From positions 2,547-66,546 of IMG/VR virus record IMGVR_UViG_3300028845_000223: a DNA stretch of 64,000 nucleotides, one strand, 5' to 3'. The notes below the pieces were generated by a model. The model saw only the letters and a list, made by a program, of their open reading frames with translations. It made no database searches and was not told the DNA's origin. Source of the stretch: a virus. The translations under genes and the position numbers were made by a program. This document shows, piece after piece, positions 1-64,000 of this stretch; the first letter of the stretch is position 1; the number at the start of each line of letters is the position of its first letter.

Positions 1-1315
1 CTAACTGCATCTCCAAATTTCGAAACTATTTCTTCTTGTTTGGAAAACTTTGACCTTGCTTTAGTTATTGTTTTTTCTGCGCGACCACAAACCCAACATT
101 TTCCTTTGGTAAAATGAGTATGGTTTGGATTTTTACACTTTTTTCGTTTAACAGGAGGACTGTTTTCCTCAACGTAATCCTTAAATAATTTTCTTTGAAA
201 TCTAATAAAAGCTTGTTCTAAAGAAGAATCTTCTCTTGAAAAACTCAACGAAACAAACATTGATCCGTTTTGCTGTTCTTCTGCATATCCTGTTTTTACT
301 TCTATTAAAACCTTTTTATTTTTCATGTTTGTTTTAGTACCTTACTATAATCCTTTAAAAGATTTGTAGCACTTTTTTTACAAAGAAAAACACCAGTTAG
401 TCCATATAATTTCTTGTTGTGTTCTAATTCAACTTCTATTTGTTTGACAACTTCAGAAATAAAGTTTTCTACAAGTTTGTCTTTTATTAGATAATCAGAA
501 ATAGAATATCCTTTTGGTAACATTAATTCCAATGTTAATTTAACATCTGGATGTATGTCCATCATTTCTTTTTGATTGTTTTTACGTTTTCTTTAAACAA
601 ATCCCAGTTAACTTGCTCTTCAAAACTATTAAGTTTTGTTCTTAGCCGCTTTGAACTTTCTTCGCCTCCAACAGAAACAATAATTCGTTTTTCATTTCCA
701 AAATCAAACCTATATGTTTTTCTTTGATCCATTTTATTTAACCTTTTTTTCTTGTTTGGCTCTTAAAGTTTCAACAATTGATTGTTCGAAATAAACATTT
801 TCATAAATTGTTTCAAATTCAAAAAAGGTTTGATAAAAAATAAAATCTTCATCTTTTGTCGAAAATTCATATTCTAGTTTCCTACGATCAATTTCTATTT
901 CAGAAATAGACTGATAGTCTTTGTTTGCAAACTTTTGCAAATTTGGGCAAACAACAGTTTTTAAGTGCTGCTTCATACCTTTTAAAGAATTTACAGAAGT
1001 GTAATAACTTTCTTGGTAAACTTTGTAACAACCAAGAGAATAACTCTCGCCGCTATTGTCATGAAAAGCTAAAATAGTTCTCCAAGTATTATCTTCATAA
1101 TCTTCGCTTTCTAATATAGAGACTTTGCCTTTATCCAAAACCTTGATTTTATCTTTAAACCAAAGAGTTAGTTGTTCAACCGCATCAGCTTCACCTGCGT
1201 ACGAGAACAAGCAGTTTTGCAGCCTTATATAGAACATGGTTTTGTTGCCTCGCTTAAAACCGCAAAACAACGAGTCCAGCTCGTTGCTTCTTATACTTTA
1301 ATTATTATCTTAAAA

Positions 1316-1726
1316 TTATGGATTATGTATCCAAACAGAAAATACTGTTAGCGGAATAACTTCATTGTTTTGGTTAACCGCATAAACGGTTACTTTACAA
1401 ACTCTGCCCTCTGTATTTTGTTCAAGTACAGAAAGTCGCCCGTAACAATGGTTTGGAGGAATTGTGATAAAAGGCATTCCAAAATTATCAAGCTCTATAT
1501 CAGAGCTAATAAATTCATATCTGCAATATTCTCCTGTTGGGGTTTGTTCTAAGGTTACAAACCCATTTGGTATTGGTTGCCCAAACCATTGATTCATTTG
1601 GATTTTATTATCTAATGCAATATGAAAAGTTTTTTCGCTTTCATTAATGTAATTGTTTCTTGGTTGTGGCAGAGGAACACCACAAGATATTAATAAAAAA
1701 GAAAGAAATAAGAAAAGATGTTTCAT
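1316..1726 (-). CDS. Putative lipoprotein
   Basis: MKHLFLFLSFLLISC: basic residue, hydrophobic stretch and lipobox Cys. Confidence 0.6.
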   Translation of the reverse strand: MKHLFLFLSFLLISCGVPLPQPRNNYINESEKTFHIALDNKIQMNQWFGQPIPNGFVTLEQTPTGEYCRYEFISSDIELDNFGMPFITIPPNHCYGRLSVLEQNTEGRVCKVTVYAVNQNNEVIPLTVFSVWIHNP

Positions 1727-1972
1727 ATGATTAAATATCAAATTCTTGCTCGTATTCTAGTTTTTCTGCTGGAAAGGTTCCTTGTGTTTTGCCGCAATCA
1801 AGACAAACAGAAATCGAAACAAGATTTTTTCTGTCTCCGCGAATTGGATTTGGAACATCGCCAACGATCTTTGGACCGTTTCCCATTTGATAAACAAAAC
1901 TGTTTGTTTCTGTTGTCGCGTTTAGAACGCGTTTTGAACCACAGTGTTGACAAACCTTCATTTTGTTTTCCT

Positions 1973-2503
1973 TTACCCTTTGGTTACGTTTAGATCGTCG
2001 TTCACAACTTCAGCTTCGTGGTGAATCATTAACCAAATTTCATCCATAACAAAAGTTTCCAATAGGTTTTTAATCAAAAATGGAGCGTTAATATCAATAT
2101 TAACACGCATGATTCTTTCCGTTTTATCATTGTCAAACGGGGCAAAAACTACTTCCCCGTTACAAATAAATCTATTGTTCAACTGAGGAAATCCGACCAA
2201 AGAAATATCAAACATTCCAGTTTGAGTTTCGTAGTCAAAAGAAACCGTTTCTTCCCATTCAATTTTTTTGTCCGCAATATAAGGTTTAAAAATCTCGGGA
2301 ATTTTGGTTTCGCTTATGTTTAATAAAAACCTTCTTGTAATTACTTTAACGTTTTTTCCAGTTTTACTTTGACTTTGAGTTAATGAAACCAAACTAAATT
2401 TCTTAAATGGCATTTGTTTGATTAACTCTTCATTCGAAAAGTAATCCTCAAGAAGAACATTCATTCGACAATTGAATTTTGTTCTTATTTGCCTCGTTTT
2501 CAT
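1973..2503 (-). CDS. DUF2505/SRPBCC (START-like) fold protein, tentative
   Basis: Length and pattern (IPEIFKPYIADKKIEWEETVSFD...FICNGEVVFAPFDNDKTERIMRVNIDINAP) resemble DUF2505-type proteins. Confidence 0.4.
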   Translation of the reverse strand: MKTRQIRTKFNCRMNVLLEDYFSNEELIKQMPFKKFSLVSLTQSQSKTGKNVKVITRRFLLNISETKIPEIFKPYIADKKIEWEETVSFDYETQTGMFDISLVGFPQLNNRFICNGEVVFAPFDNDKTERIMRVNIDINAPFLIKNLLETFVMDEIWLMIHHEAEVVNDDLNVTKG

Positions 2504-3619
2504 CTTACTTTTATTTCCAGGGCAACAACTTCTTTGGTTGTGATCTCTTCGAGAATAAAATATCTCCATTCATATGTTGACTCTGTAAATAAAACCTTCC
2601 ACATATCTTTATTCGCATCATCTATTTTTGCTATCGAGCCTTTTATTTCAGAAAAATTTTTTCTTTTTTCTTGCCAGTTAAAAAGTTTTTTTCTGAAACT
2701 AACACTTGAAGTTTTATCAGAACAGACCAACAAGTTTTGTAAACTTTTAACAAGGTATGTGTTTTCGCCAAGTGTTTTAAACATTGGCATTGTTAAAACA
2801 TCAGATAACAAAGGAGCTTTTAATCTTTTATTTTCAATCCAATTTTCAATTAGTTCCATTTTAAGATTTTCAATTTTAGAGGCATTTTCTTTAAATTTTT
2901 TATTAATGCTTTCTTTAAGATCGGAAAGCATGTTAATGTCAAAACATAAAACGTTTTTAACAACATTAATTTTTTTGTTGTTGATTATATAATCAACAAA
3001 ATAATAATCTGTTTTCAGAGAAACATTTTCGTCTACCAAAGTTTTAAGTTCAATTTGTTTCTTTTGTTTTTCTTCTTTGTTCATTTTTTAAAATCTTTTC
3101 AAGTATAAAAATGAGTCAAGATTTTTATTGTAAATTAAAAACATATCGTTATAAATCTGTTGAACACCAACACATCCATCCAGTTCATTTGGTGATTTAA
3201 TAAAATCTAAAGTTCCGCGATCAAATGGAAGTTGATAAAGTCTTTTAAATTTAAAAACTTCGCTGTCAAACTTATAATAAATTAAATCTTCAACGTCTTT
3301 TCTATGAACTTGTTGTTTATATATTTTCACCCCTATTGGCAAACATTGAATTATTGCTTCAATTGGTCGACGAGAGAGTTTATTTGACCTGTTAAGAATG
3401 CTATCAAGAAAAAGTTTTTTTTCTTCTTCGATTAGTTTATTAAGCTCAAAAGACTTTGACGCGCGATCAGACTCTTTATTGTCTTTAATTACAGAAATTG
3501 TACTATCCTCATATCTTACAATATCTTGGACAGCAGGTAAATCTAAATTCTTTTCGAGAACTTCAAATACTTTTATTTCTTTCTCTAATGTCGTCAGTTC
3601 ATCGTGGAGCGATCTTATT

Positions 3620-4018
3620 TTATTTCTTTGTGTAGGATTCATAGACAACTTTTTCTCCAAGATAAAGTTCGCCGAATTTTTCGGCTGAACCTATTCCTTT
3701 CTTTGAATCGATATAATAAAACGTTTTTCTTCTATATGGATCATAAGAAATCTTTGTCTTAAATCTAGGCGGCCTCAAATCTAGATTTAATTCAGAAATA
3801 AAACCTTCGACAAAAGCATGAACATTTTTTCTTTGCTGGGAAACTACTCGTAGTCTGCCTTTTTCAGAAACAGTGAACTTACAATCTTTTAAGAGAATAC
3901 TATTAGCATAGCCAGCAATTCGATTGCCTTGTTTTATTGACCAACAAGATTTGTTTAGATTCCAATATATCTTAACTTTTTTCGTTAAATCTATTGTTTT
4001 ATTTTCTTTATTTGTCAT
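3620..4018 (-). CDS. Conserved phage hypothetical protein
   Basis: KVKIYWNLNKSCWS...GRLRVVSQQRKNVHAFVEG pattern recalled from many phage genomes. Confidence 0.6.
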   Translation of the reverse strand: MTNKENKTIDLTKKVKIYWNLNKSCWSIKQGNRIAGYANSILLKDCKFTVSEKGRLRVVSQQRKNVHAFVEGFISELNLDLRPPRFKTKISYDPYRRKTFYYIDSKKGIGSAEKFGELYLGEKVVYESYTKK

Positions 4019-4029
4019 TTATTCAAAAA

Positions 4030-4692
4030 CTACTCAACTCTCACAGTTTTAGAAATAGAAAGAATGGTACAAGTGTCAAAAGAATTTTCGGTCAAAACAC
4101 TTGTTACCCCGCTACAGGTTTGCATAATAATTCTTGTTGGGGCAGAACCACAAGAAACAGAAAAAGAAAACACAAGGTCTTGAGGACCACTATCCGCGAT
4201 ACCCTCAATGTTTTGATGAATAACAGAAAATCTATTCAAAAGAACATAAGAACAGCCAGAAGGAAAAATTCTACCAAAATTATCTCCAGCTGTCGCATAG
4301 TTTCTAATTCTGTTTCCTATTATCCTCATCGTAGGATTAATTCCTGCATCGGTTGAAATCTCCACGGAATTAAATTCAATTACTCCCTCATATCCTCCAT
4401 CAGAAGTTCGATACAAAACATTTGTTTCTCTTGCCGCGGCATCTGCCCTCGAAGAATCCGACCCCGAATCGGAAGAATCCGAAACAGAAGCATCTGATTC
4501 CATAACAGAAGAGTCTTCTTCAATAACCGAAGAATCTGCATCTTCTGAAACCATTTGAGAATCAGGAAATTGCCGTGAATCTACGGAGGCATCAGAAGAT
4601 TCGCGATCGGGCATTTCCATTGTTGGATTGCCGCAGGCAATCAAACCAAAAACCGCGATCAGCGAGAGATACTTGTTTTGAGAGATTTTCAT
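4030..4692 (-). CDS. Lipoprotein with Asp/Ser-rich linker
   Basis: MKISQNKYLSLIAVFGLIAC lipobox, then DAS/DSS low-complexity linker and a Cys-containing C-terminal domain. Confidence 0.65.
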   Translation of the reverse strand: MKISQNKYLSLIAVFGLIACGNPTMEMPDRESSDASVDSRQFPDSQMVSEDADSSVIEEDSSVMESDASVSDSSDSGSDSSRADAAARETNVLYRTSDGGYEGVIEFNSVEISTDAGINPTMRIIGNRIRNYATAGDNFGRIFPSGCSYVLLNRFSVIHQNIEGIADSGPQDLVFSFSVSCGSAPTRIIMQTCSGVTSVLTENSFDTCTILSISKTVRVE

Positions 4693-4783
4693 TTTGTGAG
4701 ACCTTTCTGTTGTGTACACCTCGACATTAACCACCGCAGCGGAGGCGTCAAGCGACATTATGAAACACAATTGGTCTCAAATA

Positions 4784-7700
4784 TTACTCGTCCTCTTCAT
4801 CATCTTCTTCGTCGTCCTCATCGTCAATATCAATATCATCTTCATCTTCGTCTAAATCTTCGTCAGACTCTTCAATTTCTCCATCAAGAATTTCAACCTC
4901 TAAATCAAGAGAATCTTCTGCAATTCGTAACAATTCTAAATTTGACATATTTTGAACGGTTTCTAATGCTTCTTCTTCTGATTCAGCAGAAACTTCTATG
5001 ACTATTTCTTGTTGAAGAAATAAATTTACAGGCACGCCATATGTTTTTATATTCATGTTGTTTTTGTTTGCTCCTTTTTTCAGACAATCTGAAACATTAC
5101 ATTTTTTGGATGCTCTGAATTATATACATTCCTAGTTTCATCTTGGTAATGTGCAACCGTTTTCGACATTTCCTTAAGAAATTCTTGGTGAAGATAGATT
5201 TCATTCATCAAATATTGTGAAAGTTTTACCTTAACTGAAAGGTTCGAATAATTGTTTCCAAGTTGTTTTACTGTAAGAAAGATAGCTGCCCCAATAGTGC
5301 CACATGCAGAAGAATTGCACCTAAGATTTTTATCTTTTGTCACAGAGACGAAAAGGTCTCTTTCTTCTAAAGGAAAAAGAGACGAGACAGGGACAACCTG
5401 AAAAGAAAAAGACTTTTGATAACCGTTGCCCAAAGACATTTCAATTTCAAACGAGAGACTGTCCATTTTTATTTTCCTTTCGCGGTTTAGTTGGGGTGAT
5501 GCACAGGTAGGGTATCCACATCCCCAACCTCTGTAAAGAGAGAATCCCAGGGCAATATACTTTGAAACATGACTTGTCCGTGGGTTTAAACTCAAACAGC
5601 GTTTGCCACGCAGAATTTCAAACAAATTCGGGTTTCAAACACAAAAACATCAAACTAAAACTGAAATTAAATTAAATGCTTATTGCCTCGTTGATTTCTC
5701 CTGATGCTTCTTTAATAGTGTATGAGACACACATACGAATTTGTTTTATATCCTTCTTTTTACAAATACTTTGTTTAAAAGTATTTGAAGGAAATAAATC
5801 ATTTATCGGTAAGTCTGTTTTTTCAGGAATGAAAAGATCTCCAAATCTTAACTTTTCTTCTAGTTCATCTCTTATCTTTTGAAGACTATTCAAAAAATAA
5901 TTTTGATAAAGAAATACATTTTCAAACACACACGAATCTATTTTCTCAAAATTAACGTCACTAAAAAACTCCACATATCGGCTGTTAATTGCTTCAGCAT
6001 ACATTTCTTTGACTTGTGGAAGAAGACAAAAGATAACCAAATCTTGGTTTAAGATATCATCTATATTTTCTTCAATATCATCTGGTTCAAATTCAAAATA
6101 ACCTAATTTATTTTTGATACTCCAATGAGCAAATTTTGAATCATATTCTTCACTATAACTTTTGCTATAGCTAAAGACTAATTCTTTTGGATTGCTTATG
6201 ATAGAATCACAAATCTCCAAAAATAAAATGTGAAGTTGTTCAAGTAGCAATTCTTGCGAGTCATACAAAAAAATTTTAGATTCTCCAAAACAGTTAAGAT
6301 TTAATGCCCAAAGTTTAGACATTGTGATTTGACCAATTAAGCCGCGACAACCCTAACAGGTTGTTTGTCTTCAAAATGCCCAGGAGGAGGAAAAGTATTA
6401 TAACTAACTTCTATGTTTTCAAAGAAAGGATTCTTTACTCTAAAAGAGTTTCTTTCAGTCCTATTGAACTGAAAACCAGATTCTTTTAGTTCTTTTTCTA
6501 ACCGCTCCATCAATGTGTTTAAAACAATTCCAGACATAGGCATAGGTATGTCTATCGAACAGTTGAGTTCTATTTCAGAAATTTTTGTTGCATTAACACT
6601 TTCAAGAAATTCTCGGTTAATTTTTTCATTCCAAGTTTTTATATTCTTTTGAAACAATTCCTCAATCAATTTCATTTTATCTTTTAATATAGTTTCTTTT
6701 GTGGTTGAAAGCTGTTCTAGGGTTATTAGTTTCATGTTTTGTTTTCCTTTTCTTTTTTATGAATTCAGTAACATAATATTTTCAACAATTTTTTCGCGAA
6801 GTGTTTCAAGGACTTCCGAAGTTTTTTGACCTTCTTCTAGGTTTGAAAGAAAAGTATAATCATATTCCGAATAGCGATTGCGTAATGCTGGCTTTAATAG
6901 AATGGAAAGGCGTGCTTGAGCTGGCTTGATTTTTATTCTTTCTTTAACTGAATATGCTTTTAATTTCCAAAGATTGTGTTTTGAAGAAAGCTCTTCATAG
7001 TATTTTTGATACTCTTTGAGAAAATTTTCTGTTGTTTTGAGCACCCAATTATGGATTAGAAGAACTGCCAAAAAAAGGCAAAAGAAAACTAAGGCAAGCA
7101 AACTTTTCACAGACGCAAAAACAGCAGAAACGGCAATTAATAATATTAGTAACACTACCCAAAAATTAGATTTATGTGATACCACAAAAAAAGGAACAAA
7201 TTTCTTTCTGTTTTCGTAGTGGTTTTCATAAAATTCCCTTTCGGTAGTAGGTGTTTTAGGTTCTTTTCCTGCTTCATCTAATTTCGGATAAGAGTTTCGA
7301 TAATCAGCTTCAAACGTTTTTACATTTCCAATTGAATCAATGTCTTTTAAATCAATAAATCGATAAGAATCTGTAATTCTAGTTCGAGAAAGTTTTACTT
7401 CTCCATATCCGTTTAACTTAAACACCTGAATTTCAGGTATTGTTTCTTCATTCATCGTTGGTGTCCTTTACCTTTATGATCTGTTTTGCTCGGAGAATAT
7501 CTCTTTGGAGTGTTAAGAGATATTCAAGGTCGGTTGATCTAATCTCCTGATCGGAAAAATTCCCGAACCAAAACTTTAATCTATATGGAAACATATTCCA
7601 GTCTGCAACTTTGTTATTATATTCTTCTTGTGCTAATGCGTTTTTTCCATGAAAATAAACTTCTTGTTTTTCATAATAAATTTCATAAAAACGGCAAGCC

Positions 7701-8848
7701 AAGAAATGGAAAAAGATTAAAATCGATGTAATAACAACTATTAGTGGCATCTTGGCAACTACAGATGAAATAAATGCTATAAACCATATTAAAACAAGAA
7801 AAACAGGAAGGGCACTATTAAGATCAAAAACCAATAATTTGCTTTCTTGATATTCTTTTTTTGGAGGCAGAAAAGGATGAGAAAAAATAATTTGAAGTCC
7901 TGTTAAGTTTTTAATTTCAATATAGTAACCATCCGATGTTTCAATAAGTTTTTCATCAACTGTATATTGTTTCGTTTTGATTTTCATTTAGTCTGCCTTT
8001 TTCAGATGAGCATAATCTTTTTTTGTTTGAACCCAATCGGTTCCTTTTCTTTCAAATTTCCATTGAAAAAGTTGACCTGTTTCACATGGTCCTTCAAAAA
8101 TAACATAAAGCGGAGCAACAAAAACAATTGTTCCCGTATTTATTACTCTGTTTTCTCTTTCAACATCAATAACATTAACCTTGTCACCTTTAATAAACAA
8201 AGTTAAAGTTTTCTTTTGTTTCATATTTTACCACCTGTCTCGAAAATCAATCATAAGACAAGGAACAAATTCTTCTGTCCCAGGATACTTGCGAACCTCT
8301 AACGTATATTCCATTACAAACTTATGATTTTGCACAAACCAATTTCTAACAATGTCCATAACTTCTTCGAGATTTTCAGAAACATTCTCTCCAGCCACTG
8401 CAAAATCGTGAGATGATCGACCCATTGTTTTAACATTGTTAACAACTTGTTGGGTCAACAAGTCTCGAATAAATTTATTGGCGATTTTTACAGCATCAAA
8501 CTTTTCTGGTTGAGGTTTTCGAGAAAATTTCAAAGTTTCGTAATAACTGCCTTTGGTGATTTCAACGTCTGAATCATTCCCCAAAAACTCTTTGAGTTTT
8601 TCTGGTTGCTTGTCAAAATTTTGACTGTGAAAGCTTACTTCTGAATTAAATGCTGTCTTGTTTAATTCAACAACAGTTGGTTCAATAAGTTTGAAATGAA
8701 AAGAGTAATATGGTTTTATTCCTTTTTCTGCAAAATGTCCTAAAATATCTTGAACTTTTCCTTTAAAAAACCCAACCGTGTGGGTAGATTTCCCTTCCGC
8801 ATCGCCTTCTGTTGTGACAAGCCACAGATTCATTTCTGAGTTTTTCAT
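4784..8848 (-). other. Run of hypothetical ORFs (4784-5056 with acidic tail, 5080-5625, 5672-6322, 6337-6735, membrane-protein pair 6757-7455 and 7448-7987, 7988-8224, 8228-8848)
   Basis: Abutting or overlapping co-oriented ORFs; 6757 and 7448 each carry a central two-helix hydrophobic segment. Confidence 0.7.
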
Positions 8849-8875
8849 TTGGAATTTTTCCTTTGTTTGATGTTG

Positions 8876-8949
8876 TAGGCATGAATGGATTTGAACCATT
8901 GACTTCCCCGTTATAAGCAGGGCACTCTAAACCGCTGAGTTACATGCCT
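8876..8949 (-). tRNA. trnI: tRNA-Ile(UAU)
   Basis: Cloverleaf AGGCATG/CATGCCT, anticodon arm CCCTG-CTTATAA-CGGGG, T-loop TTCAAAT. Confidence 0.9.
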
Positions 8950-9344
8950 GTTGAGTTTTGTTTATCTAACCAAAAACTCTGCAAAAAATTCTACTCCTTT
9001 TTCTCTAACAAACTCTGTATATTCAATTCTCGTGGCGTCAATTAAAACCGTGGGTAAATAAGCACCACTAGCTAGTTTATCTTGAAGTTTCTTAATTGCA
9101 AGAGTATACCGATCAAGATAGTTAGATTCAATAATTTCATTTGAATCATATTGGGATAATCCAGTACCATCAGGTCCATGAGATAAATTAGATTCAAATA
9201 ATCTTTCTTCTTTGCAAAGAAAAAGAAAATCTGCTCCGTTATGGACACAAGCCATATACAAAGCTTTGTCATCCAATTTTTTTATAAATTCCATTGCTCT
9301 TTCGAATTCGCGTGATCCCATGTTTGTTATTCCTTTATTTCTTG

Positions 9345-9426
9345 TGGATGCGGCAAGAATCGAACTTGCTTGCCCATAAGGGCGAGTGATTTACAGTCAC
9401 TTGCGAATCCATTTCGCATCGCATCC
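9345..9426 (-). tRNA. trnY: tRNA-Tyr(GUA)
   Basis: GGATGCG/CGCATCC acceptor, AGTGA-CTGTAAA-TCACT anticodon arm, long variable arm. Confidence 0.9.
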
Positions 9427-10284
9427 TTAGTTAACACCTTGCTTGTCATCGCTCTCGTGTGGTGTTATCACGGACTTTATTTTTTGTTTAGGGATTTGGT
9501 TTGGCCACATAAACAGATTGGAGAAGTCTAACCAAGCAAACGTACAGCGTTTGCAACTGTCCTAGTTTCCTACTAGAAAAAGGTCCGAACAGCCTATTCG
9601 GCTAGGTATTTCCAAACCGACAAGTTTGGGAACATTCTTTATGGATTTTAAATTATTCAGTAACAGAAAGTCTAAGCGTTCCTGTTTTAACAGGAGATTC
9701 ATCATCTGAGTTTTTAAACAATCTAATTTGTGAGTTTTCATAATCCATAGAAATATGAGAAAACATTTCTCCAGGGGGAAAACCAAGCATCGGAACCAAA
9801 AGCTTGCAATTCATAAAACTAAACATAACAGTATCAATTTGATCCCACTCTTCCCAAGAAAAGAGTTGGTTTTCAATATTTTTCTTGAGGTCTTCTGGAT
9901 TCATTTGTTTTATTCTCCTGTGTTTGTGTTTTGTTCGAAGTGAACGGAAGGAAAATAGACAACCATTTTAAGTCCAAAACTATCCCAATTAATTGTTCTT
10001 AAAGAACGAAAGAAATCTTGTTGTTCGATATGGGTTGCCTCATCATCTTCGAACATTTCAAATGCTGTTTTTGTAATTTCGGAGAGAAGATTTCCAAATT
10101 CTTCTGTTGAAGTAACAACCGCCAAACATTGTTTTCCGCACATTCCTTTTCCGCTATAGTTTTTAAGTTCATAACATTCTTCTTCAAAAGAGTCGCTGTT
10201 AATTTTTTCCAAAATCTTTTGAATGATATGCTTTGACATTTATTCTCTCTCTTGATTCTTTTGCGGGTGCCGACGCAGAGACAC

Positions 10285-10312
10285 CTTAGCCATCACACGG
10301 CAACAGTCAAGC
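10285..10312 (-). promoter_or_regulatory. Sigma70-type promoter
   Basis: TTGACT-16 nt-TAAGGT upstream of ORF 9910-10239. Confidence 0.5.
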
Positions 10313-10973
10313 CCCTTCTAAAAGAGCAATTGCTGAATGTTTAACATGAACAACCCTTTCCGTGTTTAGAAGTTTTAATCTTAAAACTGTTTTGTTTTTC
10401 AATTCAGCAATAATAACAGCCAAACCATATTTGGTTTTTACTATTTTATTGGTTAAATCTTTCTGTGCTTCTTTTTTTGAGAAAAGATTTATTTCTGTTT
10501 CGGTTGGGATAAAATTTATTTCGTTATAATTTCCATAAAAAGTTTTGTTTGCAGACTTAACCAAAACAAGAGCAGTTTTTAGTTTTTCATCCCAAGAGAT
10601 AAGTTCTCCAATTTTGTTTCTAATAAGAACAGTCTGTCCCTTAGTTTTTTCTTTTTTCTTATTAGTTTGGCCGCAATATCTTTTCACTGTTTCAAATGTG
10701 AGAAACGTAACTATCGCTTCGTTTCGTTTATCAAAAACAAAGAATAACTTATTTCCTTCAAAATCAATCGTTTTTATTAATGAGTTGTTTGTTTGAATTA
10801 AGACAGTGGAAGCAAATCCATTTTTTGTTAGAGATAGGAGTTTGTCATATTTTTCATCAGTAAGAATGACTCCATATCTCTGATATGCTCTTTTTATAGC
10901 ATGTCGTTTTTGTGATTCTTGATGTTTCATACCTTTTTGGTTTAAGATTAAAACCAAAATAGTTTTGAATTAG

Positions 10974-11045
10974 ATTCACCAGGAAAGCAAAAGGACTAGA
11001 ACTTATCTGATTGTTTGAAGGAAGTCCTTTTATAGCCTAGTGAAT
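10974..11045 (-). ncRNA. Bulged-hairpin RNA family, copy 1 (directly after tRNA-Ile CCA)
   Basis: AUUCACUAG/CUGGUGAAU outer stem, GC/GC pair with UAU and UUUC bulges, AAAAGGACU/AGUCCUUUU stem, UCCUUC loop motif. Confidence 0.75.
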
Positions 11046-11120
11046 TGGTAGTCTGCCGCGGATTTGAACCACGAACTGCTCCCTTATCAAGAGAGAACTC
11101 TACCCTTGAGTTAGCAGACT
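11046..11120 (-). tRNA. trnI: tRNA-Ile(GAU)
   Basis: AGTCTGC/GCAGACT acceptor, CTCTC-TTGATAA-GGGAG, encoded CCA. Confidence 0.9.
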
Positions 11121-11214
11121 AATTTTTATTTCTCGTTTTGGTAGAAGTTTGTTGCTTCTACCGCGGCGATCTACACAGTATAATCACCCGACCGTCTGTG
11201 TCAACTGCCAAGGG

Positions 11215-12294
11215 TCATATGTTTGTTTTTTTAACATTTAAACGCCTTAATTCTTCTTTCAACCAAGAAATAGTGGATATTATCCATTCTTTTCTAAAAA
11301 TTTGCAGTTGCCATTCTCTATTGCAAGGAAGAACTAAAGACTGTTCAAAATTTGAAAGTGATTTCTCATAATTTCCAAGATTGTGATAAGAAAAACCTAA
11401 CATCTCTCTATATTGGTAACAGTCCTGTTCTTTTTTAAGAGAAAGATACTTTTCTAGAAAGTCAATACATTCTTTAAAATTATTTTTTTGTATCATTTCT
11501 AGTGAAGCTTTAAAAGCTGCGTGTTCTGGTAGTGTACTTTTATCACATTTAAAAGCCAATTCTTTGAAAATCGGAACATATTCATTATATCTATATTTCT
11601 TTTCTGGGTGACATAACATTTCATCTGCGAGATAATATCTGCATCGATCAATTAACTCTGGATCAGTTTCAAACCTTAACCAGTTTTTTAAAATTGAAAA
11701 ATTTCTTTCGTTGAAATTTCTTGCTCCATTTGAACGATGAATAACTTTAGATTTTGCAACCAGTTTTGTAAAACTATCTCTTCCATCTTTATGATCCAAA
11801 AATTCATGAACAGGAGTTCTCCAATACCATCCAATTTTATTTTTAACAATTCTTTCTCTAAAGAAGTTTTCGCCTTGAATGCAAACAGTTCTGTCTTCGT
11901 TCCAGCCATACATATATTGCATTGATAAATAATTTCTTTTTCCAGCAGCTTTCAAGGTTTCAAAATCTTTTCGAAACCAATAAATATCATCAATTTGATC
12001 ATCTGTATCCAACCACATAACCCAAGGTTGGGTTGCATAAGAAAAAGATTCTTCTCTCGGTGCCGCGAAAGACATTAGTCTTCCATCCAAATCAAGATAT
12101 TTCTTTCCTGTTGCATACACTTTTTCTGTATATTTTTTAGCAACAGCAACAGAATCATCTGTTGACCCTGTATCAACAACAACAATCTCTTTTACAACAG
12201 GAGACATTTGTCCAAGAATAAAATCTAAATTTTGCGCGTCATTTCTGTTGATCATACACAAAGACAAGTCTAGTTTTTCAGTTTCTTCAGACAT
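11215..12294 (-). CDS. Glycosyltransferase family 2 with C-terminal TPR-like helices
   Basis: LSLCMI..N, IVVVDTGSTD, SFAAPR, W..WLDTDD, W...VHE motifs. Confidence 0.85.
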   Translation of the reverse strand: MSEETEKLDLSLCMINRNDAQNLDFILGQMSPVVKEIVVVDTGSTDDSVAVAKKYTEKVYATGKKYLDLDGRLMSFAAPREESFSYATQPWVMWLDTDDQIDDIYWFRKDFETLKAAGKRNYLSMQYMYGWNEDRTVCIQGENFFRERIVKNKIGWYWRTPVHEFLDHKDGRDSFTKLVAKSKVIHRSNGARNFNERNFSILKNWLRFETDPELIDRCRYYLADEMLCHPEKKYRYNEYVPIFKELAFKCDKSTLPEHAAFKASLEMIQKNNFKECIDFLEKYLSLKKEQDCYQYREMLGFSYHNLGNYEKSLSNFEQSLVLPCNREWQLQIFRKEWIISTISWLKEELRRLNVKKTNI

Positions 12295-12310
12295 TTTTGG
12301 TCTCCTGGTT

Positions 12311-15300
12311 TTAAAGGTTATATAACTTCTTAATACAATCAACAAGTTCTTGATCGGGGTGGTCTGATTGTATTAGACCAATTTTAGATTGTTTTGTTTC
12401 GTGTTCTCTAAAATACCACTCGATTTCAAATTCTTCATCTTGATATATGTCAAACTGTAAAAGTTTGTTATTGGCAAAATAACTTAATCGAATTGATGGA
12501 TCAACACTATTTGAAAGAACTTCTTCAAATGGTTCTGCGCTTGGGTTGAACTGTCTTACAATACTCTCAACTTGTTCAATTTTTATTAGTATTTTTTTTG
12601 TTATTTCCATGACACATTTTTTCTTTTTTTATATATTAAAAATCGCGGGATTCTTGCAGTTCTTCAAACTCCAATCAATCCAAAACTCCAACCAAATCAA
12701 TCTAGCTAAAACATCATCAAATTTTGTGTCCATAAATCCTGGTACAGCGTTTGGATGCCTCGCGATCCAATTTGTTTTAGTTTCTTGAATCTTGGATAAG
12801 TGTTCTGGTTTTAAGATAAAACAACCTGGGTGTGCGCTCATAAGACCACATTTTTCATCAAAAAAGAAATCATTGAGTTCTGCTTTTTTAACAAAATCAT
12901 GCCATCCACCATAACTTGGGTGTCTGCCGTTTTTATTACTACTTAATGGATCGCCTGTAAAACTTGGAGCTACAGGCAAACATTTTTCGTGAACCCGAGG
13001 AATATACATTCCAGAGTATTTCTCTTTTTCAAGAACTGCTTCACCGATGTAGATACTGTATCCCATGTTTTTTATCTTTCTATAGCTGTTGAGTTCTTTT
13101 TTTGCCCACAATAAAAACACACCAATTCCGCATATTGATTGTTTACCACTTTTGATAATTCATAATCATGTCTTCCAAACTTACAGAGCTGTTTACTCAC
13201 TACAGGAATAGAACATGGATTAAACCTGTAAAAATTAATTGTTAAAACAATTTCTTCTATTTTTGATTTAAGTTTATCAATCATTCTATTCCAAGATATG
13301 TTTCATATGAATGAATTATTCTACAGTTGCTTCCAAAACCTTTGCAAGTTTCATGTCCAAGCGAACTGGAACATTTCCTGCTTCTGTGCCCACCAATAGC
13401 GGTAATGTTTTCAAACGGATCTAAACTTTCGCAATAAGAATTTATAATTTCAACTGTATGATTAGTTGAAAGATTCAAGTCTTTTTTACAAACCTGGTCC
13501 TGAAAAAGTGATATGTCTTTTACTTTATCCATTTTATTTTCTCTTTCTTACCACGCGAAACGAATATTCTTTTTTATAAGTTTTGGACTGATTTGTTCTT
13601 TTAATTCATCCGTCAAAATTTCATCTGACATAAGAGTCACTCCAGTTCTAAACAATTTTTTTGAAAGTGTGAAATCGTCCAATAAACTATTAACAAATGC
13701 ACTGTCGGCAAAATACGGCGCAGGACGACGGCATCTATAGCAATAACTTGTCGAAACAGGAATACAGAAACAAGTTAACTGTGCTTTCCTCATTTTGTAA
13801 TCATCGAGGTCTTCTGATCTCTTTTTTTGTATTTCGGCTAACCGACACAAAAGTCCAACGAAATTCTTTTCTTGCATTTCATCAAGATTTGGTATTAAAT
13901 GCCTGCAATCCTTTTCTCTTGCCCCAATCATATCCCAGCGTAACCAAAATCCATAATAACTTATTAGTGAGTTTCTTGAAATCCAATCCCACGCATAAAT
14001 ATTTTTATATGTTTTTACTTTATTTGTGGTCTCGCAAAATTCACCTTCAACAAGATAAACACTTGGAATAAAACCTTGTTTTACGGTAGAAAGCGCGGCG
14101 CCAGTAAAGTGTTTGTAAAACACCTTGTCTGAATTTTCTGTAATAAATCCATAAAACTGTTTCATTGTCTTATCCTATTGTTGTTTTTTGATTGATTTTA
14201 TTATTTCATACTCTTCTCTGGTTTCAAACCTAAGACGAGTACCTACTTCAGAAACCAATCCAAGCTCAACATATTTGTTAAAACCTTTATTACCAATATA
14301 TGATATAATCTTCTCCACAGACCAAGGTTTATCATTTACTCCTTTTTCAGAAGCCCAGTGAGTCATTCCAGAAGTTGTATGAACACAGATTTCTGAAATG
14401 TAGTTTCCAGAAACTCCTCTACCAAAATGAGCAGAACACCAACAATTTGGATTAGTCTTTAAACAAGAAAGATTCTTTTCGGCTTTATTTGAAATTATAC
14501 GTCTAAAATCAATTGGGCTCCAATATAAAACAACCTTGTTCACAGTGTGATTAAAACAATCTACCCCATTGAAAACATCTCCAGGTTTCAAATTCATCAT
14601 CCAAACAAAAATCAAAATCAATATAGTCTCCACCACCAATTCCAATGTCAGATTGAACCTCTCCCTCGAAACTATCATTTGTTTTTAAAAATTTAACCAC
14701 ACACACAAGTCAGATGTTTTTCCGTTAACATGGACAAGTCTTTCAGACTGGCACCTCATACACTTTTTATTCATTTAGATTCTCCTTTAGACGGTTGCCC
14801 CAACCATTCTTCAATCTTGGTTATAAGCTCGTCAAACCCACTGTAAAAAGCTTGTGTTGGATTCTGACTTGAAGAGAATGTGATTGACTCTGTTGCGGTT
14901 TTAGACGCGGCAACAAGCATGTAATCTGCCCCAACTTTGTTAAGTTTAAAATCATAAGAAATTCCATTCTCTAGAGAGAGTTCTCCAGTATATTTCAAAC
15001 GAACATTCTCATCTCCAACAAAATAAGAATCGTAATAAGGATCGTTAATCAGGTTATACAATTCTTGTAAAAATCCTTGGTCTGGATATTCCTCTTCTTT
15101 GTGAGCTTCAAACTCTTCTCGAATTCTTTTCCAAAATTTTTGCTGCTCTTTGGATAAAATCTTTAACTCGCTAATAAATGTTTCTATATGATTTCCATCG
15201 ACAGTATAAGATATTTCAGACGATTCGTTTCCTTGAACTAATAATGAATCTATGTTTTGAATGACTTCGCACTGAATATCGGAAATTTTCTTCACAGAAA

Positions 15301-15610
15301 ACTTCGCGCAACATTCCAACATGCCATAAAACTTAAATTCATTCTTTTGTTGTTCCATAGTTTATTCTTCTTTGTATTCGGGGCAGTCCTTGAGGAAACC
15401 TTGAGAAAAGGTTTTGCTTGCATCTTTCACTTCAATATAAATTCTTCTCCTATATGGTCCAACAGCATTACCAATTGTAATAGAAATAACTGAACCCGTA
15501 AAAAACATTCTTTGAGTTATACTTTTTCTTGACTGTATTTTTTCTTCGCCGTGAAAGAAAATACATAGAACGTCTTGTGTTTTATCATATGTTGTTTTAC
15601 AAAGCTGCAT
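12311..15610 (-). other. Hypothetical ORFs 12311-12610, 12629-13066, 13072-13284, 13281-13532, 13548-14165, 14175-14678, 14771-15358, 15362-15610
   Basis: Abutting co-oriented ORFs; several are Cys-rich; 14175-14678 is paralogous to 16623-17117. Confidence 0.7.
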
Positions 15611-15665
15611 TTTTATTTTGTTATCCTTTTTCTTTATTGACTATTTGCAATATTTTACATCAAAA

Positions 15666-16334
15666 TTAATATTCAATTTTTTCTTGATTTGAAGGTTGTG
15701 GTAATAAAGAAACACGAGTTCTTAAATTTAAAATATAACGAGGATATTCCACGGGCGGCAAAACTTCGTGAATTACTTGATTTCCATTTCCGAATCCTGG
15801 TGCCCTCAAAAACATTACTGTTCCAGACTGAGTTTCAAACTCATCTATCTGTTCAATAAAACTATAGTCTACTGGTTCTGTTAAAGACTTGTATATTTTT
15901 ATTTTGGCTTTACCACTTATCGTAAATGTCAGCGAAAGTTTCTTATCACTCCACCTATCTCTATGAGGAGAAATATAATCTTTCGGCGATCTATATTTCT
16001 GATATCCTATTTCATTTGGATACCAACCAGAAAGTTCAAAAAACTTTTCCAGACCATTTAGCTTCTTTAGTTGTTTGCAAAGAGCGTTTGCAATTGGAGT
16101 ATTAACATCTCCTAACATTGAATAATATCTTTCATGAGATTGTGTAACTTTATACGTTTTATTTTGATTTATTGGATTAATAATATGATTACCATATTCA
16201 AGTGGTAAAAATTTTACTTCTTTTAAAAGTTTTTCTATAAGGTCTGAATCTGTTTCATTTGAAAAACAATATCCATTTTCATATGTTTTTTGCAAACAGT
16301 CAACTATATCAAATCTTTCTGTAAAGACCTTCAT
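15666..16334 (-). CDS. 2OG-Fe(II) dioxygenase, AlkB-like
   Basis: YQKY...ISPHRD (HxD), distal H (VIHEV) and R-x5-R (RYILNLR). Confidence 0.8.
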   Translation of the reverse strand: MKVFTERFDIVDCLQKTYENGYCFSNETDSDLIEKLLKEVKFLPLEYGNHIINPINQNKTYKVTQSHERYYSMLGDVNTPIANALCKQLKKLNGLEKFFELSGWYPNEIGYQKYRSPKDYISPHRDRWSDKKLSLTFTISGKAKIKIYKSLTEPVDYSFIEQIDEFETQSGTVMFLRAPGFGNGNQVIHEVLPPVEYPRYILNLRTRVSLLPQPSNQEKIEY

Positions 16335-16622
16335 TCTAAGGTCGGTCGCTTTCTTTTTCTTCTGATTCAAGTTGTTCACAGCCATCGAGAAATTTTTGAG
16401 TAAATATATTCGAAGCACCTAAAAACTCAAGACCAACCAAAGTGCTAAACCCAGCAATTTTGGCATAATCAGCCATAAAAGAAACTCCTCCTGGGGTTTC
16501 CAACTCTTCTGTTTTTGAGACCTCATATCCGTTCACATGAGTCAAGTACAAATAAACCGCATCAGCAAGTTTATCGTATGTTGCCCTGTGAACCAGTTTT
16601 TTCTTTGTTGCCATTTTAGTTT

Positions 16623-17117
16623 CTACTTTCTTTTATGAGTTTTTGATTTACTGTAAAAACTTTCAATAAAGGCATTTTCTTCTTCTGTTGCCGAACGAAG
16701 TCTGTATCCGTTTTTATCAATAATTCCGAACTCAATCATTTTATCAACAACCGAACCTGATATTCCACCATCAAAATAATTCCTTATTTGTTCTATTGGC
16801 CACGCTGGTTCAATACAGCCTGTCTCCGAAATGGAATGTAACCATCCATCTGTTGTAAAAATATCAACGTCCAAAACGAACACACCTCCTGGGCATCGCC
16901 CAAACGATGCACGATTATCTTTAATGATTTTCATTCTTGGTGAGACTGTTTGCCATATAATTTTAATAGATTTTACGATATGATTCCAAGAATCATATGA
17001 GTTAATACCATCTCCAGGTTTTAGATTCATTGCCCAGACATAATCTTTTCTCTTTTGTTTAGAAAAGAGCCTATGGAAAACTCTATTTGTTGTTCCTCTA
17101 GTAAGTCTAGTTTTCAT
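16623..17117 (-). CDS. Hypothetical protein, paralog of 14175-14678
   Basis: Shared W-x-MNLKPGD-x-(F/I)N...NH and PW-x-(V/I)E-x-I motifs. Confidence 0.7.
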   Translation of the reverse strand: MKTRLTRGTTNRVFHRLFSKQKRKDYVWAMNLKPGDGINSYDSWNHIVKSIKIIWQTVSPRMKIIKDNRASFGRCPGGVFVLDVDIFTTDGWLHSISETGCIEPAWPIEQIRNYFDGGISGSVVDKMIEFGIIDKNGYRLRSATEEENAFIESFYSKSKTHKRK

Positions 17118-17720
17118 TCACTTTCTTTCCAGAACTGTTGAGTGAATAAATCCACCTAGTTTTGACAGATCAGAAACAACATGAAAACGATTCGAAAACA
17201 TTTTAATTGTTTCTCTGTCGATATTGCACCCAAATTCTTCCTTTGCTTTCTTTTCGACAAACTTCAAAAGAAGTTTCATAAAAAAACTTTCTGGTTTAAC
17301 ATGCTCAAGAAGTAGAATCTTTCCTTTTTCTGAAAGGACTCGATCCACCTCGTTCATAACTGTTTCTGGATTTCCAAATGTACAAAACCCAAGTTGGCAG
17401 ACAACAAAATCCATTGAGTTTGAAGGAATGTCAACCATTGATTCAACATCTGATTGAATTGGCTTAAATTGAATTCCGTGATACAAAGCTTTTCGTTTTG
17501 CCGCTTCTAATGCCTCAGAAGAAATATCAACTCCAGTAACTTCGCAGTCTTGTTCTTGATACAGTGACAAACCTTTGCCTGTCGAAACAGCGAGCTCAAG
17601 AACTTTTCCTTTAATTGGGCCAGCTGTTTCTTTCAGCTTTTGCCGCATAGGAGAAAACAAGTGTTTCTCGGCAAAGTCTGTTTTCTCATCATACGTTCCG
17701 TCTCTGTACACCTGTTTCAT
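17118..17720 (-). CDS. Class I SAM-dependent methyltransferase
   Basis: KVLELAVSTG, VTGVDIS, SMDFVV, LLLEH motifs. Confidence 0.85.
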   Translation of the reverse strand: MKQVYRDGTYDEKTDFAEKHLFSPMRQKLKETAGPIKGKVLELAVSTGKGLSLYQEQDCEVTGVDISSEALEAAKRKALYHGIQFKPIQSDVESMVDIPSNSMDFVVCQLGFCTFGNPETVMNEVDRVLSEKGKILLLEHVKPESFFMKLLLKFVEKKAKEEFGCNIDRETIKMFSNRFHVVSDLSKLGGFIHSTVLERK

Positions 17721-17799
17721 TACTTGTTTCCTTTGTTGATTGGTTTTGCTTCAAATGTTTTTAAGTTAACCAATATTTCTTCATTCGAATCAAAAAATT

Positions 17800-18255
17800 T
17801 TAACTTTTGCCATTTTGAAAAAATGACTTCTTTGTTTGGATTACTCCTTCAAATAAAAGTCTTTGATAGTCTTCAAAAGATTTGATTATGACTAAATTCG
17901 AATTTTTCGTTTTCAGCGAAACAACGCTAGGTTTACCGAGAATTGTACTACCAGTAGTAGAGTCAAAATGATAATTATTTTTTATTATATCAAATTGATT
18001 TTGAGAATCAAACCTTGTCACATTATAAAAAAATGGTCTAACTATTTGAAAAACTGGTTCTGCGCATCTTTCACAATAAGACTTAAACATCAGTAGATTA
18101 CACTGGCTATAAAACACAACGGCTGTATAATTTTGTAGATGATCGCCCCATTTTGTGCTAAACCTTTTATGTCCCAACAATCTACACAGCAAATGGCCTT
18201 TTGATTTTGGGGTTGAATCAGCCAAAACGAGACCAGTTTCTTGATTGCGGTACAT
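17800..18255 (-). CDS. Cys/His-containing protein (family with 37651-38151 and 59291-59797)
   Basis: LCRLLGHK...CERC, matching LACRLFGCK...CERC and FCKWFGCR...CAIC. Confidence 0.6.
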   Translation of the reverse strand: MYRNQETGLVLADSTPKSKGHLLCRLLGHKRFSTKWGDHLQNYTAVVFYSQCNLLMFKSYCERCAEPVFQIVRPFFYNVTRFDSQNQFDIIKNNYHFDSTTGSTILGKPSVVSLKTKNSNLVIIKSFEDYQRLLFEGVIQTKKSFFQNGKS

Positions 18256-18316
18256 GGTTGCCTCTGAGCGTAGGTATGCACTGATAGAGTAGCTGTAAAT
18301 CCCTAGAAGAAAACCA

Positions 18317-18765
18317 TTAGAAAAATTCGTTTTTTAGTGCTGTGAGACTATCAGACAGCAAGTTATTTTCGGTAACTTCTTTTAGTTCCCAATTTGCTGG
18401 TGCAATATCTGCGCGATAATTATAACTTTCTTCATCGCGATAGGGAAGAAAAAATACAGAAACAAGTTTTTTTCGTTTTAAACGATATTCATTGATACAT
18501 TTTTTTATTACTTTTCCGAGAGAAGTTTTTTGAAACTTGCTTGTTAAAGAATTAAACATATCAACCGTTTGAACTTTATCAAGTTCATTTAACATTTCTT
18601 TTATTTCGTTTTCGAAAACTAATTTTTGTTCTGGAGAGTCTACTGCGGGAGGCTTTAAACCCTCTTCTCGGAACTTTTCAAGAAAGTCTTTCCCCGCAAG
18701 AACTAATGCTTTTCAGATGTGAAAAGATGAACACCACTTTCAGGGTGAGATGTTAAAATGAACAT
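18317..18765 (-). CDS. Hypothetical protein split by a probable A-run assembly error near 18712
   Basis: MFILTSHPESGVHLFTSEK continues into ALVLAGKDF...MLNELD if one A is added. Confidence 0.55.
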
Positions 18766-18767
18766 AG

Positions 18768-19786
18768 TTAATGCCTAACAAACTTAAACCTTGTTTCTTT
18801 TAGGAGTTCTTCCTTTGGAGAAAATTCATGAATTTCAATGGAGTCAAGGCTAACTCCCCAATGTTTCCATTCTGGGCTAACTTCAACCTCTTCTGCCTTT
18901 TTGGTTGCAAGCTCTCTAGTTTCGTGTACTGATTCTAATTTAATATTTCCTTTAGTAGAGCTAAAGGAGTCATATTCTGTAAAGAATACTATTACTGCAT
19001 ATACATTTTCAGCTTCATAAATTTCTTTTGAAACTTCCACATCACCATATCCATCCTTAACAAAACTCTGTTTTCTCAAATGTTGAATATTATGAGTTAA
19101 AATTCTTGGTTTTCTTTCATAAGAACTACCCTTGCAACGTTCGCCGCCAGTTGAAGTAGTTTCACAAACCAAAGTCATGTAATATGAAAGTTCTTTTGAG
19201 TCACTTGTTTCTTTGTGCCGCTGCATTGAATTCCTTTTCCCATCTTTTCTTGTTTTCTTCTTCTAGTTTAATTGATTCTTCTGAACGAATCAATTTGCCA
19301 TTATCAAAATAATGATACCTAAAATCAGATATACAATGCGAGGCTGCGGTGGTAATATAGCCAATTTCTTCTTTAGAATAAGTTTTAGAAAGAAGGTCTC
19401 TATCAATTGCATGATTAAAACACTTTATCCCCTCCCAGGAAGCATGTTTGACAGGAAACCCATATGAAGCGAGTAGGTCTCTCAGTTTTTGTTTTTCCTC
19501 TTTTGGAAGACCAAAAACATCATATGGGATTAATTTAATATCAAGCTTTTCTTTTGGGAGAGAATCCATTTTTTTACTCCTTATTCTTTTTGCTGATTTT
19601 AGAGACGCCTGTTATGACTGCCCCGAACGCGGCATCCACAATCGAAGAAACAATGTTTCTTTCAATTCTCTTTACCGCTGTCTTCACAACCTTCTCCGCA
19701 AGCGAAGCAGGAATTGATTTTTTAGCTTTTGGTTTTGCCATTTTATTTCTTTTCTCTTTTTGGTTTATTGTTTTAGAGGATAGCAC
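18768..19786 (-). other. Hypothetical ORFs 18768-19226, 19201-19569, 19574-19747
   Basis: Abutting co-oriented ORFs. Confidence 0.65.
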
Positions 19787-19863
19787 AGGATTCGAACCTG
19801 TGGAACTCGTTAGAGTTCAGAAGTTTTCTAGACTTCCGCCTTAAACCGCTCGGCCAGCTATCC
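19777..19863 (-). tRNA. trnS: tRNA-Ser(AGA), class II
   Basis: GGATAGC/GCTATCC acceptor, GAAGT-CTAGAAA-ACTTC anticodon arm, long variable arm GAACTC-TAAC-GAGTTC. Confidence 0.8.
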
Positions 19864-19907
19864 ATTATTTTACTATTATAATTTAACTAGTTTTATTTTG
19901 CAGTAGC

Positions 19908-20572
19908 TTACATAAGTTTTTGAATAATTGCCAAACAAATTTTTATATGTTTATTTAAATCGACTGGATCTGGATCGCCAGAAATAAACCGAAATATTTT
20001 TCCTGTTTCTAGTTTAAATTCAAGAATATTATCTTCTGCAACTCTTATATAAACAATATTTTTATATGCAAATTTTTGATCAAAACCATCCTTTCCGTCA
20101 AATAACATTTCCTTTTCAAAAAGTTTTAGATTGCCATGTTTAACATCATAATTATTTCTTAGTTCTCTTTTGAGAGAACCATTAAATTCTCCATATAGTT
20201 TTTTGGTACCATATTTTATGGGTTCTAAAACCAAACCATTAATTTTCTCTTTAATCTTGTTTTCTTTTTCTTGTTGTTTCTTTATTTTTTCCTGTAAAAT
20301 TTTATTTTTAATCTTTCGTCTTTCTTCTTTAAGAGAATCAAAATTTGAAAATTCAACTCTAGTCGCATTTGAAATCTTCTTCGTTTTAATAGATTCCCAC
20401 AATAAATACACCTTGTCTTCCAAGAAAGGATCTTGTTTTGAAGAACATATCAAACCTATCAATTGTTCTTCTTTCATTTTTAAAACTTTTTTATTTATGA
20501 AATAACCATCTATTTCTTTAACAACGAATAATACGATACCAATACTAATCCAATCAAAATCATCAGTTCCAT
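19908..20572 (-). CDS. Membrane-anchored coiled-coil protein (probable assembly frameshift near 20518)
   Basis: MELMILIGLVLVSYYSLLK joins EIDGYFINKK... if one A is added. Confidence 0.5.
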
Positions 20573-20594
20573 GTTTTATCTTCTTTCTTGTTAG

Positions 20595-20738
20595 ATGTTG
20601 CCCCCACACTCCCACCATAAGCACGACGTCGGCGCGCACAATCCCCCGCAGGACAATCTTAGATTAATTCTGGTTCGCCCGCTGCGAGGGCTCAAGGGAC
20701 TCGACAGACATGTCGGCGGGTGTTTTAGCCGCGAACCA
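20595..20738. ncRNA. GC-rich structured RNA candidate
   Basis: GC-rich island; TGGTTCGC/GCGAACCA closing stem, nested CCGCTG/CGGCGG and CGAG/CTCG helices. Confidence 0.45.
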
Positions 20739-21033
20739 AATTGGTCACATATCCAGTTGAATAATCATAAACTTTAACTGTCTCAATGTATTTTTCGCCA
20801 AGTAAATCATAAACAAGTGCAACCTCTTTTTCTTTGCAACCTTCAACAACCGCAGAAGCTCGATCTTCGCAAACATCTCTTGTTAAAATAGTACAAGCTT
20901 CTTTGTTATTGTTTGCTGATAAAATTTCTAATTGAAAATCCATTTCATCTGCTTCTTTTTTAAGATCATTATAGGTGATTTTTTTATCCTTGAGTTTTTT
21001 GAGAAGAGTTTCGAATTTTTCGGTGTTTGTCAT
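20725..21033 (-). CDS. Hypothetical protein
   Basis: 102-aa ORF co-oriented with neighbours. Confidence 0.6.
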   Translation of the reverse strand: MTNTEKFETLLKKLKDKKITYNDLKKEADEMDFQLEILSANNNKEACTILTRDVCEDRASAVVEGCKEKEVALVYDLLGEKYIETVKVYDYSTGYVTNLVRG

Positions 21034-21091
21034 TTGGAACTCACTTTCTTTGTTATGTTTGACAGTTATGTCCTCATACTTATTTTCTGTA

Positions 21092-21703
21092 ATGAACCTT
21101 TTTAATATAATCTTCGAAAAACTCTCTGTAAATACGGAGGCAAAAGTTTTGTCTCAGGTTCTAGCTAAAAAATCCTCTCATAAAGAAGTTCTTGAATTTT
21201 GTTCTTCTAGGTTTCCATTAATTGGTGAAGGCTTTTCGAGAAAAGTATTTGATGCTGGGGAAGGTATTGTTATTAAAGTTGCCGCGACTGAATTTAACAC
21301 AAACCAAAACAAAAGAGAAATCGAACTAAAAGAAACTTGCCACGCAGACAAGTATTTTACAAAAATTTTCTCATATGATTTAGTTGGTTTCATTTGGTTG
21401 ATTGCGGAAAAACTAAAACCTGTAGCGTCAGAAGAAGAATTTCGCGAAATAATTTTAACCAAACTTAAAGGAATTGATTCGGAAGTTTTTAGAGCAATCC
21501 AAATAAACAAAAATCCTTCTGATACTTTTATTGGTGTTGTAATCGAAGTTATGAACAAAGACAATGATTTTAAGGTTAATCGTTGGCTTGCGAATTTTTG
21601 CGAAGTTTTAAATAGTTGCAAAATTGATCCAAGTGACTTTACTCCAGAAAATTGGGGAATCCGTTCAAATGGTGAACTTGTTGTTTTGGATTATGGCTTA
21701 TGA
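21092..21703 (+). CDS. Protein kinase-like (PKL fold) protein, counter-oriented
   Basis: IGEGFSRKVF (Gly loop), VIKVA (Lys), QNKREI (Glu), DFTPENWG and VVLDYG motifs. Confidence 0.75.
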   Translation: MNLFNIIFEKLSVNTEAKVLSQVLAKKSSHKEVLEFCSSRFPLIGEGFSRKVFDAGEGIVIKVAATEFNTNQNKREIELKETCHADKYFTKIFSYDLVGFIWLIAEKLKPVASEEEFREIILTKLKGIDSEVFRAIQINKNPSDTFIGVVIEVMNKDNDFKVNRWLANFCEVLNSCKIDPSDFTPENWGIRSNGELVVLDYGL

Positions 21704-24700
21704 GGATAAAAGTTATCTTCAACGCATTCGTTTACTTTAAGCCTTGTCAAGAATACTTTTCCTAAATCATAAGAATATCGATTGTCCCCTGTTGTGATTC
21801 TTTTAAAGAATTCTTGATAAGCCTTTAAAGAATGATCAAGTTTATTTAACTGCCAAAGATGTTTAGAAGCAGTTTCTATCTCCTTTTGCATTTCTAAATT
21901 TATAGAATTATTTTCTTCTTCAGAAAGAGTATTTGCGAATCCACTTTCTCCTCGAAGATTTTTTTCGTTGTTTTCAATACAGTTTTCAAAATATTTTTGG
22001 GTGTATTCTTTTAAATAATCAAGGGCGAATAACTCGGAAGAAAAAACACCAAGAAAGGTAATGCTATAATAAGCAGCGGGGCAAACATGAAGGGCATAAA
22101 AATCAGATTCCATTAGCTTTTGTACTTTCCAGACACGTTACTTGTGTTTTTCAACACTTCATTAATTCTATGTCGAACTATAGCATAGTCTTCCATTCCA
22201 CCACTTATAGTTTTAATAAACTCTCTTAAAGAGTCTTGAGTGGGAGAAAGTGTTTTCAGTTTTTCTAAATCTCTTTTTATAGAATCAATAGAAAGATATG
22301 ATAATTCTGATTCAAATTCAGTTGAGTTATTATTTGTAATTTGTGCTTCATGTTCCAGAATTGCCTTTTCAATTTTTCTTTGATAGAAATCTTTAAGGTA
22401 ATCCAAAACAAACAACTCAGATGAAAATGTTCCTATAAAAGAAATTGTTTTATTGGCGTTAAGCATAAAAAGTGAATAAAGTTCAGACTCCATGATTATT
22501 TCCTTTCATTTTTCTTTTTGGTCTAAAATTTTATCAACGTGTTCTTCGTGTGCTTTTAATGTTTTATCAATAAAATTTTTAAACTCTTCGAGCTGCCTAA
22601 CACCTAGAATAATATCTTCGTAATGCCCGTATTTTTGAGGAGTCCCAAACAAGATATATTTTATTCCATACCAAAGTCTTTTATGAAATGGAAGTTTGTT
22701 TAAACTAACAGAAAGTATAACTTGTAGAGGAAGAACTTCAGATTCATAAAAATCTAAAACGACTAAATGATTAAGGTCGCCGCATCTACACGTTAGATAT
22801 GCTTTTTCATCTTCCATGTCTTGAAAAGCTTTTTCTTTCATTTTTTTATCATTCCTCTTCTTCAATGTCTTCTTCGTCAATGTCTTTTTTAAAATATTCT
22901 TGAAGGGACCTTGCTATTCTCGAAGAATGGCAGTAATACCAAGTATTGGTTTCTTGATCTAGCCAGTATTGGTATTCTTCCCCAATACTTTTATATTCGT
23001 CAAGAGATGAATATGTTGCAGCTTCAACATCTTGTTCGCCGCGATCAACATAATATACAGAACTTTCAGGAGATTCTCCTAGAGAAGACATATCCCCTTT
23101 CAACATAAGGGATTCAACTTTTTCAACTGAATTATAAAACTCCAAAAGTTTACTTCCGACTTCATCTGGATAGCCGTCCCAATGACAATAAACGGCTTTT
23201 ACTGTGCCGTCTTTATAAAGAACTCCGATTCTTGATCTTGTTGCCATGTTTTTTCTCTTTCTTTTTTCTGATTACTTCAATTTCTGATTTGTCTTCGCAA
23301 TATATACTTTCATATGGTGGCGGTGCTCGAAAACCTCCGCACGAACCATCCCCACACATACACATAACACCGCGACCTAAATGACAAGGGCAGTCACAAG
23401 GTTTAGGACCATCAAAACTTTTTGTATTTGCTGTTTCCACATACGAGTGAGATTGTTTTTCTGAACAATCAACAGATTGAATTTTTTTCATAACCTCAAC
23501 CATATGAAATATTCTGCTTATGTCAACAAGCCGCAATAATTTTACCAATTACTTTTTTGAAAACAGGAACACCTTTGTAATTGATTTCCTTGAAAGGAAA
23601 AGATTCCATGTCTTTTTTGGTTTCGAAATAAACAACAAACCCAAGATCCCCTTCGGAACATTCGGATTTACTATCTAAATCAACTCCAATCCCGCAACCA
23701 TTTGAATATTCAGACACATTATATTCTTTCATGAATTCTTCATGAAGTTCTTTTAACTTCTCTTTGTTTTGCATTGTTTTTTCTGCCTCTCAAAAACCTT
23801 CGTTTATATAAATTTCTTTAACACTAAAACTAAACCATCCAACTTGGCTAACAGCTGTCTGAAAATCAGAAATCGTGCTAATTTTGGTTATATCATCAAA
23901 AATTGCCAACTTAGATTCTTTATCTTTTTGATCCAAACGGTTTGCAAATTTTTTGTATTCTTCAATAAGAGCTTCAAGAGCATGAGACTCAGAAGAAAAA
24001 ATCCTTCTTCGCTCTTCGCTTAATGGAAATCGATCTCCAGACAAATAAATTTCATCAAGTGTTACAAGAAAAGCATGTTCTCTTGAAGTTTCGGTTGATT
24101 TATGAAGAGGACACCAGTGGGGTGTTTGTATCTTGTCCCGCCATTCAACAGCTCCAGCAATCTTTTTATCTTCTGCTGCAATACAGATCCAGTCAACCAT
24201 TCTATCCCATCCATCAGAACTAAAAGGATTTGTTTCTACTTTATTTGGACAAGAAGAACATTCGATCTTTAATACAGGAAGTTTTTTAGATGCCGAAGCC
24301 ATTATGTTTGTTCCTTCTGTTTTGGAGTAAGAGGACATTTTCTCTAGTGTAAGACCTCCGCAGGTCGAATCAACCCAAGATCGGATTTGTTTATTCTTTT
24401 GGTTTTTCTTGAGACCTTATTAATGCAAACAATGCATCATACTCAAGTTTTTGTTTGTAAGCAGGATTTTTATTCATTTCAATTCTTTCCTCAAAGTGTT
24501 TGCATCCAACTTTAGCGGCAGCCTCCATAAACTTTTCTCTTACAATCAACTCTTTCCTAAGAACATATCCTTTTGCTGTAATTGGATCTCTAACAGATTC
24601 ATTCTTTTCCCCTCTAGCCTCTAAAATTTCACCAAGCTCTTTATATGTCACCTCAACACAAATCTTGCACCTTATGCAAGCATACCTAATTCCATCTTTT

Positions 24701-25587
24701 TCAGAATCTCCTCGAACCAATCCACAGGATTTTGCCCATCCAGGTTCATAATGAGGATTTAATCCTTTTAATACTCTCTCTGTAAACTCTTGTTCAGTTT
24801 CGGTGTTTTCCATTTTAGTATTCTCAGTATCCGTATTCTTGTTTAAAGAAGTTTTCCAACTCCCTTAATAAAGAATTAAGTTTTAACAATGTTTTTCTTT
24901 GTTCTTCATTTGAACCTACTCCATTAAAGAATTTAACATCAGAACTCATTGCTAACCTAATACAGTTTAGGACAACTGGACAAATATCGTTGTCTCGCTC
25001 TGTTTTATCTAGAATGTTTCCATTAAGTTTTATTTCGGCGTAGCCAAGAGCATACTTCGCTTGGGCAGTTAAAACCTTATCTTTTAATAAAGTAATTTCT
25101 TGTTTTAGTTCAACGAGAGTCATTTGTTGGTTCTTGATGAATCAGCCAAAGAAACATTTTGGCGCAATAAAGAATTATCGTCTTTTTGTTTCTGTATTGC
25201 TAATTTTAGATCAGCAATTTCGTTAAGTTCAACTTCTAAAGTTCCAACATCATAATTTGAAAAGAATTCTATTCCTGGTCCATTGGAATAGGGGCTTGTT
25301 TTTAATACAAGTTTGTTAAACTCATTGAATAGTTTACTTTTGTTTTGATAAATAGAAGGAAGACTTGTTGAGTTTTCTTGAAACCATTTTAAGAGATCTG
25401 GCAAATTTTCTTTTATTGCCTCCCTAGTATTGAAATTGTAATCTGTATAATCAGATTCGGTTGCCGTTAAAACTAAACTCTGAACAATTCCTTCTATCGC
25501 CAGAGCTTGTGAAGAAAATATTCCTATTAACTTAATAGGTTCTATCATTGTTTTTGTATTCCATATTAGTGCTAGATAAAGCTTCAT
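21691..25587 (-). other. Hypothetical ORFs 21691-22113, 22113-22493, 22506-22880, 22849-23247, 23213-23548, 23523-23774, 23790-24338, 24391-24813, 24824-25123, 25120-25587
   Basis: Abutting ORFs; 22849-23247 has the widespread phage motif YCHWDGYP; 21691, 22113, 25120 and 28921 share (F/L)(L/I)G-x-F(S/D)S-(E/Q). Confidence 0.7.
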
Positions 25588-25625
25588 TCTATTCTTTCTT
25601 TGACAAGATGATATTTAACAGTGTT

Positions 25626-26117
25626 ATGATTCCTAGCCTATCCAAGTTTATTTTTGAAGACCTTCAAGAAACAACCGTTGACAACAAGTTTAATTTTGGT
25701 CCTGTTTATCACGGAGGAACCTGGGATGGTATAAAATCAATAAAAGTAAATGGGCGAGGAGCTTTGGGAGTTGGTGCATATTTCACTCCCGATAAAAGTG
25801 TTGCCGAGGATTATGCCGCCGAAGCAGGTGGCAAGGTAGTTGAAACATTTTTATCAATTAAAAATCCTCTTAAGATATATTCAATAAAAGGAGATGGGAA
25901 ACATCCAGTATCAGAAGCTTTTATTAGTTTAGGAATGGAGGCAAACAAAGCTTATTCCCTTGTTGAAAAAATAGAAGAAAAACATGGTTATGTTGGAACC
26001 CAACTCAAAACTCTTGCGGTTTTAAAAGGTTTTGATTCTATCTTTCAATACTTTAATGGAAACTTACGAGAAATTGTTGTTTGGAATAAAGAACAAGTTA
26101 AACTTGTTGAGAAGTAA
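25626..26117 (+). CDS. ADP-ribosyltransferase-like protein, counter-oriented
   Basis: PVYHGG...GALGVGAYFTPDKSVAEDYA...GKVVETFLSIKNPL...EIVVW (H-Y-E-like ART pattern). Confidence 0.65.
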   Translation: MIPSLSKFIFEDLQETTVDNKFNFGPVYHGGTWDGIKSIKVNGRGALGVGAYFTPDKSVAEDYAAEAGGKVVETFLSIKNPLKIYSIKGDGKHPVSEAFISLGMEANKAYSLVEKIEEKHGYVGTQLKTLAVLKGFDSIFQYFNGNLREIVVWNKEQVKLVEK

Positions 26118-26370
26118 TATTTTTGAGAGCTTGTTCGACAACTTCTATTGGAATAGAAAGTTCATTAACGAAACAATAATCATCAGAGGTTTCTTTTAAT
26201 TCATTACGTTTTTTGTCTGCCGCAGTTCTATCGGCATACTGTTCAATCAAAACAGTCTCATACCTTGCTGGACTGTAATCATCTCCATACTTCGGAACTT
26301 TCTTATATTGATATACTTGATGTATTTTTATCATTTTAGTTTCCTTTTATAAACTACTGTAATTAACAAC

Positions 26371-26999
26371 ATGATAAGTTTAAAAGATTTTTTGTTTGAC
26401 AAAGAAGACGAAATCCCAGAAAAATACTTGAGTCTTGAAAAAAAATAAAACTTGGAATCGAAGATTTTTTATCGAAAAACAATCCAAAACAATTGGATCT
26501 TTTAATTCCTCAACTTAAAAACATTATCAAAGATAAGTTTGAGGAATTTGATAAAATTTATACTGTATATCGTGGAATGGCTTTAAGCCGCAAAGAATTT
26601 AAAGAAATTTTCTGGTCTGTATTAACTCCAAAACAAAAAACATTGTTTTATAAAATGGAAGATGGATTACAAGATCCTGTTGATTTTGAAATCATAAAAG
26701 ATTTTAAACTTAAACCAAAAAAGGCAAGATATATTCAATCTTGGACTTCTCAAAAAGATGTTGCCCTGAGTTTTACAAGTGGAGGAGAAGTTACCGTGTT
26801 GTGTGTTGCCAAAACAGAAACTCCTAATTTGTTTTTTGGAGAACCTGGGGAACTTGTTAAGTTTACCAAAGATGGATTCTCAGAGGAGAAAGAAACAATT
26901 TCAATTGGAACAGTTAAGTGTTCTGTTTATTTTGGTCCAAGCGTTGCAAACCTTGGTATTCAAAAAGATCTTAAAAGCAAGATATTTTCTTCCAAATAA
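26371..26999 (+). CDS. ADP-ribosyltransferase-like protein (R-S-E pattern), counter-oriented; frameshift in the A8 run at 26438-26445
   Basis: TVYRGM...QSWTSQKDVALSF...EEKET; MISLKDFLFD N-terminus joins by adding one A. Confidence 0.55.
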
Positions 27000-27190
27000 G
27001 AATCAATATTTACAGTGACACCATTTGCAGTAACAAGGAAAAGGCAGGTGAATAACAATTTCAGCAAGTCCAGATTGATAAATTAGTTTATTGCCGCCTT
27101 GAAAAAAAGGTTTATCTTTTTCTCTTTGTCTTTTTCTGAACTCATATCTTTTTTCTGCGTATGGACTCATTGAATCTCTTGTCTTTTTAG

Positions 27191-27264
27191 TGCGAATGAT
27201 AGGAGTTGAACCTACACTAAACAGTTTCTAAGACTGTTGCCTCTGCCAGTTGGGCTACATTCGC
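27191..27264 (-). tRNA. trnL: tRNA-Leu(UAG), short variable loop
   Basis: GCGAATG/CATTCGC acceptor, ACAGT-CTTAGAA-ACTGT. Confidence 0.85.
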
Positions 27265-27269
27265 AATTA

Positions 27270-27590
27270 TTAATAAAACCATTCTAAACCATCTGCTAAA
27301 ACAACAGATTCATAACCATCATATTCTTCAATTCTAAAAGGACCGTCAATAGTTTGAACTTTTAGTTGAAAAGCTCCACCCATATAAGGCGGACGAGATG
27401 TTGGAAACTTTTCTTTCCAATCTTTTAAAAACTGTTCTTCAAGAATATGGTCTATTTCTTTTCCATTTTCGATAGCATCAATAAAAGGTTGATATTCAAA
27501 CATAAACTGTTGTTCTTTTTTTGTTCCACTATACCAAGTGGTCCAACCAGCACCATATCCAGGGCTGTATAAAATCTTTTTTGTTTTCAT
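27270..27590 (-). CDS. Conserved phage hypothetical protein
   Basis: ILYSPGYGAGWTTW...FRIEEYDGYES. Confidence 0.65.
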   Translation of the reverse strand: MKTKKILYSPGYGAGWTTWYSGTKKEQQFMFEYQPFIDAIENGKEIDHILEEQFLKDWKEKFPTSRPPYMGGAFQLKVQTIDGPFRIEEYDGYESVVLADGLEWFY

Positions 27591-27615
27591 TGTTTTTTCT
27601 TTTGTTGAATTTTAG

Positions 27616-27687
27616 TTCGGGTAGCAGGATTCGCACCCACATAGCTAGAGTCAAAGTCTAGAGTCCTAACTGTTGGACGATACCCGA
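27616..27687 (-). tRNA. trnQ: tRNA-Gln(UUG)
   Basis: TCGGGTA/TACCCGA acceptor, CTAGA-CTTTGAC-TCTAG, variant T-loop TGCGAAT. Confidence 0.85.
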
Positions 27688-27813
27688 ATAATGCCAGTTT
27701 GTTTTTACACAAGATCGCTGGCGTCTTATGGAGATGTTACCATCTCAGTTGGTTTGTATGCCGACTTTCAATGTATTTTTCTTTTTCCTCCTTGGGATTT
27801 TAAAACATGTGAC

Positions 27814-28163
27814 TTACATTCTTCCATAATCATCTTGAAATCGTTTAATATCAGATTCGTCACATGTTCCATATTGAATTTCAATTATTGTAAGGTCTTC
27901 GGTTGCAAGAATTTTATGTTTTTGTAATCTAGGAATAGATATTTGTTTTCCTGCATTAACAGATATTTCGCTTAGCAAATCAATTTCATCTCCTTGTTTA
28001 AGGACACCGCAACCATTTACAACCACCCAATGTTCATCGCGGCAATTATGAGATTGTAGCGAAATACTATGATTAGCTTTTATAAAAAGCTTTTTATTTT
28101 AAAATTCAAACCTGTTTCGATTGTTTGAAACCATCCCCAAGGTCTCGTTTCTTTATCATCCAT
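27814..28163 (-). CDS. Mannose-6-phosphate isomerase type II-like cupin (frameshift in an A-run near 28090)
   Basis: RPWGWF...ISLQSH..R.EHWVVVNG...H......L.IIEIQYG..DESDI.R..DDYGR. Confidence 0.8.
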
Positions 28164-28172
28164 TTTATTTTG

Positions 28173-28245
28173 TGCGTCCTCCAAGGATCGAACTCGGGAC
28201 CAACAGATTAAAAGTCTGCTGCTCTACCAGCTGAGCTAAAGACGC
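28173..28245 (-). tRNA. trnK: tRNA-Lys(UUU)
   Basis: GCGTCTT/AGGACGC acceptor, GCAGA-CTTTTAA-TCTGT. Confidence 0.9.
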
Positions 28246-28252
28246 ATATGTG

Positions 28253-28645
28253 TCACTCTTTCTTTTTAATATACCCAGATAAGAAACCATTTTTGTTATC
28301 TTCTAGTATTTCAAGAACAGAAAAAATGATTTGAGGTTTCTTGTCTGTTCCGTGATCGTATAAAATGTTTCCAGAATCAACATCAACACATGCATTGCTG
28401 TTACGACCTTCATACACCACATAATAAGTTGATTTCTTTTTCATTACTTGAAAAAGTGTTGATTGAGTTGGTGATCCAACAAGAAGTTTTCTGCCGCGAA
28501 AACAAAGTATAGAACTTTCTTTTGTTTCAAGTTCTTTAAGAACTCGTTTAACAGCATCAAAGACTTTTTGTCTTGATTTATGTTTCTTTCGAGCTGCGAG
28601 AAACTCTCCTGGATTCTTTTTCTTTTCTCTTTTTGAATCTGGCAT
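28253..28645 (-). CDS. Hypothetical basic protein
   Basis: 130-aa ORF between tRNA genes. Confidence 0.55.
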   Translation of the reverse strand: MPDSKREKKKNPGEFLAARKKHKSRQKVFDAVKRVLKELETKESSILCFRGRKLLVGSPTQSTLFQVMKKKSTYYVVYEGRNSNACVDVDSGNILYDHGTDKKPQIIFSVLEILEDNKNGFLSGYIKKKE

Positions 28646-28670
28646 TTTATTCTCTACTTGTTGAGTATTT

Positions 28671-28746
28671 TGGAGCCCTTTATTGGATTTGAACCAATAA
28701 CATCCAGTTTACAAAACTGGTGCTCTACCAATTGAGCTAAAAGGGC
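28671..28746 (-). tRNA. trnT: tRNA-Thr(UGU)
   Basis: GCCCTTT/AAAGGGC acceptor, CCAGT-TTTGTAA-ACTGG, encoded CCA. Confidence 0.9.
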
Positions 28747-28750
28747 GATA

Positions 28751-28822
28751 TAGCGGGAGGTGGATTTGAACCATCGTCTCAAGGGTATGAACCTTGCAAG
28801 AAAACCACTTCTCCATCCCGCG
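28751..28822 (-). tRNA. trnM: tRNA-Met(CAU), initiator-like
   Basis: CGCGGGA 5' end with C1:U72 mismatch as in fMet tRNAs; CAAGG-TTCATAC-CCTTG. Confidence 0.75.
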
Positions 28823-28920
28823 ATAGTTTTATTATTTATGGCCACATTCAGTTACGCTCTGATACCTGAAGTTTTTCAGACTTCCGTGCTGGAACTATCC
28901 ACACCCTATGGCCGTTTATT

Positions 28921-29655
28921 TTATTCTTCTATATATTCATTAAGAAGATGTTCTGTTAACATAAATGTAAATTTTTGATGCGTTGATATATCTAACTCAT
29001 TAATAAAATTCTCATAAACTTTAAGACTGTTGTCACAACTCTCTATACTTTTTTCTGTTTCTTCAAGTTTCTCTAAAAGAGACTCTGCTTTGTTTTTTAG
29101 TTTTCCGTGTACACTAACATTTGAATATTCAAAATATTTTTTAATAACAGAAACAACATAGTCTTTTGCCCTTAAAGAAAGAACTTCTTCAGAATCAAAT
29201 GTTCCAAGAAACGTTAGTTTTTCTGAATCGTATTTTGCATATCTTTCGCAAAACAAAGAGTAAAGTTTCATTTTGGTTTATCCTTTTCAAGAAACACTGT
29301 TAGCAACACAGATACCATAACTCACACCAAACTTCTTGGCAAGAGCTTTAAGTCGTTGCCGCGTTTTTCTTTCCACTTTTATTTCTGGAATGGTGTCGTG
29401 GTCGCCATCGCCAATGGTAAAGATTTTCGAGGCAGAAACCAAATAAACCGAACCCTCCCCTGTAAAAGCGTTTCCAGAATGGCTATACCTCAGTCCTTTT
29501 TCTTTAAGAAATCCTTCAAATAGATATTCTTCAAGTTTTATCAAAAACTTATGTTTGTCTCCGTCTTCCGTAAACTTTCTAGGATAAGTTTTTAAAATCT
29601 GTTCTTTGGTTACAATAAATCCAAAAAATAATTTTGTTGTGTATGATATGCTCAT
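28921..29655 (-). other. Hypothetical ORFs 28921-29271 and 29287-29655
   Basis: Co-oriented ORFs; the first belongs to the FLGTF-x-SE family. Confidence 0.65.
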
Positions 29656-31217
29656 GATTGGTATATTGATTTTTCCGACGTAAAATGAGAAGTTGATTCT
29701 TTTTTCTCTTCTTTTTTTCCATCGTGGAAAATAGACCCAACAACTATCTCTGTATCGTTCTTATATGTAAAAACATGACGTTTTGTTGTTGTTGTTGTTT
29801 TACCCCCGAGGGCCTCGTTTTCAAAGGGAAACCAGCGTTGCTTAGTTTCATCTTTTTTAAAAGAAAGTCTCTTATCAACCTCAGATTTTCCTTTATAAGA
29901 AAAGTCTTTTTGAGCTATTTGGATCTGTTTGTTCCAAATTTCTCGAATTTTCTTTTCTTGTTCTTCCAAGGACATTCCTTTGATATTGATTGTTTCTTCT
30001 GGCGTGAACCAATGTTCAGGTCCTTGAGCAAGAGCACCCCCCGCATTTGTAACTTGTTTTGAAATTCTCGCTCCAAGTTTTCCATTATAGTCTTTGTAAC
30101 TTATTCTTCCCGCAGCTAGTTCAAAAACTTCTTTATTAGCATAAACCCTTATTTTATGTCCTTTTTGGTGGTAGTGTGCAACTCTTAAATAAGCTTGCGC
30201 AAGTGTTCCATAATTGGGTTCTCCAGGTCTATGATCATGTAAAAATGCCAAATATTGATGAAATCCTAATTCTGTTGATCTTGTACATGTTTGATTTACT
30301 ACTAATAAAGTTCTGTTTTTAAATTCTTGAAAATCTGAAACCAAATCTTTATATTGGTCCATCCAATCGAATCCATTATAAGCATCAACTGCAAGAATCT
30401 TAATATTCTGTTGTGATAGCCTCGCTTGAACTTTTGATTTTCTGAAGGCATTATATAGACCTACGTCTTTTTCTCCACCAGTTAATCTTAATATTCCTAT
30501 TGGTTTATCTTGTAAAGTTAACCACCAGTTAATAACTTCTTTTCCATGCTCTGTAAGGTCAGAACCATCAAAAAATGAATGTGGCTCAAAAACCAAATCG
30601 TTTTCCAAAAACCAACTAGCACCTTTGTATAAAGGATTTGGTTTTAATTCAATTATTTTTGCAACTTTACCAAAGTCTGAATTTTCGGCTTCTTCGTTTG
30701 TTGCTGAATAACATACAAGTTTTATTTTTCGTTCTTTACAAATTTCAAAAATTTTTGAGAAAAGATTTTTAATTCCTGTTCCATAATCTGATTCGTCAAA
30801 ATGTATAATCGCATTATTTGGGTTTTCTGTTTGTTTTAACTTTTGCAAAAGATTTCTTGAGTCTTTTGAAGACGCTAATACAATGACCTCTAATTTATAC
30901 TGTTTCAATTCTTCAATTTGTTCTTTTGTATCTAGTCGATTTAAAGCTGTAATAAAATAATGTCTATTTTGTACATCTTTTTGTGCATATGTTAATGCAA
31001 CAATTTCAGCTATTTGTCTTTTGCCGCTTTTAACTGGTGCTTTAACTAATACGTTAGAATTATAGTCTAATGCCTTGGTAATTTCGACCGCACAATCAAA
31101 CTGTTCTTTTCTATCCTTTTCAAACTCTAAAACATTCCAAGGATGTTGTCTTGGATTATTTTTTTCTCCTAATTCTGGACGATTATCCCTATACATCGTT
31201 GATTTCGTGTCAGTCAT
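29652..31217 (-). CDS. SF2 helicase-like ATPase
   Basis: VKAPVKSGKR (Walker A variant), HFDESDYG (DExD), YSAT (motif III), LAQAYLR (motif VI-like). Confidence 0.7.
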   Translation of the reverse strand: MTDTKSTMYRDNRPELGEKNNPRQHPWNVLEFEKDRKEQFDCAVEITKALDYNSNVLVKAPVKSGKRQIAEIVALTYAQKDVQNRHYFITALNRLDTKEQIEELKQYKLEVIVLASSKDSRNLLQKLKQTENPNNAIIHFDESDYGTGIKNLFSKIFEICKERKIKLVCYSATNEEAENSDFGKVAKIIELKPNPLYKGASWFLENDLVFEPHSFFDGSDLTEHGKEVINWWLTLQDKPIGILRLTGGEKDVGLYNAFRKSKVQARLSQQNIKILAVDAYNGFDWMDQYKDLVSDFQEFKNRTLLVVNQTCTRSTELGFHQYLAFLHDHRPGEPNYGTLAQAYLRVAHYHQKGHKIRVYANKEVFELAAGRISYKDYNGKLGARISKQVTNAGGALAQGPEHWFTPEETINIKGMSLEEQEKKIREIWNKQIQIAQKDFSYKGKSEVDKRLSFKKDETKQRWFPFENEALGGKTTTTTKRHVFTYKNDTEIVVGSIFHDGKKEEKKESTSHFTSEKSIYQS

Positions 31218-31242
31218 TTTATTACCATAAACTTTTAAAGAA

Positions 31243-31313
31243 ATATCAAGAAAGCAAAAAGACTAGTTTCATTCTCCTTGATTTTAGAAGGAAGTCTTTT
31301 TATGGCTTGATAT
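31243..31313 (-). ncRNA. Bulged-hairpin RNA family, copy 2 (directly after tRNA-Gly CCA)
   Basis: AUAUCAA/UUGAUAU, GC/GC, AAAAAGACU/AGUCUUUUU, UCCUUCUA. Confidence 0.75.
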
Positions 31314-31388
31314 TGGAGCGGCCAGCGAGATTCGAACTCGCAACACTCTGTTTGGAAAACAGAAACTCTACCGTTGAGTTATGGCCGC
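31314..31388 (-). tRNA. trnG: tRNA-Gly(UCC)
   Basis: GCGGCCA/TGGCCGC acceptor, TCTGT-TTTCCAA-ACAGA, U73, encoded CCA. Confidence 0.9.
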
Positions 31389-31395
31389 AGAAAAA

Positions 31396-31465
31396 AGTAG
31401 GAGAGCAAAGAAACTAGTTTTTATAATCCTTTATACTTTAGAAGGAAGTTTCTCTATAGCCTACT
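31396..31465 (-). ncRNA. Bulged-hairpin RNA family, copy 3
   Basis: AGUAG/CUACU, GC/GC, AGAGAAACU/AGUUUCUUU, UCCUUCUA. Confidence 0.75.
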
Positions 31466-31466
31466 A

Positions 31467-31683
31467 TGGAAACGTCAATGAACAACAAAACATAAGTTAC
31501 ATGCTTTGCGGCGCTGTTTCATGAGCTTGAACCAATGTCTAGCAACAAAAGAGGGTTTATTTCTTTTATTCTAGAGAAAACAGCAAGGGGCATACCTCGA
31601 TGGAACTCGTACGCCAAGAACATCATTCAAACAGTGTCTCTGTCTTCCATGAACTATAACTTACTTGAAGTTATTGACGTTCC
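31467..31683 (-). ncRNA. ~215-nt structured RNA candidate
   Basis: Closing stem GGAACGUCAAU/AUUGACGUUUC then CA; internal AUGGAA/UUCCAU helix; possible GGCGUAC/GUAUGCC pseudoknot. Confidence 0.5.
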
Positions 31684-31713
31684 TAAACCTCAACCCATCT
31701 GAGGTTGTACTTT

Positions 31714-31939
31714 GATACAAGAGAGCAAAGAAACTAGATTTCTGAAAAAGGAATAGAAGGAAGTTTCTTTATCTGTTCTCCAAAACTTACTTAAAATCAT
31801 TTCTGATTTTAATGTTTGGTTCCTGTTTCTCGGACAAACTGGTTTTTAAACGAAAGTTTAAAAACGAACTCTCATCTCCGCAGGCTTTTGATTCTACTTC
31901 CATAGAATTGGTTTCCGTGGAACCCACGGTACCTTTTAG
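31714..31939 (-). ncRNA. Long-form RNA copy A (~165-nt domain plus bulged hairpin), after tRNA-Asn
   Basis: Closely similar to 33241-33479, with compensatory changes. Confidence 0.7.
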
Positions 31940-32012
31940 CGGTTCCCCCGAGACTTGAACTCGGAACCTTTTGCTTAACGGGCAAACACTCTACCAGTTG
32001 AGTTAGAGAACC
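31940..32012 (-). tRNA. trnN: tRNA-Asn(GUU), C at position 33
   Basis: GGTTCTC/GGGAACC acceptor, TTTGC-CCGTTAA-GCAAA. Confidence 0.85.
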
Positions 32013-32023
32013 ATTTTATTTGT

Positions 32024-32095
32024 TGGTGGGAACCGTTGGATTTGCACCAACATCTCAAGCTTGAGTAGCCTGTGTTTTGCTTAAACTAAATTCCC
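32024..32095 (-). tRNA. Atypical tRNA-like gene (loop UACUCAA, nominal Glu CUC)
   Basis: Cloverleaf with CCA, 5-nt D-loop (GTTT-AAGCA-AAAC), T-loop TGCAAAT, no U33. Confidence 0.6.
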
Positions 32096-32123
32096 TTGTT
32101 TTGTTTCTGTAAAACAATATCTT

Positions 32124-32363
32124 TTATTCTTTTGGCCTTTTCCCTGGATGCTCCATAAACAAAAAGATAAAAAGAGTTGAAAATGGAGGAATCCAGTACC
32201 AAATTGATATTACTATGTTTATGCTTGCCGCGATAAATAAAGTCCAATATCTAAACCTTTTATCTTTCCATCTTTGAAGAGGACTGCTTACATCTATTGT
32301 TGTAATTTTTGGATGTTGCCGCGGAATTTCTATTTTATACGGTTTCCGATATGGATTATCCAT
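32124..32363 (-). CDS. Small membrane protein
   Basis: MDNPYRKPY... with a hydrophobic C-terminal segment. Confidence 0.55.
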   Translation of the reverse strand: MDNPYRKPYKIEIPRQHPKITTIDVSSPLQRWKDKRFRYWTLFIAASINIVISIWYWIPPFSTLFIFLFMEHPGKRPKE

Positions 32364-32369
32364 TTTATT

Positions 32370-32445
32370 TGGTGAACCCGACAGGACTTGAACCTGCAAC
32401 ATTTTGGCTGCAAACCAAACACTCTCCCAATTGAGTTACGAGCCC
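32370..32445 (-). tRNA. trnA: tRNA-Ala(UGC)
   Basis: G3:U70 pair, TTTGG-TTTGCAG-CCAAA, encoded CCA. Confidence 0.9.
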
Positions 32446-32450
32446 TTATT

Positions 32451-32975
32451 TTATTGGTAATATTCCTTTGGTAAACTTACATTTACATTTTTCACTTCAA
32501 TAATTTCTTTTGCCAAGAAACTTGTATGGCGATAATAGTATACTAAATTACCCATTTCTAAGTCAGACCTTTTTACCAAAGTTTTTTCATATTCAATTAA
32601 TTTTTTAATGGTTGAAAAATTGTTTATATTTTCTTTTAATTCCTTTTGCAAAGTTTTAATAAAACCTAAACCAACATTAGGATTATTTAAAATATTCCAT
32701 TTAGCTGTTTTAAGGTCAACTTTACCAGAATAACGATTGCGTTCTCTAAGTGTATAAAAGAAATATTCTCCATCATCTCTCTTTATACAACAATCTCCAC
32801 GTCTATATTCATCTTCTCCTCCATAATACGGAAATACTTCTGTTTTAAGAGAATCATCATTGACATTTTCAATCAAAAAATCAAAACGATTTAAATGCCT
32901 TATCAATAATTGTTCAACTATGTCTGTTTCATAGTCAAAGCAATAAATCTCTCCTCCATAGTTTAACTGGTACAT
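32451..32975 (-). CDS. Hypothetical protein
   Basis: 174-aa ORF inside the tRNA cluster. Confidence 0.6.
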   Translation of the reverse strand: MYQLNYGGEIYCFDYETDIVEQLLIRHLNRFDFLIENVNDDSLKTEVFPYYGGEDEYRRGDCCIKRDDGEYFFYTLRERNRYSGKVDLKTAKWNILNNPNVGLGFIKTLQKELKENINNFSTIKKLIEYEKTLVKRSDLEMGNLVYYYRHTSFLAKEIIEVKNVNVSLPKEYYQ

Positions 32976-33000
32976 CTTTATCTTTTCTTGAGGAATTTAG

Positions 33001-33072
33001 GAGTCAGGAATGGAATCGAACCATTGACCTCGCACTTCCACAGCACGGCTCTACCACTGAGCTACACGACTC
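33001..33072 (-). tRNA. trnH: tRNA-His(GUG)-like, imperfect anticodon arm
   Basis: G-1:C73 signature, canonical D and T arms, CTGTGGA loop with a weak stem. Confidence 0.55.
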
Positions 33073-33077
33073 ATATA

Positions 33078-33153
33078 AACACCAAGAAAGCAAGAAAACT
33101 AGTTTTTTCACCCTTTGAATTTTTAGAAGGAAGTTTTCTTATGGCTTGGTGCT
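33078..33153 (-). ncRNA. Bulged-hairpin RNA family, copy 5 (directly after tRNA-Glu CCA)
   Basis: CACCAA/UUGGUG, GC/GC, AAGAAAACU/AGUUUUCUU, UCCUUCUA. Confidence 0.75.
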
Positions 33154-33230
33154 TGGTGATCCCAATGAGATTTGAACTCATATTTCTCATTCTGAAAAAA
33201 TGGTAGCCTAAACCGTTAGCTGATGGGACC
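33154..33230 (-). tRNA. trnE: tRNA-Glu(UUC)
   Basis: GGTCCCA/TGGGATC acceptor, CCATT-TTTTCAG-AATGA, encoded CCA. Confidence 0.85.
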
Positions 33231-33240
33231 ATAATAAAAC

Positions 33241-33479
33241 ATACAAACGAGGAAAGCAAGAAAACTAGTTTCATTCACATATTGATTTTAGAAAGAAGTT
33301 TCCTTATATTGTTCTCCAAAACTTACTCAAAACCATTTCTGATTTTAATGTTTGGTTCCTGCTTCTCAGACAAGCTGATTATTTCCCAAAAAGGAAATAA
33401 TGAACTCTCATCTCCACAGGCTTTTGATTCGAAAGTTTTCATTCGAATCGGTTTCCGCGGAACCCGCAGTACCTTTTAG
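33241..33479 (-). ncRNA. Long-form RNA copy B, after tRNA-Asp
   Basis: Homolog of 31714-31939; same CUAAAAGGUAC start directly after the discriminator base. Confidence 0.7.
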
Positions 33480-33551
33480 CGGAGTATGCGAGAATTGAAC
33501 TCGCGACGCTCGGATGACAACCGAGTGTTATGACCATTTAACTAATACTCC
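33480..33551 (-). tRNA. trnD: tRNA-Asp(GUC)
   Basis: GGAGTAT/ATACTCC acceptor, CTCGG-TTGTCAT-CCGAG, G73. Confidence 0.9.
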
Positions 33552-33554
33552 TAG

Positions 33555-33684
33555 CAGTCGCCGATTGTTTTGCACAATCATTTTTGCTTGATTAAACCTT
33601 GTCTTATTTATTCGAGCTCGTGTTCCCGATAAAACAAACAAAGTTTGGGTTCATGCACTATTTTGCTGTTTAAACTAGGCGACT
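33555..33684 (-). ncRNA. 130-nt tRNA-like RNA with a long hairpin replacing the anticodon arm
   Basis: AGTCGCC/GGCGACT acceptor, GATTG-TGCAAAA-CAATC T-arm, TAGTTTAA D-arm start. Confidence 0.55.
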
Positions 33685-33692
33685 AGTATTGG

Positions 33693-33758
33693 ATACAGGA
33701 GAGCAAGAAAACTAGATTTCTGAAAATGAATAGAAGGAAGTTTTCTTATTGCCTGTAT
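33693..33758 (-). ncRNA. Bulged-hairpin RNA family, copy 7 (directly after the CCA of the atypical tRNA)
   Basis: AUACAG/CUGUAU, GC/GC, AAGAAAACU/AGUUUUCUU, UCCUUCUA. Confidence 0.75.
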
Positions 33759-33830
33759 TGGTGAGCCCCCTTGGATTTGCACCAAAATCTTTCGCATGGG
33801 CTGCGAATGTTTCGCTTAAACTATGAGCTC
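33759..33830 (-). tRNA. Atypical tRNA-like gene (loop AGCCCAU, nominal Gly CCC)
   Basis: Same scaffold as 32024-32095: GTTT-AAGCG-AAAC, AGAT variable loop, TGCAAAT, CCA. Confidence 0.6.
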
Positions 33831-33904
33831 TTCTGTTCGCTTAAATTGTCAAAGATCAACTCGTGTGTTACTTGTTTTGTTTTACCGAGTCTCTTCTTTC
33901 CTTC

Positions 33905-33932
33905 ATCTTAGTCACCCTTGAGAGAGTGTCAA
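33905..33932 (-). promoter_or_regulatory. Sigma70-type promoter for the tRNA/ncRNA cluster
   Basis: TTGACA-16 nt-TAAGAT. Confidence 0.6.
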
Positions 33933-34028
33933 GTCGTCTTTTTACGTTGTGTTGAAGGTAGAAGTTAAATAGTAAGGAAAAATATATTTTCTTGAGTTAC
34001 AAGAAAAAACTTTTTTGTTTATTTATTT

Positions 34029-34089
34029 GCTCCAAGCTTCGGACTTGAACCGAAGATTTGGGTATGTTTTGCCGTTAAACCACTTGGAG
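34029..34089 (-). ncRNA. 61-nt mini tRNA-like RNA lacking the anticodon arm
   Basis: CTCCAAG/CTTGGAG acceptor, GTTT-AACGGCA-AAAC D-arm, 10-nt linker, CTTCGG-TTCAAGT-CCGAAG T-arm. Confidence 0.6.
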
Positions 34090-34125
34090 TTCCTTGGTTT
34101 TTTTAAATGGTCAAGGACCATTCTT

Positions 34126-34322
34126 GATTTTTTCATATCCTAACAGGAGGGAGATTGAGATTTAGGGGTTGATTGGTTTTATTTGTATGATTTCTTTTTC
34201 CAGGATTTAGTATTTGGCGGTGAAGCCTACCCTGTTTTAGATCACCAGATTGGTCAACCAATCAGCTGTTTATAGGTTTTCCGTGTAAAGGAATGCCGAG
34301 TGGCTACGGCGATATGAAAATC
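34126..34322 (-). ncRNA. ~195-nt structured RNA candidate
   Basis: Closing GATTTTCATATC/GATATGAAAAAATC helix with internal hairpins GCCG/CGGC, TTCC/GGAA, GATTGG/CCAATC, GGTGA/TCACC. Confidence 0.45.
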
Positions 34323-34339
34323 AAGAAAAAAGTTTTAGG

Positions 34340-34864
34340 TTATTGGAAAAGAGAGGAATCAATATCAAGGTTTAATTCTTTTGAGTTTGCCTCGGCAATT
34401 CCAGCTCGAAGGGCAGTTAACTGCGCATTTTTATTTGCGGCGGTTTCAACAATGTCTTTTATTAACATCGTACGTTTTGGCCACTCATATTGAGCATTTG
34501 TGGCTCCATAGTGAAGTCTTTGGCTATCATAAGGATCTTCTTCTTTTGAAGACTCAGCTTTCCAAAGTCCTTCCATTCTACCAACGCCACCAATCATTTT
34601 GACGGCACTCATCAGTGTCATTCTTTGTTCTTCTCCAAACAAGAAATAAGAAACGGTAATTTGTAAATTATATTTGGCTTGGGCCTCTTGAAGAGCACAA
34701 ATAGAGTTTTCGGTTTTGAGAATATCTTTTTCAATTTCCGAAGGCATTCTCCCTGTTTGGGAAGCTTTTCGGAAAAATGAGTTTCTGAACTCTCTTAAGA
34801 GAGGTTCTTTTCTTGCTTCCCAACGTTTGATAGCTTCTTTTAGTTGATATCCGTTAACTTTCAT
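34340..34864 (-). CDS. Hypothetical helical protein
   Basis: MKVNGYQLKEAIKRW... ORF with start-site context like neighbours. Confidence 0.65.
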   Translation of the reverse strand: MKVNGYQLKEAIKRWEARKEPLLREFRNSFFRKASQTGRMPSEIEKDILKTENSICALQEAQAKYNLQITVSYFLFGEEQRMTLMSAVKMIGGVGRMEGLWKAESSKEEDPYDSQRLHYGATNAQYEWPKRTMLIKDIVETAANKNAQLTALRAGIAEANSKELNLDIDSSLFQ

Positions 34865-34993
34865 TTTTGGTTTCTCTTTCCTTGTCTCTTGCCCCTTCAT
34901 TCTAAGCACCTGGGGAGTGGTGTCAACCACCTTTTTTCTTCTCGTTTGTTTTTGAATTAAAATGAAATAATATTGTTTCTTGGTTGGAGTGAG

Positions 34994-35446
34994 TTACAGG
35001 TCTAACTTATATTTCTCTAAAGAAATTGAATTAAAAAGTTTTGATGGCTGTGTTTTGAAGTCTATTTGTAATCCACACATAAGAGTCAACTCTTTTCCTT
35101 GTTTTGCGGTGTCTGTTTGCCAATAGGTTACCATAACAGGAGAAAGGTTTTTGTTCCAGTGTTTTATTGCCGCGATCCAAGTATCCACTGTCTCATTTTT
35201 CGATAGTGATTTTCCGTACATTGCCTCAAACAAACCATCTTCTATTTCGACAATAACATCAATGTCTCTTGGATTAAGAGAACTTAGAATACTTCCAACA
35301 AGATATATTTCTTGGTTGTAATATCTTGACCTGATAAATGTTAAGACTTGAACAAGTTTCTTGAGAGGAATAAAAGAAGATAGGTTTTCTTTTATTGTTG
35401 CCTCGCTCAAGGGTGCCCCGCGAGAGAAGCGGCGACAGAGACGCAC
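34994..35446 (-). CDS. Minimal nucleotidyltransferase (Pol beta-like)
   Basis: IYLVGS...PRDIDV (hG[GS]-x-DxD). Confidence 0.65.
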   Translation of the reverse strand: MRLCRRFSRGAPLSEATIKENLSSFIPLKKLVQVLTFIRSRYYNQEIYLVGSILSSLNPRDIDVIVEIEDGLFEAMYGKSLSKNETVDTWIAAIKHWNKNLSPVMVTYWQTDTAKQGKELTLMCGLQIDFKTQPSKLFNSISLEKYKLDL

Positions 35447-36166
35447 CGAGACACGCGGGAGGTTCCAGAATTATTCTCCAATTCGGGAGGCGGCAACGGT
35501 CCCGTGGCTCCGCCGTGTGTCTCCGAAGACTCGTAAACATATTCGGTTCTTACTTCAATAGGTAAATTAAGAATCTTGGCCAAACACCTTTTGCAAACAT
35601 CTTCGCAGTTGATCAATACAGATGGATTGGTTTTATCTCCTGATTTCATATGAAGATTTATATAACCGTTTTCTTCTGTGATTATACACCTGCATTTATC
35701 GCAGCTGTGTTGTTGGATTAGTGCCATTGTTTTACTCCTTTTTGGTAGATACTGTATCTGTTAGATTCAAATAAGAAATAAAATTTTCAAGATTTGAAAA
35801 AGTAACATATAGATAAAAAATTCCGCCTTCACCTAAAAGTTGAAACTCAACAAAATCCGCAATATCTGAAATTCTATGATTTAAAATAAGATTAGATTCT
35901 TTTACCGAGAATCCTATATTCCTTATATGTTTTAAACTAAAAACACTTGTGCAAGATAACCGTATGTTTGCCTCCGAAACCAATTCCCAATTTTTTAATT
36001 CTCTAATATCTTTGTCCCAAGCATGAATCGATCTTTTTTCAACAAAAAGATCGATATTAAAATCTATAGATCCTTTTTCTAAAAGGGTTTTAATTATTTC
36101 TTCTGGTTGCTTTGCTGACTGTTTTGTTGTCATTTTGGTTAATCTTCTTTTCTGATTAAGTCCCAA
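35407..36166 (-). other. Hypothetical ORFs 35407-35727 (CxxC pairs) and 35732-36166
   Basis: Abutting co-oriented ORFs. Confidence 0.6.
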
Positions 36167-37623
36167 ATATGTTTAAATTCATTTTGTGAATAAGATGAAA
36201 GCCTATAACTTTTTCTTTCTGGTTCGTAAGAACTAGGGGCAACTGTTTCAGTTGTTGCATCCACATAAGCAGAATATTTTCCATCTTTAGTTGTCATTGT
36301 TTTGTTCCAGCAGTCAGCTCCAATAACTTCTTTAATTTCTTCTTCAAGATTTTTTGCAAATGTTGTATCAATGTTTATTCCGCGATATGGAGTTCTAATT
36401 CTTTTTAAGTCACTGTAAGCGTAAAGATGGCAAAGAATTTCTAAAACGTCTTTATTAGATGCTTTAACCAAAGATTTTGGTCCTCTTCCAGTGTCTTTAT
36501 GTCCCAAGAAAGTTACTATTGGATTAAAAGGAAACTCATATAGTTGTTTTATCATTTCAGCAAGTTCTTGTTTTGAACAAGAACCAACAGGATGTTGCAA
36601 ACATATTTTGTGGTGGATTGGTGAAATCGTTTCTCCGAGAGAGGTTATAAGATTTTGAATCTCAAGAATATCTTTCTTGCTATCAACAGAAAAAGCAAAA
36701 GCGCCAACATGATCTTTAATCAGATTAGTTATTAATGGATTTTTTAAAATACTATAATTTTTAGTAGTAAAGTTTACGGTAAGACCAAGAGAATCATAAT
36801 ACTTTATTATGTCAATAAAATTTGGATGAAGTGTTGGCTCGCCCCCTCCAACCGCAACTTCTAAAACTCCAGAATTAAACAGAACTTGTCCAATTTTTTT
36901 TATCGTTTCAAATGAAGCGTGTTTTCCTTTTTTTGTTGAATCTTGATAACAATAAGAGCAATCAAAAGGACAGTAATCAGTAATTTTTAAGTCTACCAAT
37001 TCTGGTTTTGGTGATGAATTTGGAAGCTCTCCGTTGGAGAACTTTATTTTCATTTTAACTCCAGATTTTTTATCAAAAATAAGAAAATAATCTCCTGTTT
37101 CAAAATATTTTCCAATATAGCCTTCTCCCTTTGGATACTTTTCCAGAAAATATTTTTGATTCCAAAGCCTAGGGAAAGGAATATTAGCGTTAAAACTTTC
37201 TAAATCTGGTGGAGGATTAATTTGAGAAGGTTCGTTATCGTTGCCTCCGTAAATTGCTATGTTTGGATTTGAAATCCAATCCACCATTTTTTGAAACCAA
37301 ACTGGGTGTGGTTCTGTGCCTGTTTCATTTGGAACAACAAACAAGCCCCAAACAGATTCATGATCAATATTTCTACCACCAAAATCCCCAGAAAGTTCAT
37401 GCAACCCATTCCAAGATGAAGCAATTTGTGATTTTAAGTAATCTACTTTTGCCTCTTTTGAAACAAGTTGAAAGTCTTCCCAATTATAATTTCTCCGACA
37501 GGGATTTATATCTTTTAAGAAAGATATGTCTTTATCAAATAAAAGAACTGAGTGAGAACTTGAACTGTTTGTTGCAAAACCTTCTCGATAGAAGAGAATT
37601 CTTGGAGTTGGATTGAATGTCAT
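36139..37623 (-). CDS. Radical SAM protein with phage-type FATNSSSSHS N-terminal domain
   Basis: CPFDCSYC (CxxxCxxC), VAVGGGEPTLHP, VNFTT. Confidence 0.85.
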   Translation of the reverse strand: MTFNPTPRILFYREGFATNSSSSHSVLLFDKDISFLKDINPCRRNYNWEDFQLVSKEAKVDYLKSQIASSWNGLHELSGDFGGRNIDHESVWGLFVVPNETGTEPHPVWFQKMVDWISNPNIAIYGGNDNEPSQINPPPDLESFNANIPFPRLWNQKYFLEKYPKGEGYIGKYFETGDYFLIFDKKSGVKMKIKFSNGELPNSSPKPELVDLKITDYCPFDCSYCYQDSTKKGKHASFETIKKIGQVLFNSGVLEVAVGGGEPTLHPNFIDIIKYYDSLGLTVNFTTKNYSILKNPLITNLIKDHVGAFAFSVDSKKDILEIQNLITSLGETISPIHHKICLQHPVGSCSKQELAEMIKQLYEFPFNPIVTFLGHKDTGRGPKSLVKASNKDVLEILCHLYAYSDLKRIRTPYRGINIDTTFAKNLEEEIKEVIGADCWNKTMTTKDGKYSAYVDATTETVAPSSYEPERKSYRLSSYSQNEFKHIWDLIRKED

Positions 37624-37650
37624 TTTTCTTTCTTTCTCTTTTTAGATTTA

Positions 37651-38151
37651 TCAAAAGGAAGTTGCGGTTTTTGGAGACTTGGTTTTTATAATTTTAAAAT
37701 TTGTTCTATCAAGATAAACAAGGATTTCGGGATCACTTTCTTTTTGATAAACTTTATTTAAATTTCTTTTTTTAAAGAAACTCAAGACCCTTGCACGAAA
37801 AGAACGTTTTGGTTTTAAAGCTTCGAATTTTAAATAATTTATATATTCATACGAAACATGATAATAGCCGCTTTTGCCGCGATTATACAATGTAAATAGA
37901 TTGCCGTCCCCCTCATGCGGTTTTGAATAAACCACATAGAACAAATCTGTTTCTACAACCAAGTCTTCTCCACATCTTTCGCACATACACAAAATGAAAG
38001 GCGTATAATAATCTTCGAATTCTAAAGGCATAACATAAACAAGTTTAGGGTGTTTGATTGCTAGTTTGCACCCAAACAGTCTACACGCTAAAGGTTTTTT
38101 AGGTTGGCTAGAAACCATCACCAAATCTTTTGACTGATTATCTCTATACAT
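37651..38151 (-). CDS. Cys-containing protein (family with 17800 and 59291)
   Basis: MYRDNQ...LACRLFGCK...CERC. Confidence 0.6.
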   Translation of the reverse strand: MYRDNQSKDLVMVSSQPKKPLACRLFGCKLAIKHPKLVYVMPLEFEDYYTPFILCMCERCGEDLVVETDLFYVVYSKPHEGDGNLFTLYNRGKSGYYHVSYEYINYLKFEALKPKRSFRARVLSFFKKRNLNKVYQKESDPEILVYLDRTNFKIIKTKSPKTATSF

Positions 38152-38241
38152 GGAAAGCCTTCTGTTGGTACAAACAAAAAAACTTAACCTCTCGAATAAA
38201 GAAGTTAAGTCTTAATTTTAAGACCTTTAAGAAGAAATTAT

Positions 38242-39138
38242 TTATTCTTCTTCGTCTTCATCGTAATCACATTCATCATCTTCTTCGTCACAATCACAAA
38301 GAAGTCTGCCCTCTGATTCGCTATATTCAAAAATACCATCACATTCTGGGCAATACTCTTCTTTGGTTTCTTTTTCTGGTTCTGGGCCAGAGGCCATAAT
38401 TCTTTCACCGTCGGCGAGAAGTTTTTCTTGTCTTGGTGCCGTGATTACTTTTACAACCTTGTATCTACAGGTTCTCATTTTACCTTGGTTGTAATCAATT
38501 GGCACAGCGACAACATCGGCGGGATCTACTTCTACCTCAACCATATGCCCTTCGCCGCCATAAAATGAACTATTGGCATAATTCCAGTTTGCCACATGCA
38601 AACCAGAAGAACAAGTTTGTGTTGGATCTTCGTCAACTCGTTCTCTTGGCATTTCAAGAACTTTTCCAGGACTGTTATCAAATGTTCCGCTGTGGTAATC
38701 TTTAAAGTCTGTTCTTATTTTTTTATAGGCAATAAAATTGCCGTCTTTTGTAATTGGATGTTTGTTGGCATCCAAGAAACCAAACAGCTGATCAATTGAA
38801 GATACAGATGGGTTTTTGCGAAGTTTGCGGCAAAAGTTTATGAGCGGTGTTATTTCAATTTTTGCATTAATAAACTCAAGAAACTTTTGTCCAAGAGAAC
38901 CGTGAATTTCTTTTCCATCAAGGAAAACTTGGCCATCAACCAAATCAAGCATTCCTTCTGATTTGGTTTTCATGAAATGGGCAATGCTTACAGCATCTCT
39001 AATTGCTGCTTCATTTTTATCTTGTAAAGCTTGCGAAAGGACAGGATACATTCCGTCCGTGTTTAATACGATAAATGGATTTCCGTCTATGTTGACGTTA
39101 ATGGAACTTTTCGACTTGGTATATGTTATGTTATTCAT
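38242..39138 (-). CDS. rIIB: rIIB-like protein
   Basis: NPS....QLFGFL....ITKDGNFIAYK...D...GTFDNSPG.V.EMPR..VD.DP..TCS.GLH; directly downstream of rIIA. Confidence 0.85.
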   Translation of the reverse strand: MNNITYTKSKSSINVNIDGNPFIVLNTDGMYPVLSQALQDKNEAAIRDAVSIAHFMKTKSEGMLDLVDGQVFLDGKEIHGSLGQKFLEFINAKIEITPLINFCRKLRKNPSVSSIDQLFGFLDANKHPITKDGNFIAYKKIRTDFKDYHSGTFDNSPGKVLEMPRERVDEDPTQTCSSGLHVANWNYANSSFYGGEGHMVEVEVDPADVVAVPIDYNQGKMRTCRYKVVKVITAPRQEKLLADGERIMASGPEPEKETKEEYCPECDGIFEYSESEGRLLCDCDEEDDECDYDEDEEE

Positions 39139-39143
39139 TTTGT

Positions 39144-41384
39144 TTACATCCTACTTAGAATTTTGGGGCGAACAGGATTTAAATAACCACTTAATTTAAT
39201 AGAGTCAACTAAGTTAATCAACTCTAACAGTTCAGGTATTCCTCTATAACTACTGCTTCCAGTTTTTAAAAAAGGAACATTGTACCATTCATCAAATTGT
39301 TTTTTAAGTCCAATAATTTTAGAAATCCTGTCTTTAAACTGTGGATCGCCGTAATCTGGTTCTCTGTCATATTTGTATAAAGCAGCCAAGAGTCTTACTT
39401 TTCTAGAAGCTTCAATTTCTTTGTCTTTTAATTCATTTAATTGTTTGAAATATTCTTTTACAAAAGGTGGAGATTTCGAAAGATATAAAGTTTGTATCTC
39501 TTCGTCTATAAGACACCCAAGTCCCGATCTGTTTGTCGAATAACTTGACCCAATATAAGATGGTGTTAAACGGAGAGAAGACATTTCTTCTCCATATGTT
39601 CTTTTAGCAGAAGAGGCATACAACAGATATTGTTTCCATTCGTCTGGAGTATGTTTTTCATACTCTCCCTGAATAAGTTCTTCTACATGGATTGCCCCTT
39701 CTTCTGCCATTAACTCTTCAATTTTTTCTCTTGAGACTTGAGAGGTCTTAAATCCATATATATTATATCCAGTGGATGCTCTTAAAAATTCTAGGTCTCC
39801 TACTCCGTAATTGAATTTATCAGCATCTTTTCTTTCGGGATGTTTTTCATCGTTAAGAAACACATACGCTTTCTTGCCTTTATCTTCGTCAAACACCGCA
39901 AGAGAGGATCTTGTGAAAGCTTTGTCTGGCATTGAAAACCCAGACCAGTCACAAGTTTCTTCTGTAAAGTTTGGAAACCAACAAAGTTTGAAAAACAGGG
40001 TTTTTGTAAGAGCTTGTTTTCTTTCTTTAGCATCTAGGAATTTGTAATAGTCTTCGAGTTTATGTGCCCCGATTTCTTTAAGATACAGTTCTTTTTTCTT
40101 CTCTGGCGCAACTGCCCTTGTATTAATCAAACAAATCTTGTTATACATACTTGATGTAATCTTAAGTTTTTCAAGCATTATAAGCATTGCTTTTTCGACA
40201 GTTTTGTTAAACTCTCGTTCAGTTTCAACATATAAAACTTTGGATTCGATCCTGTATGCCGTATCATTTCCCTTGGTCATCTTTGTAACATATGGAACAC
40301 TATAGCAACAGCTGTAAGCTCCATAGGTTGATAACTTGACATATTGTTCTATTAATGGTGTTCCTTTCCAAGAAAAATTAGATTTATCTAAATAAATGCT
40401 AAGTTTATTTTTAATTGAATCAAAGTTGATTACCGCATCAGCGTATGATTCTTGCTTGTCGACTTCGGTTTGAAGTATTTTTTTAACTTCATCTTCGTAG
40501 TTTTTAAGAATTGCTAATATTTTCTTTTTGTTCGCATCGCTTTGTTTTAGAGTTTCTCTGTTTGGAGAGACTTCAAGTTCTCCAGTTTTGAACTCCATAT
40601 AAAGATTACAGTTTCCAATTTTAACTAAGTTAAAATCAACCATTGTTTCTTGAATTGGATATTCAATTTCATCTAATACTGCATACAAACTTTTTCTGTT
40701 ATGCGGTTCGATAAACCATCTCGTTCCAGACAATAATGGTTTTACTTTTCTTTGATCAACAGAATTAAATGCGCTAATATTTTTAAAGGTTGGAGGATTT
40801 TTCCAGTGTCTTACCACAGAAGTAGATTCTTTGTGAAACTGATCTATGTCTTTGTTCTTAACTGGAACAACTATCTCGGTTCCGTTTTTTTCTGTTGTTG
40901 GTTGCTCCGACATTAACTGTAAAATGCCACGTTCGGTTTCGTCTATGATTGCGCAGTAACTTCTTTTGATTCCATCAATAAAAGTATTGATTATGAAAGA
41001 ATCTGAATAACCAAACGCAGACTTTGCTCCCAAGCCAAAACCACCTGTTTCAGTATTTGATCCACGTTTTGTGGAATTGCCATACTGAATAAAAACATTT
41101 GACATACGTTCAGGTGAAATTCCTGGGCCGTAATCCCTACATTTCCAGTGCAGGTCGTAAGCAGTTGGTAATGTAACCAACACCTTAGTTTGTGGCGAGT
41201 TAACTTCTCTGTGTGCGTCGCGGGCATTACAAATATACTCTTGAGCAATTGTCCGAATAATATTTGAATATAGTTGCCCTCTTAAAAGAGTAAGAACGAA
41301 ACCAACATCCCCAATGTCGAATTTTTCTTCTTTTTTTACTCCAAAGCTTTCTAGGTTATGATCTTTTGTCTCAGCAATCTTCAT
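39144..41384 (-). CDS. rIIA: rIIA-like protein (N-terminal GHKL ATPase)
   Basis: LYSN....AQEYICNARDAH, DYGPGIS, YGNSTK, GGFGLGAKS. Confidence 0.85.
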   Translation of the reverse strand: MKIAETKDHNLESFGVKKEEKFDIGDVGFVLTLLRGQLYSNIIRTIAQEYICNARDAHREVNSPQTKVLVTLPTAYDLHWKCRDYGPGISPERMSNVFIQYGNSTKRGSNTETGGFGLGAKSAFGYSDSFIINTFIDGIKRSYCAIIDETERGILQLMSEQPTTEKNGTEIVVPVKNKDIDQFHKESTSVVRHWKNPPTFKNISAFNSVDQRKVKPLLSGTRWFIEPHNRKSLYAVLDEIEYPIQETMVDFNLVKIGNCNLYMEFKTGELEVSPNRETLKQSDANKKKILAILKNYEDEVKKILQTEVDKQESYADAVINFDSIKNKLSIYLDKSNFSWKGTPLIEQYVKLSTYGAYSCCYSVPYVTKMTKGNDTAYRIESKVLYVETEREFNKTVEKAMLIMLEKLKITSSMYNKICLINTRAVAPEKKKELYLKEIGAHKLEDYYKFLDAKERKQALTKTLFFKLCWFPNFTEETCDWSGFSMPDKAFTRSSLAVFDEDKGKKAYVFLNDEKHPERKDADKFNYGVGDLEFLRASTGYNIYGFKTSQVSREKIEELMAEEGAIHVEELIQGEYEKHTPDEWKQYLLYASSAKRTYGEEMSSLRLTPSYIGSSYSTNRSGLGCLIDEEIQTLYLSKSPPFVKEYFKQLNELKDKEIEASRKVRLLAALYKYDREPDYGDPQFKDRISKIIGLKKQFDEWYNVPFLKTGSSSYRGIPELLELINLVDSIKLSGYLNPVRPKILSRM

Positions 41385-41429
41385 CTACTATAGCCTTTTA
41401 TTCTCTCGATACAGCTCAACTGTAACGCT

Positions 41430-41452
41430 GGCCCTTTAAGTCGTAAAGGGCC
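41430..41452. other. Perfect 9-bp hairpin between the serpin-like gene and rIIA
   Basis: GGCCCTTTA-AGTCG-TAAAGGGCC. Confidence 0.5.
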
Positions 41453-41480
41453 ATTAACAATTGAAATGAGATTATATTAA

Positions 41481-42431
41481 TTACATACTTGATAGGTCGC
41501 CAGGATCTTTCCAACAATCTATATCAAGATAAGCAGTAAAATAATCCACCAAGTCTCCAGTATGAAGGTCTTCTTTTCTCATCCAAAGAAGAAAAGGCTC
41601 ATCGAAAACAAGAGGATTTTCTTTTGGCCGAATTGATGTTGCGCATCTCGTTACAGCAACAGCCGCGGCACTTTTAGCTCTTGCACCATGTTCATTTAAT
41701 TTAAACTTGGTTTGTTGCAGAGCTTGCGACAAACACATTTCTTCTTCTTTCTCAGAAGAATTCAGTTTTGCCATAAATGACATTCCAAGCAAATAAGATA
41801 GATCTGATTCATAGTTTAGATCAATTTTTGGAATTGTTACAGAAGAATAGTTTTGGTATTCTTTTCTTTTTACGTTAAACATTTCTTCCGCAGAGATTTC
41901 TCTCAAGGTTTTAATTTGTTCTGCCGTGAATGGACCTTTTGCAAGGTACATGCTATCCACAAATTTATCATTTTTTTGTTTAAGATCAATTCGAGCATAA
42001 ATTATATCATCAACGAGAAACGTATCGAAAGAATTTGAAATTTTAATTGAGGGATAAGAAGTAACTTTGCCTTCTTTTGCAACGATCATGTTGGTCGATT
42101 GTGCTTTTTCAACCCATTCAACTAATATATCCATAATAGCAGCGGCACCAAAATCTGTTGGATTTTCAAATTTATCCAACTTGATATCAAATCCATTATC
42201 TGATAAAAACTTGTTTATTTCTTCGTGAGAAAACGAGGCAACACATCTCATTTCTTTTTCAGAAAAGAAATTCAAGTAACCATTTGTAATATATGGTTTA
42301 TAAATTCCATTTAAGAACTTTCTTTGCTCTGGAATGATATGTTTCCAGGGAGATGTTGCTTTTCCTGTAAACTCAATTGCAGATTTTAATGCCGCGACAA
42401 CAGGCGGCATCACAGACACAGATGAACTCAT
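41481..42431 (-). CDS. Serpin-like protein
   Basis: IPK.DL.Y..DL (strand 6A), QQTKFKLNEHGARAKSAAAV (hinge), LVFDEPFL (serpin signature-like). Confidence 0.7.
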   Translation of the reverse strand: MSSSVSVMPPVVAALKSAIEFTGKATSPWKHIIPEQRKFLNGIYKPYITNGYLNFFSEKEMRCVASFSHEEINKFLSDNGFDIKLDKFENPTDFGAAAIMDILVEWVEKAQSTNMIVAKEGKVTSYPSIKISNSFDTFLVDDIIYARIDLKQKNDKFVDSMYLAKGPFTAEQIKTLREISAEEMFNVKRKEYQNYSSVTIPKIDLNYESDLSYLLGMSFMAKLNSSEKEEEMCLSQALQQTKFKLNEHGARAKSAAAVAVTRCATSIRPKENPLVFDEPFLLWMRKEDLHTGDLVDYFTAYLDIDCWKDPGDLSSM

Positions 42432-43153
42432 TTTCTTTGTTTGCCTTTCTTGCGATTTTTATTGGATTTAACTGCTACCATTCCAAATGGTAGCTTCGGA
42501 GCTTCTTTTATTTTTTTAAATTTATCAAACTCGGCAATTACAACTTTTTCAAGAGGGTTTAAAAACTCTGTTGAGTAAAACCAAACATTTAAATCATTTG
42601 CAATTTCTTTAGTTTTTGGACCAAGCTTTTCAAGCTCATAGATCGAAAGTGGATCTATTACATGTTTTAAACGTAAGTTTTTGTAATTTTCTGGTGGTTT
42701 AACTCTACGATAACAGCCAACATCCTTTAAAACATATTTCAAAATTATTTCTTTAATTTTTTCTAGTTGTGTATAATTTGTAAAAAGAATTTCAAATTCA
42801 TGACAAATATTAACAAAAGCATTTTGCTGGTTATGTTCATTAACATCAAAATCCTCTTCAACAATATCAAGACTAACGGATAGTTTATTTACTGCTTTTT
42901 CAATTATCTCTACTAGTTCTGTAGGGTATCCAATAATATTGTCAGACAAAGAATAATATTCAATGGAAATATAAGGGAAATAGGGATCTATCGCCCTTGC
43001 TAGAGGCTCAGCCTTTGCCGCCTCTTCTATTTTCTTAAGTTCTTCTTTAATTTTCTTTTCTAAAGATTCTTGTGTTTTTGCCGCGATTTCTTTGCCATTT
43101 GGCAACATAGCAGTATATGTTTTTACTATCGTTTCTTTTGTGTTTATTTGCAT
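42428..43153 (-). CDS. Hypothetical protein
   Basis: 241-aa ORF in the same operon. Confidence 0.65.
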   Translation of the reverse strand: MQINTKETIVKTYTAMLPNGKEIAAKTQESLEKKIKEELKKIEEAAKAEPLARAIDPYFPYISIEYYSLSDNIIGYPTELVEIIEKAVNKLSVSLDIVEEDFDVNEHNQQNAFVNICHEFEILFTNYTQLEKIKEIILKYVLKDVGCYRRVKPPENYKNLRLKHVIDPLSIYELEKLGPKTKEIANDLNVWFYSTEFLNPLEKVVIAEFDKFKKIKEAPKLPFGMVAVKSNKNRKKGKQRK

Positions 43154-43175
43154 AACAGCTACTCTATTATTTTGA

Positions 43176-45245
43176 TTAAGGAATCAATTCTTGAAGATTG
43201 TTTTGTCCAACAAGTTTAACATCTTTTAAGTTTTCTGTTTCAATTGAATCGGAATAAACAAACAATTCTTGTTGTGTCTCTTTGTTTTGTTTTTCTTTAT
43301 ACAATTCAATTATCTCTCCAATTTTAAAGAAATCTTTTTCAACAATTGATTTAACAAGAAGAGAAGCGTTCTTTGAATTCTTTTCAACCATTCCCATAAA
43401 ACTAAAAGAATTTAATGAGAGGTGCATCCATTTAGCGACCCATTTATTTCCGCGGCGCATGAAAACAAGAGGCAACGAAAGTTGTGATTTTCCTTGCAGT
43501 TCAGATTTGAACTTAACAGTTTTTGGTTCGAATGCCAATCCTTTTTCGGATTGATTTCTTTCCATGAACCCAAAGAAAACCTCTTTCGCTTCGTCAAACT
43601 TCTCTCCAGAAAACACATTAATCTGCGGAATGATATATTCCACATCGCTTGGGATTTGATTTAGTCTTATGTCGATAAATTCTGATGCACCATTAGGTGC
43701 CGATGTTATATCTCCGCTGTGTGTCGCATAAGAGTTTCCTAATCTTGTAAACGAGACTTGCGAGGCTAAGTTAAAATTCTTATCCAAGAAAATTGTTGAT
43801 AAGTCGTAATCTGTTCTTATTTGGTTTTGATGCCAATAGATGAAAAATCTAAGGGTGTCAACATCTGATATTGGTGTCTCTGATCCAATTGGTAGAATAC
43901 CAATTCCTCTTGGTTTTAATTTATCAGATGTTGGTAGCGCCACAGTCTCAAGTTCTTTTGAAACCGTAATTTCTTTATAAGATTTAATTCTTGATTTAAG
44001 AACTTCTTTCAAATCTTTGATAACCGTTTCGACAGTGGAAGAATCAATTTTCTCAATTGAATTTTTCATTTCAAAATAAGATTTGCCTTTTTTGTTTGTA
44101 TAAATTTTCATTTTGCCGTTTCTGTTTCTCAAGTGTTGAATTAAAGAAATAATAATCTTGCTCGAAAAGGATTGATAAAACAATTGAAGTTCGGAAGGAG
44201 AAATGTCTTTGTTTTCTCTTAAAACTCTATCCAAGTTTCTTCCCAAAAGCGAAGGATATTCCTTAAAGAAAGAAAAAATATTTTCCTTGTCTTTTGATAA
44301 TAACACAGCTTCAAGTTTCGAAGCTACAGTTTGAACTGTCTTCGTATCTCCCCTTATTTCATCAAAGAAAGTTTTTATAGTTTTGAATTTCGATTCGTGT
44401 GGGTGAATTTTTTCACCAATTCTTTTCCACTCTTCTCGATAAGAAAGAGCGTCGGCAATCGAGTTGGAATTTCTTTCCATTAAAGAATTTAATTCCTTAA
44501 ATATTGTTTTTCTTAGTTTCCTTGGAAACTTCTTAAACTTTGTTTTTTCTGTTAGAGTAACATCCCCAGAATTCATCGCTACGACAAACCTTAACAAGTC
44601 TGTCGATGTTGAAAACATCATATCAAGACTTCTATCGTGTTTTATTTTGTTTAAAAGTGCTAAATTTTCTTTAATTGTTGGAGTAAATCCATTTATACTT
44701 TCATTAGGAATAAATTCTTCGTGACTTGAAATAAATTCAAGATCATTTGCAGACAAAGGAATAGATGACTCTACGAGTTGTTTTGTTCTTAATAAAACTT
44801 CTTCTTTAAATGTTAAACCAAGATTTAGCATCTTGAAATATCGAGAATGGTTTTCAATAAACTCTTCTTTGTTTTTTTGATATTCCTCAAATGTATGAGT
44901 TACATTTTTTCCATAAAAACAAAACAGATTAAATAGTTCCATATCGGAAGGATGAAATCCTCCCTTTTCAAAATTTTGGAAGAATGGATTATAGTTTTTT
45001 GTAAGTCCAAGTTTTTCTAAAAGTTTGCTTAGTATAACGTCAAGTTGTTGAATTTCTTCTTTTGAAAGTTTCTCTGCCCAAAATGTTAACTCTGGAGAAA
45101 ACGTCCACCCAAATGTCATAAACTTAGTTTGAAGTTGTGAACTTGTTTCTACACTAGAAACATTTCGTGGCTTAGCTAAGCCAAGCACATCTACAGGAAG
45201 TCTTTTTGTTTCTGCAACTAGATTTATAACTGTTTCGATTTTCAT
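43176..45245 (-). CDS. Large alpha-helical protein with C-terminal TerD-like domain (possible ROT/TROVE, Ro60-like)
   Basis: TDLLRFVVAMNSGDVTL, YPSLLGRNLDRVLR; C-terminal RFFIYW...DYDLS...HSGDITSAPNGASEFID typical of TerD. Confidence 0.7.
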   Translation of the reverse strand: MKIETVINLVAETKRLPVDVLGLAKPRNVSSVETSSQLQTKFMTFGWTFSPELTFWAEKLSKEEIQQLDVILSKLLEKLGLTKNYNPFFQNFEKGGFHPSDMELFNLFCFYGKNVTHTFEEYQKNKEEFIENHSRYFKMLNLGLTFKEEVLLRTKQLVESSIPLSANDLEFISSHEEFIPNESINGFTPTIKENLALLNKIKHDRSLDMMFSTSTDLLRFVVAMNSGDVTLTEKTKFKKFPRKLRKTIFKELNSLMERNSNSIADALSYREEWKRIGEKIHPHESKFKTIKTFFDEIRGDTKTVQTVASKLEAVLLSKDKENIFSFFKEYPSLLGRNLDRVLRENKDISPSELQLFYQSFSSKIIISLIQHLRNRNGKMKIYTNKKGKSYFEMKNSIEKIDSSTVETVIKDLKEVLKSRIKSYKEITVSKELETVALPTSDKLKPRGIGILPIGSETPISDVDTLRFFIYWHQNQIRTDYDLSTIFLDKNFNLASQVSFTRLGNSYATHSGDITSAPNGASEFIDIRLNQIPSDVEYIIPQINVFSGEKFDEAKEVFFGFMERNQSEKGLAFEPKTVKFKSELQGKSQLSLPLVFMRRGNKWVAKWMHLSLNSFSFMGMVEKNSKNASLLVKSIVEKDFFKIGEIIELYKEKQNKETQQELFVYSDSIETENLKDVKLVGQNNLQELIP

Positions 45246-45416
45246 TTTATTTCTTTCCTTTTATTTCACTTGTTTTGCTTTATACAAATTTTGATGCAAC
45301 AACCAAGAGTATCAACAATATCAACGCGCAAAAAATTGACAACAAATATTCTTTATTCAAGGATATAAACTCCTTTATCTTAAACAAGAGGCTTTTTAGC
45401 TTTTGCATGGTGCGGA

Positions 45417-45445
45417 AGTTTAGCCGCGGTGCGTAGAGTTGTCAA
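45417..45445 (-). promoter_or_regulatory. Sigma70-type promoter upstream of the TerD-serpin-rII operon
   Basis: TTGACA-17 nt-TAAACT. Confidence 0.7.
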
Positions 45446-45454
45446 GCACCAAGT

Positions 45455-47818
45455 TTAGTTAATAAACTGTGGTACTTTTTCAGATTTTAAATCTATCACT
45501 TCTTCATATGCAGAAGATAATTCTTTTTTGGAATTGTCCACACCTTCTAGTTGAATTCTAACACGGTCTTCAAGATTTGATAATTTTGAAAGCAAGTCAA
45601 TGTTTTTAACAACATCTTGAACTAGATCAATAACCTCAAGAGTTAGGTCTGTTTCAGATTGAATTCTAAACTCAGATGCAATTTCACTTAGTAGGTTTTG
45701 ATACTTCTCGTCAAATTTAGTTTTAAGGAGGTCTATAACAACACCAGAAGCAAACTTAACAATGATTTTTCCTTTTGAAGAAGCTATGAATTCTTTTAGT
45801 TTTTCAATATTTTTAGAGTTGCTCGTTTTTAATGCGTCGAAAAGGAGTTGCTGAGAAACTTGTGATATTTTTTCTGTCGCCATTCTTTTTGCAACTTCTT
45901 TGGCGTCATTTTTTGCAACCGTTAAAACTTTTGCGGCAACAGCGGTTGTTCCAGAAGAAGGTGTTTTGAACTTTTCCAGAACTTTGCTGAAATAGTCATT
46001 GGCATGTTCTACATGTGAACCATATTCATAGCAATAAGAATCTACAGATTGACCAAGCCCGCCATCAACAGCATATAAACGAGAGCGTGTTGTAAAATCG
46101 TAGTAGTATGGTCCCTTTTTACAAGATGCCATATCATTTTCAAACTTTGAAACACTCTGTAATTTTTTACCGATATAAATAAGATTTAAAACAGTTTTTC
46201 CGTTTTCTATAAATGTAACTGTCTGAACATTGTTCAAATCTGTATGAGCAATTCCTGTTCCGCCACTTTCTAATACCTCCATAGCATGAGGAAATGTTTT
46301 TAAACCTTTAATCTTTTCGAGAACTTTTTCGTAAGAGAATTCATCTTCATATTCTTCTAAAATAATTTCTCTCTCTTTTTTAACAAAAGTTTCCCAAGCT
46401 TCTTTTGAAGAAAAGAAAATGCCATCAACAGCATATATATTCCCGTTTATCGAATGTTCAATTGCGGGTCCTAATCTTGAAGATGGAAGTCCTTCCTTGT
46501 TATATTTTGAAATGGCATGGAGCACTTTTTCTTTTGAAAATTCTTTTGTTTTAAAATTATACTTCCTTGGCTCAAAGGTATATGTTTCATTTTTAACATC
46601 CAGGTGAAGAACTTCACCTTGTCCGCCAAGTGTGGAAACTTTTTCAATTACTTCTTTAGTGTCTTTATAGTTAGTTTTTATAAACTCTTCCGTTATTACC
46701 TTACGATATTTTTCAAAACTCTTGTAGTTTTCAAATTCATTTTTTGTAAGCCTCACTCCATTATAAGCATAATTTAAAGGATTAATTGAATTAATTGCGG
46801 GACCATCTTCTCGATGAAGTTCACCATTTTTGAAATGGCATTCAACTCCTTGAATATTACAGATTCCCGTAAACCCATCGGGGATTTCTTCAAAAGAATT
46901 GTAATATTCAAGATTGGAAACTTTTACTTTAACCTCTACTGGTTGAGATTTTTTTGTGTCCAAGGGTTTTTTTTCTTTAAAGTCTTTTAGCCTTTTTCTT
47001 GCAGCAAGAACTTTTTCTTCGGTTTTTTTATATTTTGGTAGAGCTTTCTTAAGCGCAGCCAAAGATTCATATTCTTGGTTTTCTAAAAAAAACTTTTGAG
47101 TTCCATCCGTAAATTCTACAGCTGGTCCATCTTCTCGGTGATAAGAACCATTATTTTTATAATAAGCATATTTTAAATAACTATTTGTTTCTGGCAGATA
47201 AGTAACCTTGCCGCAAAAATCAGACTCAGCTCTTTTATCAATAATTTTGTCGTAGTTTTTTTCGGTTGCTGTTAACTCAACAAAAGGTTTTCGCTCTTTC
47301 GAAAAAAAGATTTTATCATAAAAGTGTTCAATTTCGTGAATATATGTTTCCTCCACATTTAAATTATAACTTGCATCAAAACATGATTTTACTTTGTCAT
47401 TTTTATCAAATGATATTTCGGATACGTTGATGTTAAAGTCTAGACAGTTTTCTTTATTTTCAACAAGATCATCCCAGTTCTCGTAATCCAAAAATTCGAC
47501 AACAGCTTTTTTGTTTTTCAATGCCTTACCTTGTTCGATAAGACTCAAAATATTTTTTTTGAATTTTTTATTAAATGAAACTGGCGAATTTTCAGTGTTG
47601 CCTAATTTGAAATAAACATACGAAACTTGATCCTTTTCTGGAACCTTTATCTTTTTCCAGCCTGTTGCTTTAACAAGTAATTCAGGATTCTCAAACATGT
47701 CAATTGCTTCCCCTTCATTTGAAGGGTCGATGTTTGCCGCGTCCAGGAACGCAGCTTTTATGGAATCAATTTTATTTTTTCCAGCTTCACTTGGCATTTT
47801 TCTGTTCTCACTTTTCAA
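45455..47818 (-). CDS. 787-aa mosaic protein with dispersed HREDGPA modules
   Basis: YHREDGPAVE, LHREDGPAI, SRLGPAIE modules; helical C-terminus. Confidence 0.7.
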   Translation of the reverse strand: MKSENRKMPSEAGKNKIDSIKAAFLDAANIDPSNEGEAIDMFENPELLVKATGWKKIKVPEKDQVSYVYFKLGNTENSPVSFNKKFKKNILSLIEQGKALKNKKAVVEFLDYENWDDLVENKENCLDFNINVSEISFDKNDKVKSCFDASYNLNVEETYIHEIEHFYDKIFFSKERKPFVELTATEKNYDKIIDKRAESDFCGKVTYLPETNSYLKYAYYKNNGSYHREDGPAVEFTDGTQKFFLENQEYESLAALKKALPKYKKTEEKVLAARKRLKDFKEKKPLDTKKSQPVEVKVKVSNLEYYNSFEEIPDGFTGICNIQGVECHFKNGELHREDGPAINSINPLNYAYNGVRLTKNEFENYKSFEKYRKVITEEFIKTNYKDTKEVIEKVSTLGGQGEVLHLDVKNETYTFEPRKYNFKTKEFSKEKVLHAISKYNKEGLPSSRLGPAIEHSINGNIYAVDGIFFSSKEAWETFVKKEREIILEEYEDEFSYEKVLEKIKGLKTFPHAMEVLESGGTGIAHTDLNNVQTVTFIENGKTVLNLIYIGKKLQSVSKFENDMASCKKGPYYYDFTTRSRLYAVDGGLGQSVDSYCYEYGSHVEHANDYFSKVLEKFKTPSSGTTAVAAKVLTVAKNDAKEVAKRMATEKISQVSQQLLFDALKTSNSKNIEKLKEFIASSKGKIIVKFASGVVIDLLKTKFDEKYQNLLSEIASEFRIQSETDLTLEVIDLVQDVVKNIDLLSKLSNLEDRVRIQLEGVDNSKKELSSAYEEVIDLKSEKVPQFIN

Positions 47819-48231
47819 CTGTTGCTGTCGACTTAATTTAGATCTGTTGACTTAAATTGTTTTTGGTCCATAACAGACATACTGTACAACATATAACCTT
47901 CGTATTCTTCAAGAAGGTTGTCATAGATTTGTTTTAAAGAATTTTCACACATCATGACAAGTAATTTATCTCGAATAAATAAAACCCATTGAGTGTCTAC
48001 ATCCATAAACAACTCTACTGAGTTTGCATACTCCCCATATATTTCTTTGACCAAAAATAAACAAAGTTCTTTTATTTCCTTGTCTGATTGAAATTCAATT
48101 GGAAGTTCTGCCTTTTTGATTATTGTATCTTCCATTTTGATTTTCCTAGTCCTGATTTTTTGCGTCTTCAAATGCCTAATGTATATGCACGCAACATGGG
48201 AAGTCAAGGTGCATAATAAAACTATTATGTC

Positions 48232-49107
48232 TTAAATTTCGATGATTGAAATACTTTTTTCTGGGCAACCATACTCAGATGGGCCAGTATAACAACAAAG
48301 ATTTTCAAGCGGCTGATATTCGGCCTTGTCGTGAGAATGACCACAAAACAGTTGAAACTTTATTTCTTTGTTTTTTGCCGCCGTTTCCAAAAGCATGTCT
48401 CCAAAAAACTTTGAACTAAAACATGGCAACCATTCCTCGTTTGATATAACTCCTTTATGAGTTGAAAGTTCTCTAAATGGAGGAACGTGAGTTAGCACAA
48501 TTATTTTTTCTGGAGAGTACGCCGCGACTCCAAAATCAATATCATCTTTTACTTGTCTTGCCGCAACTTTAGACAATCTCTTGCATTCTTCTCGCAAAGC
48601 AGGAATAGATTTCATTCTAAGTGAATTCAATTCTTCAATAATGTAATAATCGTTCATGTTAACCGTAGAAGATAAAAATGGAGAATATTCTCCATCATAC
48701 CAACCATCAGATCCAACAAACAAAGTTTTTGTTGAAGAATCGTAATAAGATTTATTTGTCAGATAGTGCAAAGTGTTTTTAAATTTCTTTTGTGAAGTTA
48801 AAGTTTTAATCTCGTTGTTCACTTTAGAGAAAGATGAATGATAATAATCGTGGTTGCCCAAAATGAAAAATAATTTCTTTTGATGTTTTTGAAACACATT
48901 TCCCATATACTCAATATGAGATTGGATAAATCTTCCAGATGAAATATCTCCAGTTAACAAAACATGTTTGGCTTCTGTAACAAGAATTTTCTTAAGGAAA
49001 CTATCAACTTTTGCAAAATGATCCTTTATCATTGCTTCTTCGGTATCGAAAAAAGCAGGAGAGAAAAGAAAATCTAGGTGAGTATCTGTTATGTGGAGAT
49101 ATTTCAT
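48232..49107 (-). CDS. Calcineurin-like metallophosphoesterase
   Basis: HITDTH, LTGDIS, ILGNHD, THVPP, CGHSH. Confidence 0.9.
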   Translation of the reverse strand: MKYLHITDTHLDFLFSPAFFDTEEAMIKDHFAKVDSFLKKILVTEAKHVLLTGDISSGRFIQSHIEYMGNVFQKHQKKLFFILGNHDYYHSSFSKVNNEIKTLTSQKKFKNTLHYLTNKSYYDSSTKTLFVGSDGWYDGEYSPFLSSTVNMNDYYIIEELNSLRMKSIPALREECKRLSKVAARQVKDDIDFGVAAYSPEKIIVLTHVPPFRELSTHKGVISNEEWLPCFSSKFFGDMLLETAAKNKEIKFQLFCGHSHDKAEYQPLENLCCYTGPSEYGCPEKSISIIEI

Positions 49108-49121
49108 CTGAGGTCCTGTTT

Positions 49122-50205
49122 CTAGTTTTCTTTTATTTCTTCTTTATTGTTTAACAAAAGTTTCCAGTCTGCTGATCTTTCTACTGTTTTAATTTGGTTA
49201 ATGATTTCTTTCGAAGATTTTTCTGCTGTTATCCAAACGGGTAGCTCTTGCTTTTTCGGTTCTCTTTTAACCGAAAGGAAAACTTCTTTGTTTGTTTCGA
49301 TTTGAGCTATTGAGAAAATTTTATTAACTCCTTCACTTGGAGAAGTTGGGCCAATTCCTTTTACTGTTGACTGCATGTCTTTAACAAAATAATTTTTTCC
49401 ATCTGAACCTTCGAATATAATATCTGTGCCGCCGAATCTGCCGCGGCCAACTAAAGATATCTTTTTGGTTAACTTGATTTCTTTTGGCTCTCCAGCGAAT
49501 TTAACAGAAAAACTAGATTTAGACTTTAGTAACTTTAAAACTTCTTTTGCTGTTCTTATCGTTATACTCATGTTTTCTTTCTATTCCACCTTTTCTTTTT
49601 AGTTTGACTTTTCATTAAGTCTTGAATTTATTTCCTTCAAGGCTTGTCTCATTGTTCCGTGTTTAGCAATAAACAAATTAAGTACCACTTCTGGTGTTAG
49701 ATTTGTTATTTCTGTTTCTCCAAAAAGATAATCAACAACTATTTTTGGAGAAGATAGTGTGTGTTCAGAACACAGTTTCAGAAAATCATATTTCCCATCT
49801 TTTTGTCTTTCGACAATTAAAATAAAACCATTTGACCTCATATCGATTCTTGTAAATTTTCCTGCATTTAATTTTTTATCTATTGTGTTATTGAATTTAA
49901 TATGCTCTTTTGTTTTTTTTGCGGTTTCTTTTTCCGTTCCAGTGGATGTTAAGTCAAGCATAAAACTAGTTTTTGTATCTTGCATGTATATTTTCCTTGT
50001 TGATGTTGCTAGAGGCAGTTTGACTTTCGAGCGTTTCGACGTGTTTGATTGCAATATAAGCTAAAATAGAAAATCCAGCGATTCCAAATAAAATCAAACT
50101 CCATATTCCAATCACGAAATATCTTAGCCAAATTTTGAATCTTTCGATTATGTTGTCTGTTAAACCTTCTGTTTCCATTGCTTCATCCTTTTTTAGTGAA
50201 GGCAA
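49122..50205 (-). other. Hypothetical ORFs 47833-48132, 49122-49571, 49599-49985, 49966-50205
   Basis: Co-oriented ORFs at the start of the minus-strand block. Confidence 0.6.
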
Positions 50206-50361
50206 TAAAACTTCAAGTAGAGAAACATAACGTAAATTGTTGTTATGCTCATTGCTAAACCAATAATCACACCAATAAAATGAAACAAATAGTGGATACC
50301 GATTTGTTTCAACGCTGTGATTATTGCAGTTTTTATCAAAGGTTGCGCCTCTCTGGTCCTA

Positions 50362-50390
50362 AGTCTAGGGGCTCGGAAAAGCGGTGTCAA
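50362..50390 (-). promoter_or_regulatory. Sigma70-type promoter (leftward)
   Basis: TTGACA-17 nt-TAGACT. Confidence 0.7.
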
Positions 50391-50434
50391 TCCGCGATGT
50401 TAGCTCAGTGCATTCGAAAGGAATAATCGCCCCC

Positions 50435-50462
50435 TTGACACCTAGAGCATCTTATTTACGCT
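50435..50462 (+). promoter_or_regulatory. Sigma70-type promoter (rightward)
   Basis: TTGACA-16 nt-TACGCT; a second TTGACA at 50539. Confidence 0.5.
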
Positions 50463-50933
50463 AAACCTCCCTCGCAACAGCCGTTTTATCCCCTCTCGCG
50501 CGCGCGGGCAATTGAAGGCACAAAACGCGACAGTGCGGTTGACAACTAGGTTTTGAGTGGTTCAGCTAGACCCGTGCAACAAATAATCTCCGCAACTTAT
50601 TTCTTAAGTGTTTTAACAGTTGTGTTGCTGTTGCATTTGGCAGTAACAATAAAAACAAGAAACAAGATCAAAGATGATAAACATCCTAATACTCATAATT
50701 GCTAATCTGTTTTTCATATTAACAATTGGTTCAATGTTGGTAGAAATAAACAATTTAAGTAAAAAGAAAGAGTTATTAAGAAAAGAAAAAAACCTAGAAG
50801 AAGAACAAAATATTGAAGGATTAAGAAACTCAATGATTGTTTATGTTGTTATGGGAACTATAACTTATGCTTCGTTTATTAAACTTATCGTAGAAATGTA
50901 TACAAATAAATAAGAACGGAAACACAAACAAGA

Positions 50934-51506
50934 ATGAAAAAATACTTTTGCTTTGATACAGAAACAGGTGGTCTTTCAGAAAGAACAAGTTTGTTAACCC
51001 TATACGGGATTATAACAGATGAAAATCTAGAACCCGTAGATTCTATTAGTTTAAAACTAAAACCTTCAGACGGGGTATTTCTTGTAGAAGGACAGGCATT
51101 AGAAATAAACAAAATTAATTTAGATAAACACTCCAGGGTTGCTGACACTTATGAAGTTGGGGCAAAAAAACTAAAAGATTTTTTGTCAAGACATGTAGAA
51201 AACCATACGAGAAAACTTGATATTATTGGCCAGAACGTTATAGAGTTTGATATTCCAAGAGTTAAAAACTTTCTCTTGTCTGACGAAGAATTCTCTTTTT
51301 ATTTTTCGAGAGAAACCAAAGACACAAAGGTGCAAGGAATATTTCTAAAAACACTTGGAATAATTCCTGGAGATGTTAACTCGTCATTGATAACCCAGCT
51401 TAAATTCTTTTTTCCAGATTTAAACCTTGATGGGCACCACGATGCAAAATGGGACACCGAGCACACATTAAAACTCTATAAGAAACACGTTTCTATTCTA
51501 GAATAG
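50934..51506 (+). CDS. DEDDh 3'-5' exonuclease (DnaQ-like)
   Basis: FDTETGG, GQNVIEFD, HHDAKWD. Confidence 0.85.
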   Translation: MKKYFCFDTETGGLSERTSLLTLYGIITDENLEPVDSISLKLKPSDGVFLVEGQALEINKINLDKHSRVADTYEVGAKKLKDFLSRHVENHTRKLDIIGQNVIEFDIPRVKNFLLSDEEFSFYFSRETKDTKVQGIFLKTLGIIPGDVNSSLITQLKFFFPDLNLDGHHDAKWDTEHTLKLYKKHVSILE

Positions 51507-51562
51507 AGAACAGGTGGTTATTGCCTCTTTACGGAGAAATTGGCGAGCTGTAAGGTGCGGAG

Positions 51563-52561
51563 TATGTCAAGCCTAGAACTCCACGATCTAGAATTTGTTT
51601 TGGTTCCGCAATCAAACTCCAAAACCAATAATGGCATTGAACAATTTAATGTACTTTTGGAAAATAAATTAATTTGTTCGACAATTGAATTGGATGGTAA
51701 ATGGATCTTGGTTGATACCTTAACGGGGAGAAGTGAAAAGTTTGACTTGCAAGAAAGTCTAGAGAATCGAATTCTCGAACTCGCAAACTCCTCAAAGAAA
51801 GGAAATCAAAAAAAATGCTTGACACATCTTCTCTCATAAAGGTTGATCCAAGGGGACTAAACACAGAAAGTTATGATTTAGACTTAATCACAAGTAAAAC
51901 GTTTTCAAGTGTCCTTTCTGGTCATGCCGCCTCGCTCAAACTTCAAATTGATATTGACCATAAACAAAATCATGTTGCTTTTGTGGTTGAAGGAAAACCA
52001 ATTTTGGGTGAACATATGTTAGGTAAAGAAGTTGTTGCCGCGACTTTTATTCCAACAGCAAATGCTTTGGAGCATTGGAAACTAATCGTTGAAAGACTTA
52101 TCCACGCTTGGGATTTGATAGCGGCTCCAATTCAAACAAAAGAAGTTCTCAAAGAGAAACTCTGAAAAAGAAAGAACAAACACATGGAAACAAAGCTGTC
52201 AAAAACTCTGATCGCTTTTCTGAATAAATTCCAGAAAGAAATCGAAAAAGGTCTCCATGTGTACGGATACAAAGCAATACACTTATCAACAAAAGACCTG
52301 AAGAATTTCCACGATATTCTTGAAGAGATTAAAAACTTTTTTTCGGAGAAAGAAATAAGGTGTGAGTTTACACCTTCTGATAATTTCATTTCATTTTGCT
52401 GGGTAGTGCCTGCGAATATTGCTCGTAAAGATGCCTTTGAAAACACACAAGGAACTAATGTTACCGAAAAACTTTCATATTTTAAAAAATATGAGACGCA
52501 CGAACGACCAAACAAACAAATTCCTCGGGATGTGTGCCTTGTGCGTTTTGGAATAGGATGA
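51563..52561 (+). other. Hypothetical ORFs 51563-51839, 51815-52165, 52184-52561
   Basis: Abutting plus-strand ORFs. Confidence 0.6.
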
Positions 52562-52570
52562 ACTAAAAAA

Positions 52571-52993
52571 ATGGCGAAAGTAGAAATCGTAAAACAAGAC
52601 TTATTTGATGCTTCAAACCTTGTAATAGGTCACGGAGCAAACACAAAAGGTGTTATGGGTGCAGGTATAGCTAGAGTTTTTAGAAAGCTATACAAAAACA
52701 ATTACATTGCTTATCTTGAATCTTGTGTCGCAGGGACATTTTGTCCAGGTGGAATTCTTATTGTAAAAGAAAAAGAAAGACTGATTGTAAACATTGCATC
52801 ACAGGATTTCCCTGGTCCTTGTGCAAAACTTGAATGGATTGAACAAGGATTAGCTAAGTGCGCGGCAAATGAAATTAAATCAATTGCTCTTCCCTGGATT
52901 GGGTGTGGAATTGGTGGACTTAAAAGGGAAGACGTTCAAAAAGTTTTAGAAGATTCTCCTCTCGATTATATTAAAGTTTGCGAAGTTGACTAA
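52571..52993 (+). CDS. Macrodomain (ADP-ribose binding/hydrolase)
   Basis: QDLF, HGANTKGVMGAGIA, IALPWIGCGIGGL. Confidence 0.9.
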   Translation: MAKVEIVKQDLFDASNLVIGHGANTKGVMGAGIARVFRKLYKNNYIAYLESCVAGTFCPGGILIVKEKERLIVNIASQDFPGPCAKLEWIEQGLAKCAANEIKSIALPWIGCGIGGLKREDVQKVLEDSPLDYIKVCEVD

Positions 52994-53024
52994 CTGACCA
53001 ACTCTCTAAAAAGGAAGAAATGAA

Positions 53025-53939
53025 ATGAACCTAAAATCTCAAAAAGAGCTACACGTTGAATTTCTTCCTTTTCAAAAACTTATAGACTATATTAAAATCG
53101 GCGATGCTCTTGGAATGGGATTTGAGTATACTTCAGATAAATTTATAAAAGAAAATCTTTGGAAAGAAAATACTTTGCCAAAATTTATTCAACATCCATA
53201 TTGGGCAACCCTTACCCCAGGAATGTATACAGACGATTCTCAAATGAGTATTGCACTTATTAAGTTAATGTTAGAAGAAGAAACAACTGAATGGTTTGAT
53301 GATCGAGTTGTCGGAAGATACTTTCTTTCTGAATTTAAATCAAGCCCTAGACAGGGATATTCGACTGGTTTGTATAAAGTTTTGTCTACTTCAAAAACAA
53401 CAAATGAATTTTTGGAACAGATTGCCGCGTTTGGAAAGTCTTCAAAAAATGGCGGCTGTATGAGAGCTGTCCCAATTGGTTTATTACCTGATTTGGAAAT
53501 GGTAAAAAAATTTGTAAGATTCCAAGCGGAAACAACCCATTCAGGAACAGGCGTCGATGCAGCAGAAATGATTGCTGTTGCGGCATTTGGATTGAAATAT
53601 AAACTAACAGAAAAAGATAACAAAGTTGATGTTTATGGTTGGGTGAAAAATAACACTTCTTATTTTCCAGAAATTATCAAAGAACTTAAAAGAGTTGAAG
53701 GCTCAAATAATCTCGGTTTATTAACTTCAATTTCAGTGCTAAAATTATTTAGTGAATTTGATTTGAGGTTAGGATTACATGAACTGATAAGAAGGTGTAT
53801 TCTTTTAGGTGGAGACACAGATACGGTTGCCGCGATTGCGGCGGGGTTATATGGATGTTGGATACTTTCAAAAAGTAAAAAACAAAGAAGGGTTTCTTAT
53901 ATAAAAGAAATTAAACCATTGATAAGGTTTGTAAAATGA
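53025..53939 (+). CDS. ADP-ribosylglycohydrolase (DraG/ARH family)
   Basis: IGDALG, YTDDSQM, NGGCMR, ETTH, GGDTDTVAAIA. Confidence 0.9.
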   Translation: MNLKSQKELHVEFLPFQKLIDYIKIGDALGMGFEYTSDKFIKENLWKENTLPKFIQHPYWATLTPGMYTDDSQMSIALIKLMLEEETTEWFDDRVVGRYFLSEFKSSPRQGYSTGLYKVLSTSKTTNEFLEQIAAFGKSSKNGGCMRAVPIGLLPDLEMVKKFVRFQAETTHSGTGVDAAEMIAVAAFGLKYKLTEKDNKVDVYGWVKNNTSYFPEIIKELKRVEGSNNLGLLTSISVLKLFSEFDLRLGLHELIRRCILLGGDTDTVAAIAAGLYGCWILSKSKKQRRVSYIKEIKPLIRFVK

Positions 53940-54023
53940 TTACAACTATCGACATACTTTTATGCGGAATGTTTTCGACACTTGGTTCGCTGTTAATTTT
54001 GACACATAAAACACTCAAATAAC

Positions 54024-55775
54024 ATGACTACAACTACACACCAAACAAACGAAGAAAACCTATTGCAAGAATTTGCCGAATTTAGAAAAGAAGAAGCAAT
54101 TGAGCTGTTGAAAAATTTATTTAAAGCTTATTTTGCCGCAAATAAAAACTATACTTTTGTTGTTGTTGAGCATAATAGCCCAAAAGATAAAATAAAATTA
54201 AAATTCTTTTCTGTTGATCTGGAATCGGAAATGGAAAAAAATTACTATTATATTTCAGATAAAATTGGGGATAGGCATTTCGCTGCCGATACCTCGGATG
54301 AGGTAATTCAACTTCTTCATCCATTCAAACCTGAATCAGTTGAGATTTCTATTCCGCATTATTTGCTCGCGGAGCCAACAAAGTTTAAATCTAGAACTTG
54401 GATAAATTTCCTAAGATATGGGAGGACTTTTTTCCAAAAAGGAAAAGTTATATCTCCGTATAGAAGACTTTCTCATAAAGGTGATGGATTAGATATTTTT
54501 GTAGATCATAACAGCCTGCTAACTGCTTTTACAGATAATGGATCAATTTTTGATAATAAAGGAAAATACTATAGAGGAATAGATTATGTCAAACTCTCTA
54601 CCTGAAACAAAACTAAGTTTGGAAGAAATAGAAACTGTTAAAGAAATTAAAAAAATAAAAGAAATGGCAGATGATCTTATTAAAAACACAGTTAGAATGG
54701 TTTTTGATAAAAAACCAAAATTAACATATCTTTCCCTTTCTCATTCTCAAAAATATTATTCTTTAAGTGTGTTAGAATCAGAACTTTCTATGGATCAAAT
54801 TATAGATCTCGCAATTGAAGATTTGGGTACATATCCATGTAGGAAATACAAAATTGCCGATCCTAAAACCACTAGAACTGATGAGATGAAAATTCAAGAC
54901 TATAAACTATTATGTAATCGTAGAACCGATCCACCTACCACTTATATTGATATAGAAAATTATTTTAAATGGACTCAAATTAATCCAAACAATAGATCTC
55001 TTTCCGAAAAGAACTTTCCAAAAAAAGATGGGTATGACTTATTTAAGTTGTTTAATACCGAACTAGCAGTCTTTTCTAGGATTTCAGAATTAGACCACTT
55101 GGTTTTTGATAGAAACCTAAATACAATAGATTTAAAACTTGTGGTGGAAAAACTATGATCGACCAAGAAAACACATTTTCAACAGACATTGAACAACAGT
55201 TGAACCTGTCTATTTTAGACATAAAAAATTTTGCTAATACAGCAGTTTCTAAATATCTAGATGGAATCTTCGAACTGAATCCAGATATTCAATTTATCTA
55301 TTTTTTATTAGATGGCGATTACGACGAAGAAACAATATCAGTCTATTTGATAGAATCTGAGTTTGAAACAATAGTAGATGAATGTTTTACTGAGTTTAAA
55401 AGAAGTTTTGGTTCTAGAAGAACAAGCAAAGATTTTATTACAATAAACTGCCAACACCCTCTTTCAAAAGAAATTCATAAGTTTTGGTATCCAGTTGCCC
55501 TTCATGAGTTATATGATGGAATTTTACCAATTCCAGTTGAAAATATAATTTCACGTTTAAAATACGAACTTCGTACTCCTAGTAAAAGAGAAACTCATCA
55601 CGATGATGGTTTAGATATTTTAAAACAAAGGGCAATAGAAATAAAAAAAATACTTGATTTTACAAATACTGGATATGAAACTTTTTACCATAGATCTGGA
55701 AAACAATACTCTGGATTTTCTTACGAGATTGGCCCAACCGTTAAAGTTAAAAACTTTGGAGTTAAAAAACTGTAA
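54024..55775 (+). other. Three tandem, distantly related ORFs (54024-54605, 54586-55158, 55155-55775)
   Basis: Similar length; shared N-terminal helix and C-terminal DG(L/Y)D(I/L) motif. Confidence 0.55.
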
Positions 55776-55941
55776 ATCCATTCAAACAAAACGAAAGGAA
55801 TTCTAAAATGGAATATGAACATAACAAGGAGTCTCCAAAAACAATCTCCGAGGTTGTTATTGGACTAATGACAGGAACTATTGCGATTGGAATTCTTTGT
55901 GTATTATATATTCTTGTAAAACTTGCGAAAGCTGTATTCCT

Positions 55942-56391
55942 ATGAAAGAAACTTTTTCTGTTTCTGTAACAGGTCACCGCGATTTGTTTCACGATGAAAA
56001 AGAAATAGAAAAAAAGTTTTTGAATTTTATTGATATTCAAAAAGGGTTAAATCCCGACAAAGAAATTGTTGTAAACACAGGAATGGCAGTAGGATTTGAT
56101 CTTCTTGTTGCCGAGATTTGTCTAAAACAAGGAATAAAATATAACGCCATATTGCCTTTTGAAGATCATCTTAAAACCAATGAAATCTTTTGCTTGTTAA
56201 AAGAAGCGGCAAACAAAGTTGTGGTGGTCTCAGAAGGACCATATGCGAAATACAAATATTTTATAAGAGATGTTTGGTTGGTTGATAATGCAAATGTCTT
56301 ATTTGCATACTTGATTAAACCAGGAAAAAGTGGAACACGATTAACAGTTGAAGAAGCAATAAAAAAGAAAAAAGAGGTTATTTACTTCTGA
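55942..56391 (+). CDS. SLOG-family protein (YspA/DUF1273-like)
   Basis: VSVTGHR, TGMAVGFD, RD.WLVDNA, SGT..TV. Confidence 0.8.
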   Translation: MKETFSVSVTGHRDLFHDEKEIEKKFLNFIDIQKGLNPDKEIVVNTGMAVGFDLLVAEICLKQGIKYNAILPFEDHLKTNEIFCLLKEAANKVVVVSEGPYAKYKYFIRDVWLVDNANVLFAYLIKPGKSGTRLTVEEAIKKKKEVIYF

Positions 56392-56804
56392 TGAAAACAA
56401 TTTTTAAATTTATAATAATTTTTTGTTTGGCAACGCTTTTCAATTTATTACTTGCCCTTTTTGGACACGTTTATTTTAGATTTGATGTTATTAATTCCTT
56501 TATCGCTTTGATATTATTGGAAATGGTTTTTTTGTTTTATCAAAAAGAAATGGAAACTGTATATCATGGAAAATAATTCAAAAGTAAAAGGATTATATCG
56601 GGTTATTTTTACAGAAAAGTCTACAAAGAAAAAAAACATTATTGATGTTTTTGCTGTTGATAAAACAATGGCAATAGACATTGCAAAAAACGAACTCTTT
56701 GACGGAACAGTTTTTATTGCAAAAGGTTCTAATCTTTCTGTTTCTGTTAAAGAATTAACAATCGACAAAGCTGATTAGTAAAATAAACAAAGGAACAAAA
56801 CACA

Positions 56805-57182
56805 ATGACTCACTAGGTAAAAAATAAACTATATGTCGTAACAAGAGAAGACCTTGGACTTCAATATCAAATTCCACAAGTGGCACACGCTGTGGCAGAA
56901 TTCGCACTAAGAAATAAAATAAAGTTTGAGGAATGGAATTCTGGTGGTTTGGGATCTTTGGTAGTTGTTGCCGCGAAAAACGAAGAACAACTATTTCAAT
57001 TTAAAGCAAAACTAGAAAAAGAAAATCAAATTTATTATGGATTCTATGAACCAGATATTGGTTATAGTTTGACTGCTTTAGCAATAGAACCATCGGATAA
57101 AGTAAAGAAACTTTGTTCGGGAATGCCTTTAGCGGGCAAACTTTCAAAAGAAACACTAAACCTAAAATTAATTTTGACATAG
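56805..57182 (+). CDS. Pth2-like peptidyl-tRNA hydrolase with in-frame TAG at codon 4
   Basis: AAGGA SD, then ATG ACT CAC TAG GTA...; KLYVVTREDL..QYQIPQVAHA, LVVV...E, F.EPDIG..LTALA..P. Confidence 0.75.
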
Positions 57183-57737
57183 TTGATAAAATGATGGAAA
57201 CAGAACAAGCAAAAGATGTTTCTATCCTTCAGCATGGATTACAAGTTTGTGATAAACTTTTTAATTTAATAATTCCTGCACTTAACTCTGATGTTACTGA
57301 AATCAAATTTCCTAATTGGTTTATCGAAAATAAAAGATTTATTCTTGAAAATCTTCCTTCTGAATATATTTTAAGAAAATATGCCATTTTTCATGATGTT
57401 GGAAAACCTTATTGTTTAGAGCACGACGAAGAAGGAAAAAGACATTTTCCAAATCATGCTGAATACTCTTTCCAAAAATATTTGGAGTTGTTTCCAAATG
57501 AAAAAGAGATAGCTGAGTTAATAAGAAACGATATGGTCGTTCATATTTTAAAAGATCATGGAGTTGAAAATTTTTCAAAATAAAAACTGTATAACTCATT
57601 TGGTTGTTGGTCTAGCTGAGATTTACGCTAATGCTGAAATGTTTGGTGGGGTCGAGTCGGAATCTTTTAAGATCAAGTATAAGCAGCTCGAACGAAGAGG
57701 TGGTGCAATTATCTCTGTGCTAAAGCAGAAGAGATAA
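57113..57737 (+). CDS. HD-domain protein, frameshifted near 57575-57583
   Basis: SILQHG, FHDVGK, HFPNHA; the +1 frame continues with LAEIYANAEMFGG...SFKIKYKQ. Confidence 0.65.
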
Positions 57738-57741
57738 CGCG

Positions 57742-57770
57742 TTGACAGCTTCGCGGAGGTTGCTTACACT
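57742..57770 (+). promoter_or_regulatory. Sigma70-type promoter whose predicted +1 is the first base of the suppressor tRNA
   Basis: TTGACA-17 nt-TACACT; tRNA G1 is 7 nt downstream. Confidence 0.8.
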
Positions 57771-57776
57771 TCTCGC

Positions 57777-57848
57777 GTTTCGCTAGTTCAGCGGTAGAAC
57801 GGCGGGCTCTAAACCTGCAAGTCATAGGTTCGATTCCTATGCGGAGCA
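57777..57848 (+). tRNA. Amber suppressor tRNA (CUA anticodon)
   Basis: GTTTCGC/GCGGAGC acceptor, GTTC-AGCGGTA-GAAC, GCGGG-CTCTAAA-CCTGC, ATAGG-TTCGATT-CCTAT, A73. Confidence 0.9.
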
Positions 57849-57877
57849 CAAACAAAAACATAAAAAGGAAAACAAGA

Positions 57878-58792
57878 ATGCAAACAAGACTCTTCTGTGG
57901 TTTGGCGATTGCTGTGTTGGCTGCCGCGTGTGAAACAGTATCTCCTGGGGAAGTTGCCGTTTTAGTTGATACTGGAACAGTTAAAGGCGTATATCCTCCA
58001 GGACTTTATTACGATGGCCCAATGATGGAATTTCACAAACTTTCAACGAGAGCTCAATCATTTGATATGATTGGTGCCCCAACTCAAAATCAAAACCATG
58101 AACGTTCTGGTGAAGGTACTGTTACTGTTTTAACTCGGGACCAATTAAGTGTTGGTCTCGATTGCACGGTTCAATTTCACTTAAACAGCGACCACGCCTT
58201 ACCTGTGTTTATTAAGTTTGGCGAAAACTATGCACAAACAGTTGTTCACACTCCTGTCAGAGCTGCGGTAAGGGATAGCGCAGGTAGGTTTAACGCTCTC
58301 GATCTTTCAAACCGAAGAGAAGAGTTACAACAAACCCTCGAATTAGAAATTCGAAATAAGATTCATACACTGTTGTCTCAGCAAAGAGTTTCAACAAATG
58401 CGATCATCTTGGATTCTGTTTTGATTCGAAATATTGATCTACCAAATTCTCTCGATGAAAGTATTGTGGCATTGCAGCGAGAAAGAATGCAAACGCAACA
58501 GAGACAACAAGCTGCCTTAACCGCGCAGCAAGATGCTGTGCGGCAAATGGCAGACATTCGAGGACAATCAGAACGAAATATTTTAGCAGCGGAAACTGCC
58601 GCTAGAACAAGACGAATCGAATCAGAATCTATTGCCGCGGCAAACAGAACAATTGCCGCTTCACTTACTCCAGAACTTTTGCGTCTTCGAGCAATCGAGG
58701 CACAAAAAGAAGTCTTGGGAAGTAATCAGACTCGAACGGTATTTATGCCTCCAAATATGTCACTTTTCAACCTTGGAAATATCCAACAATAA
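57878..58792 (+). CDS. SPFH/prohibitin (band 7) family lipoprotein
   Basis: LAAAC lipobox, V.PGEVAV, T.DQLSV.LD..VQF, C-terminal coiled coil. Confidence 0.85.
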   Translation: MQTRLFCGLAIAVLAAACETVSPGEVAVLVDTGTVKGVYPPGLYYDGPMMEFHKLSTRAQSFDMIGAPTQNQNHERSGEGTVTVLTRDQLSVGLDCTVQFHLNSDHALPVFIKFGENYAQTVVHTPVRAAVRDSAGRFNALDLSNRREELQQTLELEIRNKIHTLLSQQRVSTNAIILDSVLIRNIDLPNSLDESIVALQRERMQTQQRQQAALTAQQDAVRQMADIRGQSERNILAAETAARTRRIESESIAAANRTIAASLTPELLRLRAIEAQKEVLGSNQTRTVFMPPNMSLFNLGNIQQ

Positions 58793-58811
58793 CAAGAAAG
58801 AAGGAAAGAAA

Positions 58812-59210
58812 ATGGAAAACAACGAAACCCAAACAGTCGAACAAACTCCAGCGCAAACAACCGAAGCGGTTCGCCGCTTTTATATGCGCAGCGGAAAGCG
58901 CACCGTAACCGTCTCCTACAGAAGAACCGAAGGAAACAAATACGAATATGCTTTTTCGGCAAACCGCGTTACAACGGGATCAAATACCGCTGTTGACCTT
59001 TACAACAAGAAACTTGGCAAGGAAATTGCCGAAGGTCGCCTTTCCAGCGGGCGACATTGTTTTCAAATCGAAGTCAAAGACATGAAAATGATCCATGTCG
59101 AAATTGCCCAACAAATGGCTGAAAACACAACCAAAGAAGGAACCAAGGAATTGGTTCCAAAACCAATCAAAACTGTTGCGCGAGACTATCTTGCTTCGCA
59201 CAAAAAGTAA
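58812..59210 (+). CDS. Conserved phage hypothetical protein
   Basis: D.YNKK.G.EIAEGRL motif; AAGGAAAG SD. Confidence 0.6.
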   Translation: MENNETQTVEQTPAQTTEAVRRFYMRSGKRTVTVSYRRTEGNKYEYAFSANRVTTGSNTAVDLYNKKLGKEIAEGRLSSGRHCFQIEVKDMKMIHVEIAQQMAENTTKEGTKELVPKPIKTVARDYLASHKK

Positions 59211-59240
59211 TCGAAAATTACTCGCGGAGCAAACCAAAAA

Positions 59241-59272
59241 GGCTGACTGACAATGTGTTGGTCGGCCTTTTT
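59241..59272 (+). terminator. Intrinsic terminator
   Basis: AAAAA-GGCTGAC...GTCGGCC-TTTTT. Confidence 0.7.
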
Positions 59273-59290
59273 GACTTTAAGGAGCAGAAA

Positions 59291-59797
59291 ATGAAAACCC
59301 CATACCGAAAAAATGAATTGCTTATGGTTCCAAAGTCAAAAGAATCGCACAACTATTTTTGTAAATGGTTTGGTTGTAGAATAAGTAAACAAACAATTCC
59401 AACAGGAATTTATTTGCTTCAACTTAAAGAAAAACAATTTGTTTTTTCTTTCCAAACTTGTGCAATATGTGGAAGAGAATATGCAAAACCATTTCATTCA
59501 AATGAGTTTATTCAACTTTTTCATTATAAAAATTCTTCAAATTGGAAATTTGTAAAATTTGATTACAAAGCCGATGATATTGTATTGCTAACGAAAAATA
59601 ACAATTATGATGAATATGAAGCTGAAGTGAGACATATTTCTCATGTTTCAGAGATAAAAAATCTAGAATTTAATCATTTTTGGTTTAATATTCTTTGCGC
59701 AAACATTGGATGCAACTATCAAAATTTTGTTAATGAATATGAAATTGTTTTAATGAAAAAATGTAAACGGTGCGAAAAATTTATTCAAGAAAAATAA
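59291..59797 (+). CDS. Cys-containing protein (family with 17800 and 37651)
   Basis: FCKWFGCR...CAIC and a second copy LCANIGC...CKRC. Confidence 0.55.
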   Translation: MKTPYRKNELLMVPKSKESHNYFCKWFGCRISKQTIPTGIYLLQLKEKQFVFSFQTCAICGREYAKPFHSNEFIQLFHYKNSSNWKFVKFDYKADDIVLLTKNNNYDEYEAEVRHISHVSEIKNLEFNHFWFNILCANIGCNYQNFVNEYEIVLMKKCKRCEKFIQEK

Positions 59798-59813
59798 AAA
59801 TAGAAGTTTTAAA

Positions 59814-60449
59814 ATGAAAACCATAAAACTGAAAAACAATGAATTGATTCCTGAATACTATACAGGAATTGTTGAATGGGAACCTGGAACAAAATGTTGG
59901 TTCAAAGAAGGAAAAAGACATAGAATAGATGGACCAGCAAACGAATACTTTGACGGATCAAAAGAATGGTGGATTGAAGGAAAACTTCACAGAATAGATA
60001 GCCCCGCTGTTGAATATGCAGATGGAACAAAATGTTGGTTCAAAGAAGGAAAATATCATCGAACAGATGGTCCTGCTGTTGAATATGCAGATGGAACAAA
60101 ACAATGGTGGGTTGAAGGGAAACTTCATAGATTTGATGGTCCTGCTATTGAATGGGCAAATGGATCAAAATATTGGTATAAAGATGGATTACTTCACAGA
60201 TTCGATGGTCCTGCTTGCGAATATAAAGATGGATTAAAAGAATGGTATGTTGATAATAAACTCTATTCCACTTTTGAATTGGAAATCTATGTCGAAAAAC
60301 TTATTTTCCTCGGGAAAGAAAAAGGCAACCATAACCTGTGTTGGTTAAAGTTTTTAACAGAAAATCAAGGAATCAAAGAGTTCCCTATTATTTCAGGAAT
60401 GGAAAAAAATTTAATATTTAAAGAAATTTTCGTTTACTTGGAAATATAA
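59814..60449 (+). CDS. HRxDGPA-repeat protein 1 (about 5 repeats)
   Basis: ~23-aa repeats and shared FLGKEKG...WLKFLTE...P.I.GM tail. Confidence 0.8.
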   Translation: MKTIKLKNNELIPEYYTGIVEWEPGTKCWFKEGKRHRIDGPANEYFDGSKEWWIEGKLHRIDSPAVEYADGTKCWFKEGKYHRTDGPAVEYADGTKQWWVEGKLHRFDGPAIEWANGSKYWYKDGLLHRFDGPACEYKDGLKEWYVDNKLYSTFELEIYVEKLIFLGKEKGNHNLCWLKFLTENQGIKEFPIISGMEKNLIFKEIFVYLEI

Positions 60450-60644
60450 AAAATGAAAACTTTCTTCGTTATAGTTGATGATAAACCAGATTCTCAAATA
60501 CAAACAAAGAATGTGTTTGAAGGATATAAAGAAGTTTTAAAAAAAGAAACAAAAGGTAAAATTCAACTTATTGAAAAATCTTATTTTTTGGTGTGGTCTA
60601 AACAAAAAATAAAATAACAAAAGGATATAAACAAAAAAACAAAA

Positions 60645-61313
60645 ATGACAAATGCGATGTTGGTGTTAAAAACAAATAATTCAAAACTTGGTGGTGTTGC
60701 CGCGACTTATAGTTCAATTGATTCTTCTTGCCCGACTAGTTGCGCTTTAAAAGATAATGGATGTTATGCTCAACTTGGTTTTGTTGGAATTCATACATCA
60801 AAACTAAATAAAAAGAAATCAACTCCAAGAGAAGTTGCAAGAGAAGAAGCAAAACAAATTAAACAAGCTATTAAAGAAGAAAAGAATACAAAACCATTGC
60901 GGTTGCACGTTGCAGGAGATTGCCGCACAAACGAAGCAGCAGCCATATTAGCCGAGGCAACAAAAGAATGGGGCTATCCAGTATGGACTTATACACACGC
61001 CTGGAAAGATGTTTCTCGTTCTAGTTGGGGCAATAAGGTTTCTGTTCTTGCCTCGGTTGACAACATAAAAGAAATAAAATCGGCAAGAAGAAAAGGTTAT
61101 GCTCCTGCTATCATTGTTGATAAATTTTTATCAAAAAAAGCATATGAGTTTAATGGATTTAAATTAATTCCTTGTCCAAATCAAACTCATGAAAATATAA
61201 CTTGTGAAAAGTGTAAACTTTGTTGGAACGATAAAAAACTTAAAACTCTAAATGCTGTTATTGGATTCGAAGCTCATGGTGCAAAAAGAAAATCTCTGCC
61301 AGTGATAAAATGA
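60645..61313 (+). CDS. Phage Cys-rich protein (Gp88-like, possible Fe-S)
   Basis: SCPTSC.L...GCYA, RLHVAGD, WTYTH, CP...C..C.LC. Confidence 0.6.
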   Translation: MTNAMLVLKTNNSKLGGVAATYSSIDSSCPTSCALKDNGCYAQLGFVGIHTSKLNKKKSTPREVAREEAKQIKQAIKEEKNTKPLRLHVAGDCRTNEAAAILAEATKEWGYPVWTYTHAWKDVSRSSWGNKVSVLASVDNIKEIKSARRKGYAPAIIVDKFLSKKAYEFNGFKLIPCPNQTHENITCEKCKLCWNDKKLKTLNAVIGFEAHGAKRKSLPVIK

Positions 61314-63301
61314 AAACAAAAGAAGACACAATAAAGATTATAGAATCTTCGGATGGAACAAAACAATGGTATAAAGAAGGAAAATGTCATCGAGAGGATG
61401 GACCCGCGATTGAATGGGCAGGAGGGGCGAAAGAATGGTATATTGGAGGAAAACGCCACAGAATAGATGGACCAGCTTTTGAAAATCCAGACGGAACAAA
61501 AGAATGGTGGGTTGGTGGAAAAGAATACTCGGACACAATTTATGTAAGAAACAAAATTTTTCTTGGAAAAGAAAAAGGAAAGTTTGGGATTGAGTGGTTA
61601 AAGTTTTTAACAGAAACAGGAATTGAAGAATATCCTCTTATTCCTGGTATGAATTATGAATTTGTTCAAAGATATGACCTCCAATCATTTTTAACTACGC
61701 AGGAGAATGTTTTAAAATGAAACATCTTAAACTAAAAGATAATGAAAAAATTCCCAAACATTTTACAGGAATTGTTGAATGGGCAAGTGGATTGAAAGAA
61801 TGGTTTAAAAAAGGAAAACATCATCGACTTGATGGACCTGCAATTGAATGGGTAAATGGAGATAAACAATGGCTTAAAGAAGGAAAAACTCATAGAGTAG
61901 ACGGACCAGCTATTGAACTTTCAGGTGGATATAAAGAATGGTGGATTGATAATAAATCAATAAAAAAAGAAATCGATATTTCAAATAAAATTTTTCTTGG
62001 AAAAGAAAACGGAAAGTATAAGATTGAGTGGTTAAAGTTTCTAACAGAAACAGGAATTGAAGAATATCCTCTTGTTCCTGGTATGCCTCCTTATCAATTT
62101 AGAATTTTTAAAGACATATCTCTCGACGAACTCTTAAAAGTAGGTGTTTGATGGAAACAATTGATCTATGGACAAAAACCACACAATTTCCTAAAAACTT
62201 TACAGGAATTGTTAAACGTGAAAACTTTCTTGAGATTTATTATAAAAATGGAAGTATTCATCGTAAAGATGGCCCCGCTTATATATCAAAATATATGTAC
62301 AATAATCTAAAAAATTTTACTTATATTTGGTATAAAAAAGGAAAAAAACATAGAATTGGTGGTCCAGCGGTTGAAATTTGGGATGGTTCAAAAGAATGGT
62401 GGGTTAATAATAAAAAACATAGAATAGCTGCTCCTGCGGTTGTTGGAGTAGATGGATATAGAGAATGGTGCATTAATGGAAAATGGCACAGAACAGATGG
62501 GCCAGCTATTGAATTTGAAAACGGAGATAAATATTGGTATTTAAATAATAAACTCTGTTTTGAAAAAACGGACATACCTATTCTTTTAAAAAAGAATATG
62601 TTTCTCAATATGGAAAGAGGAAAATATGATTTGTTTTGGTTAAGGTTCTTAACAGAAGACCAAGGAATAAAAGAATTTCCAATGATTCCTGGAATACGTG
62701 AATTCATGTTGTCTATGGACTCTGAATTAAAAGATTATTTTGATGAGTGTGGATGGGTATAAACATGGAAACAATAAAGATTTTATCAGGGACTCAACTT
62801 CCTAAAAACTTTACAGGGATTGTGGAGTATCCGTGTAATGTTAAGATTTATTATAAAAATGGAAGTATTCATCGTAAAGATGGCCCTGCTTATACTCGAA
62901 ATGAAATCGACCCATTTGGATACGATAGATATGTGAAATGTTGGTATAAAAACGGAAAACTTCATAGAATAGATGGTCCAGCTGTTGAACAATCCTACTT
63001 CAATTTAAAAGAATGGTATATTAATGGAAAACATCCAATAGACAGACCAGCCCAATCAAGATACGGAAGTTTTTATTGGTTTTATGAAAAAAGATATTGG
63101 CATATAAATGACTTAATTCATTTGTTTGATAAAGGAATTTTTCTTGGAGGAGAAAAAAGAAAATATGGAATTACCTGCTTTTTGTTTCTAACAGAACATA
63201 ATGGAATTCGAGAATTTCCCATAATGGGCGGAATGAAACAAGAACTTCTTAATCTTTGGAAATTTGATCTGGTTTTAAAACTAGAGGAGTATAAACTATA
63301 A
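61310..63301 (+). repeat. Tandem HRxDGPA-repeat paralogs 61310-61720, 61717-62151, 62151-62762, 62765-63301
   Basis: Shared N-terminal (N/H)FTGIV in most, 2-4 repeats, shared C-terminal tail; overlapping stop/start junctions. Confidence 0.85.
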
Positions 63302-63305
63302 CATC

Positions 63306-63776
63306 ATGACAAACCTAAATGTAGTAGTAAGAAAACGTGGTAGACCACCTGGAAGTAAAAACAAGAAAACCGCGGGCGATGTGAAACCTAGTCCCGCGGT
63401 TATTGCCTCGGCGGTCGACTCAGGAATAATTCCAAAAAAGCGAGGGAGACCACCGAAGAATCCCCAAGCAGCCGCGGCACCAAAACCAGAATTTATCCCA
63501 CAAGAGATTCCAGTTTTAGAATCTAAATTGGTTTCGATTATAAATAAACCAAAAGAAGAGACCAAGGTTCAAGAACCGAAAAGTTATAAACAGTTTGAAG
63601 TTGGAGATAGAGTTAAAAAAATAACAACAGGAGATGTTGGATATGTTAAAGTACACAAGCCAGGTACCAGGTATGTTTACGTTAATTGGGGTGGGGATTA
63701 TATGGATTTTGTTGCGGCTGACTTACTAGAACTAGTAAACATACCAGCTTCAAAAAGGCAAAAAAAGAATGAGTGA
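63306..63776 (+). CDS. AT-hook DNA-binding protein with C-terminal KOW/SH3-like domain
   Basis: KRGRPPGSKNK and KRGRPPKNP; FEVGDRVK...VYVNW. Confidence 0.7.
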   Translation: MTNLNVVVRKRGRPPGSKNKKTAGDVKPSPAVIASAVDSGIIPKKRGRPPKNPQAAAAPKPEFIPQEIPVLESKLVSIINKPKEETKVQEPKSYKQFEVGDRVKKITTGDVGYVKVHKPGTRYVYVNWGGDYMDFVAADLLELVNIPASKRQKKNE

Positions 63777-63782
63777 TTGTGA

Positions 63783-64000
63783 ATGGAAACTTTAAAACTA
63801 AAACTTAACGAATATATTCCTGACAACTTTACAGGAATTGTTGAAGCTGAAAATGGAGCCATAGTATGGCTTAAAAATGGAAAAAAACATCGAGAAAACG
63901 GGCCAGCAGCTGAGTGGGCAAATGGAAACAAATATTGGTATATTGAAGGAAAACGCCACAGAATAGATGGTCCAGCAGTTGAACATCCAGATGGATATAA
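63783..64000 (+). CDS. HRxDGPA-repeat protein, truncated by window end
   Basis: METLKLKLNEYIPDNFTGIV...HRENGPA...HRIDGPA. Confidence 0.8.
   Translation, partial: METLKLKLNEYIPDNFTGIVEAENGAIVWLKNGKKHRENGPAAEWANGNKYWYIEGKRHRIDGPAVEHPDGY

Follow-up and report, generated by a model that had tools for sequence, protein, structure and literature searches.

A strand-polarised, over-represented GC-rich word in a giant T4-like phage: a candidate Chi-like signal

The hexamer GCCGCG exceeds both chance and a codon-aware null in the AT-rich DNA of an uncultured giant phage, independently of reading frame, at sites of independent origin and with a strand polarity that is carried by its longer forms. The best fit to these observations, which we favour only tentatively, is a Chi-like polar signal, TTGCCGCG(A) with the core GCCGCG/TGCCGC, accumulated under selection and read by a DNA-tracking enzyme. 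The window, i.e. the whole stretch of 64,000 nucleotides that was analysed, is part of a 204-kb fragment of a ~391-kb T4-like phage, whose assembly we extended to 262 kb; a 390,884-bp contig bears proteins identical to those of the window phage. Megablast and tblastn searches of window sequences against the phage collection gave no match. The terminase is T4-like, with distant relatives only, and the recombination genes include RecA/UvsX-like and SbcC/gp46-like members. The phage also encodes homing and HNH-type endonucleases, tRNA-Ala(tgc), with the anticodon UGC, tRNA-Ile(gat) and a GroEL-like domain. A physical genome end near 89 kb was considered, as the G001 and G002 contigs both begin there, and was rejected because a paralogous gene array at that region explains the assembly breaks.

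Excess of GCCGCG and its independence of codon usage

Exact search of the window returned all 28 plus-strand GCCGCG sites that a sequence-only reading had counted, and no others, together with the five palindromic sites it had claimed (GCCGCGGC at 4433, 41662, 49440, 58634 and 63471). Its estimate of about six one-directional copies on the minus strand was slightly low, as seven were found, or 12 in total when the five palindromic partners are included. Fifteen of the 28 plus-strand sites read TTGCCGCG. The sites, all from the exact search, are given below in window coordinates.

4433-4440, plus strand: TTGCCGCGGC, palindromic GCCGCGGC, within a minus-strand gene
6341-6346, plus strand: AAGCCGCGAC
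11055-11060, plus strand: CTGCCGCGGA, non-coding site within the tRNA-Ile(gat) gene
12062-12067, plus strand: GTGCCGCGAA
20728-20733, plus strand: TAGCCGCGAA
21281-21286, plus strand: TTGCCGCGAC, plus-strand gene within a minus block; GCC GCG, Ala-Ala
23038-23043, plus strand: TCGCCGCGAT, antisense CGC GGC, Arg-Gly frame
28493-28498, plus strand: CTGCCGCGAA
29358-29363, plus strand: TTGCCGCGTT
32227-32232, plus strand: TTGCCGCGAT
32318-32323, plus strand: TTGCCGCGGA
35169-35174, plus strand: TTGCCGCGAT, retained in strains L152, L153 and L154
37876-37881, plus strand: TTGCCGCGAT, GCCACG in strain L153
41662-41669, plus strand: CAGCCGCGGC, palindromic, retained in all strains
42391-42396, plus strand: ATGCCGCGAC, retained in all strains
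43080-43085, plus strand: TTGCCGCGAT, GCCGTG in strain L153
45423-45428, plus strand: TAGCCGCGGT, intergenic, retained in all strains
47736-47741, plus strand: TTGCCGCGTC, GCTGCG in strains L031 and L152
48521-48526, plus strand: ACGCCGCGAC, TATGCAGCAAC in strain L031, with three clustered synonymous differences and Val-Ala-Ala retained
49440-49447, plus strand: CTGCCGCGGC, palindromic
52037-52042, plus strand: TTGCCGCGAC, plus-strand gene, GTT GCC GCG ACT
53424-53429, plus strand: TTGCCGCGTT, in an ADP-ribosylglycohydrolase-like gene
53829-53834, plus strand: TTGCCGCGAT, in the same ADP-ribosylglycohydrolase-like gene as the 53424 site
56970-56975, plus strand: TTGCCGCGAA
57923-57928, plus strand: CTGCCGCGTG
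58634-58641, plus strand: TTGCCGCGGC, palindromic
60699-60704, plus strand: TTGCCGCGAC
63471-63478, plus strand: CAGCCGCGGC, palindromic
11162-11167, minus strand: GCCGCG, one-directional
14094-14099, minus strand: GCCGCG, one-directional
14906-14911, minus strand: GCCGCG, one-directional, TTGCCGCGTC
19628-19633, minus strand: GCCGCG, one-directional
28038-28043, minus strand: GCCGCG, one-directional, TTGCCGCGAT, intergenic
43451-43456, minus strand: GCCGCG, one-directional, missing in strains L152, L153 and L154
52861-52866, minus strand: GCCGCG, one-directional, TTGCCGCGCA

Dinucleotide-preserving shuffles of the window (n = 100) gave an expectation of 1.86 GCCGCG for both strands combined, with a maximum of 6. 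Codon-preserving shuffling, which holds every protein and the codon usage of each gene constant (300 shuffles), yielded 6.8 sites on the plus strand (maximum 14) and 4.5 on the minus strand (maximum 11), compared with 28 and 12 observed. The excess therefore survives the codon-aware null that the sequence-only reading had named as its refutation test. Across the 204-kb record, plus:minus counts were 46:26 for GCCGCG, 32:17 for TGCCGCG and 22:10 for TTGCCGCG, against 3.2, 1.2 and 0.5 expected per strand, and the three words rank first in over-representation among 6-, 7- and 8-mers, respectively. The reversed control word occurred 0 + 1 times, one-mismatch variants were much more weakly enriched, and the palindrome CCGCGG reached 24 copies against 3.3 expected. 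Over-representation beyond composition and codon usage, a property of Chi sites, is thus found for this word.

An action at the DNA level, beyond codon usage, is supported by the distribution of sites among the six frame and orientation classes. Relative to the codon-preserving shuffle, observed and expected numbers were 25/6.5, 22/6.3, 10/2.2, 4/0.4, 3/0.95 and 1/0.1, indicating a 3-10-fold enrichment in every class rather than an excess limited to one coding-strand frame, as in a dicodon bias, and seven sites lie in non-coding DNA. Ala-Ala is encoded at 47 of 65 coding sites with the codons chosen synonymously: among Ala-Ala pairs, an excess is confined to those spelling the word (GCC-GCG, 25 vs 5.0; GCG-GCA, 46 vs 14.8) and does not extend to GCG-GCC, GCG-GCG or GCC-GCC. 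Because the flanks of the sites share <55% identity with one another, the sites have independent origins; paralogy was considered as a source of copies and discarded, as none was found. Sites are distributed uniformly along genes with exponential spacing (mean 2.2 kb for plus sites), and neither an association with gene starts or ends nor operator-like pairs at fixed spacing were found among them.

Strand polarity along the genome

The sequence-only reading had contrasted 28 plus-strand with 6 minus-strand sites and placed the bias on both sides of the strand switch at 50.4 kb. The latter holds, with ratios of 17:6 to the left and 6:1 to the right when palindromes are omitted; a preferred strand independent of gene orientation is present in the window, and it is weaker than first counted. 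The codon-aware null itself places ~60% of window sites on the plus strand, and the strand bias of the bare hexamer is therefore not significant by itself (35:15 at 0-84 kb of the genome, p = 0.19). Polarity grows with word length (GCCGC 151:97, TGCCGC 96:51, TTGCCGCG 25:10, TGCCGCGA 21:7, TTGCCGCGA 16:4), and solely the longer words TGCCGC, TGCCGCGA and TTGCCGCGA are significantly polar; for the last two, extensions picked after the data were seen, the codon-aware null gave p = 0.0009 and p = 0.0004, respectively. Plus-strand copies of the 8-9-mers are enriched 8-10-fold over this null, minus-strand copies just 1.7-2.3-fold.

In the first 84 kb the plus strand is preferred in both plus- and minus-strand genes. 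Between 14 and 81 kb, TGCCGCGA occurs 15 times on the plus strand (seven in minus genes, seven in plus genes, one intergenic) and once on the minus strand; with respect to transcription, 14 copies are antisense and 11 sense. An unbiased scan of 935 hexamer pairs at 0-84 kb ranked sub-words of TTGCCGCGA second to fifth for polarity common to plus and minus genes. The sequence-only reading had proposed a check for a flip of polarity at an origin or terminus. A reversal was observed in the block from 84 to 118 kb (3:10 for TGCCGC), followed by weak polarity at 118-262 kb. Polarity amounts to ~70-80%. Large stretches are almost site-free, and TGCCGCGA is absent between 112 and 197 kb. GC skew at four-fold sites has a strand-specific component of the same sign in all blocks, with no flip at 84-118 kb.

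Strains, relatives and the search for a reader

Strains at 96-99% identity carry 7-9 plus sites each and at most one one-directional minus site (18 kb). Half of the sites differ between these strains with density and polarity maintained. Most of the differences are CpG transitions that interconvert GCCGCG with GCTGCG, GCCGTG, GCCACG or GCCGCA. The word is not common to related phages, a possibility raised from the sequence alone: the excess is missing from relatives of equal GC whose proteins are 62-85% identical, including those at 83-85% protein identity. In the close relative G002, TGCCGCG is present 2:4 compared with 10:7 in this phage, 2 of 29 orthologous sites are retained, Ala-Ala is mostly kept in AT-richer codons, and there is no dominant word of its own. 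GCCGCG occurs once in L030 against 11 times here, and 0, 2 and 0 times in L161, L162 and L163 against 11 times in the same 14 kb of this phage, with L162 equal to it in GC. The excess is restricted to one phage species, in which single sites turn over at constant density.

A reader of the AddA/RecB type (UvrD/AddA-type helicase) was not found in 262 kb of the ~391-kb genome. FtsK/SpoIIIE-type translocases (PF01580) were absent from G000, G001 and G002, with control genomes matching; a host enzyme of this type could still serve. Searches for C5, N4/N6 and Dam-type methyltransferases (PF00145, PF01555, PF02086) gave no match in the 262 kb or in G002. Among 836 bacterial genomes (301 Bacillota, 124 Bdellovibrionota, 401 Pseudomonadota and 10 others, with centre genomes supplied by a 16S pattern), none carries the word at Chi-like density; the best word:control ratios were ~3-5 (8-mer), and the true host may lie outside this sample. 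One of the 401 Pseudomonadota, G818, is flagged unpublished, and we make no individual claim on it. A host search via the GroEL-like domain against genome contigs recovered no relatives. What stands of the Chi/KOPS-like inference of the sequence-only reading is a beyond-chance, DNA-level preference for one strand in the window irrespective of genes; an FtsK-, AddA- or RecB-type reader was not found in the 262 kb of the phage, and the polarity reverses at 84-118 kb.

Chi-like reading, its alternatives and known systems

According to the Chi-like reading, the phage species would have accumulated TTGCCGCG(A) under selection, to be read mainly in one orientation. The most likely reader would be a host RecBCD/AddAB-type helicase-nuclease travelling along DNA, and the word would therefore act as a Chi-like signal: correctly oriented copies every ~2 kb may make the nuclease stop degrading phage DNA and promote recombination and repair instead, by analogy with the Chi-rich phages LLS and MD8. 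The strand read would be TTGCCGCGA if the enzyme enters from the right, or TCGCGGCAA if it enters from the left. We infer that selection, not mutation bias, drives the excess; a tracking enzyme presumably reads the word and is probably a Chi-recognising nuclease. The strand counts of TGCCGCGA and TTGCCGCGA are skewed (p < 0.001), with a reversal of polarity at 84-118 kb of a still incomplete genome. Against the Chi-like reading stand this reversal, the incomplete polarity and the lack of significance of the bare hexamer, as well as the RecA/UvsX-like and SbcC/gp46-like genes of the phage, given that the published Chi-rich phages are the ones without recombination modules (PMC12315714). Further points against it are the mismatch with every Chi sequence known to us, the negative host search in 836 genomes, the choice of TGCCGCGA and TTGCCGCGA with the data in view, and the lack of a dominant word in G002. 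Headful packaging with random ends, if used by this phage, would make a single fixed polarity by end entry hard to explain.

A related possibility, which we consider doubtful but worth stating, is that TTGCCGCGA/TCGCGGCAA is a novel polar control sequence built de novo, either the Chi of a host still to be found or the word of a new phage tracking enzyme. Dozens of independent, mostly synonymous substitutions would then have been gathered in one ~391-kb T4-like species despite its own recombinase.

An unlikely, though not far-fetched, alternative is that a sequence-specific dsDNA-binding or -modifying protein targets the word in either orientation, the strand bias being secondary or due to chance; candidates are a methyltransferase or hypermodification enzyme of host or phage and a protein of the nucleoid or of DNA condensation. 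Short words do exceed the codon-aware null in both orientations (GCCGCG 3.5-fold on plus and 2.4-fold on minus; TGCCGC 3.5 and 2.3), CCGCGG and GCCGCGGC are frequent, and the polarity of the hexamer falls within that null; however, the full 8-9-mer is clearly enriched on the plus strand alone, the methyltransferase searches of the 262 kb and G002 were negative, and the sites are intragenic, uniform, away from promoters and free of fixed spacing or pairing. We consider it improbable that the word marks replication direction, as a long primase site or a lagging-strand or fork-linked signal of which one template strand would need roughly one copy for each Okazaki-sized interval, with the polarity switches at ~84 and 118 kb as would-be origins or termini. 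The 2.2-kb mean spacing, the independence from transcription, the reversal of one block, the strand-specific part of the GC skew and a species-specific word, which fits co-evolution with a phage enzyme, are all in line with such a mark, but the GC skew does not flip with the word, spacing is random rather than regular and large stretches, such as 112-197 kb for TGCCGCGA, are nearly empty. Moreover, the sites of the characterised phage primases known to us are trinucleotides, for which no enrichment is required.

The remaining explanations have little probability. Mutation or repair bias, e.g. a very-short-patch-type correction tied to cytosine methylation, might create the word without selected function, and is very improbable: site differences between strains are mostly CpG transitions and the excess arose fast in one lineage, but there is no depletion of the T-derivative (TGCTGCG, 3 and 6 vs 2.7 and 2.6; GCT-GCG, 14 vs 11.3), no C5-methyltransferase was found in the 262 kb, and repair bias leaves the polarity unexplained. 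CpG hypermutability from m5C was rejected because CpG transitions exceed other G/C transitions in frequency by a factor of just ~1.7, and the VSP effects on word counts known to us are modest, not 4-40-fold. Slightly less credible still is a strand-specific nick site of a phage nickase, akin to the one-strand interruptions of phage T5. Like T5 nick sites, the word is short, GC-rich, asymmetric, mainly on one strand and kilobases apart; T5 nick sites also contain GCGC, and homing and HNH-type endonuclease genes are available in the phage. Nicking at the word is putative; no specific nickase was identified, and the word is strongly over-represented, unlike any phage nick site that we know of. 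Least probable of all is a by-product of translation or composition, through an Ala-Ala codon-pair preference, the tRNA-Ala(UGC) that the phage encodes or a tendency of rare GC-rich codons to cluster. The prevalence of Ala-Ala, the tRNA-Ala(tgc) and the plus-strand share of the codon-aware null are as such a by-product predicts, but it is largely refuted by antisense sites enriched like sense ones, enriched non-Ala frames, non-coding sites, other GC-rich Ala pairs that are not enriched, and relatives with the same proteins and GC that lack the word.

For the Chi-like reading, a directional signal of this kind has a phage precedent in the literature (PMC12315714). Escherichia coli phage LLS has 23 Chi sites, 20:3, one per 1.86 kb (Genome Res 2025, PMC12315714), and Pseudomonas phage MD8 has 32, 32:0; both are lambdoid phages of 40-60 kb that have cos ends but lack a Rec module, and their word is the known Chi of the host (PMC12315714). 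As in these phages, the word described here is the most over-represented oligomer, short and GC-rich, with roughly one copy in every 2 kb, a prevailing orientation and an uneven distribution over the genome; in contrast to them, the phage is T4-like, has a genome of ~391 kb, carries RecA/UvsX-like and SbcC-like genes, is more weakly polar (~70-80%) with one block reversed, and has a word that is only a putative host Chi.

Chi sequences read by RecBCD or AddAB are GCTGGTGG in E. coli, AGCGG in B. subtilis, GAAGCGG in S. aureus and GCGCGTG in L. lactis. Bacterial Chi and the phage word alike are short, GC-rich, strand-skewed and among the most over-represented words of their genomes, and the complement TCGCGGCAA contains GCGG, as do the Bacillus and Staphylococcus Chi; the word matches none of the Chi sequences known to us, however, and its enrichment concerns a phage genome instead of a host chromosome. 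KOPS (FtsK) and SRS (SpoIIIE) are likewise polar 8-mers, which direct a DNA translocase irrespective of how the genes are oriented, but no gene of this type was found in the 262 kb of the phage; they point to dif on the chromosome and are G-rich (GGGNAGGG, GAGAAGGG). In phage T7, Type III restriction sites (EcoP15I, CAGCAG) have a single orientation genome-wide, the other having been lost to escape cleavage. The phage word resembles them as an asymmetric word in one orientation across a phage genome, but loss accounts for polarity without producing an 8-10-fold excess, and there is no depletion of the minus orientation here. The word also differs from the Chi GCTGGCGC given in PMC12315714.

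Since the word arose within one species and is absent in relatives, comparing strains with relatives shows how a genome-wide signal was built up by synonymous changes. Should the word prove to be the Chi of the host, it could serve as a sequence tag to track down that host, which a widespread huge phage infects, and Chi use would extend beyond small recombinase-less lambdoid phages; if a phage enzyme reads it, it would point to a type of directional signal that is new for giant phages. Even as just a binding or modification target, it would still be the strongest sequence signal in the genome and an entry point for biochemistry. The discovery of Chi, KOPS and comparable signals began with polar over-represented words, which reveal the DNA-tracking machines that act on a genome. 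A novel polar control sequence, if true, would show a virulent-type giant phage in the process of evolving a genome-wide directional signal.

GCCGCG excess over chance

The window spans bases 2547-66546 of a 203,914-bp virus record, 32% GC, with a CheckV-type completeness of ~56% and genes for rIIA/rIIB, a T4-type terminase, portal, major head protein, an SbcC/gp46-like nuclease and two tail-sheath proteins. A 390,884-bp contig carries proteins identical to those of the window phage. The virus record G001, 100% identical, represents the same phage; it starts at what is base 89,506 of the first record and extends 57.7 kb past the end of that record, and joining the two gave a 261,640-bp supercontig, the basis of the 262 kb counts. 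The start of both G001 and a second virus record, G002, lies in the second of two inverted arrays of paralogous small genes (at least 10 genes, 65-77% identical):

genome 62.3-66.7 kb (window about 59.8-64.0 kb), +, array 1
genome 82.9-92.8 kb, -, array 2
233.5 kb, extra single copy

Among other features of the gene content, the window alone holds 17 tRNA genes, of which 16 lie on the minus strand at 8.9-33.6 kb, apart from the remaining one. Beside rIIA lies a 316-aa protein with a precomputed Pfam Serpin match in near-identical strain contigs, unusual in a phage early region, and a 610-aa ORF with GIY-YIG and HNH homing-endonuclease matches directly adjoins the major head protein gene. An 884-aa single ORF resembles P-loop ATPases (terminase, DnaC or primase-like PHROGs) in its N-terminal third and matches the full GroEL chaperonin profile at residues 428-877 (E=1.6e-135); it represents an unusual gene fusion or an ORF call joined in error. 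A RecA/UvsX-like gene, whose profile is matched in two pieces ~1.4 kb apart, and a polymerase gene with an intein splicing domain look like cases of inteins or introns in replication/recombination genes.

window 57777-57849, +, tRNA with anticodon CUA, labelled tRNA-Pyl, amber-suppressor type (ARAGORN)
window 41481-42431, -, 316-aa protein
L005:2241-4073 (genome 125240-127072), -, 610-aa ORF
L005:16241-18895 (genome 139240-141894), +, 884-aa ORF
G001:162403-164623, -, RecA/UvsX-like gene
L018:19185-19997, DNA polymerase III alpha/PHP gene

An exact search of the window confirmed all 28 plus-strand GCCGCG coordinates listed in the sequence-only reading, 15 of which read TTGCCGCG; the minus strand has 12, namely five halves of the palindrome GCCGCGGC and seven one-directional copies, where about six had been claimed, the observation being otherwise correct. 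Dinucleotide shuffles of the window gave 1.86 copies for both strands summed, with a maximum of 6. Genome-wide, a first-order Markov model predicts 3.2 GCCGCG per strand, 1.2 TGCCGCG and 0.5 TTGCCGCG, against observed plus:minus counts of 46:26, 32:17 and 22:10, each being the top over-represented word of its own length. Enrichment is much lower for variants with one mismatch, the reversed control word has 0+1 copies, and in five AT-rich bacterial genomes TGCCGCG is not commoner than a control word. The excess also survived the codon-aware null that had been named as its refutation test, in which synonymous codons are shuffled inside each gene, leaving proteins and per-gene codon usage unchanged: 28 and 12 copies were observed in the window, versus 6.8 on the plus strand (largest 14 of 300 shuffles) and 4.5 on the minus strand (largest 11).

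Ala-Ala is encoded at 47 of 65 coding sites, as GCC-GCG on the coding strand or as nnC-GCG-GCn antisense. Among the 16 Ala-Ala codon pairs, inflation is limited to the two that spell the word, GCC-GCG (25 vs 5.0 expected) and GCG-GCA (46 vs 14.8), and is absent from GCG-GCC, GCG-GCG and GCC-GCC. A codon-pair effect was rejected, since all six frame and orientation classes, out-of-frame readings included, are enriched 3-10-fold over the codon-aware null (the Arg-Gly class CGC-GGC, for example, has 10 vs 2.2 expected) and seven sites are non-coding, with one site inside a tRNA gene. The flanks of 83 sites share <55% identity, indicating that the sites are independent; the sites lie uniformly along genes, at exponentially distributed intervals averaging 2.2 kb, and a search for fixed pairing between sites found none. 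The word is a DNA-level signal, with Ala-Ala as its cheapest carrier.

Strand polarity

The polarity part of the finding is weaker than the excess. Under the codon-aware null alone, ~55-60% of sites already fall on the plus strand, and the claimed bias held for the long words, being weaker than proposed for GCCGCG alone.

Plus:minus counts with p values vs the codon-aware null, those of the long words being somewhat optimistic because extensions were picked after the flanks had been seen
GCCGCG, 0-84 kb, 35:15, p=0.19
TGCCGC, 0-84 kb, 55:22, p=0.027
TGCCGCGA, 0-84 kb, 15:2, p=0.006
TGCCGCGA, whole 262 kb, 21:7, p=0.0009
TTGCCGCGA (complement TCGCGGCAA), whole 262 kb, 16:4, p=0.0004

Against this null, plus copies of the long words are enriched 8-10-fold and minus copies only 1.7-2.3-fold. 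TGCCGC sites outside GCCGCG, an independent check, follow the same pattern, and in an unbiased scan of 935 hexamer pairs over 0-84 kb, CCGCGA, TGCCGC, TTGCCG and GCCGCG occupied ranks 2-5 for polarity common to plus- and minus-strand genes. The proposed independence from gene orientation was borne out: at 14-81 kb, TGCCGCGA occurs 15 times on the plus strand (seven copies in minus-strand genes, seven in plus-strand genes, one intergenic) versus once on the minus strand. Relative to transcription, 14 copies are antisense and 11 sense, which gives no rule tied to transcription. Beyond the first 84 kb the polarity does not hold genome-wide: it is reversed at 84-118 kb (TGCCGC 3:10), and at 118-262 kb it is weak and not significant (38:19). 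A recent inversion was ruled out as the cause of the reversal, G002 having that gene order too. GC skew at four-fold sites has a small strand-specific component of one sign throughout.

Lineage specificity and turnover

The sharing of the word among related phages was confined to near-identical strains.

G002, control virus record, ~72% nucleotide identity to the phage, same part covered as G001
L030, control contig, ~48% protein identity, synteny with window 37.4-49.6 kb
L161, L162, L163, control contigs, S8 peptidase identity 85, 83, 62%, respectively
L031, L152, L153, L154, contigs of four strains, 96-99% nucleotide identity to the phage

TGCCGCG counts are 2:4 in G002 vs 10:7 in this phage, the word is retained there at just 2 of 29 orthologous sites, G002 usually encoding the same Ala-Ala in AT-richer codons, and no dominant word of its own was found in G002. 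The homologous 12 kb hold one GCCGCG in L030 vs 11 in this phage, and the 14 kb around the S8 peptidase hold 11 in this phage and 0, 2 and 0 in L161, L162 and L163, L162 being poor in the word despite equal GC. That gene, an S8 subtilase (L018:10704-12428, -; supercontig 234.6-236.3 kb), has 45% GC within a 31% GC region, and GCCGCG is at its densest in the surrounding 8.6 kb, where 11 sites occur.

Over 18 kb, three strains each have 7-9 plus sites with no more than one minus site of the one-directional kind, while half of the sites vary between strains, one through three clustered synonymous changes; within the species, density and polarity are maintained while single sites turn over. These strains also differ by IS605-type OrfB/TnpB (Cas12f-like) insertions (L152:1-616, L153:18250-19542) and in a radical-SAM gene whose length is 494 aa in L153 and in the window (36139-37623), against a call of just 271 aa for L152 and L154. 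The feature itself is genuine and strong, and it is specific to this lineage.

Candidate functions of the word

Several explanations of the word compete. An orientation-independent target of binding or modification is unlikely, and a signal linked to replication or primase more doubtful; a search of 262 kb of phage DNA and of G002 found no methylase of the C5, N4/N6 or Dam type. A mutation or repair bias that produces the word is improbable: methylation and repair are poorly supported as its source because CpG transitions exceed other G/C transitions in frequency by a factor of only 1.7 and T-derivative words are not depleted. Nick sites of the T5-like kind seem slightly less probable again, and a by-product of translation is the least probable.

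The reading ranked first, though tentatively, is that the word may act as a Chi-type signal read by a RecBCD/AddAB-type nuclease, because it is frame-blind, species-specific, probably selected, mainly in one orientation and present about every 2 kb, and because a phage precedent exists. The E. coli phage LLS carries 23 Chi sites in a 20:3 orientation split, which is one per 1.86 kb (PMC12315714; see also PMC3784561), and the two phages are alike in having an over-represented word mainly in one orientation, ~2 kb apart; unlike published Chi-rich phages, this one has RecA/UvsX-like and SbcC-like genes. Several points count against the Chi reading: neither an AddA/RecB-type helicase nor FtsK is encoded in the 262 kb, the T4-like terminase suggests non-unique ends, and a Chi-like density of the word was found in none of 836 bacterial genomes searched. 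To our knowledge, the word also matches no Chi sequence. The sole hint of a host comes from the S8 peptidase, whose nearest cellular homologues (45-55% identity) belong to Myxococcota or 'Deltaproteobacteria' assemblies; several lie on 350-600-kb contigs that may be huge phages themselves. The directional signal proposed from the sequence alone is plausible and partly supported.

What the first reader, a model, noticed from the sequence alone, without database searches (positions are those of the whole stretch)
10974..33758. Seven-copy covarying bulged-hairpin RNA attached to tRNA 3' ends (Y RNA-like?)
Seen: copies at 10974, 31243, 31396, 31721, 33078, 33249 and 33693 (minus). Four start immediately after an encoded CCA (Ile-GAU, Gly-UCC, Glu-UUC, atypical tRNA) and one 1 nt after the CCA of a 215-nt RNA. 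The five short copies share one fold: variable outer stem, 3' UYUC bulge, GC/GC pair, 5' NAU bulge, 9-bp stem. The stem covaries (AAAAGGACU/AGUCCUUUU, AAAAAGACU/AGUCUUUUU, AGAGAAACU/AGUUUCUUU, AAGAAAACU/AGUUUUCUU). A pyrimidine-rich UCCUUCUA...CUAGU core is near-invariant. Established: Ro60/Rsr binds Y RNAs at a bulged helix, and bacterial Y RNAs are tRNA-associated. Inference: a new small-RNA family released by tRNA processing, probably the ligand of the helical+TerD protein at 43176.
Basis: partly seen in the sequence, partly recalled or inferred. Interest (0 to 1): 0.85.

Follow-up and report, generated by a model that had tools for sequence, protein, structure and literature searches.

The report
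tRNA-linked hairpin RNAs, Ro-like partner
Seven copies of a small folded RNA sit in the tRNA gene clusters of a large wastewater phage, and this RNA family almost always travels with one large protein whose helical part resembles the RNA-binding ring of Ro60, which points to an undescribed Ro/Y-RNA-like particle found in many phages and bacteria.

Summary
All seven copies are at the stated places on the minus strand (7 matches against 0.02 expected). They are the only copies in the 204-kb phage contig, and four start right after an encoded tRNA CCA.

- **Fold:** the two-stem bulged hairpin is strongly supported by covariation. About 91% of pair cells are paired, against 38-50% in slid controls, in two sequence sets.
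- **Not a known family:** it matches no Rfam family and is not a terminator.
- **Link to the protein:** comparison with other genomes ties it to the 689-aa helical+TerD protein (43176-45245).
  - Starting from the protein, almost every homologue-bearing phage locus has one to four copies within about 500 nt of the gene, on the same strand, some behind their own consensus promoter.
  - Starting from the RNA, 20 of 22 viral and 30 of 31 bacterial confirmed copies lie beside the gene, against 0 of 94 chance pattern matches.
- **Protein fold:** the best structural matches of the helical domain, among 48,161 chains, are the three Ro60 representatives (Z 8.2-9.2). A TerD fold replaces the vWA domain.
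- **Not Y RNA:** the Y-RNA motif and Pfam TROVE are both absent, so this is an analogue, not a member.

Binding and processing remain untested. Earlier notes from this scan report the same pair on other DNA. What is new here is that the RNAs have moved into tRNA operons.

The parts
10974..11045 (-). Hairpin copy c1, directly after the CCA of tRNA-Ile(GAU)
   Evidence: R1 77.6 bits; fold; sequence
11046..11120 (-). tRNA-Ile(GAU) with encoded CCA, carrying c1 at its 3' end
   Evidence: ARAGORN and Rfam tRNA
11177..11204 (-). Sigma-70-like promoter (TTGACA-16-TATACT, 11 of 12) in front of the tRNA-Ile plus c1 unit
   Evidence: Consensus scan. Consensus match only.
31243..31313 (-). Hairpin copy c2, directly after the CCA of tRNA-Gly(UCC)
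   Evidence: R1 85.7 bits
31396..31465 (-). Hairpin copy c3. It starts one base after a CCA and ends 7 nt before tRNA-Gly.
   Evidence: R1 84.7 bits
31721..31786 (-). Hairpin copy c4 (long form), at the end of the structured trailer of tRNA-Asn
   Evidence: R1 62.6 bits; consensus fold of the two long forms
33078..33153 (-). Hairpin copy c5, between the CCA of tRNA-Glu(UUC) and tRNA-Pro, which starts 5-6 nt downstream
   Evidence: R1 90.3 bits; fold z = -3.3
33249..33318 (-). Hairpin copy c6 (long form), at the end of the structured trailer of tRNA-Asp
   Evidence: R1 75.2 bits
33693..33758 (-). Hairpin copy c7, directly after the CCA of the tRNA mimic
   Evidence: R1 80 bits. The mimic-plus-hairpin unit is conserved in relative L018, with compensatory changes.
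33759..33830 (-). Atypical tRNA (tRNA mimic, UGCAAAU T-loop, encoded CCA) carrying c7
   Evidence: ARAGORN at a relaxed threshold; alignment with L018
33905..33932 (-). Sigma-70-like promoter (TTGACA-16-TAAGAT, 10 of 12) upstream of the mimic-c7-tRNA array
   Evidence: Consensus scan. Consensus match only.
43176..45245 (-). Gene of the 689-aa protein (Ro60-like helical ring plus TerD fold), the inferred protein partner of the hairpin RNAs. It lies 9.4 kb upstream of c7.
   Evidence: Co-occurrence; structure model and fold searches

Best explanation
The seven elements are copies of a small structured RNA of about 65-90 nt. Each has:
- an outer stem of variable sequence;
- a conserved asymmetric internal loop (5' GGC-Y-AU, 3' GCUYUCC);
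- a 9-10-bp inner stem that covaries and is closed by invariant C-G and U-A pairs;
- a loop that opens with an invariant UCCUUCUA.

This RNA family is the cognate RNA of the protein encoded at 43176-45245. That protein is a helical ring resembling the Ro60 TROVE ring, capped by a TerD beta-sandwich where Ro60 has a vWA domain. Together they would form a particle built like Ro60 with its Y RNAs. In that model the conserved bulged helix is the docking site. The conserved pyrimidine loop is either a second contact or the part that engages another RNA or enzyme.

In most phages and bacteria, one to four copies lie directly beside the gene. In this phage clade the copies have moved about 7-10 kb away into tRNA operons and are fused to the 3' CCA of tRNAs and of a tRNA mimic. 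They would therefore be transcribed with tRNAs. Either tRNA-processing enzymes cut them out, or they stay attached and give a 'tRNA plus protein-binding stem' molecule like YrlA.

Shown here: the copies, the RNA-level fold, the co-occurrence and the fold resemblance. Inferred: binding, processing and biological role. The role is most plausibly surveillance or protection of tRNA and other small RNAs during infection.
For: **1. Real, RNA-level structure.**
- 7 copies against 0.02 expected.
- In 32 sequences, 90.4% of pair cells are paired, against 38-50% when partners are slid. Cells with both sides changed number 151, against about 40.
- An independent IMG/VR set of 43 distinct sequences gives 91.5% against 40-48%.
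- A near-invariant U-G pair (40 of 43) would be a C-A mismatch on the other strand. Every copy has the gene's orientation.

**2. Starting from the protein** (homologues of 22-67% identity). R1 or R2 hits lie within about 500 nt of the gene in L023, L024, L025, L026, L028, L030, LR745208, MT835874, Xanthomonas phage XacN1, Rhodococcus phage Weasels2 and Lactobacillus phage LpeD.

**3. Whole-genome scans of five phage records** (1.59 Mb). These gave 9 hits, 8 of them 1-426 nt from the gene.

**4. Starting from the RNA.**
- IMG/VR: 67 pattern loci, 22 confirmed by R2, 20 of those 22 with the gene adjacent, 0 of 45 unconfirmed loci with it (Fisher 4e-15).
- Bacterial genomes: 30 of 31 against 0 of 49 (3.5e-21).

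**5. Own promoters.** Perfect or near-perfect sigma-70 promoters end 2-7 nt before the first hairpin in L023, XacN1 and L026. The RNAs there are therefore separate genes, not leaders.

**6. Fold of the protein.**
- The C-terminal domain is a TerD fold (Foldseek E 1e-9, VIA Z 17).
- For the helical domain alone, ranks 1-3 of 48,161 chains are Xenopus Ro60 (Z 9.2, 272 aligned residues), Thermus phage Ro60 (Z 9.1, 251) and D. radiodurans Rsr (Z 8.2, 257). The next matches have Z<=7.1, with about 95 residues aligned or rmsd above 20. The full-length model gives the same picture.

**7. Parallel with known Ro60 systems.** Ro60 genes of bacteria and phages have their Y RNA genes next to them (PMC4201824, PMC12135203).

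**8. Conserved arrangement.** The same relocated arrangement is seen in the clade's relatives L018/L019, L022 and L029. The mimic-plus-hairpin unit is conserved with compensatory changes.
Against: - No binding data exist. Co-occurrence would also fit a purely regulatory RNA.
- The resemblance to Ro60 is modest (Z 8-10, rmsd 5-6 A). This lies within the range the tool warns about for helical repeats.
- Foldseek finds no Ro60. Pfam TROVE does not match.
- In this window no copy lies beside the gene. The link here rests on relatives.
- Evidence of expression is thin. Short contigs from two wastewater metatranscriptomes lie on 33007-33495 and 31534-31685, but they could derive from DNA.
- The covariation alignments were fitted to the model, which flatters pair counts. 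The slid-partner controls argue this is not the cause.
- Salicola phage SCTP-2 and the loci L051 and L063 have copies with no gene within several kb.
Confidence: 0.72

Rival explanations
1. The hairpins are only punctuation of tRNA operons. They would be processing sites for an endonuclease such as RNase III or E, or 3' protective structures for the preceding tRNA, with no link to the TerD-domain protein.
For: In the window, all seven lie in tRNA clusters. Four abut a CCA and three end 5-18 nt before the next tRNA. Strain variants in sequencing runs have joints at hairpin and tRNA borders.
Against: - Outside this clade the same RNA sits beside the protein gene. It is often far from any tRNA and sometimes has its own promoter.
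- Only 4 of the window's 17 called tRNAs, plus the mimic, carry a copy directly at the 3' end.
- An invariant loop and internal loop across hosts of several phyla is not what a generic RNase site needs.
Confidence: 0.07
2. The hairpin is a cis-acting control element of the protein's own mRNA. It would be an operator for autoregulation, a 3'-UTR stabiliser or an unusual terminator, and the copies in tRNA operons would be secondary decoys.
For: - It is always on the gene's strand.
- In actinomycete genomes the first copy starts roughly 10-20 nt after the stop codon.
- In L028 and L030 a copy ends 19-29 nt before the start codon.
- The loop is complementary to Shine-Dalgarno-like AAGGA.
Against: - The position varies: upstream, downstream or both, in tandem arrays of 2-4.
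- There are separate 12-of-12 promoters. In XacN1 a terminator-like hairpin, seen only by eye, separates the array from the gene.
- No U-tract follows the window's copies, and the scan calls no terminator there.
- The copies have moved 7-18 kb from the gene in this clade and in SCTP-2.
Confidence: 0.12
3. The hairpin acts mainly by base pairing. Its invariant CUUCCUUCUA loop resembles the pyrimidine-rich 3' tail of 16S rRNA (recalled, not tested here). It would bind ribosome-binding sites and so tune or block translation, and the protein would act only as a chaperone.
For: The loop's complement overlaps the phage's own AAGGA-type ribosome-binding motif. 22 of 204 upstream regions hold a complementary 6-mer, against 5.5 +/- 2.2 in random windows. 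The loop sequence is conserved across hosts of different phyla.
Against: - The enrichment is what any pyrimidine-rich sequence would give.
- No specific target was found.
- In many copies the loop can pair internally with an RGGUGAA-like stretch.
- This reading does not explain the conserved internal loop.
Confidence: 0.06
4. The repeats act as DNA, either as recombination or mobile-element sites or as an RNA antitoxin array of the type III toxin-antitoxin kind beside a toxic protein.
For: - Tandem arrays lie beside one gene, as with toxI and toxN (recalled).
- Assemblies break at the copies: L018, L019 and L029 end inside one.
- Strain variants have deletions that end at them.
Against: - G-U pairs, including a near-invariant one, work on one strand only.
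- The outer stems have no conserved terminal sequence.
- The repeats differ in sequence, unlike toxI units.
- The protein has no nuclease-like fold and no PADLOC match.
Confidence: 0.03

Closest known systems
Ro60/Rsr with Y RNAs (bacterial YrlA/YrlB and Yrn1; Thermus phage phiLo Ro60 with Yrl1/Yrl2)
   Same: - A large helical-ring protein whose gene is flanked by one to several small stem-bulge-stem RNA genes on the same strand (PMC4201824, PMC12135203).
- The best structural matches of the helical domain are the three Ro60 representatives.
- tRNA-like RNAs take part. YrlA contains a tRNA-like domain; here the hairpin is fused to tRNAs or to a tRNA mimic.
- A metal-binding cap domain closes the ring.
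   Different: - No Pfam TROVE match, and no sequence match to any Ro60 in the PDB.
- The cap is a TerD fold, not vWA.
- The RNA lacks the GNCGAA / GGUCCGA Ro-binding motif and matches no Y RNA or YrlA model.
- Its conserved parts are GGCYAU / GCUYUCC and a UCCUUCUA loop.
- The tRNA module lies in tandem with the stem, not nested inside it.
NCBIfam NF041916, MXAN_6230/SCO0854 family RING domain-containing protein (uncharacterised)
   Same: It is the nearest curated protein family, matching over the second half of the helical domain and the TerD region (E 2e-65 for the window protein).
   Different: The scores (221-365 bits) are far below the family cut-off of 600. The profile has 842 positions, and the window protein's best stretch starts at profile position 381. 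It is a sister family, not a member.
tRNA-linked hairpin precursors cut out by tRNA-processing enzymes, such as the tRNA-like plus pre-miRNA transcripts of murine gammaherpesvirus 68 (recalled, not checked here)
   Same: A hairpin RNA is fused to the 3' end of a tRNA or tRNA-like unit. The tRNA could then serve as the handle for transcription and processing.
   Different: That example is eukaryotic, uses RNase Z and feeds the miRNA pathway. Here the tRNAs carry an encoded CCA, processing has not been shown, and the hairpin belongs to a family linked to a protein.
Type III toxin-antitoxin RNA arrays (ToxI/ToxN)
   Same: Tandem small structured RNA units lie directly beside the gene of the protein they bind.
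   Different: The units here differ in sequence and keep only their structure and two motifs. They can lie on either side of the gene or far from it. The protein is not ToxN-like.

Membership tests
Y RNA / YrlA (Rfam Y_RNA, YrlA) | Matches the family's covariance model | tested here: not met
   No Y RNA or YrlA match at E<=10 over 30900-34300 and 10800-11250, and none at E<=1 in the relatives L141 and L037
Y RNA / YrlA (Rfam Y_RNA, YrlA) | Conserved Ro-binding motif GNCGAAN0-1G (bacteria) or GGUCCGA (animals) in the stem (PMC4201824) | tested here: not met
   G-N-CGAA occurs in 1 of 29 and 5 of 50 aligned copies, at unconserved places. The conserved 5' strand is GGC-Y-AU.
Y RNA / YrlA (Rfam Y_RNA, YrlA) | Encoded next to the gene of its ring-shaped protein partner, often in several copies | tested here: met
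   20 of 22 viral and 30 of 31 bacterial confirmed copies are adjacent to the gene, and 8 of 9 hits in whole phage genomes. The partner is a Ro-like protein, not a Pfam TROVE member. In this window the copies lie 9.4 kb or more away.
Y RNA / YrlA (Rfam Y_RNA, YrlA) | Bound by the Ro60 protein | not testable with these tools
   Needs a pull-down or gel-shift experiment
Ro60 / TROVE proteins | Sequence match to Pfam TROVE (PF05731) | tested here: not met
   None of the 19 family members matches at E<=0.05. There is no TROVE match in the 204-kb contig, while the control genomes do match.
Ro60 / TROVE proteins | Ring of HEAT-like helical repeats | tested here: inconclusive
   All three Ro60 representatives rank 1-3 of 48,161 chains for the helical domain (Z 9.2, 9.1, 8.2; 251-272 residues aligned; rmsd 5.4-6.3 A). 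They rank 3-4 for the whole model. Foldseek finds nothing, and Z below about 13 is not decisive for helical repeats.
Ro60 / TROVE proteins | C-terminal vWA domain with a MIDAS site | tested here: not met
   The C-terminal domain is a TerD beta-sandwich: PDB 3ibz, 2kxt and 2qz7, Foldseek E 1e-9 to 1e-6, VIA Z 15-17
TerD domain proteins (Pfam PF02342) | TerD fold and profile match | tested here: met
   The window protein scores 19.6 bits, below the 25.3 cut-off, but 7 of 19 relatives match (best E 8e-8). The fold match is clear.
Intrinsic terminators | GC-rich stem followed by a U-tract at the end of a transcription unit | tested here: not met
   The scan calls no terminator at any copy. The copies are followed within 5-18 nt by further tRNAs or ORFs.

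The most novel reading that the evidence does not exclude
A second, widespread class of Ro-like particle exists, made of a TROVE-like ring plus a TerD cap together with its own hairpin RNA family. The protein family has about 760 clusters at 50% identity with E<=1e-30. In this phage clade the RNA modules have been grafted onto the 3' ends of tRNAs and of a tRNA mimic. Host tRNA-processing enzymes would then make them, or the particle would be tethered to tRNA-shaped molecules. Its role would be to watch over or shield the tRNA pool during infection.
Probability: 0.45. Interest if true: 0.85.

Novelty: new variant of a known kind. Interest (0 to 1): 0.78.

Why it matters
Ro60 with its Y RNAs is the only known particle of its kind, and its job in bacteria and phages is still poorly understood.

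- **A parallel system.** A second system with a different cap domain and a different RNA family occurs in giant phages, in cultured phages of Xanthomonas, Rhodococcus and Lactobacillus, and in many actinomycete chromosomes. Comparing the two could show what this design is for.
- **A testable partner RNA.** It gives a large protein family of unknown function a partner RNA that can be tested directly.
- **A new way to make the RNA.** The arrangement in this window suggests a route in bacteria for making small RNAs from tRNA operons, and possibly a direct link between the particle and tRNAs.
- **A gap in Rfam.** The RNA family is absent from Rfam 15, and no paper describing it was found in the searchable library.

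Tried and rejected
- **Rfam.** Gathering and E<=10 searches on the window, and E<=1 searches on two relatives, gave nothing at the hairpins.
- **Phage DNA search.** A distant blastn of 31200-33800 against GenBank phages matched tRNAs only.
- **Strict window-derived pattern in IMG/VR.** It gave two hits inside what look like coding sequence, with no complementary stem. These are chance matches.
- **Neighbouring 521-aa gene as a handle.** The search for related loci found no relatives.
- **Weak R1 hit at 49048-49149.** Rejected: it has no CUUCCUUCU core.
- **Sequence-level link to Ro60.**
  - A profile of 19 family members against PDB sequences finds only TerD.
  - Foldseek on the helical domain finds nothing with E<=0.001.
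  - AlphaFold DB clusters give TerD-family proteins with the same architecture, a ZorC EH-domain entry and a DUF4132 entry, but no Ro60.
- **RtcB as a regular neighbour.** Among all fetched loci it was seen only in Weasels2 and L069. There is no RtcB in the 204-kb contig.
- **PADLOC.** No match.
- **tRNA models on the CCA-ending elements beside hairpins in XacN1 and L023.** Neither ARAGORN nor Rfam recognises them, although both fold into cloverleaf-like shapes.
- **Expression.** Only assembled contigs were available for the RNA runs, so ends, strand and abundance could not be read.
- **Literature.** Searches for TerD with TROVE or Ro60, and for tRNA-linked hairpins in jumbo phages, found no description of this pair.

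Full report
**Setting**

The window is bases 2547-66546 of a 203,914-bp IMG/VR virus record. The record has 32% G+C and is estimated to be about 56% complete. Near-identical DNA occurs in bioreactor, activated-sludge and wastewater runs. Nearly all genes are on the minus strand. ARAGORN tRNAs. Homologues of rIIA and rIIB lie at 39144-41384 and 38242-39138.

**The observation**

A short pattern taken from the conserved core gives exactly seven matches, all on the minus strand and at the stated places, against 0.02 expected. A covariance model built from them (R1) finds only these seven in the whole contig.

- c1, c2 and c5 start directly after the encoded CCA of tRNA-Ile(GAU), tRNA-Gly(UCC) and tRNA-Glu(UUC).
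- c7 starts directly after the CCA of an atypical tRNA at 33759-33830.
- c3 starts one base after a CCA that ends a roughly 215-nt stretch closed by a long stem.

Within the seven copies, 10 of 18 predicted pairs show compensatory change. c4 and c6 are variants at the end of about 155-nt structured trailers of the CCA-less tRNA-Asn and tRNA-Asp. In these two, the 3' GCUYUC strand pairs with GGAGA.

**What it is not**

- No Rfam family matches, even at E<=10.
- The terminator scan calls none of the copies, and none is followed by a U-tract. Further tRNAs or ORFs follow within 5-18 nt.
- Promoter-like sites lie upstream of the tRNA-Ile plus c1 unit (11204-11177, 11 of 12) and upstream of the tRNA mimic plus c7 (33932-33905, 10 of 12).

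**Relatives, starting from the protein**

The 689-aa protein at 43176-45245 has homologues down to 22% identity. I fetched their contigs and searched them with R1.

In the closest clade the protein shares 43-67% identity and the same order of serpin-like, rIIA-like, rIIB-like and radical-SAM genes. There the hairpins again lie 7.5-10 kb downstream, among tRNAs (L018/L019, L022, L029).

In every more distant lineage they lie right beside the gene:
- two just downstream in L023;
- three downstream in L024;
- two upstream in L025, flanking an odd tRNA;
- three upstream in L026;
- two upstream in L028;
- one ending 19 nt before the start codon, and three after the stop codon, in L030.

The same holds for GenBank phages that carry a homologue. 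These are the 485-kb uncultured phage LR745208, MT835874, Xanthomonas phage XacN1 (ORF396), Rhodococcus phage Weasels2 (gp266) and Lactobacillus phage LpeD (orf166).

I then scanned five whole phage records (1.59 Mb) with the improved model R2. This gave nine hits, eight of them 1-426 nt from the gene. The ninth, in Salicola phage SCTP-2, is 18 kb away.

**The reverse test, starting from the RNA**

A pattern built from the conserved motifs found 67 loci in IMG/VR. R2 confirmed 22 of them. Of those 22, 20 encode the protein, and by my reading of the coordinates the nearest hairpin lies no more than about 180 nt from the gene. One of the two exceptions lies on a contig that encodes the protein elsewhere. 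None of the 45 unconfirmed loci, which serve as chance-match controls, encodes it (Fisher 4e-15).

In bacterial genomes the figures are 30 of 31 against 0 of 49 (3.5e-21). The confirmed loci are actinomycetes (Streptomyces, Nocardia, Nonomuraea, Kitasatospora and others). In most of them the first copy starts roughly 10-20 nt after the stop codon.

In every one of these loci the RNA has the gene's orientation. The protein family is large: 760 clusters at 50% identity with E<=1e-30.

**Structure and conserved parts of the RNA**

- On 32 aligned copies, 90.4% of pair cells are paired, against 38-50% with slid partners. 151 cells have changes on both sides, against about 40.
- On the independent IMG/VR set the figures are 91.5% against 40-48%, and 244 against 42-65.
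- These alignments are fitted to the model, which flatters such counts, but the slid-partner controls share that bias.

The invariant or near-invariant features are:
- two G-C pairs at the inner end of the outer stem;
- the internal loop (5' C-Y-A, 3' CUYU) with a U-G pair;
- the C-G and U-A pairs that close the inner stem;
- the loop start UCCUUCUA.

The U-G pair and the fixed orientation point to RNA rather than DNA.

In L023, XacN1 and L026, sigma-70 promoters scoring 12, 11 and 10 of 12 end 2-7 nt before the first hairpin. In XacN1 a second promoter, scoring 12 of 12, precedes a CCA-ending cloverleaf-like RNA that runs into another copy. These RNAs are therefore genes in their own right, not leaders of the protein's mRNA.

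**The protein**

The AlphaFold model (pLDDT 79.6) has a helical domain followed by a beta-sandwich.

- The sandwich is a TerD fold (Foldseek E 1e-9; VIA Z 15-17).
- An exhaustive structural comparison with 48,161 PDB representatives placed Thermus phage Ro60 (Z 9.7, 299 residues) and D. radiodurans Rsr (Z 9.4, 307 residues) directly after the TerD entries. All other helical proteins aligned over only about 95 residues.
- The helical domain folded alone (pLDDT 80.1) gave Xenopus Ro60, phage Ro60 and Rsr as ranks 1-3 (Z 9.2, 9.1, 8.2; 251-272 of 326 residues).

These scores are modest and the rmsd is 5-6 A. Foldseek finds nothing, and Pfam TROVE does not match. I therefore treat the Ro-like ring as likely but not proven.

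The nearest curated family is NF041916, but the score is far below its cut-off. There is no PADLOC match.

**Comparison with Y RNAs**

Bacterial and phage Ro60 genes have their Y RNA genes beside them, often in several copies. YrlA contains a tRNA-like domain (PMC4201824). The Thermus phage Ro60 binds two adjacent Y-like RNAs and can recruit host PNPase (PMC12135203).

The present pair has the same layout, and it also involves tRNA-like RNAs. However, the RNA lacks the GNCGAA motif, matches no Y RNA model, and has different conserved elements. The protein has a TerD cap instead of vWA. It works like an Ro/Y system in design, but it is not a member of either family.

**What is special in this window**

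The RNA copies have left the gene and sit in tRNA operons, fused to the 3' CCA of tRNAs and of a tRNA mimic. The mimic-plus-hairpin unit is conserved in the 67%-identity relative, with compensatory changes in the mimic's stems.

Two readings follow:
- The hairpins are cut out by tRNA-processing enzymes. RNase P at the next tRNA would define their 3' side.
- They stay joined to the tRNA and form a two-module molecule like YrlA.

Neither reading can be tested here. In two small wastewater metatranscriptomes, short contigs lie on 33007-33495 and 31534-31685. Since these are contigs and could derive from DNA, this is only weak support for expression.

**The loop**

The loop's complement overlaps the phage's AAGGA-type ribosome-binding motif. 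22 of 204 upstream regions hold a complementary 6-mer, against 5.5 expected. This shows compatibility with pairing to ribosome-binding sites and nothing more. In many copies the loop could also pair with an internal RGGUGAA-like stretch.

**Earlier notes of this scan**

After I had established the link, a look-up showed that other agents of this scan had reported the same protein-RNA pair on at least eight other genomes, and had also compared it with Ro60 and Y RNA. Those are unpublished AI notes. My tests here are independent of them and agree with them. No paper describing the pair was found.

**Verdict**

- The finding is a new variant of a known kind: an Ro/Y-type particle with a new protein architecture and a new RNA family. 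This phage clade adds an unusual twist by fusing the RNA to tRNAs.

Noticed in passing
window 31467-31683 (-): A stretch of about 215 nt between c4 and c3. It is closed by a long stem (GGAACGUCAAU with AUUGACGUUUCC) and ends in CCA one base before c3. The fold has z = -2.3, and a metatranscriptome contig covers 31534-31685. It is a candidate further non-coding RNA.
   Followed up: partly
window 31787-31938 and 33322-33478 (-): Two copies of a structured domain of about 155 nt that directly follow the CCA-less tRNA-Asn(GUU) and tRNA-Asp(GUC). Several stems show compensatory changes between the copies. Each domain runs into a hairpin copy (c4, c6).
   Followed up: partly
window 33759-33830 and 32024-32095 (-); L018 19530-19615; L023 12311-12383; L037 7078-7156: CCA-ending tRNA mimics accompany the hairpins, both here and in distant relatives. 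The two in the window and the one in L018 share a UGCAAA-type T-loop. Standard tRNA models do not recognise the ones in XacN1 and L023.
   Followed up: partly
window 34088-34127 (-): A sub-threshold match to the PreQ1 riboswitch aptamer (26.3 bits against a gathering score of 39, E 0.02). It lies upstream of the tRNA array and near a radical-SAM gene at 36139-37623. tRNA-Asn and tRNA-Asp are queuosine-type (GUN) tRNAs.
   Followed up: no
window 57777-57849 (+): A tRNA with the anticodon CUA (amber-suppressor type). It lies on the opposite strand to the main tRNA clusters.
   Followed up: no
window 29659-31216 and 32107-32992: Contigs from other wastewater runs carry strain variants that lack the 521-aa ORF, or the block holding the 92-aa ORF, tRNA-Ala and the 174-aa ORF. 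The joints lie at hairpin or tRNA borders, and another joint links c3 to the end of tRNA-Asn.
   Followed up: no
window 19776-19863 (-): tRNA-Ser with the anticodon AGA (A34), which is unusual for bacteria and phages.
   Followed up: no
L033 (Rhodococcus phage Weasels2) 10060-10180: Between the hairpin copies downstream of gp266 lie pieces that look like a T-arm followed by a D-arm, possibly a permuted tRNA-like RNA. An RtcB ligase gene lies about 3 kb further on.
   Followed up: no
window 41481-42431 (-): A serpin-like protein (Pfam Serpin, E 7e-9). It lies two genes downstream of the TerD-domain gene and is conserved in the closest relatives.
   Followed up: no

What the first reader, a model, noticed from the sequence alone, without database searches (positions are those of the whole stretch)
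31714..33479. Duplicated ~230-nt long-form RNA in the trailers of tRNA-Asn and tRNA-Asp
Seen: both GUY-anticodon tRNAs lack an intact CCA (G73-CUA) and continue with CUAAAAGGUAC into a ~165-nt domain. Compensatory changes: CGUGG/CCACG vs UGCGG/CCGCG, AUUCUA/UAGAAU vs GAUUCGAA/UUCGAAUC, and GUUUUUAAAC/GUUUAAAAAC vs AUUAUUUCC/GGAAAUAAU. CCUG/CAGG and a possible GGUUCC/GGAACC pseudoknot are conserved. The domain runs into the bulged hairpin, and GGUAC can close with GUAUY. Inference: an undescribed ribozyme or scaffold RNA. Known tRNA-linked theta ribozymes did not match by eye.
Basis: partly seen in the sequence, partly recalled or inferred. Interest (0 to 1): 0.7.

Follow-up and report, generated by a model that had tools for sequence, protein, structure and literature searches.

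The report
Orphan structured RNA fused behind phage tRNAs
A large uncultured phage carries, directly behind its tRNA-Asp and tRNA-Asn genes, two copies of a ~166-base RNA whose four helices are kept by compensating mutations while its linkers never change; a related phage has it too, it matches no known RNA family, and what it does is still unknown.

Summary
tRNA-Asn(GUU) and tRNA-Asp(GUC) both lack CCA. Each runs from G73 through CUAAAA into a ~166-nt domain (window 31939-31774 and 33479-33310, minus strand). The two copies differ by 27 substitutions: 23 lie in paired columns and break no pair, 4 lie in hairpin loops, and none lies in the 41 linker columns. I found a third copy behind tRNA-Asp of a related phage (ENA contig, L058). 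It adds new pair types and leaves the linkers invariant. Four helices are therefore well supported. The closing helix, the proposed pseudoknot and the GGUAC/GUAUY closure are not testable or not supported. The downstream bulged hairpin is not integral to the domain. tRNA-Asp is probably the original site, because close and distant relatives have tRNA-Asn without the domain. There is no Rfam match, and I found no link to theta/HDV-like ribozymes, T4 rnaC/rnaD or group I introns. Covariance models found no copy in seven related phage genomes or in pattern scans of three collections. The scan's own look-up found no look-alike on other DNA. Best reading (0.42): a new stable non-coding RNA released by tRNA 3' processing, function unknown. 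Catalysis or a cis switch on tRNA maturation remains open.

The parts
33905..33932 (-). Promoter-like site (TTGACA-16-TAAGAT) at the head of the RNA island that holds both copies
   Evidence: 10 of 12 matches. The same hexamers lie at the matching place in L058. Consensus match only.
33480..33551 (-). tRNA-Asp(GUC), G73, no encoded CCA. Probable original host of the domain.
   Evidence: 67.8 bits. 94% identical to the L058 tRNA-Asp, which also carries the domain.
33310..33479 (-). Domain, Asp-linked copy (170 nt). Ha 33468-33456, Hb 33449-33426, Hc 33420-33358, Hd (GAAA loop) 33348-33327, UUUUGG 33321-33316, tail AGAACA.
   Evidence: Model R1 scores it 206 bits.
33249..33309 (-). Bulged hairpin module after the Asp copy. 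It belongs to a family of 6-7 hairpins that follow RNA 3' ends in this island and is not part of the domain.
   Evidence: families D2, D3. It is deleted in L058 together with the 5' part of tRNA-Glu.
31940..32012 (-). tRNA-Asn(GUU), G73, no encoded CCA
   Evidence: 62.3 bits.
31774..31939 (-). Domain, Asn-linked copy (166 nt). Ha 31928-31916, Hb 31908-31891, Hc 31884-31822, Hd 31812-31791, UUUUGG 31785-31780. This is a lineage-specific second copy.
   Evidence: 194.7 bits. L060, a 95%-identical variant, diverges exactly after CUAAAA at window 31934. The tRNA-Asn genes of L058 and L059 lack it.
31714..31773 (-). Bulged hairpin module after the Asn copy
   Evidence: family D7. It is closest to the hairpin at 33689-33747.
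32451..32975 (-). ORF174, an orphan protein inside the same RNA island. Weak candidate partner only.
   Evidence: Among 5.8 billion proteins only two homologue clusters exist, P0088 (on L060) and P0089 (on L058 and L059). The domain is seen only on L058; L059 and L060 are short contigs that do not reach the tRNA-Asp site. No Pfam or PHROG hit. No fold match.

Best explanation
It is a discrete structured non-coding RNA of about 166 nt and a new, narrowly distributed family. Three copies are known, in two related large phages. It is transcribed on the minus strand as the 3' trailer of a CCA-less tRNA, inside a promoter-driven island of tRNAs, tRNA mimics and hairpins. Its 5' end is most likely made by the endonuclease cut that matures the tRNA 3' end (an RNase Z-type cut after G73). 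The tRNA would then serve as the processing signal, as in T4 tRNA-Arg/rnaD/rnaC, the MHV68 TMERs and the E. coli 3'ETS of leuZ. Once released, the RNA would act in trans through its invariant linker core, most likely as a scaffold bound by a phage or host protein.

Shown: the sequence, the strand, four covarying helices, invariant linkers, the position abutting G73, and conservation across phages at the level of the tRNAs.

Inferred: the cleavage, the stability, the action in trans and any partner.
For: Structure under selection:
- 8 pairs changed on both sides, and two pairs show three pair types.
- There are 0 substitutions in 41 linker columns in all three copies.

Transcribed strand:
- Many G-U pairs would be A-C mismatches on the other strand.
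- The orientation is the same as all neighbouring tRNAs.

Conservation between phages:
- The domain is 89% identical.
- tRNAs are 81-95%, ORF174 DNA is 73% and the hairpin is 74%.

Boundaries:
- All three copies start at C74 and stay alike up to GGAGAACA, whatever follows.

Generic trailer:
- CCA-less tRNAs of this phage share the C74-UAAA(A) trailer. Trailer removal is therefore a general step that the domain can use.

Precedents:
- T4 has rnaD starting 1-2 nt after tRNA-Arg, followed by rnaC. Both are expressed and their function is still unknown (PMC9697503).
- MHV68 TMERs are processed by tRNase Z (PMC4838037).

Real DNA:
- An identical stretch was assembled independently in SRR10823758.
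Against:
- No partner protein is identified.
- The family is tiny, so covariation rests on three sequences.
- The first six trailer bases can pair with UUUUGG, which might hinder rather than help an RNase Z cut.
- The 85-89% identity partly reflects recent common descent.
- A trans function is a guess by analogy.
Confidence: 0.42

Rival explanations
1. It is a cis-acting gate on tRNA maturation. While attached, the domain controls when tRNA-Asp (and, in this phage, tRNA-Asn) gets a free 3' end. The invariant UUUUGG can pair either with the trailer start C(U)AAAA, which hides the cut site next to G73, or with the internal CCAAA, which frees it. A protein, a ligand or the folding order would choose between the two states.
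For: The two pairings are mutually exclusive and nearly isoenergetic in all three copies (-34.7 vs -35.2, -41.1 vs -41.6 and -36.9 vs -38.2 kcal/mol). RNAalifold picks one and the single-sequence MFE of the Asp copy picks the other. The domain always starts at C74. Both hosts are CCA-less, so they depend on a trailer cut plus CCA addition. A second alternative pairing, between the acceptor 3' strand CUCCGC and GUGGAG in Hc, recurs in folds of the precursor.
Against: All the sequences involved are invariant, so no covariation supports either state. Short A-U-rich pairings arise easily in AT-rich RNA. About 150 nt of conserved structure is far more than a simple occluding helix needs. No ligand or aptamer family matches.
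Confidence: 0.2
2. It is a new catalytic RNA. It cleaves at or near its own 5' end and so makes the tRNA 3' end without a host nuclease. That is the job proposed for theta ribozymes, done here by an unrelated and much larger fold.
For: The position is the same as for theta ribozymes: directly 3' of CCA-less phage tRNAs (PMC10879173). The multi-helix architecture has about 41 invariant linker nucleotides. G73 and C74 are invariant at the junction. The size is in the range of glmS and VS ribozymes (my own knowledge).
Against: No known self-cleaving class matches at E<=10. There is no HDV-like nested pseudoknot. The other CCA-less tRNAs of this phage have the same C74-UAAA(A) trailer without any domain (UAAAA for Ser, Leu and Gln, UAAA for Pro), so they must be processed by a protein enzyme anyway. 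Invariant linkers fit a protein-binding site equally well.
Confidence: 0.12
3. It is a relic or derivative of a group I intron (P2 to P6/J6-7 part), or another mobile RNA module that spreads between tRNA trailers. Any present function would be secondary.
For: The domain models give their best outside hit (13.6-14.7 bits, E about 0.01) inside a group I intron that interrupts tRNA-Asn in a third related lineage (L061). The linker motifs are colinear there. The domain sits at two different tRNAs in this phage, and the novel DNA starts exactly after the shared CUAAAA. The three copies are mosaic.
Against: RF00028 does not score the domain even in a 511-nt search. Local alignment to the L061 intron is no better than shuffles. 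Model R2 gives no significant hit on five further RF00028 matches in relatives, three of them above Rfam's cut-off; its only overlaps with them score 7-8 bits, E>=1. I found no P3/P7 pseudoknot and no terminal G by inspection. Invariant linkers argue for a present function.
Confidence: 0.08
4. It is a DNA-level element or a functionless trailer whose similarity is only recent duplication.
For: Only three copies are known and identity is high (85-89%).
Against: The substitution pattern is highly non-random. G-U pairs make the helices strand-specific. The domain is conserved like the tRNAs, while the neighbouring ORF DNA is 73% identical.
Confidence: 0.03

Closest known systems
Phage T4 stable RNAs rnaD (species 2) and rnaC (species 1)
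   Same: They are stable non-coding RNAs encoded in a phage tRNA cluster and start 1-2 nt after a tRNA (tRNA-Arg). They are co-transcribed with tRNAs, expressed, and still of unknown function (PMC9697503). This phage has a T4-like rIIB gene nearby.
   Different: No homology: model R1 finds nothing in the T4 locus. The T4 RNAs end in a T-arm-like hairpin and a CCA-like end. This domain has no T arm and no CCA, and it follows a CCA-less tRNA.
Theta ribozymes (minimal HDV-like ribozymes 3' of phage tRNAs; PMC10879173)
   Same: They lie directly downstream of mostly CCA-less tRNAs in Caudoviricetes and have a proposed role in tRNA 3'-trailer removal.
   Different: Theta ribozymes are minimal HDV-like double pseudoknots with a catalytic C in J4/2. 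This RNA is far larger (my own knowledge of minimal HDV-like ribozyme size), has four ordinary helices, gives no HDV-family hit, and has no partner for a P1 starting at the junction.
tRNA-punctuated non-coding RNAs: MHV68 TMERs (PMC4838037); E. coli 3'ETS-leuZ and MALAT1/mascRNA (my own knowledge)
   Same: A functional RNA shares a transcript with a tRNA or tRNA-like element and is released by the tRNA end-processing enzymes.
   Different: Those cargoes are hairpins, short linear sponges or long RNAs. Here the cargo is a 166-nt multi-helix RNA. Processing is not shown here.
Group I introns (RF00028), IC3-type tRNA introns
   Same: They occur in tRNA genes of this phage group (L061 tRNA-Asn). 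There is a weak colinear resemblance of the linkers to J3/4, the P4-P6 junction and J6/7.
   Different: No RF00028 score. I found no P3/P7 pseudoknot and no terminal G by inspection. The domain lies after the tRNA, not inside it.
GOLLD, ROOL and other large RNAs often found beside phage tRNA genes (my own knowledge)
   Same: They are structured RNAs of unknown function in phage or prophage tRNA neighbourhoods.
   Different: They are roughly 3-5 times larger (my own knowledge). No Rfam match to them.

Membership tests
Any Rfam 15 family (4227 models) | Score at or above the family's gathering threshold | tested here: not met
   Only tRNAs pass. At E<=10 on 2 kb and on 511 nt, only sub-threshold chance hits appear: STnc300, CRISPR-DR46, IMES-4 and snoRNAs.
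Theta / HDV-like ribozymes | Nested double pseudoknot with P1 starting at the cleavage site, and a match to the HDV-like covariance models | tested here: not met
   No HDV-family hit at E<=10. By inspection, no complement to the first 7 nt lies within the first 80 nt. Size is 166 nt with four plain helices.
Theta / HDV-like ribozymes | Self-cleavage at the 5' end of the ribozyme | not testable with these tools
   Needs in vitro transcription.
Group I intron (RF00028) | Covariance-model score; P3/P7 pseudoknot with G-binding site; terminal G | tested here: not met
   RF00028 is absent at E<=10 over the domain plus 330 nt downstream, while the same model finds the L061 intron at 38.8 bits. Smith-Waterman alignment is no better than shuffles. 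R2 gives no significant hit on five further RF00028 matches.
T4 rnaC / rnaD | Sequence and structure homology; tRNA-like 3' part (T-arm-like hairpin, CCA-like end) | tested here: not met
   R1 with filters off finds nothing above noise in the T4 locus. The domain ends in GGAGAACA with no T-arm-like hairpin.
tRNA-linked (tRNA-punctuated) non-coding RNAs, as a functional kind | The RNA abuts a tRNA on the same strand in one transcription unit | tested here: met
   The domain starts at C74 in three of three copies. A promoter-like site lies upstream, and no strong minus-strand terminator-like site lies between the tRNA and the domain.
tRNA-linked (tRNA-punctuated) non-coding RNAs, as a functional kind | Release by RNase Z or RNase P and accumulation as a discrete RNA | not testable with these tools
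Retron msr-msd RNA | A reverse transcriptase gene encoded alongside the RNA | tested here: not met
   No RVT_1 in the 204-kb record, which is 56% complete. No reverse transcriptase lies next to the copy on L058.

The most novel reading that the evidence does not exclude
The domain is a new class of catalytic or switching RNA that itself decides when the 3' end of tRNA-Asp or tRNA-Asn is made. It would be either a large self-cleaving ribozyme at the tRNA/trailer junction, or a two-state RNA (UUUUGG pairing with the trailer or with the internal CCAAA) that gates the nuclease cut. Either would give the phage its own control over the supply of two tRNAs.
Probability: 0.2. Interest if true: 0.85.

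Novelty: new variant of a known kind. Interest (0 to 1): 0.55.

Why it matters
Phage tRNA clusters have carried unexplained stable RNAs since the T4 species 1 and 2 RNAs of the 1970s. Large phages turn out to hold whole 'RNA islands'. This domain is a clean, compact case: a defined start at a tRNA end, four proven helices and about 41 invariant linker bases. It matches no known family, so it is a tractable candidate for a new ribozyme, a protein-binding scaffold or a tRNA-maturation switch. Its limits are a very narrow known distribution and no expression data.

Tried and rejected
1. Rfam at gathering score and at E<=10: nothing.
2. blastn against 50,697 phage records: no match.
3. Exact-pattern scans built on conserved segments gave zero hits or only chance hits that the covariance model rejected. 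These were viral contigs x3, metagenome contigs and genome contigs.
4. A hairpin-motif scan of viral contigs gave 9 chance hits with no tRNAs nearby.
5. Models R1 and R2 on seven related phage genomes (G001-G007): no hit. The closest complete relative, G001 (305 kb, 46 tRNAs), has tRNA-Asn and tRNA-Asp followed by ORFs or another tRNA.
6. Synteny through the 521-aa neighbour: relatives lack a tRNA array there.
7. T4 rnaC/rnaD homology: none.
8. Group I link: weak and not reproducible.
9. 'Codon' idea: column 31 is A in the Asn copy and G in the Asp copy, giving AAU and GAU. L058 refutes it, because there A sits with tRNA-Asp.
10. Antisense targets in the phage: 14-mers occur at chance level.
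11. No similarity of the domain to the other spacers of the island.
12. No reverse transcriptase and no CCA-adding enzyme in the held 204 kb.
13. ORF174 as a partner: the AF2 model has pLDDT 70. The best Foldseek hits (PolG2 / GlyRS-like) have E about 0.09 and TM 0.2. VIA gives Z<=4.6 and the Atlas gives nothing. This is inconclusive.
14. My own closing helix H1 (UAC/GUA part) is less stable than the alternatives and is not predicted by RNAalifold. I no longer claim a five-way junction.
Full report
**Setting.** The window is part of an IMG/VR virus record of 203,914 bases, estimated 56% complete. G+C is about 33%. Protein genes are open under the standard code, table 11. The record carries 17 tRNA matches, all inside the window. 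The region 31.2-33.9 kb (minus strand) is an island with few protein genes. It begins at a promoter-like site, TTGACA-16-TAAGAT, at 33932-33905. It holds tRNAs, tRNA-like mimics, a repeated bulged hairpin and one small ORF.

**The observation.**
- tRNA-Asn(GUU) lies at 31940-32012 and tRNA-Asp(GUC) at 33480-33551.
- Both end in G73 and continue with C-U-A-A-A-A-G-G-U-A-C instead of CCA.
- The trailers align for about 230 nt. This splits into a 166/170-nt domain that is 85% identical and a hairpin module.
- Only these two copies exist in the held genome.
- An independent Logan assembly (SRR10823758) contains the identical 3-kb stretch, so this is not an assembly artefact.

**One correction to the observation.** C74 followed by UAAA(A) is the common trailer of the CCA-less tRNAs here: UAAAA for Ser, Leu and Gln, UAAA for Pro. 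Ile, Tyr and Lys have C74 followed by a run of A's. The missing CCA and the CUA are therefore not specific to the GUY tRNAs.

**Structure.** Four helices fit both copies:
- Ha: 5-6 bp with a GUU loop.
- Hb: 6-8 bp.
- Hc: a long interrupted arm of 29 pairs, closed by CCUG/CAGG.
- Hd: 9 bp with a GAAA tetraloop.

The 27 substitutions between the copies are distributed as follows:
- 23 lie in paired columns.
- 8 pairs changed on both sides.
- The three non-canonical pairs of the Asn copy are canonical in the Asp copy.
- 4 substitutions lie in hairpin loops.
- None lies in the 41 linker, internal-loop and tail columns.

Random substitutions in the paired columns would break 18 +/- 2.4 pairs. None of 20,000 trials did as well as the observed pattern. 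I derived the structure from these same sequences, which inflates such tests. RNAalifold, however, recovers all four helices independently. Many G-U pairs fix the RNA to the minus strand. Folding z-scores are -4.3 and -4.75.

**A third copy.**
- The orphan ORF174 inside the island (32451-32975) has only two homologue clusters among 5.8 billion proteins.
- The 60%-identical one lies on an ENA contig, L058. There tRNA-Asp is followed by the domain, which model R1 scores at 179 bits.
- The L058 copy is a mosaic of the two window copies. It adds a third pair type at two positions (36-49 UA/GC/AU and 85-96 AU/UA/GC) and turns the Hc tip into a GAAA-capped helix of different sequence.
- It leaves every linker column unchanged.
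- On three sequences, 97.5% of cells are paired, against 32-48% with slid partners.
- Between the two phages the domain is 89% identical. That is within the range of the tRNAs (81-95%) and well above ORF174 DNA (73%) and the hairpin (74%).

**What belongs to the domain.**
- All three copies begin at C74 and stay alike up to GGAGAACA.
- What follows differs. In the window it is the bulged hairpin. In L058 it is a 22-nt remnant of the tRNA-Glu 3' end with CCA, and only then a hairpin.
- The hairpin is therefore a separate module, and the '230-nt long form' is a composite.

**What remains open in the fold.**
- The invariant UUUUGG can pair with the trailer start C(U)AAAA, which would close the whole domain. 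It can also pair with the internal CCAAA.
- GGU can pair with ACC to extend Ha.
- These alternatives are within about 1 kcal/mol of each other in all copies. Different programs choose differently.
- Nothing in them varies, so none is tested.
- The same holds for the GGUUCC/GGAACC pseudoknot, which overlaps Ha and Hc.

**History.**
- In L058 and L059, tRNA-Asn is followed by an ORF.
- In L060, a 95%-identical variant of this very phage, the sequence diverges exactly after G73-CUAAAA (window 31934) into an unrelated ORF.
- In a third lineage (L061, ORF196 homologue 72% identical), tRNA-Asp is followed by an ORF and no domain is found on the 8.5-kb contig.
- tRNA-Asp is therefore probably the original site, and the Asn copy is a secondary acquisition through the shared generic trailer.
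- The association with 'GUY anticodons' is then probably incidental. tRNA-Tyr(GUA) in the window has no domain.

**Distribution.** No copy was found in any of the following:
- 50,697 phage records.
- Pattern scans of IMG/VR, JGI metagenomes and GTDB genomes.
- Seven related large-phage genomes searched whole with the covariance models.

The closest relatives are all in Logan and ENA assemblies, which I could reach only through exact protein look-ups. Those are now exhausted. The scan's own index holds no look-alike on other DNA.

**Comparison with known RNAs.**
- Rfam 15 gives nothing.
- Theta ribozymes share the position behind CCA-less phage tRNAs (PMC10879173). They are minimal HDV-like pseudoknots, and neither the models nor inspection find that fold here.
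- T4 rnaD and rnaC are the nearest precedent in kind. They are stable RNAs starting 1-2 nt after tRNA-Arg, they are expressed, and their function is unknown (PMC9697503). They are not homologous to this domain and end in tRNA-like parts.
- The domain models give a weak hit (about 14 bits, E about 0.01) inside a group I intron that splits tRNA-Asn in L061. RF00028 does not score the domain. Sequence alignment is at shuffle level. R2 gives no significant hit on five further RF00028 matches of relatives. I treat this link as unsupported.

**How it most likely works.**
- The shown facts are: a strongly constrained RNA fold, invariant linkers, a start fixed at the tRNA end, and conservation like that of the tRNAs.
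- These facts fit best a discrete non-coding RNA released when the tRNA 3' end is cut. That cut is a step this phage's other CCA-less tRNAs need anyway.
- MHV68 TMERs are processed in the same way by tRNase Z (PMC4838037).
- The released RNA would act through its linker core, probably with a protein. I give this 0.42.
- A cis gate on tRNA maturation (0.20) and a new ribozyme (0.12) fit the position equally well. Only experiments can separate them.
- ORF174 co-occurs with the domain in both lineages. It has no recognisable family or fold. It is only a lead.

**Verdict.** This is a real, apparently undescribed structured RNA family attached to phage tRNAs. As a kind of system (a stable RNA riding on tRNA processing) it has precedents. 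As a fold it has none that I could find. Interest is moderate to good (0.55): the evidence for structure and selection is strong, the distribution is very narrow, and the function is unknown.

Noticed in passing
L061:5311-5627: In a related phage contig (Logan SRR15458577), a tRNA-Asn(GUU) appears split in its anticodon loop by a ~265-nt group I intron. RF00028 scores it 38.8 bits (E 1e-8), below the gathering score. ARAGORN does not call this tRNA.
   Followed up: partly
window 31460-31713 (-): A ~250-nt stretch without a credible ORF lies between the Asn-copy hairpin and the next hairpin. It ends in ...GACGUUUCCA just before that hairpin, like the CCA-ended tRNAs. It is probably another stable RNA of the island. 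It has no significant similarity to the domain.
   Followed up: partly
window 33552-33692 (-); L058:2052-2188: A 141-nt element lies directly upstream of tRNA-Asp. It has an acceptor-like helix (AGUCGCC/GGCGACU), a UGC-containing T-like hairpin and a CUA end. It is conserved at 75% in L058. It looks like an oversized tRNA mimic.
   Followed up: no
window 8875-33551: Every CCA-less tRNA still encodes C74. It is followed by UAAA(A) (Ser, Leu, Gln, Pro, Asn, Asp) or by a run of A's (Ile-UAU, Tyr, Lys). Six tRNAs encode full CCA, and three of them (Ile-GAU, Gly, Glu-UUC) are followed at once by the bulged hairpin. These look like two distinct 3'-end regimes in one phage.
   Followed up: partly
L058:2429-2450: After the domain, L058 keeps only the last ~20 nt of tRNA-Glu(UUC) plus CCA. 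The domain's own hairpin and the 5' two-thirds of tRNA-Glu are deleted, apparently between GAGAACAAU and GAGUUCAAAU.
   Followed up: no
L058:3410-3520; L059:908-988: The ORF that follows tRNA-Asn in the related phage begins MVLKTFQVELDPNNRQKTLFVKNCGAARFAFNFAL. From memory this resembles the N-terminus of TnpB/OrfB_IS605 proteins. It is not verified. A TnpB gene is annotated in another relative (L013).
   Followed up: no
L060:134-206 and 762-830: In the 95%-identical variant, ARAGORN reads the tRNA-Pro with a four-base anticodon (AUGG, widened loop). The tRNA-Ala has lost part of its T arm. This is either real variation in the island or assembly error.
   Followed up: no
window 34340-34930 (-); L062, L063: ORF196 has no Pfam or PHROG family. 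It has 27-29% identical relatives in distant large phages. Two of those three relatives sit inside or beside tRNA arrays. It may be a protein tied to tRNA clusters.
   Followed up: partly
window 29652-31217 (-): The 521-aa neighbour has an invariant P-loop (PVKSGKR) and a DESD motif across 27 homologues from very large phage contigs (300-500 kb). It has no Pfam or PHROG hit. It is probably an uncharacterised NTPase of this phage group.
   Followed up: partly

Follow-up and report, generated by a model that had tools for sequence, protein, structure and literature searches.

How can a gene be expressed when its fourth codon is a stop? The question is raised by the window, a stretch of 64,000 nucleotides from a virus record (IMGVR_UViG_3300028845_000223), in which an ATG is followed by two sense codons, an in-frame TAG and then, in the same frame, a gene for a Pth2-like hydrolase. 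The first-pass annotation, made from the letters alone, had proposed a translational switch in which production of the hydrolase depends on read-through of the UAG. We compared the locus with other strains of the same phage, with homologous loci and with known systems. We consider it likely that the hydrolase is translated from ATG 56805, with the UAG at codon 4 decoded by a tRNA(CUA) that the phage itself encodes downstream.

The leader, its stop codon and the protein beyond it

The features of the locus are collected in Table 1. The sequence reads ATG ACT CAC TAG GTA AAA AAT AAA CTA TAT GTC GTA ACA AGA, and the ATG and the TAG share the frame of an ORF that a standard-code caller starts at GTG 56880 and ends at TAG 57180-57182 (56880..57182). 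When the frame between the TAG and 56880 was scanned, no ATG, GTG or TTG was found. Between the TAG and strand 1 of the protein there is no near-cognate start either, the earliest being an ATT at residue 23. The GTG at 56880 is residue 26, and a protein started there would lack strand 1 together with half of helix 1, and with them the near-invariant residues Q22 and Q25. The Shine-Dalgarno-like AAGGA carries small weight, because among the record's 213 long ORFs a motif of this type precedes just 64, and 27 have one at a control position.

Table 1. Features of the locus, in window coordinates
Feature	Position	Strand	Basis and remarks
Promoter-like TTAACA-18-TAAAAT	56755..56784	+	Consensus scan, 10/12 matches, pattern match only; ~20 nt 5' of leader ATG
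Shine-Dalgarno-like AAGGA	56790..56794	+	Direct reading; 10 nt 5' of ATG
Leader ATG ACT CAC (Met-Thr-His)	56805..56813	+	Read in sequence
In-frame TAG, codon 4 (putative gate)	56814..56816	+	Conserved in sister strains and at the equivalent place in 75 TAG-leader clusters
Pth2-like domain, residues 5-125	56817..57179	+	Pfam PF01981, family profile, AF2 model, Foldseek, VIA
T-run; one extra T in sister strains joins Pth2-like ORF to next ORF	57171..57175	+	Strain contigs
TAG terminator, then TTG ATA AAA and back-up TGA (57192-57194) overlapping ATG 57191	57180..57194	+	Direct reading
HD-motif domain ORF, middle third of ancestral fusion gene	57191..57583	+	Pfam HD, E = 2.6e-4; phrog_14850, E = 1.6e-34
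C-terminal third (tail) of ancestral fusion gene	57558..57737	+	tblastn of P0006, P0009, P0022, P0010
A-run; two extra A in sister strains join HD ORF to last ORF	57576..57580	+	Strain contigs
Promoter-like TTGACA-17-TACACT	57742..57770	+	10/12 matches; directly 5' of tRNA
tRNA, anticodon CUA (reads UAG), class I, 73 nt, no encoded CCA	57777..57849	+	ARAGORN; Rfam

Much of this had been anticipated by the first-pass annotation. Its observations that AAGGA is followed by ATG ACT CAC TAG in frame with the Pth2-like gene, and that the TAG lies outside any homopolymer, were borne out by direct reading. It had also placed the first Pth2-like strand just past the TAG, with no ATG before the conserved region, and the Pfam match and the predicted position of strand 1 (below) agree with this; the loss of strand 1 on starting at GTG 56880 is likewise seen in the model, in which half of helix 1 goes too.

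The TAG at 56814-56816 is not an assembly error. Eight studies contain the phage, in data from wastewater, activated sludge, bioreactors and freshwater. In X5, an independent study of wastewater, contigs span 56715-57160 and agree with the window at every position. No change in the leader is among the differences listed, 15 weaker ones aside, for the ~2% diverged strains X9, X10 and X13 of three further studies, and L121, assembled independently from activated sludge (96% amino-acid identity), has an identical leader, ATGACTCACTAGGTA. A sense codon in other data, which the first-pass annotation had named as evidence against a switch, was looked for in the independent contigs and the TAG was kept. 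A chance origin of the TAG is excluded because 84 of 122 homolog clusters share the feature. X10 is an RNA-library run in which the entire stretch lies on one contig; contigs cannot show transcription.

The frame beyond the TAG encodes a Pth2-like domain, the one PTH2 copy in the record. The Pfam PTH2 model (PF01981) gives 29.9 bits (cut-off 23), with residues 8-101 on profile positions 2-106 of 115, and the family profile matches solved archaeal Pth2 structures with an E-value of 2e-8; scores on the NCBIfam equivalog models are far under the cut-offs (25.4 vs 126 and 17.1 vs 82). An AlphaFold (AF2) model made from 150 homologs has a pLDDT of 93.6; in it, strand 1 is formed by residues 8-14 and helix 1 by residues 19-36. 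Foldseek matched this model to 1q7s, 2zv3 and 3erj (E = 4e-7, TM 0.67-0.76) and also to 1wn2 and 1xty, and VIA comparison with Pth2 structures gave Z-scores of 13.9-14.8 and an rmsd of 2.0-2.2 over 102-107 residues. Like Pth2, the protein has the Q..H-A and T motifs, and residues Q25, H28, D84 and T90 are near-invariant across the family. The catalytic residues of Pth2 are reportedly the Lys of a GK motif and the Asp of a DAG motif, from work on the S. solfataricus enzyme. Unlike Pth2, however, alignment to 1rzw and 3erj puts Tyr21 at the position of the GK Lys and Glu82 (in E-P-D) at that of the DAG Asp, and the substrate may therefore differ from that of classical Pth2. A further difference is the frequent fusion of this domain to one that has an HD motif and resembles the CC-adding enzyme.

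Such a fusion is the ancestral state here: the Pth2-like gene is the first third of a longer gene that two frameshifts have split in the window strain. Homologs of 293-331 aa align colinearly to three window frames (56826-57152, 57164-57574 and 57579-57722), with the HD ORF in the second. At the first site a T is inserted behind 57171 in X9, X10 and part of X5, and at the second AA is inserted behind 57576 in X9, X10 and X13; L121 reads through both as a single 311-codon ORF, with the leader TAG as its sole in-frame stop and a tRNA(CUA) 3' of the ORF. The stretch that terminates the Pth2-like ORF in the window lies, in sister strains, in another frame inside the fusion ORF. Besides the window strain, the main X5 contigs have the split form at the second site (57576). 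With the fusion gene split by two frameshifts, the window copy may therefore be impaired, and decay of the split downstream part in this strain is possible.

In a model of the 311-residue fusion protein (pLDDT 93.8), residues 6-113 have the Pth2 fold. Residues 118-311 contain an HD motif and give a weak sequence signal (HD, E = 7.6e-5; tRNA_CCA_actino, E = 0.01). They superpose on the body and tail domains of class II CC-/CCA-adding enzymes (3wfo-3wfs): comparison of residues 118-311 of the intact fusion protein (P0156) with CC-adding enzyme residues 224-447 gave Z-scores of 15.1-15.5 (15.5 for the best matches, 3wfr and 3wfq) over 162-168 aligned residues at 19-21% identity, as against Z-scores of 11 or less for other HD proteins. 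The tail domain of the CC-adding enzyme touches the tRNA elbow (PMC4810234). Unlike the CC-/CCA-adding enzymes, the fusion protein has a Pth2-like domain where the nucleotidyltransferase head would be. Judged from the models, the intact protein thus looks like a CCA-enzyme-type tRNA holder in which a Pth2-like hydrolase replaces the polymerase head.

The suppressor tRNA and its match to the leader stop

The tRNA(CUA) scores 60.1 bits on the Rfam tRNA model (gathering score 29) and forms a regular class I cloverleaf. ARAGORN finds 17 tRNA genes in the window, 16 of them on the minus strand, in the main cluster; the CUA gene alone is on the plus strand, the strand of the hydrolase gene, where it starts 972 nt past the leader ATG and 595 nt (~600) past the end of the Pth2 ORF. 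Strain variants in its promoter-like element fall in the spacer (57748, 57752 and 57755) and spare the hexamers, and a T>C change at position 2 of the tRNA in X5 and X13 turns U2.G71 into C2-G71.

The isotype of the suppressor was sought through the nearest canonical tRNA among 245 phage tRNAs, with no consistent answer. Two homologs appear to have Gln at the TAG (MKHQV and MNHQV), but this Q is the gene caller's code 15 translation of the codon and no evidence of the amino acid. An initiator-like tRNA that starts translation at the UAG itself was ruled out: G1-C72 is paired, the anticodon stem is without the three G-C pairs and, in addition, the conserved in-frame ATG upstream of the stop contradicts this reading.

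The first-pass annotation had suggested a search of homologs for a conserved early TAG with or without a CUA tRNA. Loci were collected from viral contigs (76), from metagenomes and genome bins (82) and from cultured-phage records; all were classed by one script anchored on the family HMM and clustered at 90% identity (68 + 54 clusters). A 24-sequence alignment was too diverse for the pattern search and a 7-sequence alignment was used. There was no near-identical DNA in the phage collection and no hit from a single-protein pattern scan of the viral contigs. The two closest database proteins were both called from downstream starts, and in the DNA of each, an ATG and a handful of codons lead to an in-frame TAG ahead of strand 1; in one of them a tRNA(CUA) lies 59 nt past the gene stop.

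In 84 of the 122 clusters (44/68 and 40/54), an ATG and 1-9 sense codons are followed by an in-frame stop before strand 1. The leader stop is TAG in 75, TGA in 6 and TAA in 3, and it is kept across phages with 27-50% protein identity. It is usually codon 3-5 and mostly 2-5 codons 5' of the Lys of strand 1. The window matches this layout (MTH#VKNKLYVV, where # is the stop), with the stop ahead of strand 1 and no start in between; the same M-T-H leader is found in L026/L029, L042, L056 and Serratia phage BF. A purine follows the stop in 79 of 85 clusters. In Escherichia coli, a purine after the stop is a context that favours suppression over termination. The residue after the stop is Ile or Val in 63 of 85 clusters and, because this is achieved through varied codons (including GTA and GTT), the codon is constrained as protein. 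Genes with a TAG gate themselves terminate in TAA (20) or TGA (17) and rarely in TAG (2). Outside Pth2-like genes there was no excess of frames with an ATG, up to 5 codons, a TAG and a long open frame (+ 23, - 22). A few such leader-TAG frames outside the main set are real and belong to paralogs or to a second family of genes.

The kind of leader stop changes in step with the anticodon of the neighbouring suppressor tRNA. Wherever a suppressor was found in the examined flank of a gated cluster it was cognate to the leader stop, in 60 of 60 clusters (54 TAG/CUA, 3 TGA/UCA and 3 TAA/UUA; Fisher p = 1.3e-7, with L172 counted as a mismatch). The L172 mismatch, a TAA leader beside a tRNA-CUA, is an artefact of the classing rule, as this locus has AGGAGG and a GTG start past the TAA, and an internal TAG. 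The suppressor is nearly always on the strand of the gene, the exception being L004/L005, with a UCA tRNA on the opposite strand. In 24 gated clusters there was no suppressor in the flank examined, and many of those contigs are short. In eight further clusters an internal TAG replaces the leader TAG, and at least five of the eight have a tRNA-CUA in the flank examined. A tRNA-CUA also adjoins an ungated Pth2-like gene in ~25 clusters, from which it follows that gating is not obligatory and that the link between enzyme and tRNA is wider than the gate. Across the loci the suppressor tRNAs are very diverse in sequence, with the anticodon loop alone in common.

The carriers include cultured phages (Table 2), all of them standard-code phages with a normal annotated density under code 11. 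Gene and tRNA together are a conserved cassette of standard-code large phages.

Table 2. Cultured phages that carry the gated gene (# marks the leader stop)
Phage	Leader	Annotation of the gene	tRNA(CUA)
Serratia phage BF	MTH#	Unannotated	3.3 kb downstream
Yersinia phage fHe-Yen9-04	MSH#	Unannotated	Not found in 3.3-kb stretch examined
Cronobacter phage GAP32	MAQ#	CDS truncated	Not found in 3.3-kb stretch examined
Ralstonia phage RsoM2USA	ML# (ML#ISDK)	Unannotated	Reported in genome paper (PMC8504454)
Acinetobacter phage ME3	MT#	CDS truncated	450 nt upstream
Tenacibaculum phage pT24	MK#	CDS truncated	Not found in 3.3-kb stretch examined
Mycobacteriophage Cane17	M#	Annotated from GTG past stop	250 nt downstream

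Genetic code of the record

The record that contains the window has 203,914 bases (32% G+C; CheckV completeness ~56%), and 86% of it lies in code 11 ORFs of at least 100 aa. The 213 long ORFs stop at TAA (137), TGA (65) or TAG (11). Reading TAG as sense adds ~5% to ORF length, a smaller gain than reading TGA or TAA as sense. When a dicodon coding score was applied around all 4254 TAG triplets, that at 56814 alone was flanked by coding sequence on either side without a start codon following it. Two other ORFs were considered as genes with an in-frame TAG and rejected: window 13548-14678 on the minus strand (P0002) has no family match and an ATG three codons past its TAG, and in window 50934-51839 (P0003) an exonuclease domain ends exactly at the TAG. 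The 204-kb record (~56% complete) yielded no gene for a release factor. Among the marks of code 15, a tRNA(CUA) is present; many in-frame TAGs and a low code 11 density are not. In related 8-kb loci the median gain in coding density from TAG read-through is 0.04, a comparison of code 11 with read-through density that is noisy from tRNA arrays and small genes and lends weak support. As far as the 204 kb show, this is a standard-code phage with one gated gene.

How the gate may work and what it means

On the reading that we prefer, the UAG at codon 4 would end translation after three residues unless tRNA(CUA) decodes it. The tRNA would compete with release factor 1, so that the amount of Pth2-like hydrolase tracks the efficiency of suppression, and the enzyme is probably made only while the suppressor tRNA overrides the leader stop. 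In the intact sister strains, the product would be the 311-residue protein with its Pth2-like domain and its domain resembling the tRNA-binding part of a CC-adding enzyme. That the leader UAG is read through we infer from comparison of the loci: a cognate tRNA nearby, a conserved stop, the covariation of stop and anticodon and the lack of an alternative start all favour the switch that the first-pass annotation had envisaged.

Three other explanations of the TAG can be set against these data. ATG-x-x-TAG might be a separate upstream ORF of 2-4 codons, with the hydrolase made by re-initiation or from a non-AUG start and the tRNA incidental. Some relatives do have a usable start past the stop, namely a GTG in Cane17 (its annotated start), an ATG in L037 and, five codons past the leader stop, a TTG in L001; ATT, the commonest next codon (39 of 85 clusters), is a weak start. 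In the window, however, the codons past the TAG (GTA AAA AAT AAA CTA TAT GTC GTA) include no known start, with strand 1 beginning from the fourth, and other clusters have GTA, GTT, ACA, GGC, AGA, GAA, AAT or AAC after the stop. Neither the match of stop and suppressor anticodon in 60 of 60 clusters nor the replacement of the leader TAG by an internal TAG in eight clusters is predicted by a separate upstream ORF, which we regard as improbable. A general change of code, with TAG as sense throughout (code 15), as in crAss-like and Lak phages, would make the gene one of many recoded ones. It would account for the tRNA(CUA) and for the rarity of TAG as a terminator (11/213 long ORFs); some gene callers gave homologs TAG = Q, and in a few related loci the coding density rises by >10% with TAG as sense. 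Yet the high code 11 coverage, the ~5% gain from TAG as sense (under that from TGA or TAA), the dicodon scan without another interrupted gene in 204 kb, the exonuclease domain that stops at its TAG (ORF at 50934), the normal density of the cultured carriers and the low median gain in related loci leave this very unlikely. Least credible of all is that the TAG is an inactivating mutation of a dying gene. The downstream two thirds are indeed out of frame in the window strain, through two homopolymer indels, but in L121 the 311-codon ORF is intact, interrupted by nothing but this TAG, and 84 clusters, with phages that grow in culture among them, have retained a stop in this position.

What the gate is for is a separate matter. 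Tentatively, and with the chances somewhat below even, we favour a feed-forward role, in which the enzyme cleans blocked tRNA 3' ends that arise from read-through and the leader stop sets its dose. Peptidyl-tRNA or blocked aminoacyl-tRNA would pile up during stop read-through and the enzyme would clear the 3' ends; with the stop at codon 3-5, a failure would be cheap, costing a peptide of 2-4 residues. The opposite sign is conceivable, i.e. negative feedback in which the hydrolase strips the amino acid or peptide off the suppressor tRNA, a homeostat that holds read-through low. The linkage of gene and tRNA is tight and on the same strand, even in the ~25 ungated clusters, the fused domain is similar to the region with which the CC-adding enzyme holds the acceptor/T arm and elbow of tRNA and, with TAG as the terminator of 11 of 213 phage ORFs, strong suppression should carry a cost. 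It is difficult, however, to see how a Pth2 plus elbow-binding domain with no obvious reading of the anticodon would be specific for the suppressor, when the suppressors have the anticodon loop alone in common; a general deacylase would be toxic. Negative feedback is accordingly rather unlikely in our view, and the feed-forward role is preferred because the protein has no evident way to single out such diverse suppressor tRNAs.

The translation-apparatus gene prfB (RF2) offers a precedent: it has an in-frame UGA early on, which is escaped by a +1 frameshift, and it senses its own product. As in prfB, the leader would sense termination versus alternative decoding; unlike in prfB, escape would depend on a dedicated tRNA, without any change of frame. 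Recoding of the prfB type (an SD-like element and a slippery CUU U) was rejected here, since the frame is unchanged across the TAG and no frameshift is needed. Another parallel is with recoded phages, in which phage tRNAs read stops in phage genes (TAG as Gln in code 15, TGA as Trp in code 4) in a host of standard code (bioRxiv 10.1101/2021.08.26.457843; PMC9523058). In these phages 26-71% of genes have in-frame stops, mostly late and lysis genes, the code change module is itself in standard code, and the in-frame stops are proposed to control the timing of translation (bioRxiv 10.1101/2021.08.26.457843; PMC9523058). Here, by contrast, the genome is of standard code and the stop is at codon 3-5 of one specific gene, which is related to translation and neighbours the tRNA. 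Borges et al., in their preprint on recoding (bioRxiv 10.1101/2021.08.26.457843), make no mention of a hydrolase.

Iyer et al. (PMC7824862) count PTH2 as one of the genes for RNA repair and ribosome rescue that jumbo phages carry, in a paper in which neither the gate nor a link to suppressor tRNAs appears ('suppressor' has 0 occurrences). XacN1, RsoM2USA and Atu_ph07 are of the same standard-code jumbo phage type and have the same kind of suppressor tRNA. The authors of the XacN1 paper could not identify the target of its two CUA tRNAs (PMC5852040), and on suppressor tRNAs the RsoM2USA (PMC8504454) and Atu_ph07 (PMC6102473) papers note merely the abundance of stop codons. We found no published account of the PTH2/suppressor-tRNA arrangement in phages, in a literature search that omits most subscription journals; the count of stop/anticodon covariation, the uniqueness of the TAG in the record, the CC-adding-enzyme-like fusion and the cultured carriers are newly seen here.

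The cassette offers a conserved target for the orphan suppressor tRNAs of cultured jumbo phages, and it explains why the gene is absent or truncated in their annotations. Annotation practice is touched more widely: standard-code callers miss the gated gene, and code 15 callers write Gln without evidence. To judge from the comparisons, the arrangement would be a compact natural tRNA-dependent translational switch, available in matched TAG/CUA, TGA/UCA and TAA/UUA versions and in cultivable phage-host pairs. It is possible, if doubtful, that tRNA and gated hydrolase together form a portable, self-contained meter of stop read-through in infected cells, and that this meter, as opposed to general recoding or the rescue of nonsense mutations, is the main reason for orphan suppressor tRNAs in standard-code large phages. 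As the gate follows the tRNA through TAG, TGA and TAA versions, the cassette could seed the evolution of full stop-codon recoding, and it bears on how phages tolerate or use read-through and on the origin of stop-codon recoding.

The split fusion gene and the tRNA(CUA) region

The Pth2-like gene that carries the in-frame TAG before its first strand (the gated gene) derives from a 311-codon fusion, in which the Pth2-like domain is followed by a CC-adding-enzyme-like part (the HD/tail domain). In the window strain, this ancestral gene has been broken into three ORFs by two homopolymer length differences relative to sister strains (see the table). The ORF is undivided in the sister strains of sequencing datasets X9, X10 and X13, in part of X5 and in L121, a contig from activated sludge. 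At the first homopolymer site, split and unsplit forms occur side by side within run X5.

Strains also vary around the suppressor tRNA(CUA). Upstream of the tRNA, the variants (57748, 57752 and 57755) are confined to the promoter spacer. Within the tRNA, C replaces T at 57778 (tRNA position 2) in two strains, and the U2.G71 wobble thus becomes a Watson-Crick pair. The first ATG of the downstream SPFH/Band 7 gene, at 57839, falls inside the end of the tRNA; because of this overlap, ATG 57878 is the likelier start.

The gated gene in cultured phages and cellular bins

We compared the annotation of six cultured jumbo-phage loci (L080, L116, L117, L118, L119 and L120). The gated gene is absent from the annotations of BF, fHe-Yen9-04 and RsoM2USA; in GAP32, ME3 and pT24 it is annotated from a later start, with loss of strand 1. 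The 280-aa ORF364 of Xanthomonas phage XacN1 has the reverse domain order, since its Pth2-like domain is C-terminal and its N-terminal part resembles the HD/tail domain.

A search of 185,579 species genomes gave only two matches, in a Paceibacteria MAG (L201) and a Methanobacterium MAG (L202). Both are short contigs of metagenome bins with the gated gene and tRNA(CUA), and are probably phage contigs placed in cellular bins.

Features of the window and of homologous loci
Feature	Locus	Position	Remark
T-run	window	57171-57175	T4 for T5; first difference from sister strains
A-run	window	57576-57580	A4 for A6; second difference
SPFH/Band 7 gene	window	57839-58792	3' of tRNA(CUA); lipoprotein-like N-terminus
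Two same-frame ORFs	window	13548-14678	minus strand; 167 + 205 aa; one TAG and three codons between
Gated gene, Serratia phage BF	L080	286083-286358	no annotation
XacN1 ORF364	L115	243756-244595	
Second Pth2-like gene, long fused form	L009	1715	leader MT#INHKL, own TAG
Second Pth2-like gene, long fused form	L042	3205	leader MTH#ISNNEKL, own TAG
VFHFNK.H..DP.IPMWV family	L027	4343	
VFHFNK.H..DP.IPMWV family	L038	3612	
VFHFNK.H..DP.IPMWV family	L077	3313	
VFHFNK.H..DP.IPMWV family	L073	near 3294	leader stop
Unusual-anticodon tRNA-like genes	L012-L016/L019	near +1.6 kb	ARAGORN
Unusual-anticodon tRNA-like genes	L033, L041, L043, L074	near +0.6 kb	ARAGORN
Unusual-anticodon tRNA-like gene	L027	6363-6436	ARAGORN

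Further candidate targets of the cassette

Near the cassette (gated gene plus suppressor tRNA), some of the tRNA-like genes called by ARAGORN have an anticodon of only two bases ('gc', 'ga') or of four ('ttag'). Elsewhere in the window, the minus-strand ORF pair has a positive coding score on either side of its TAG and no family match spanning both ORFs; the pair may be separate genes, or else another target of read-through.

Two related loci have a paralogous Pth2-like gene about 0.8 kb 5' of the first one. Another small gene family, with the motif VFHFNK.H..DP.IPMWV, adjoins the Pth2-like gene in four loci; no match to this motif turned up in the record that contains the window. In L027, L038 and L077, these genes start with ATG, one to five codons and TAG, so the cassette can gate more than one gene.
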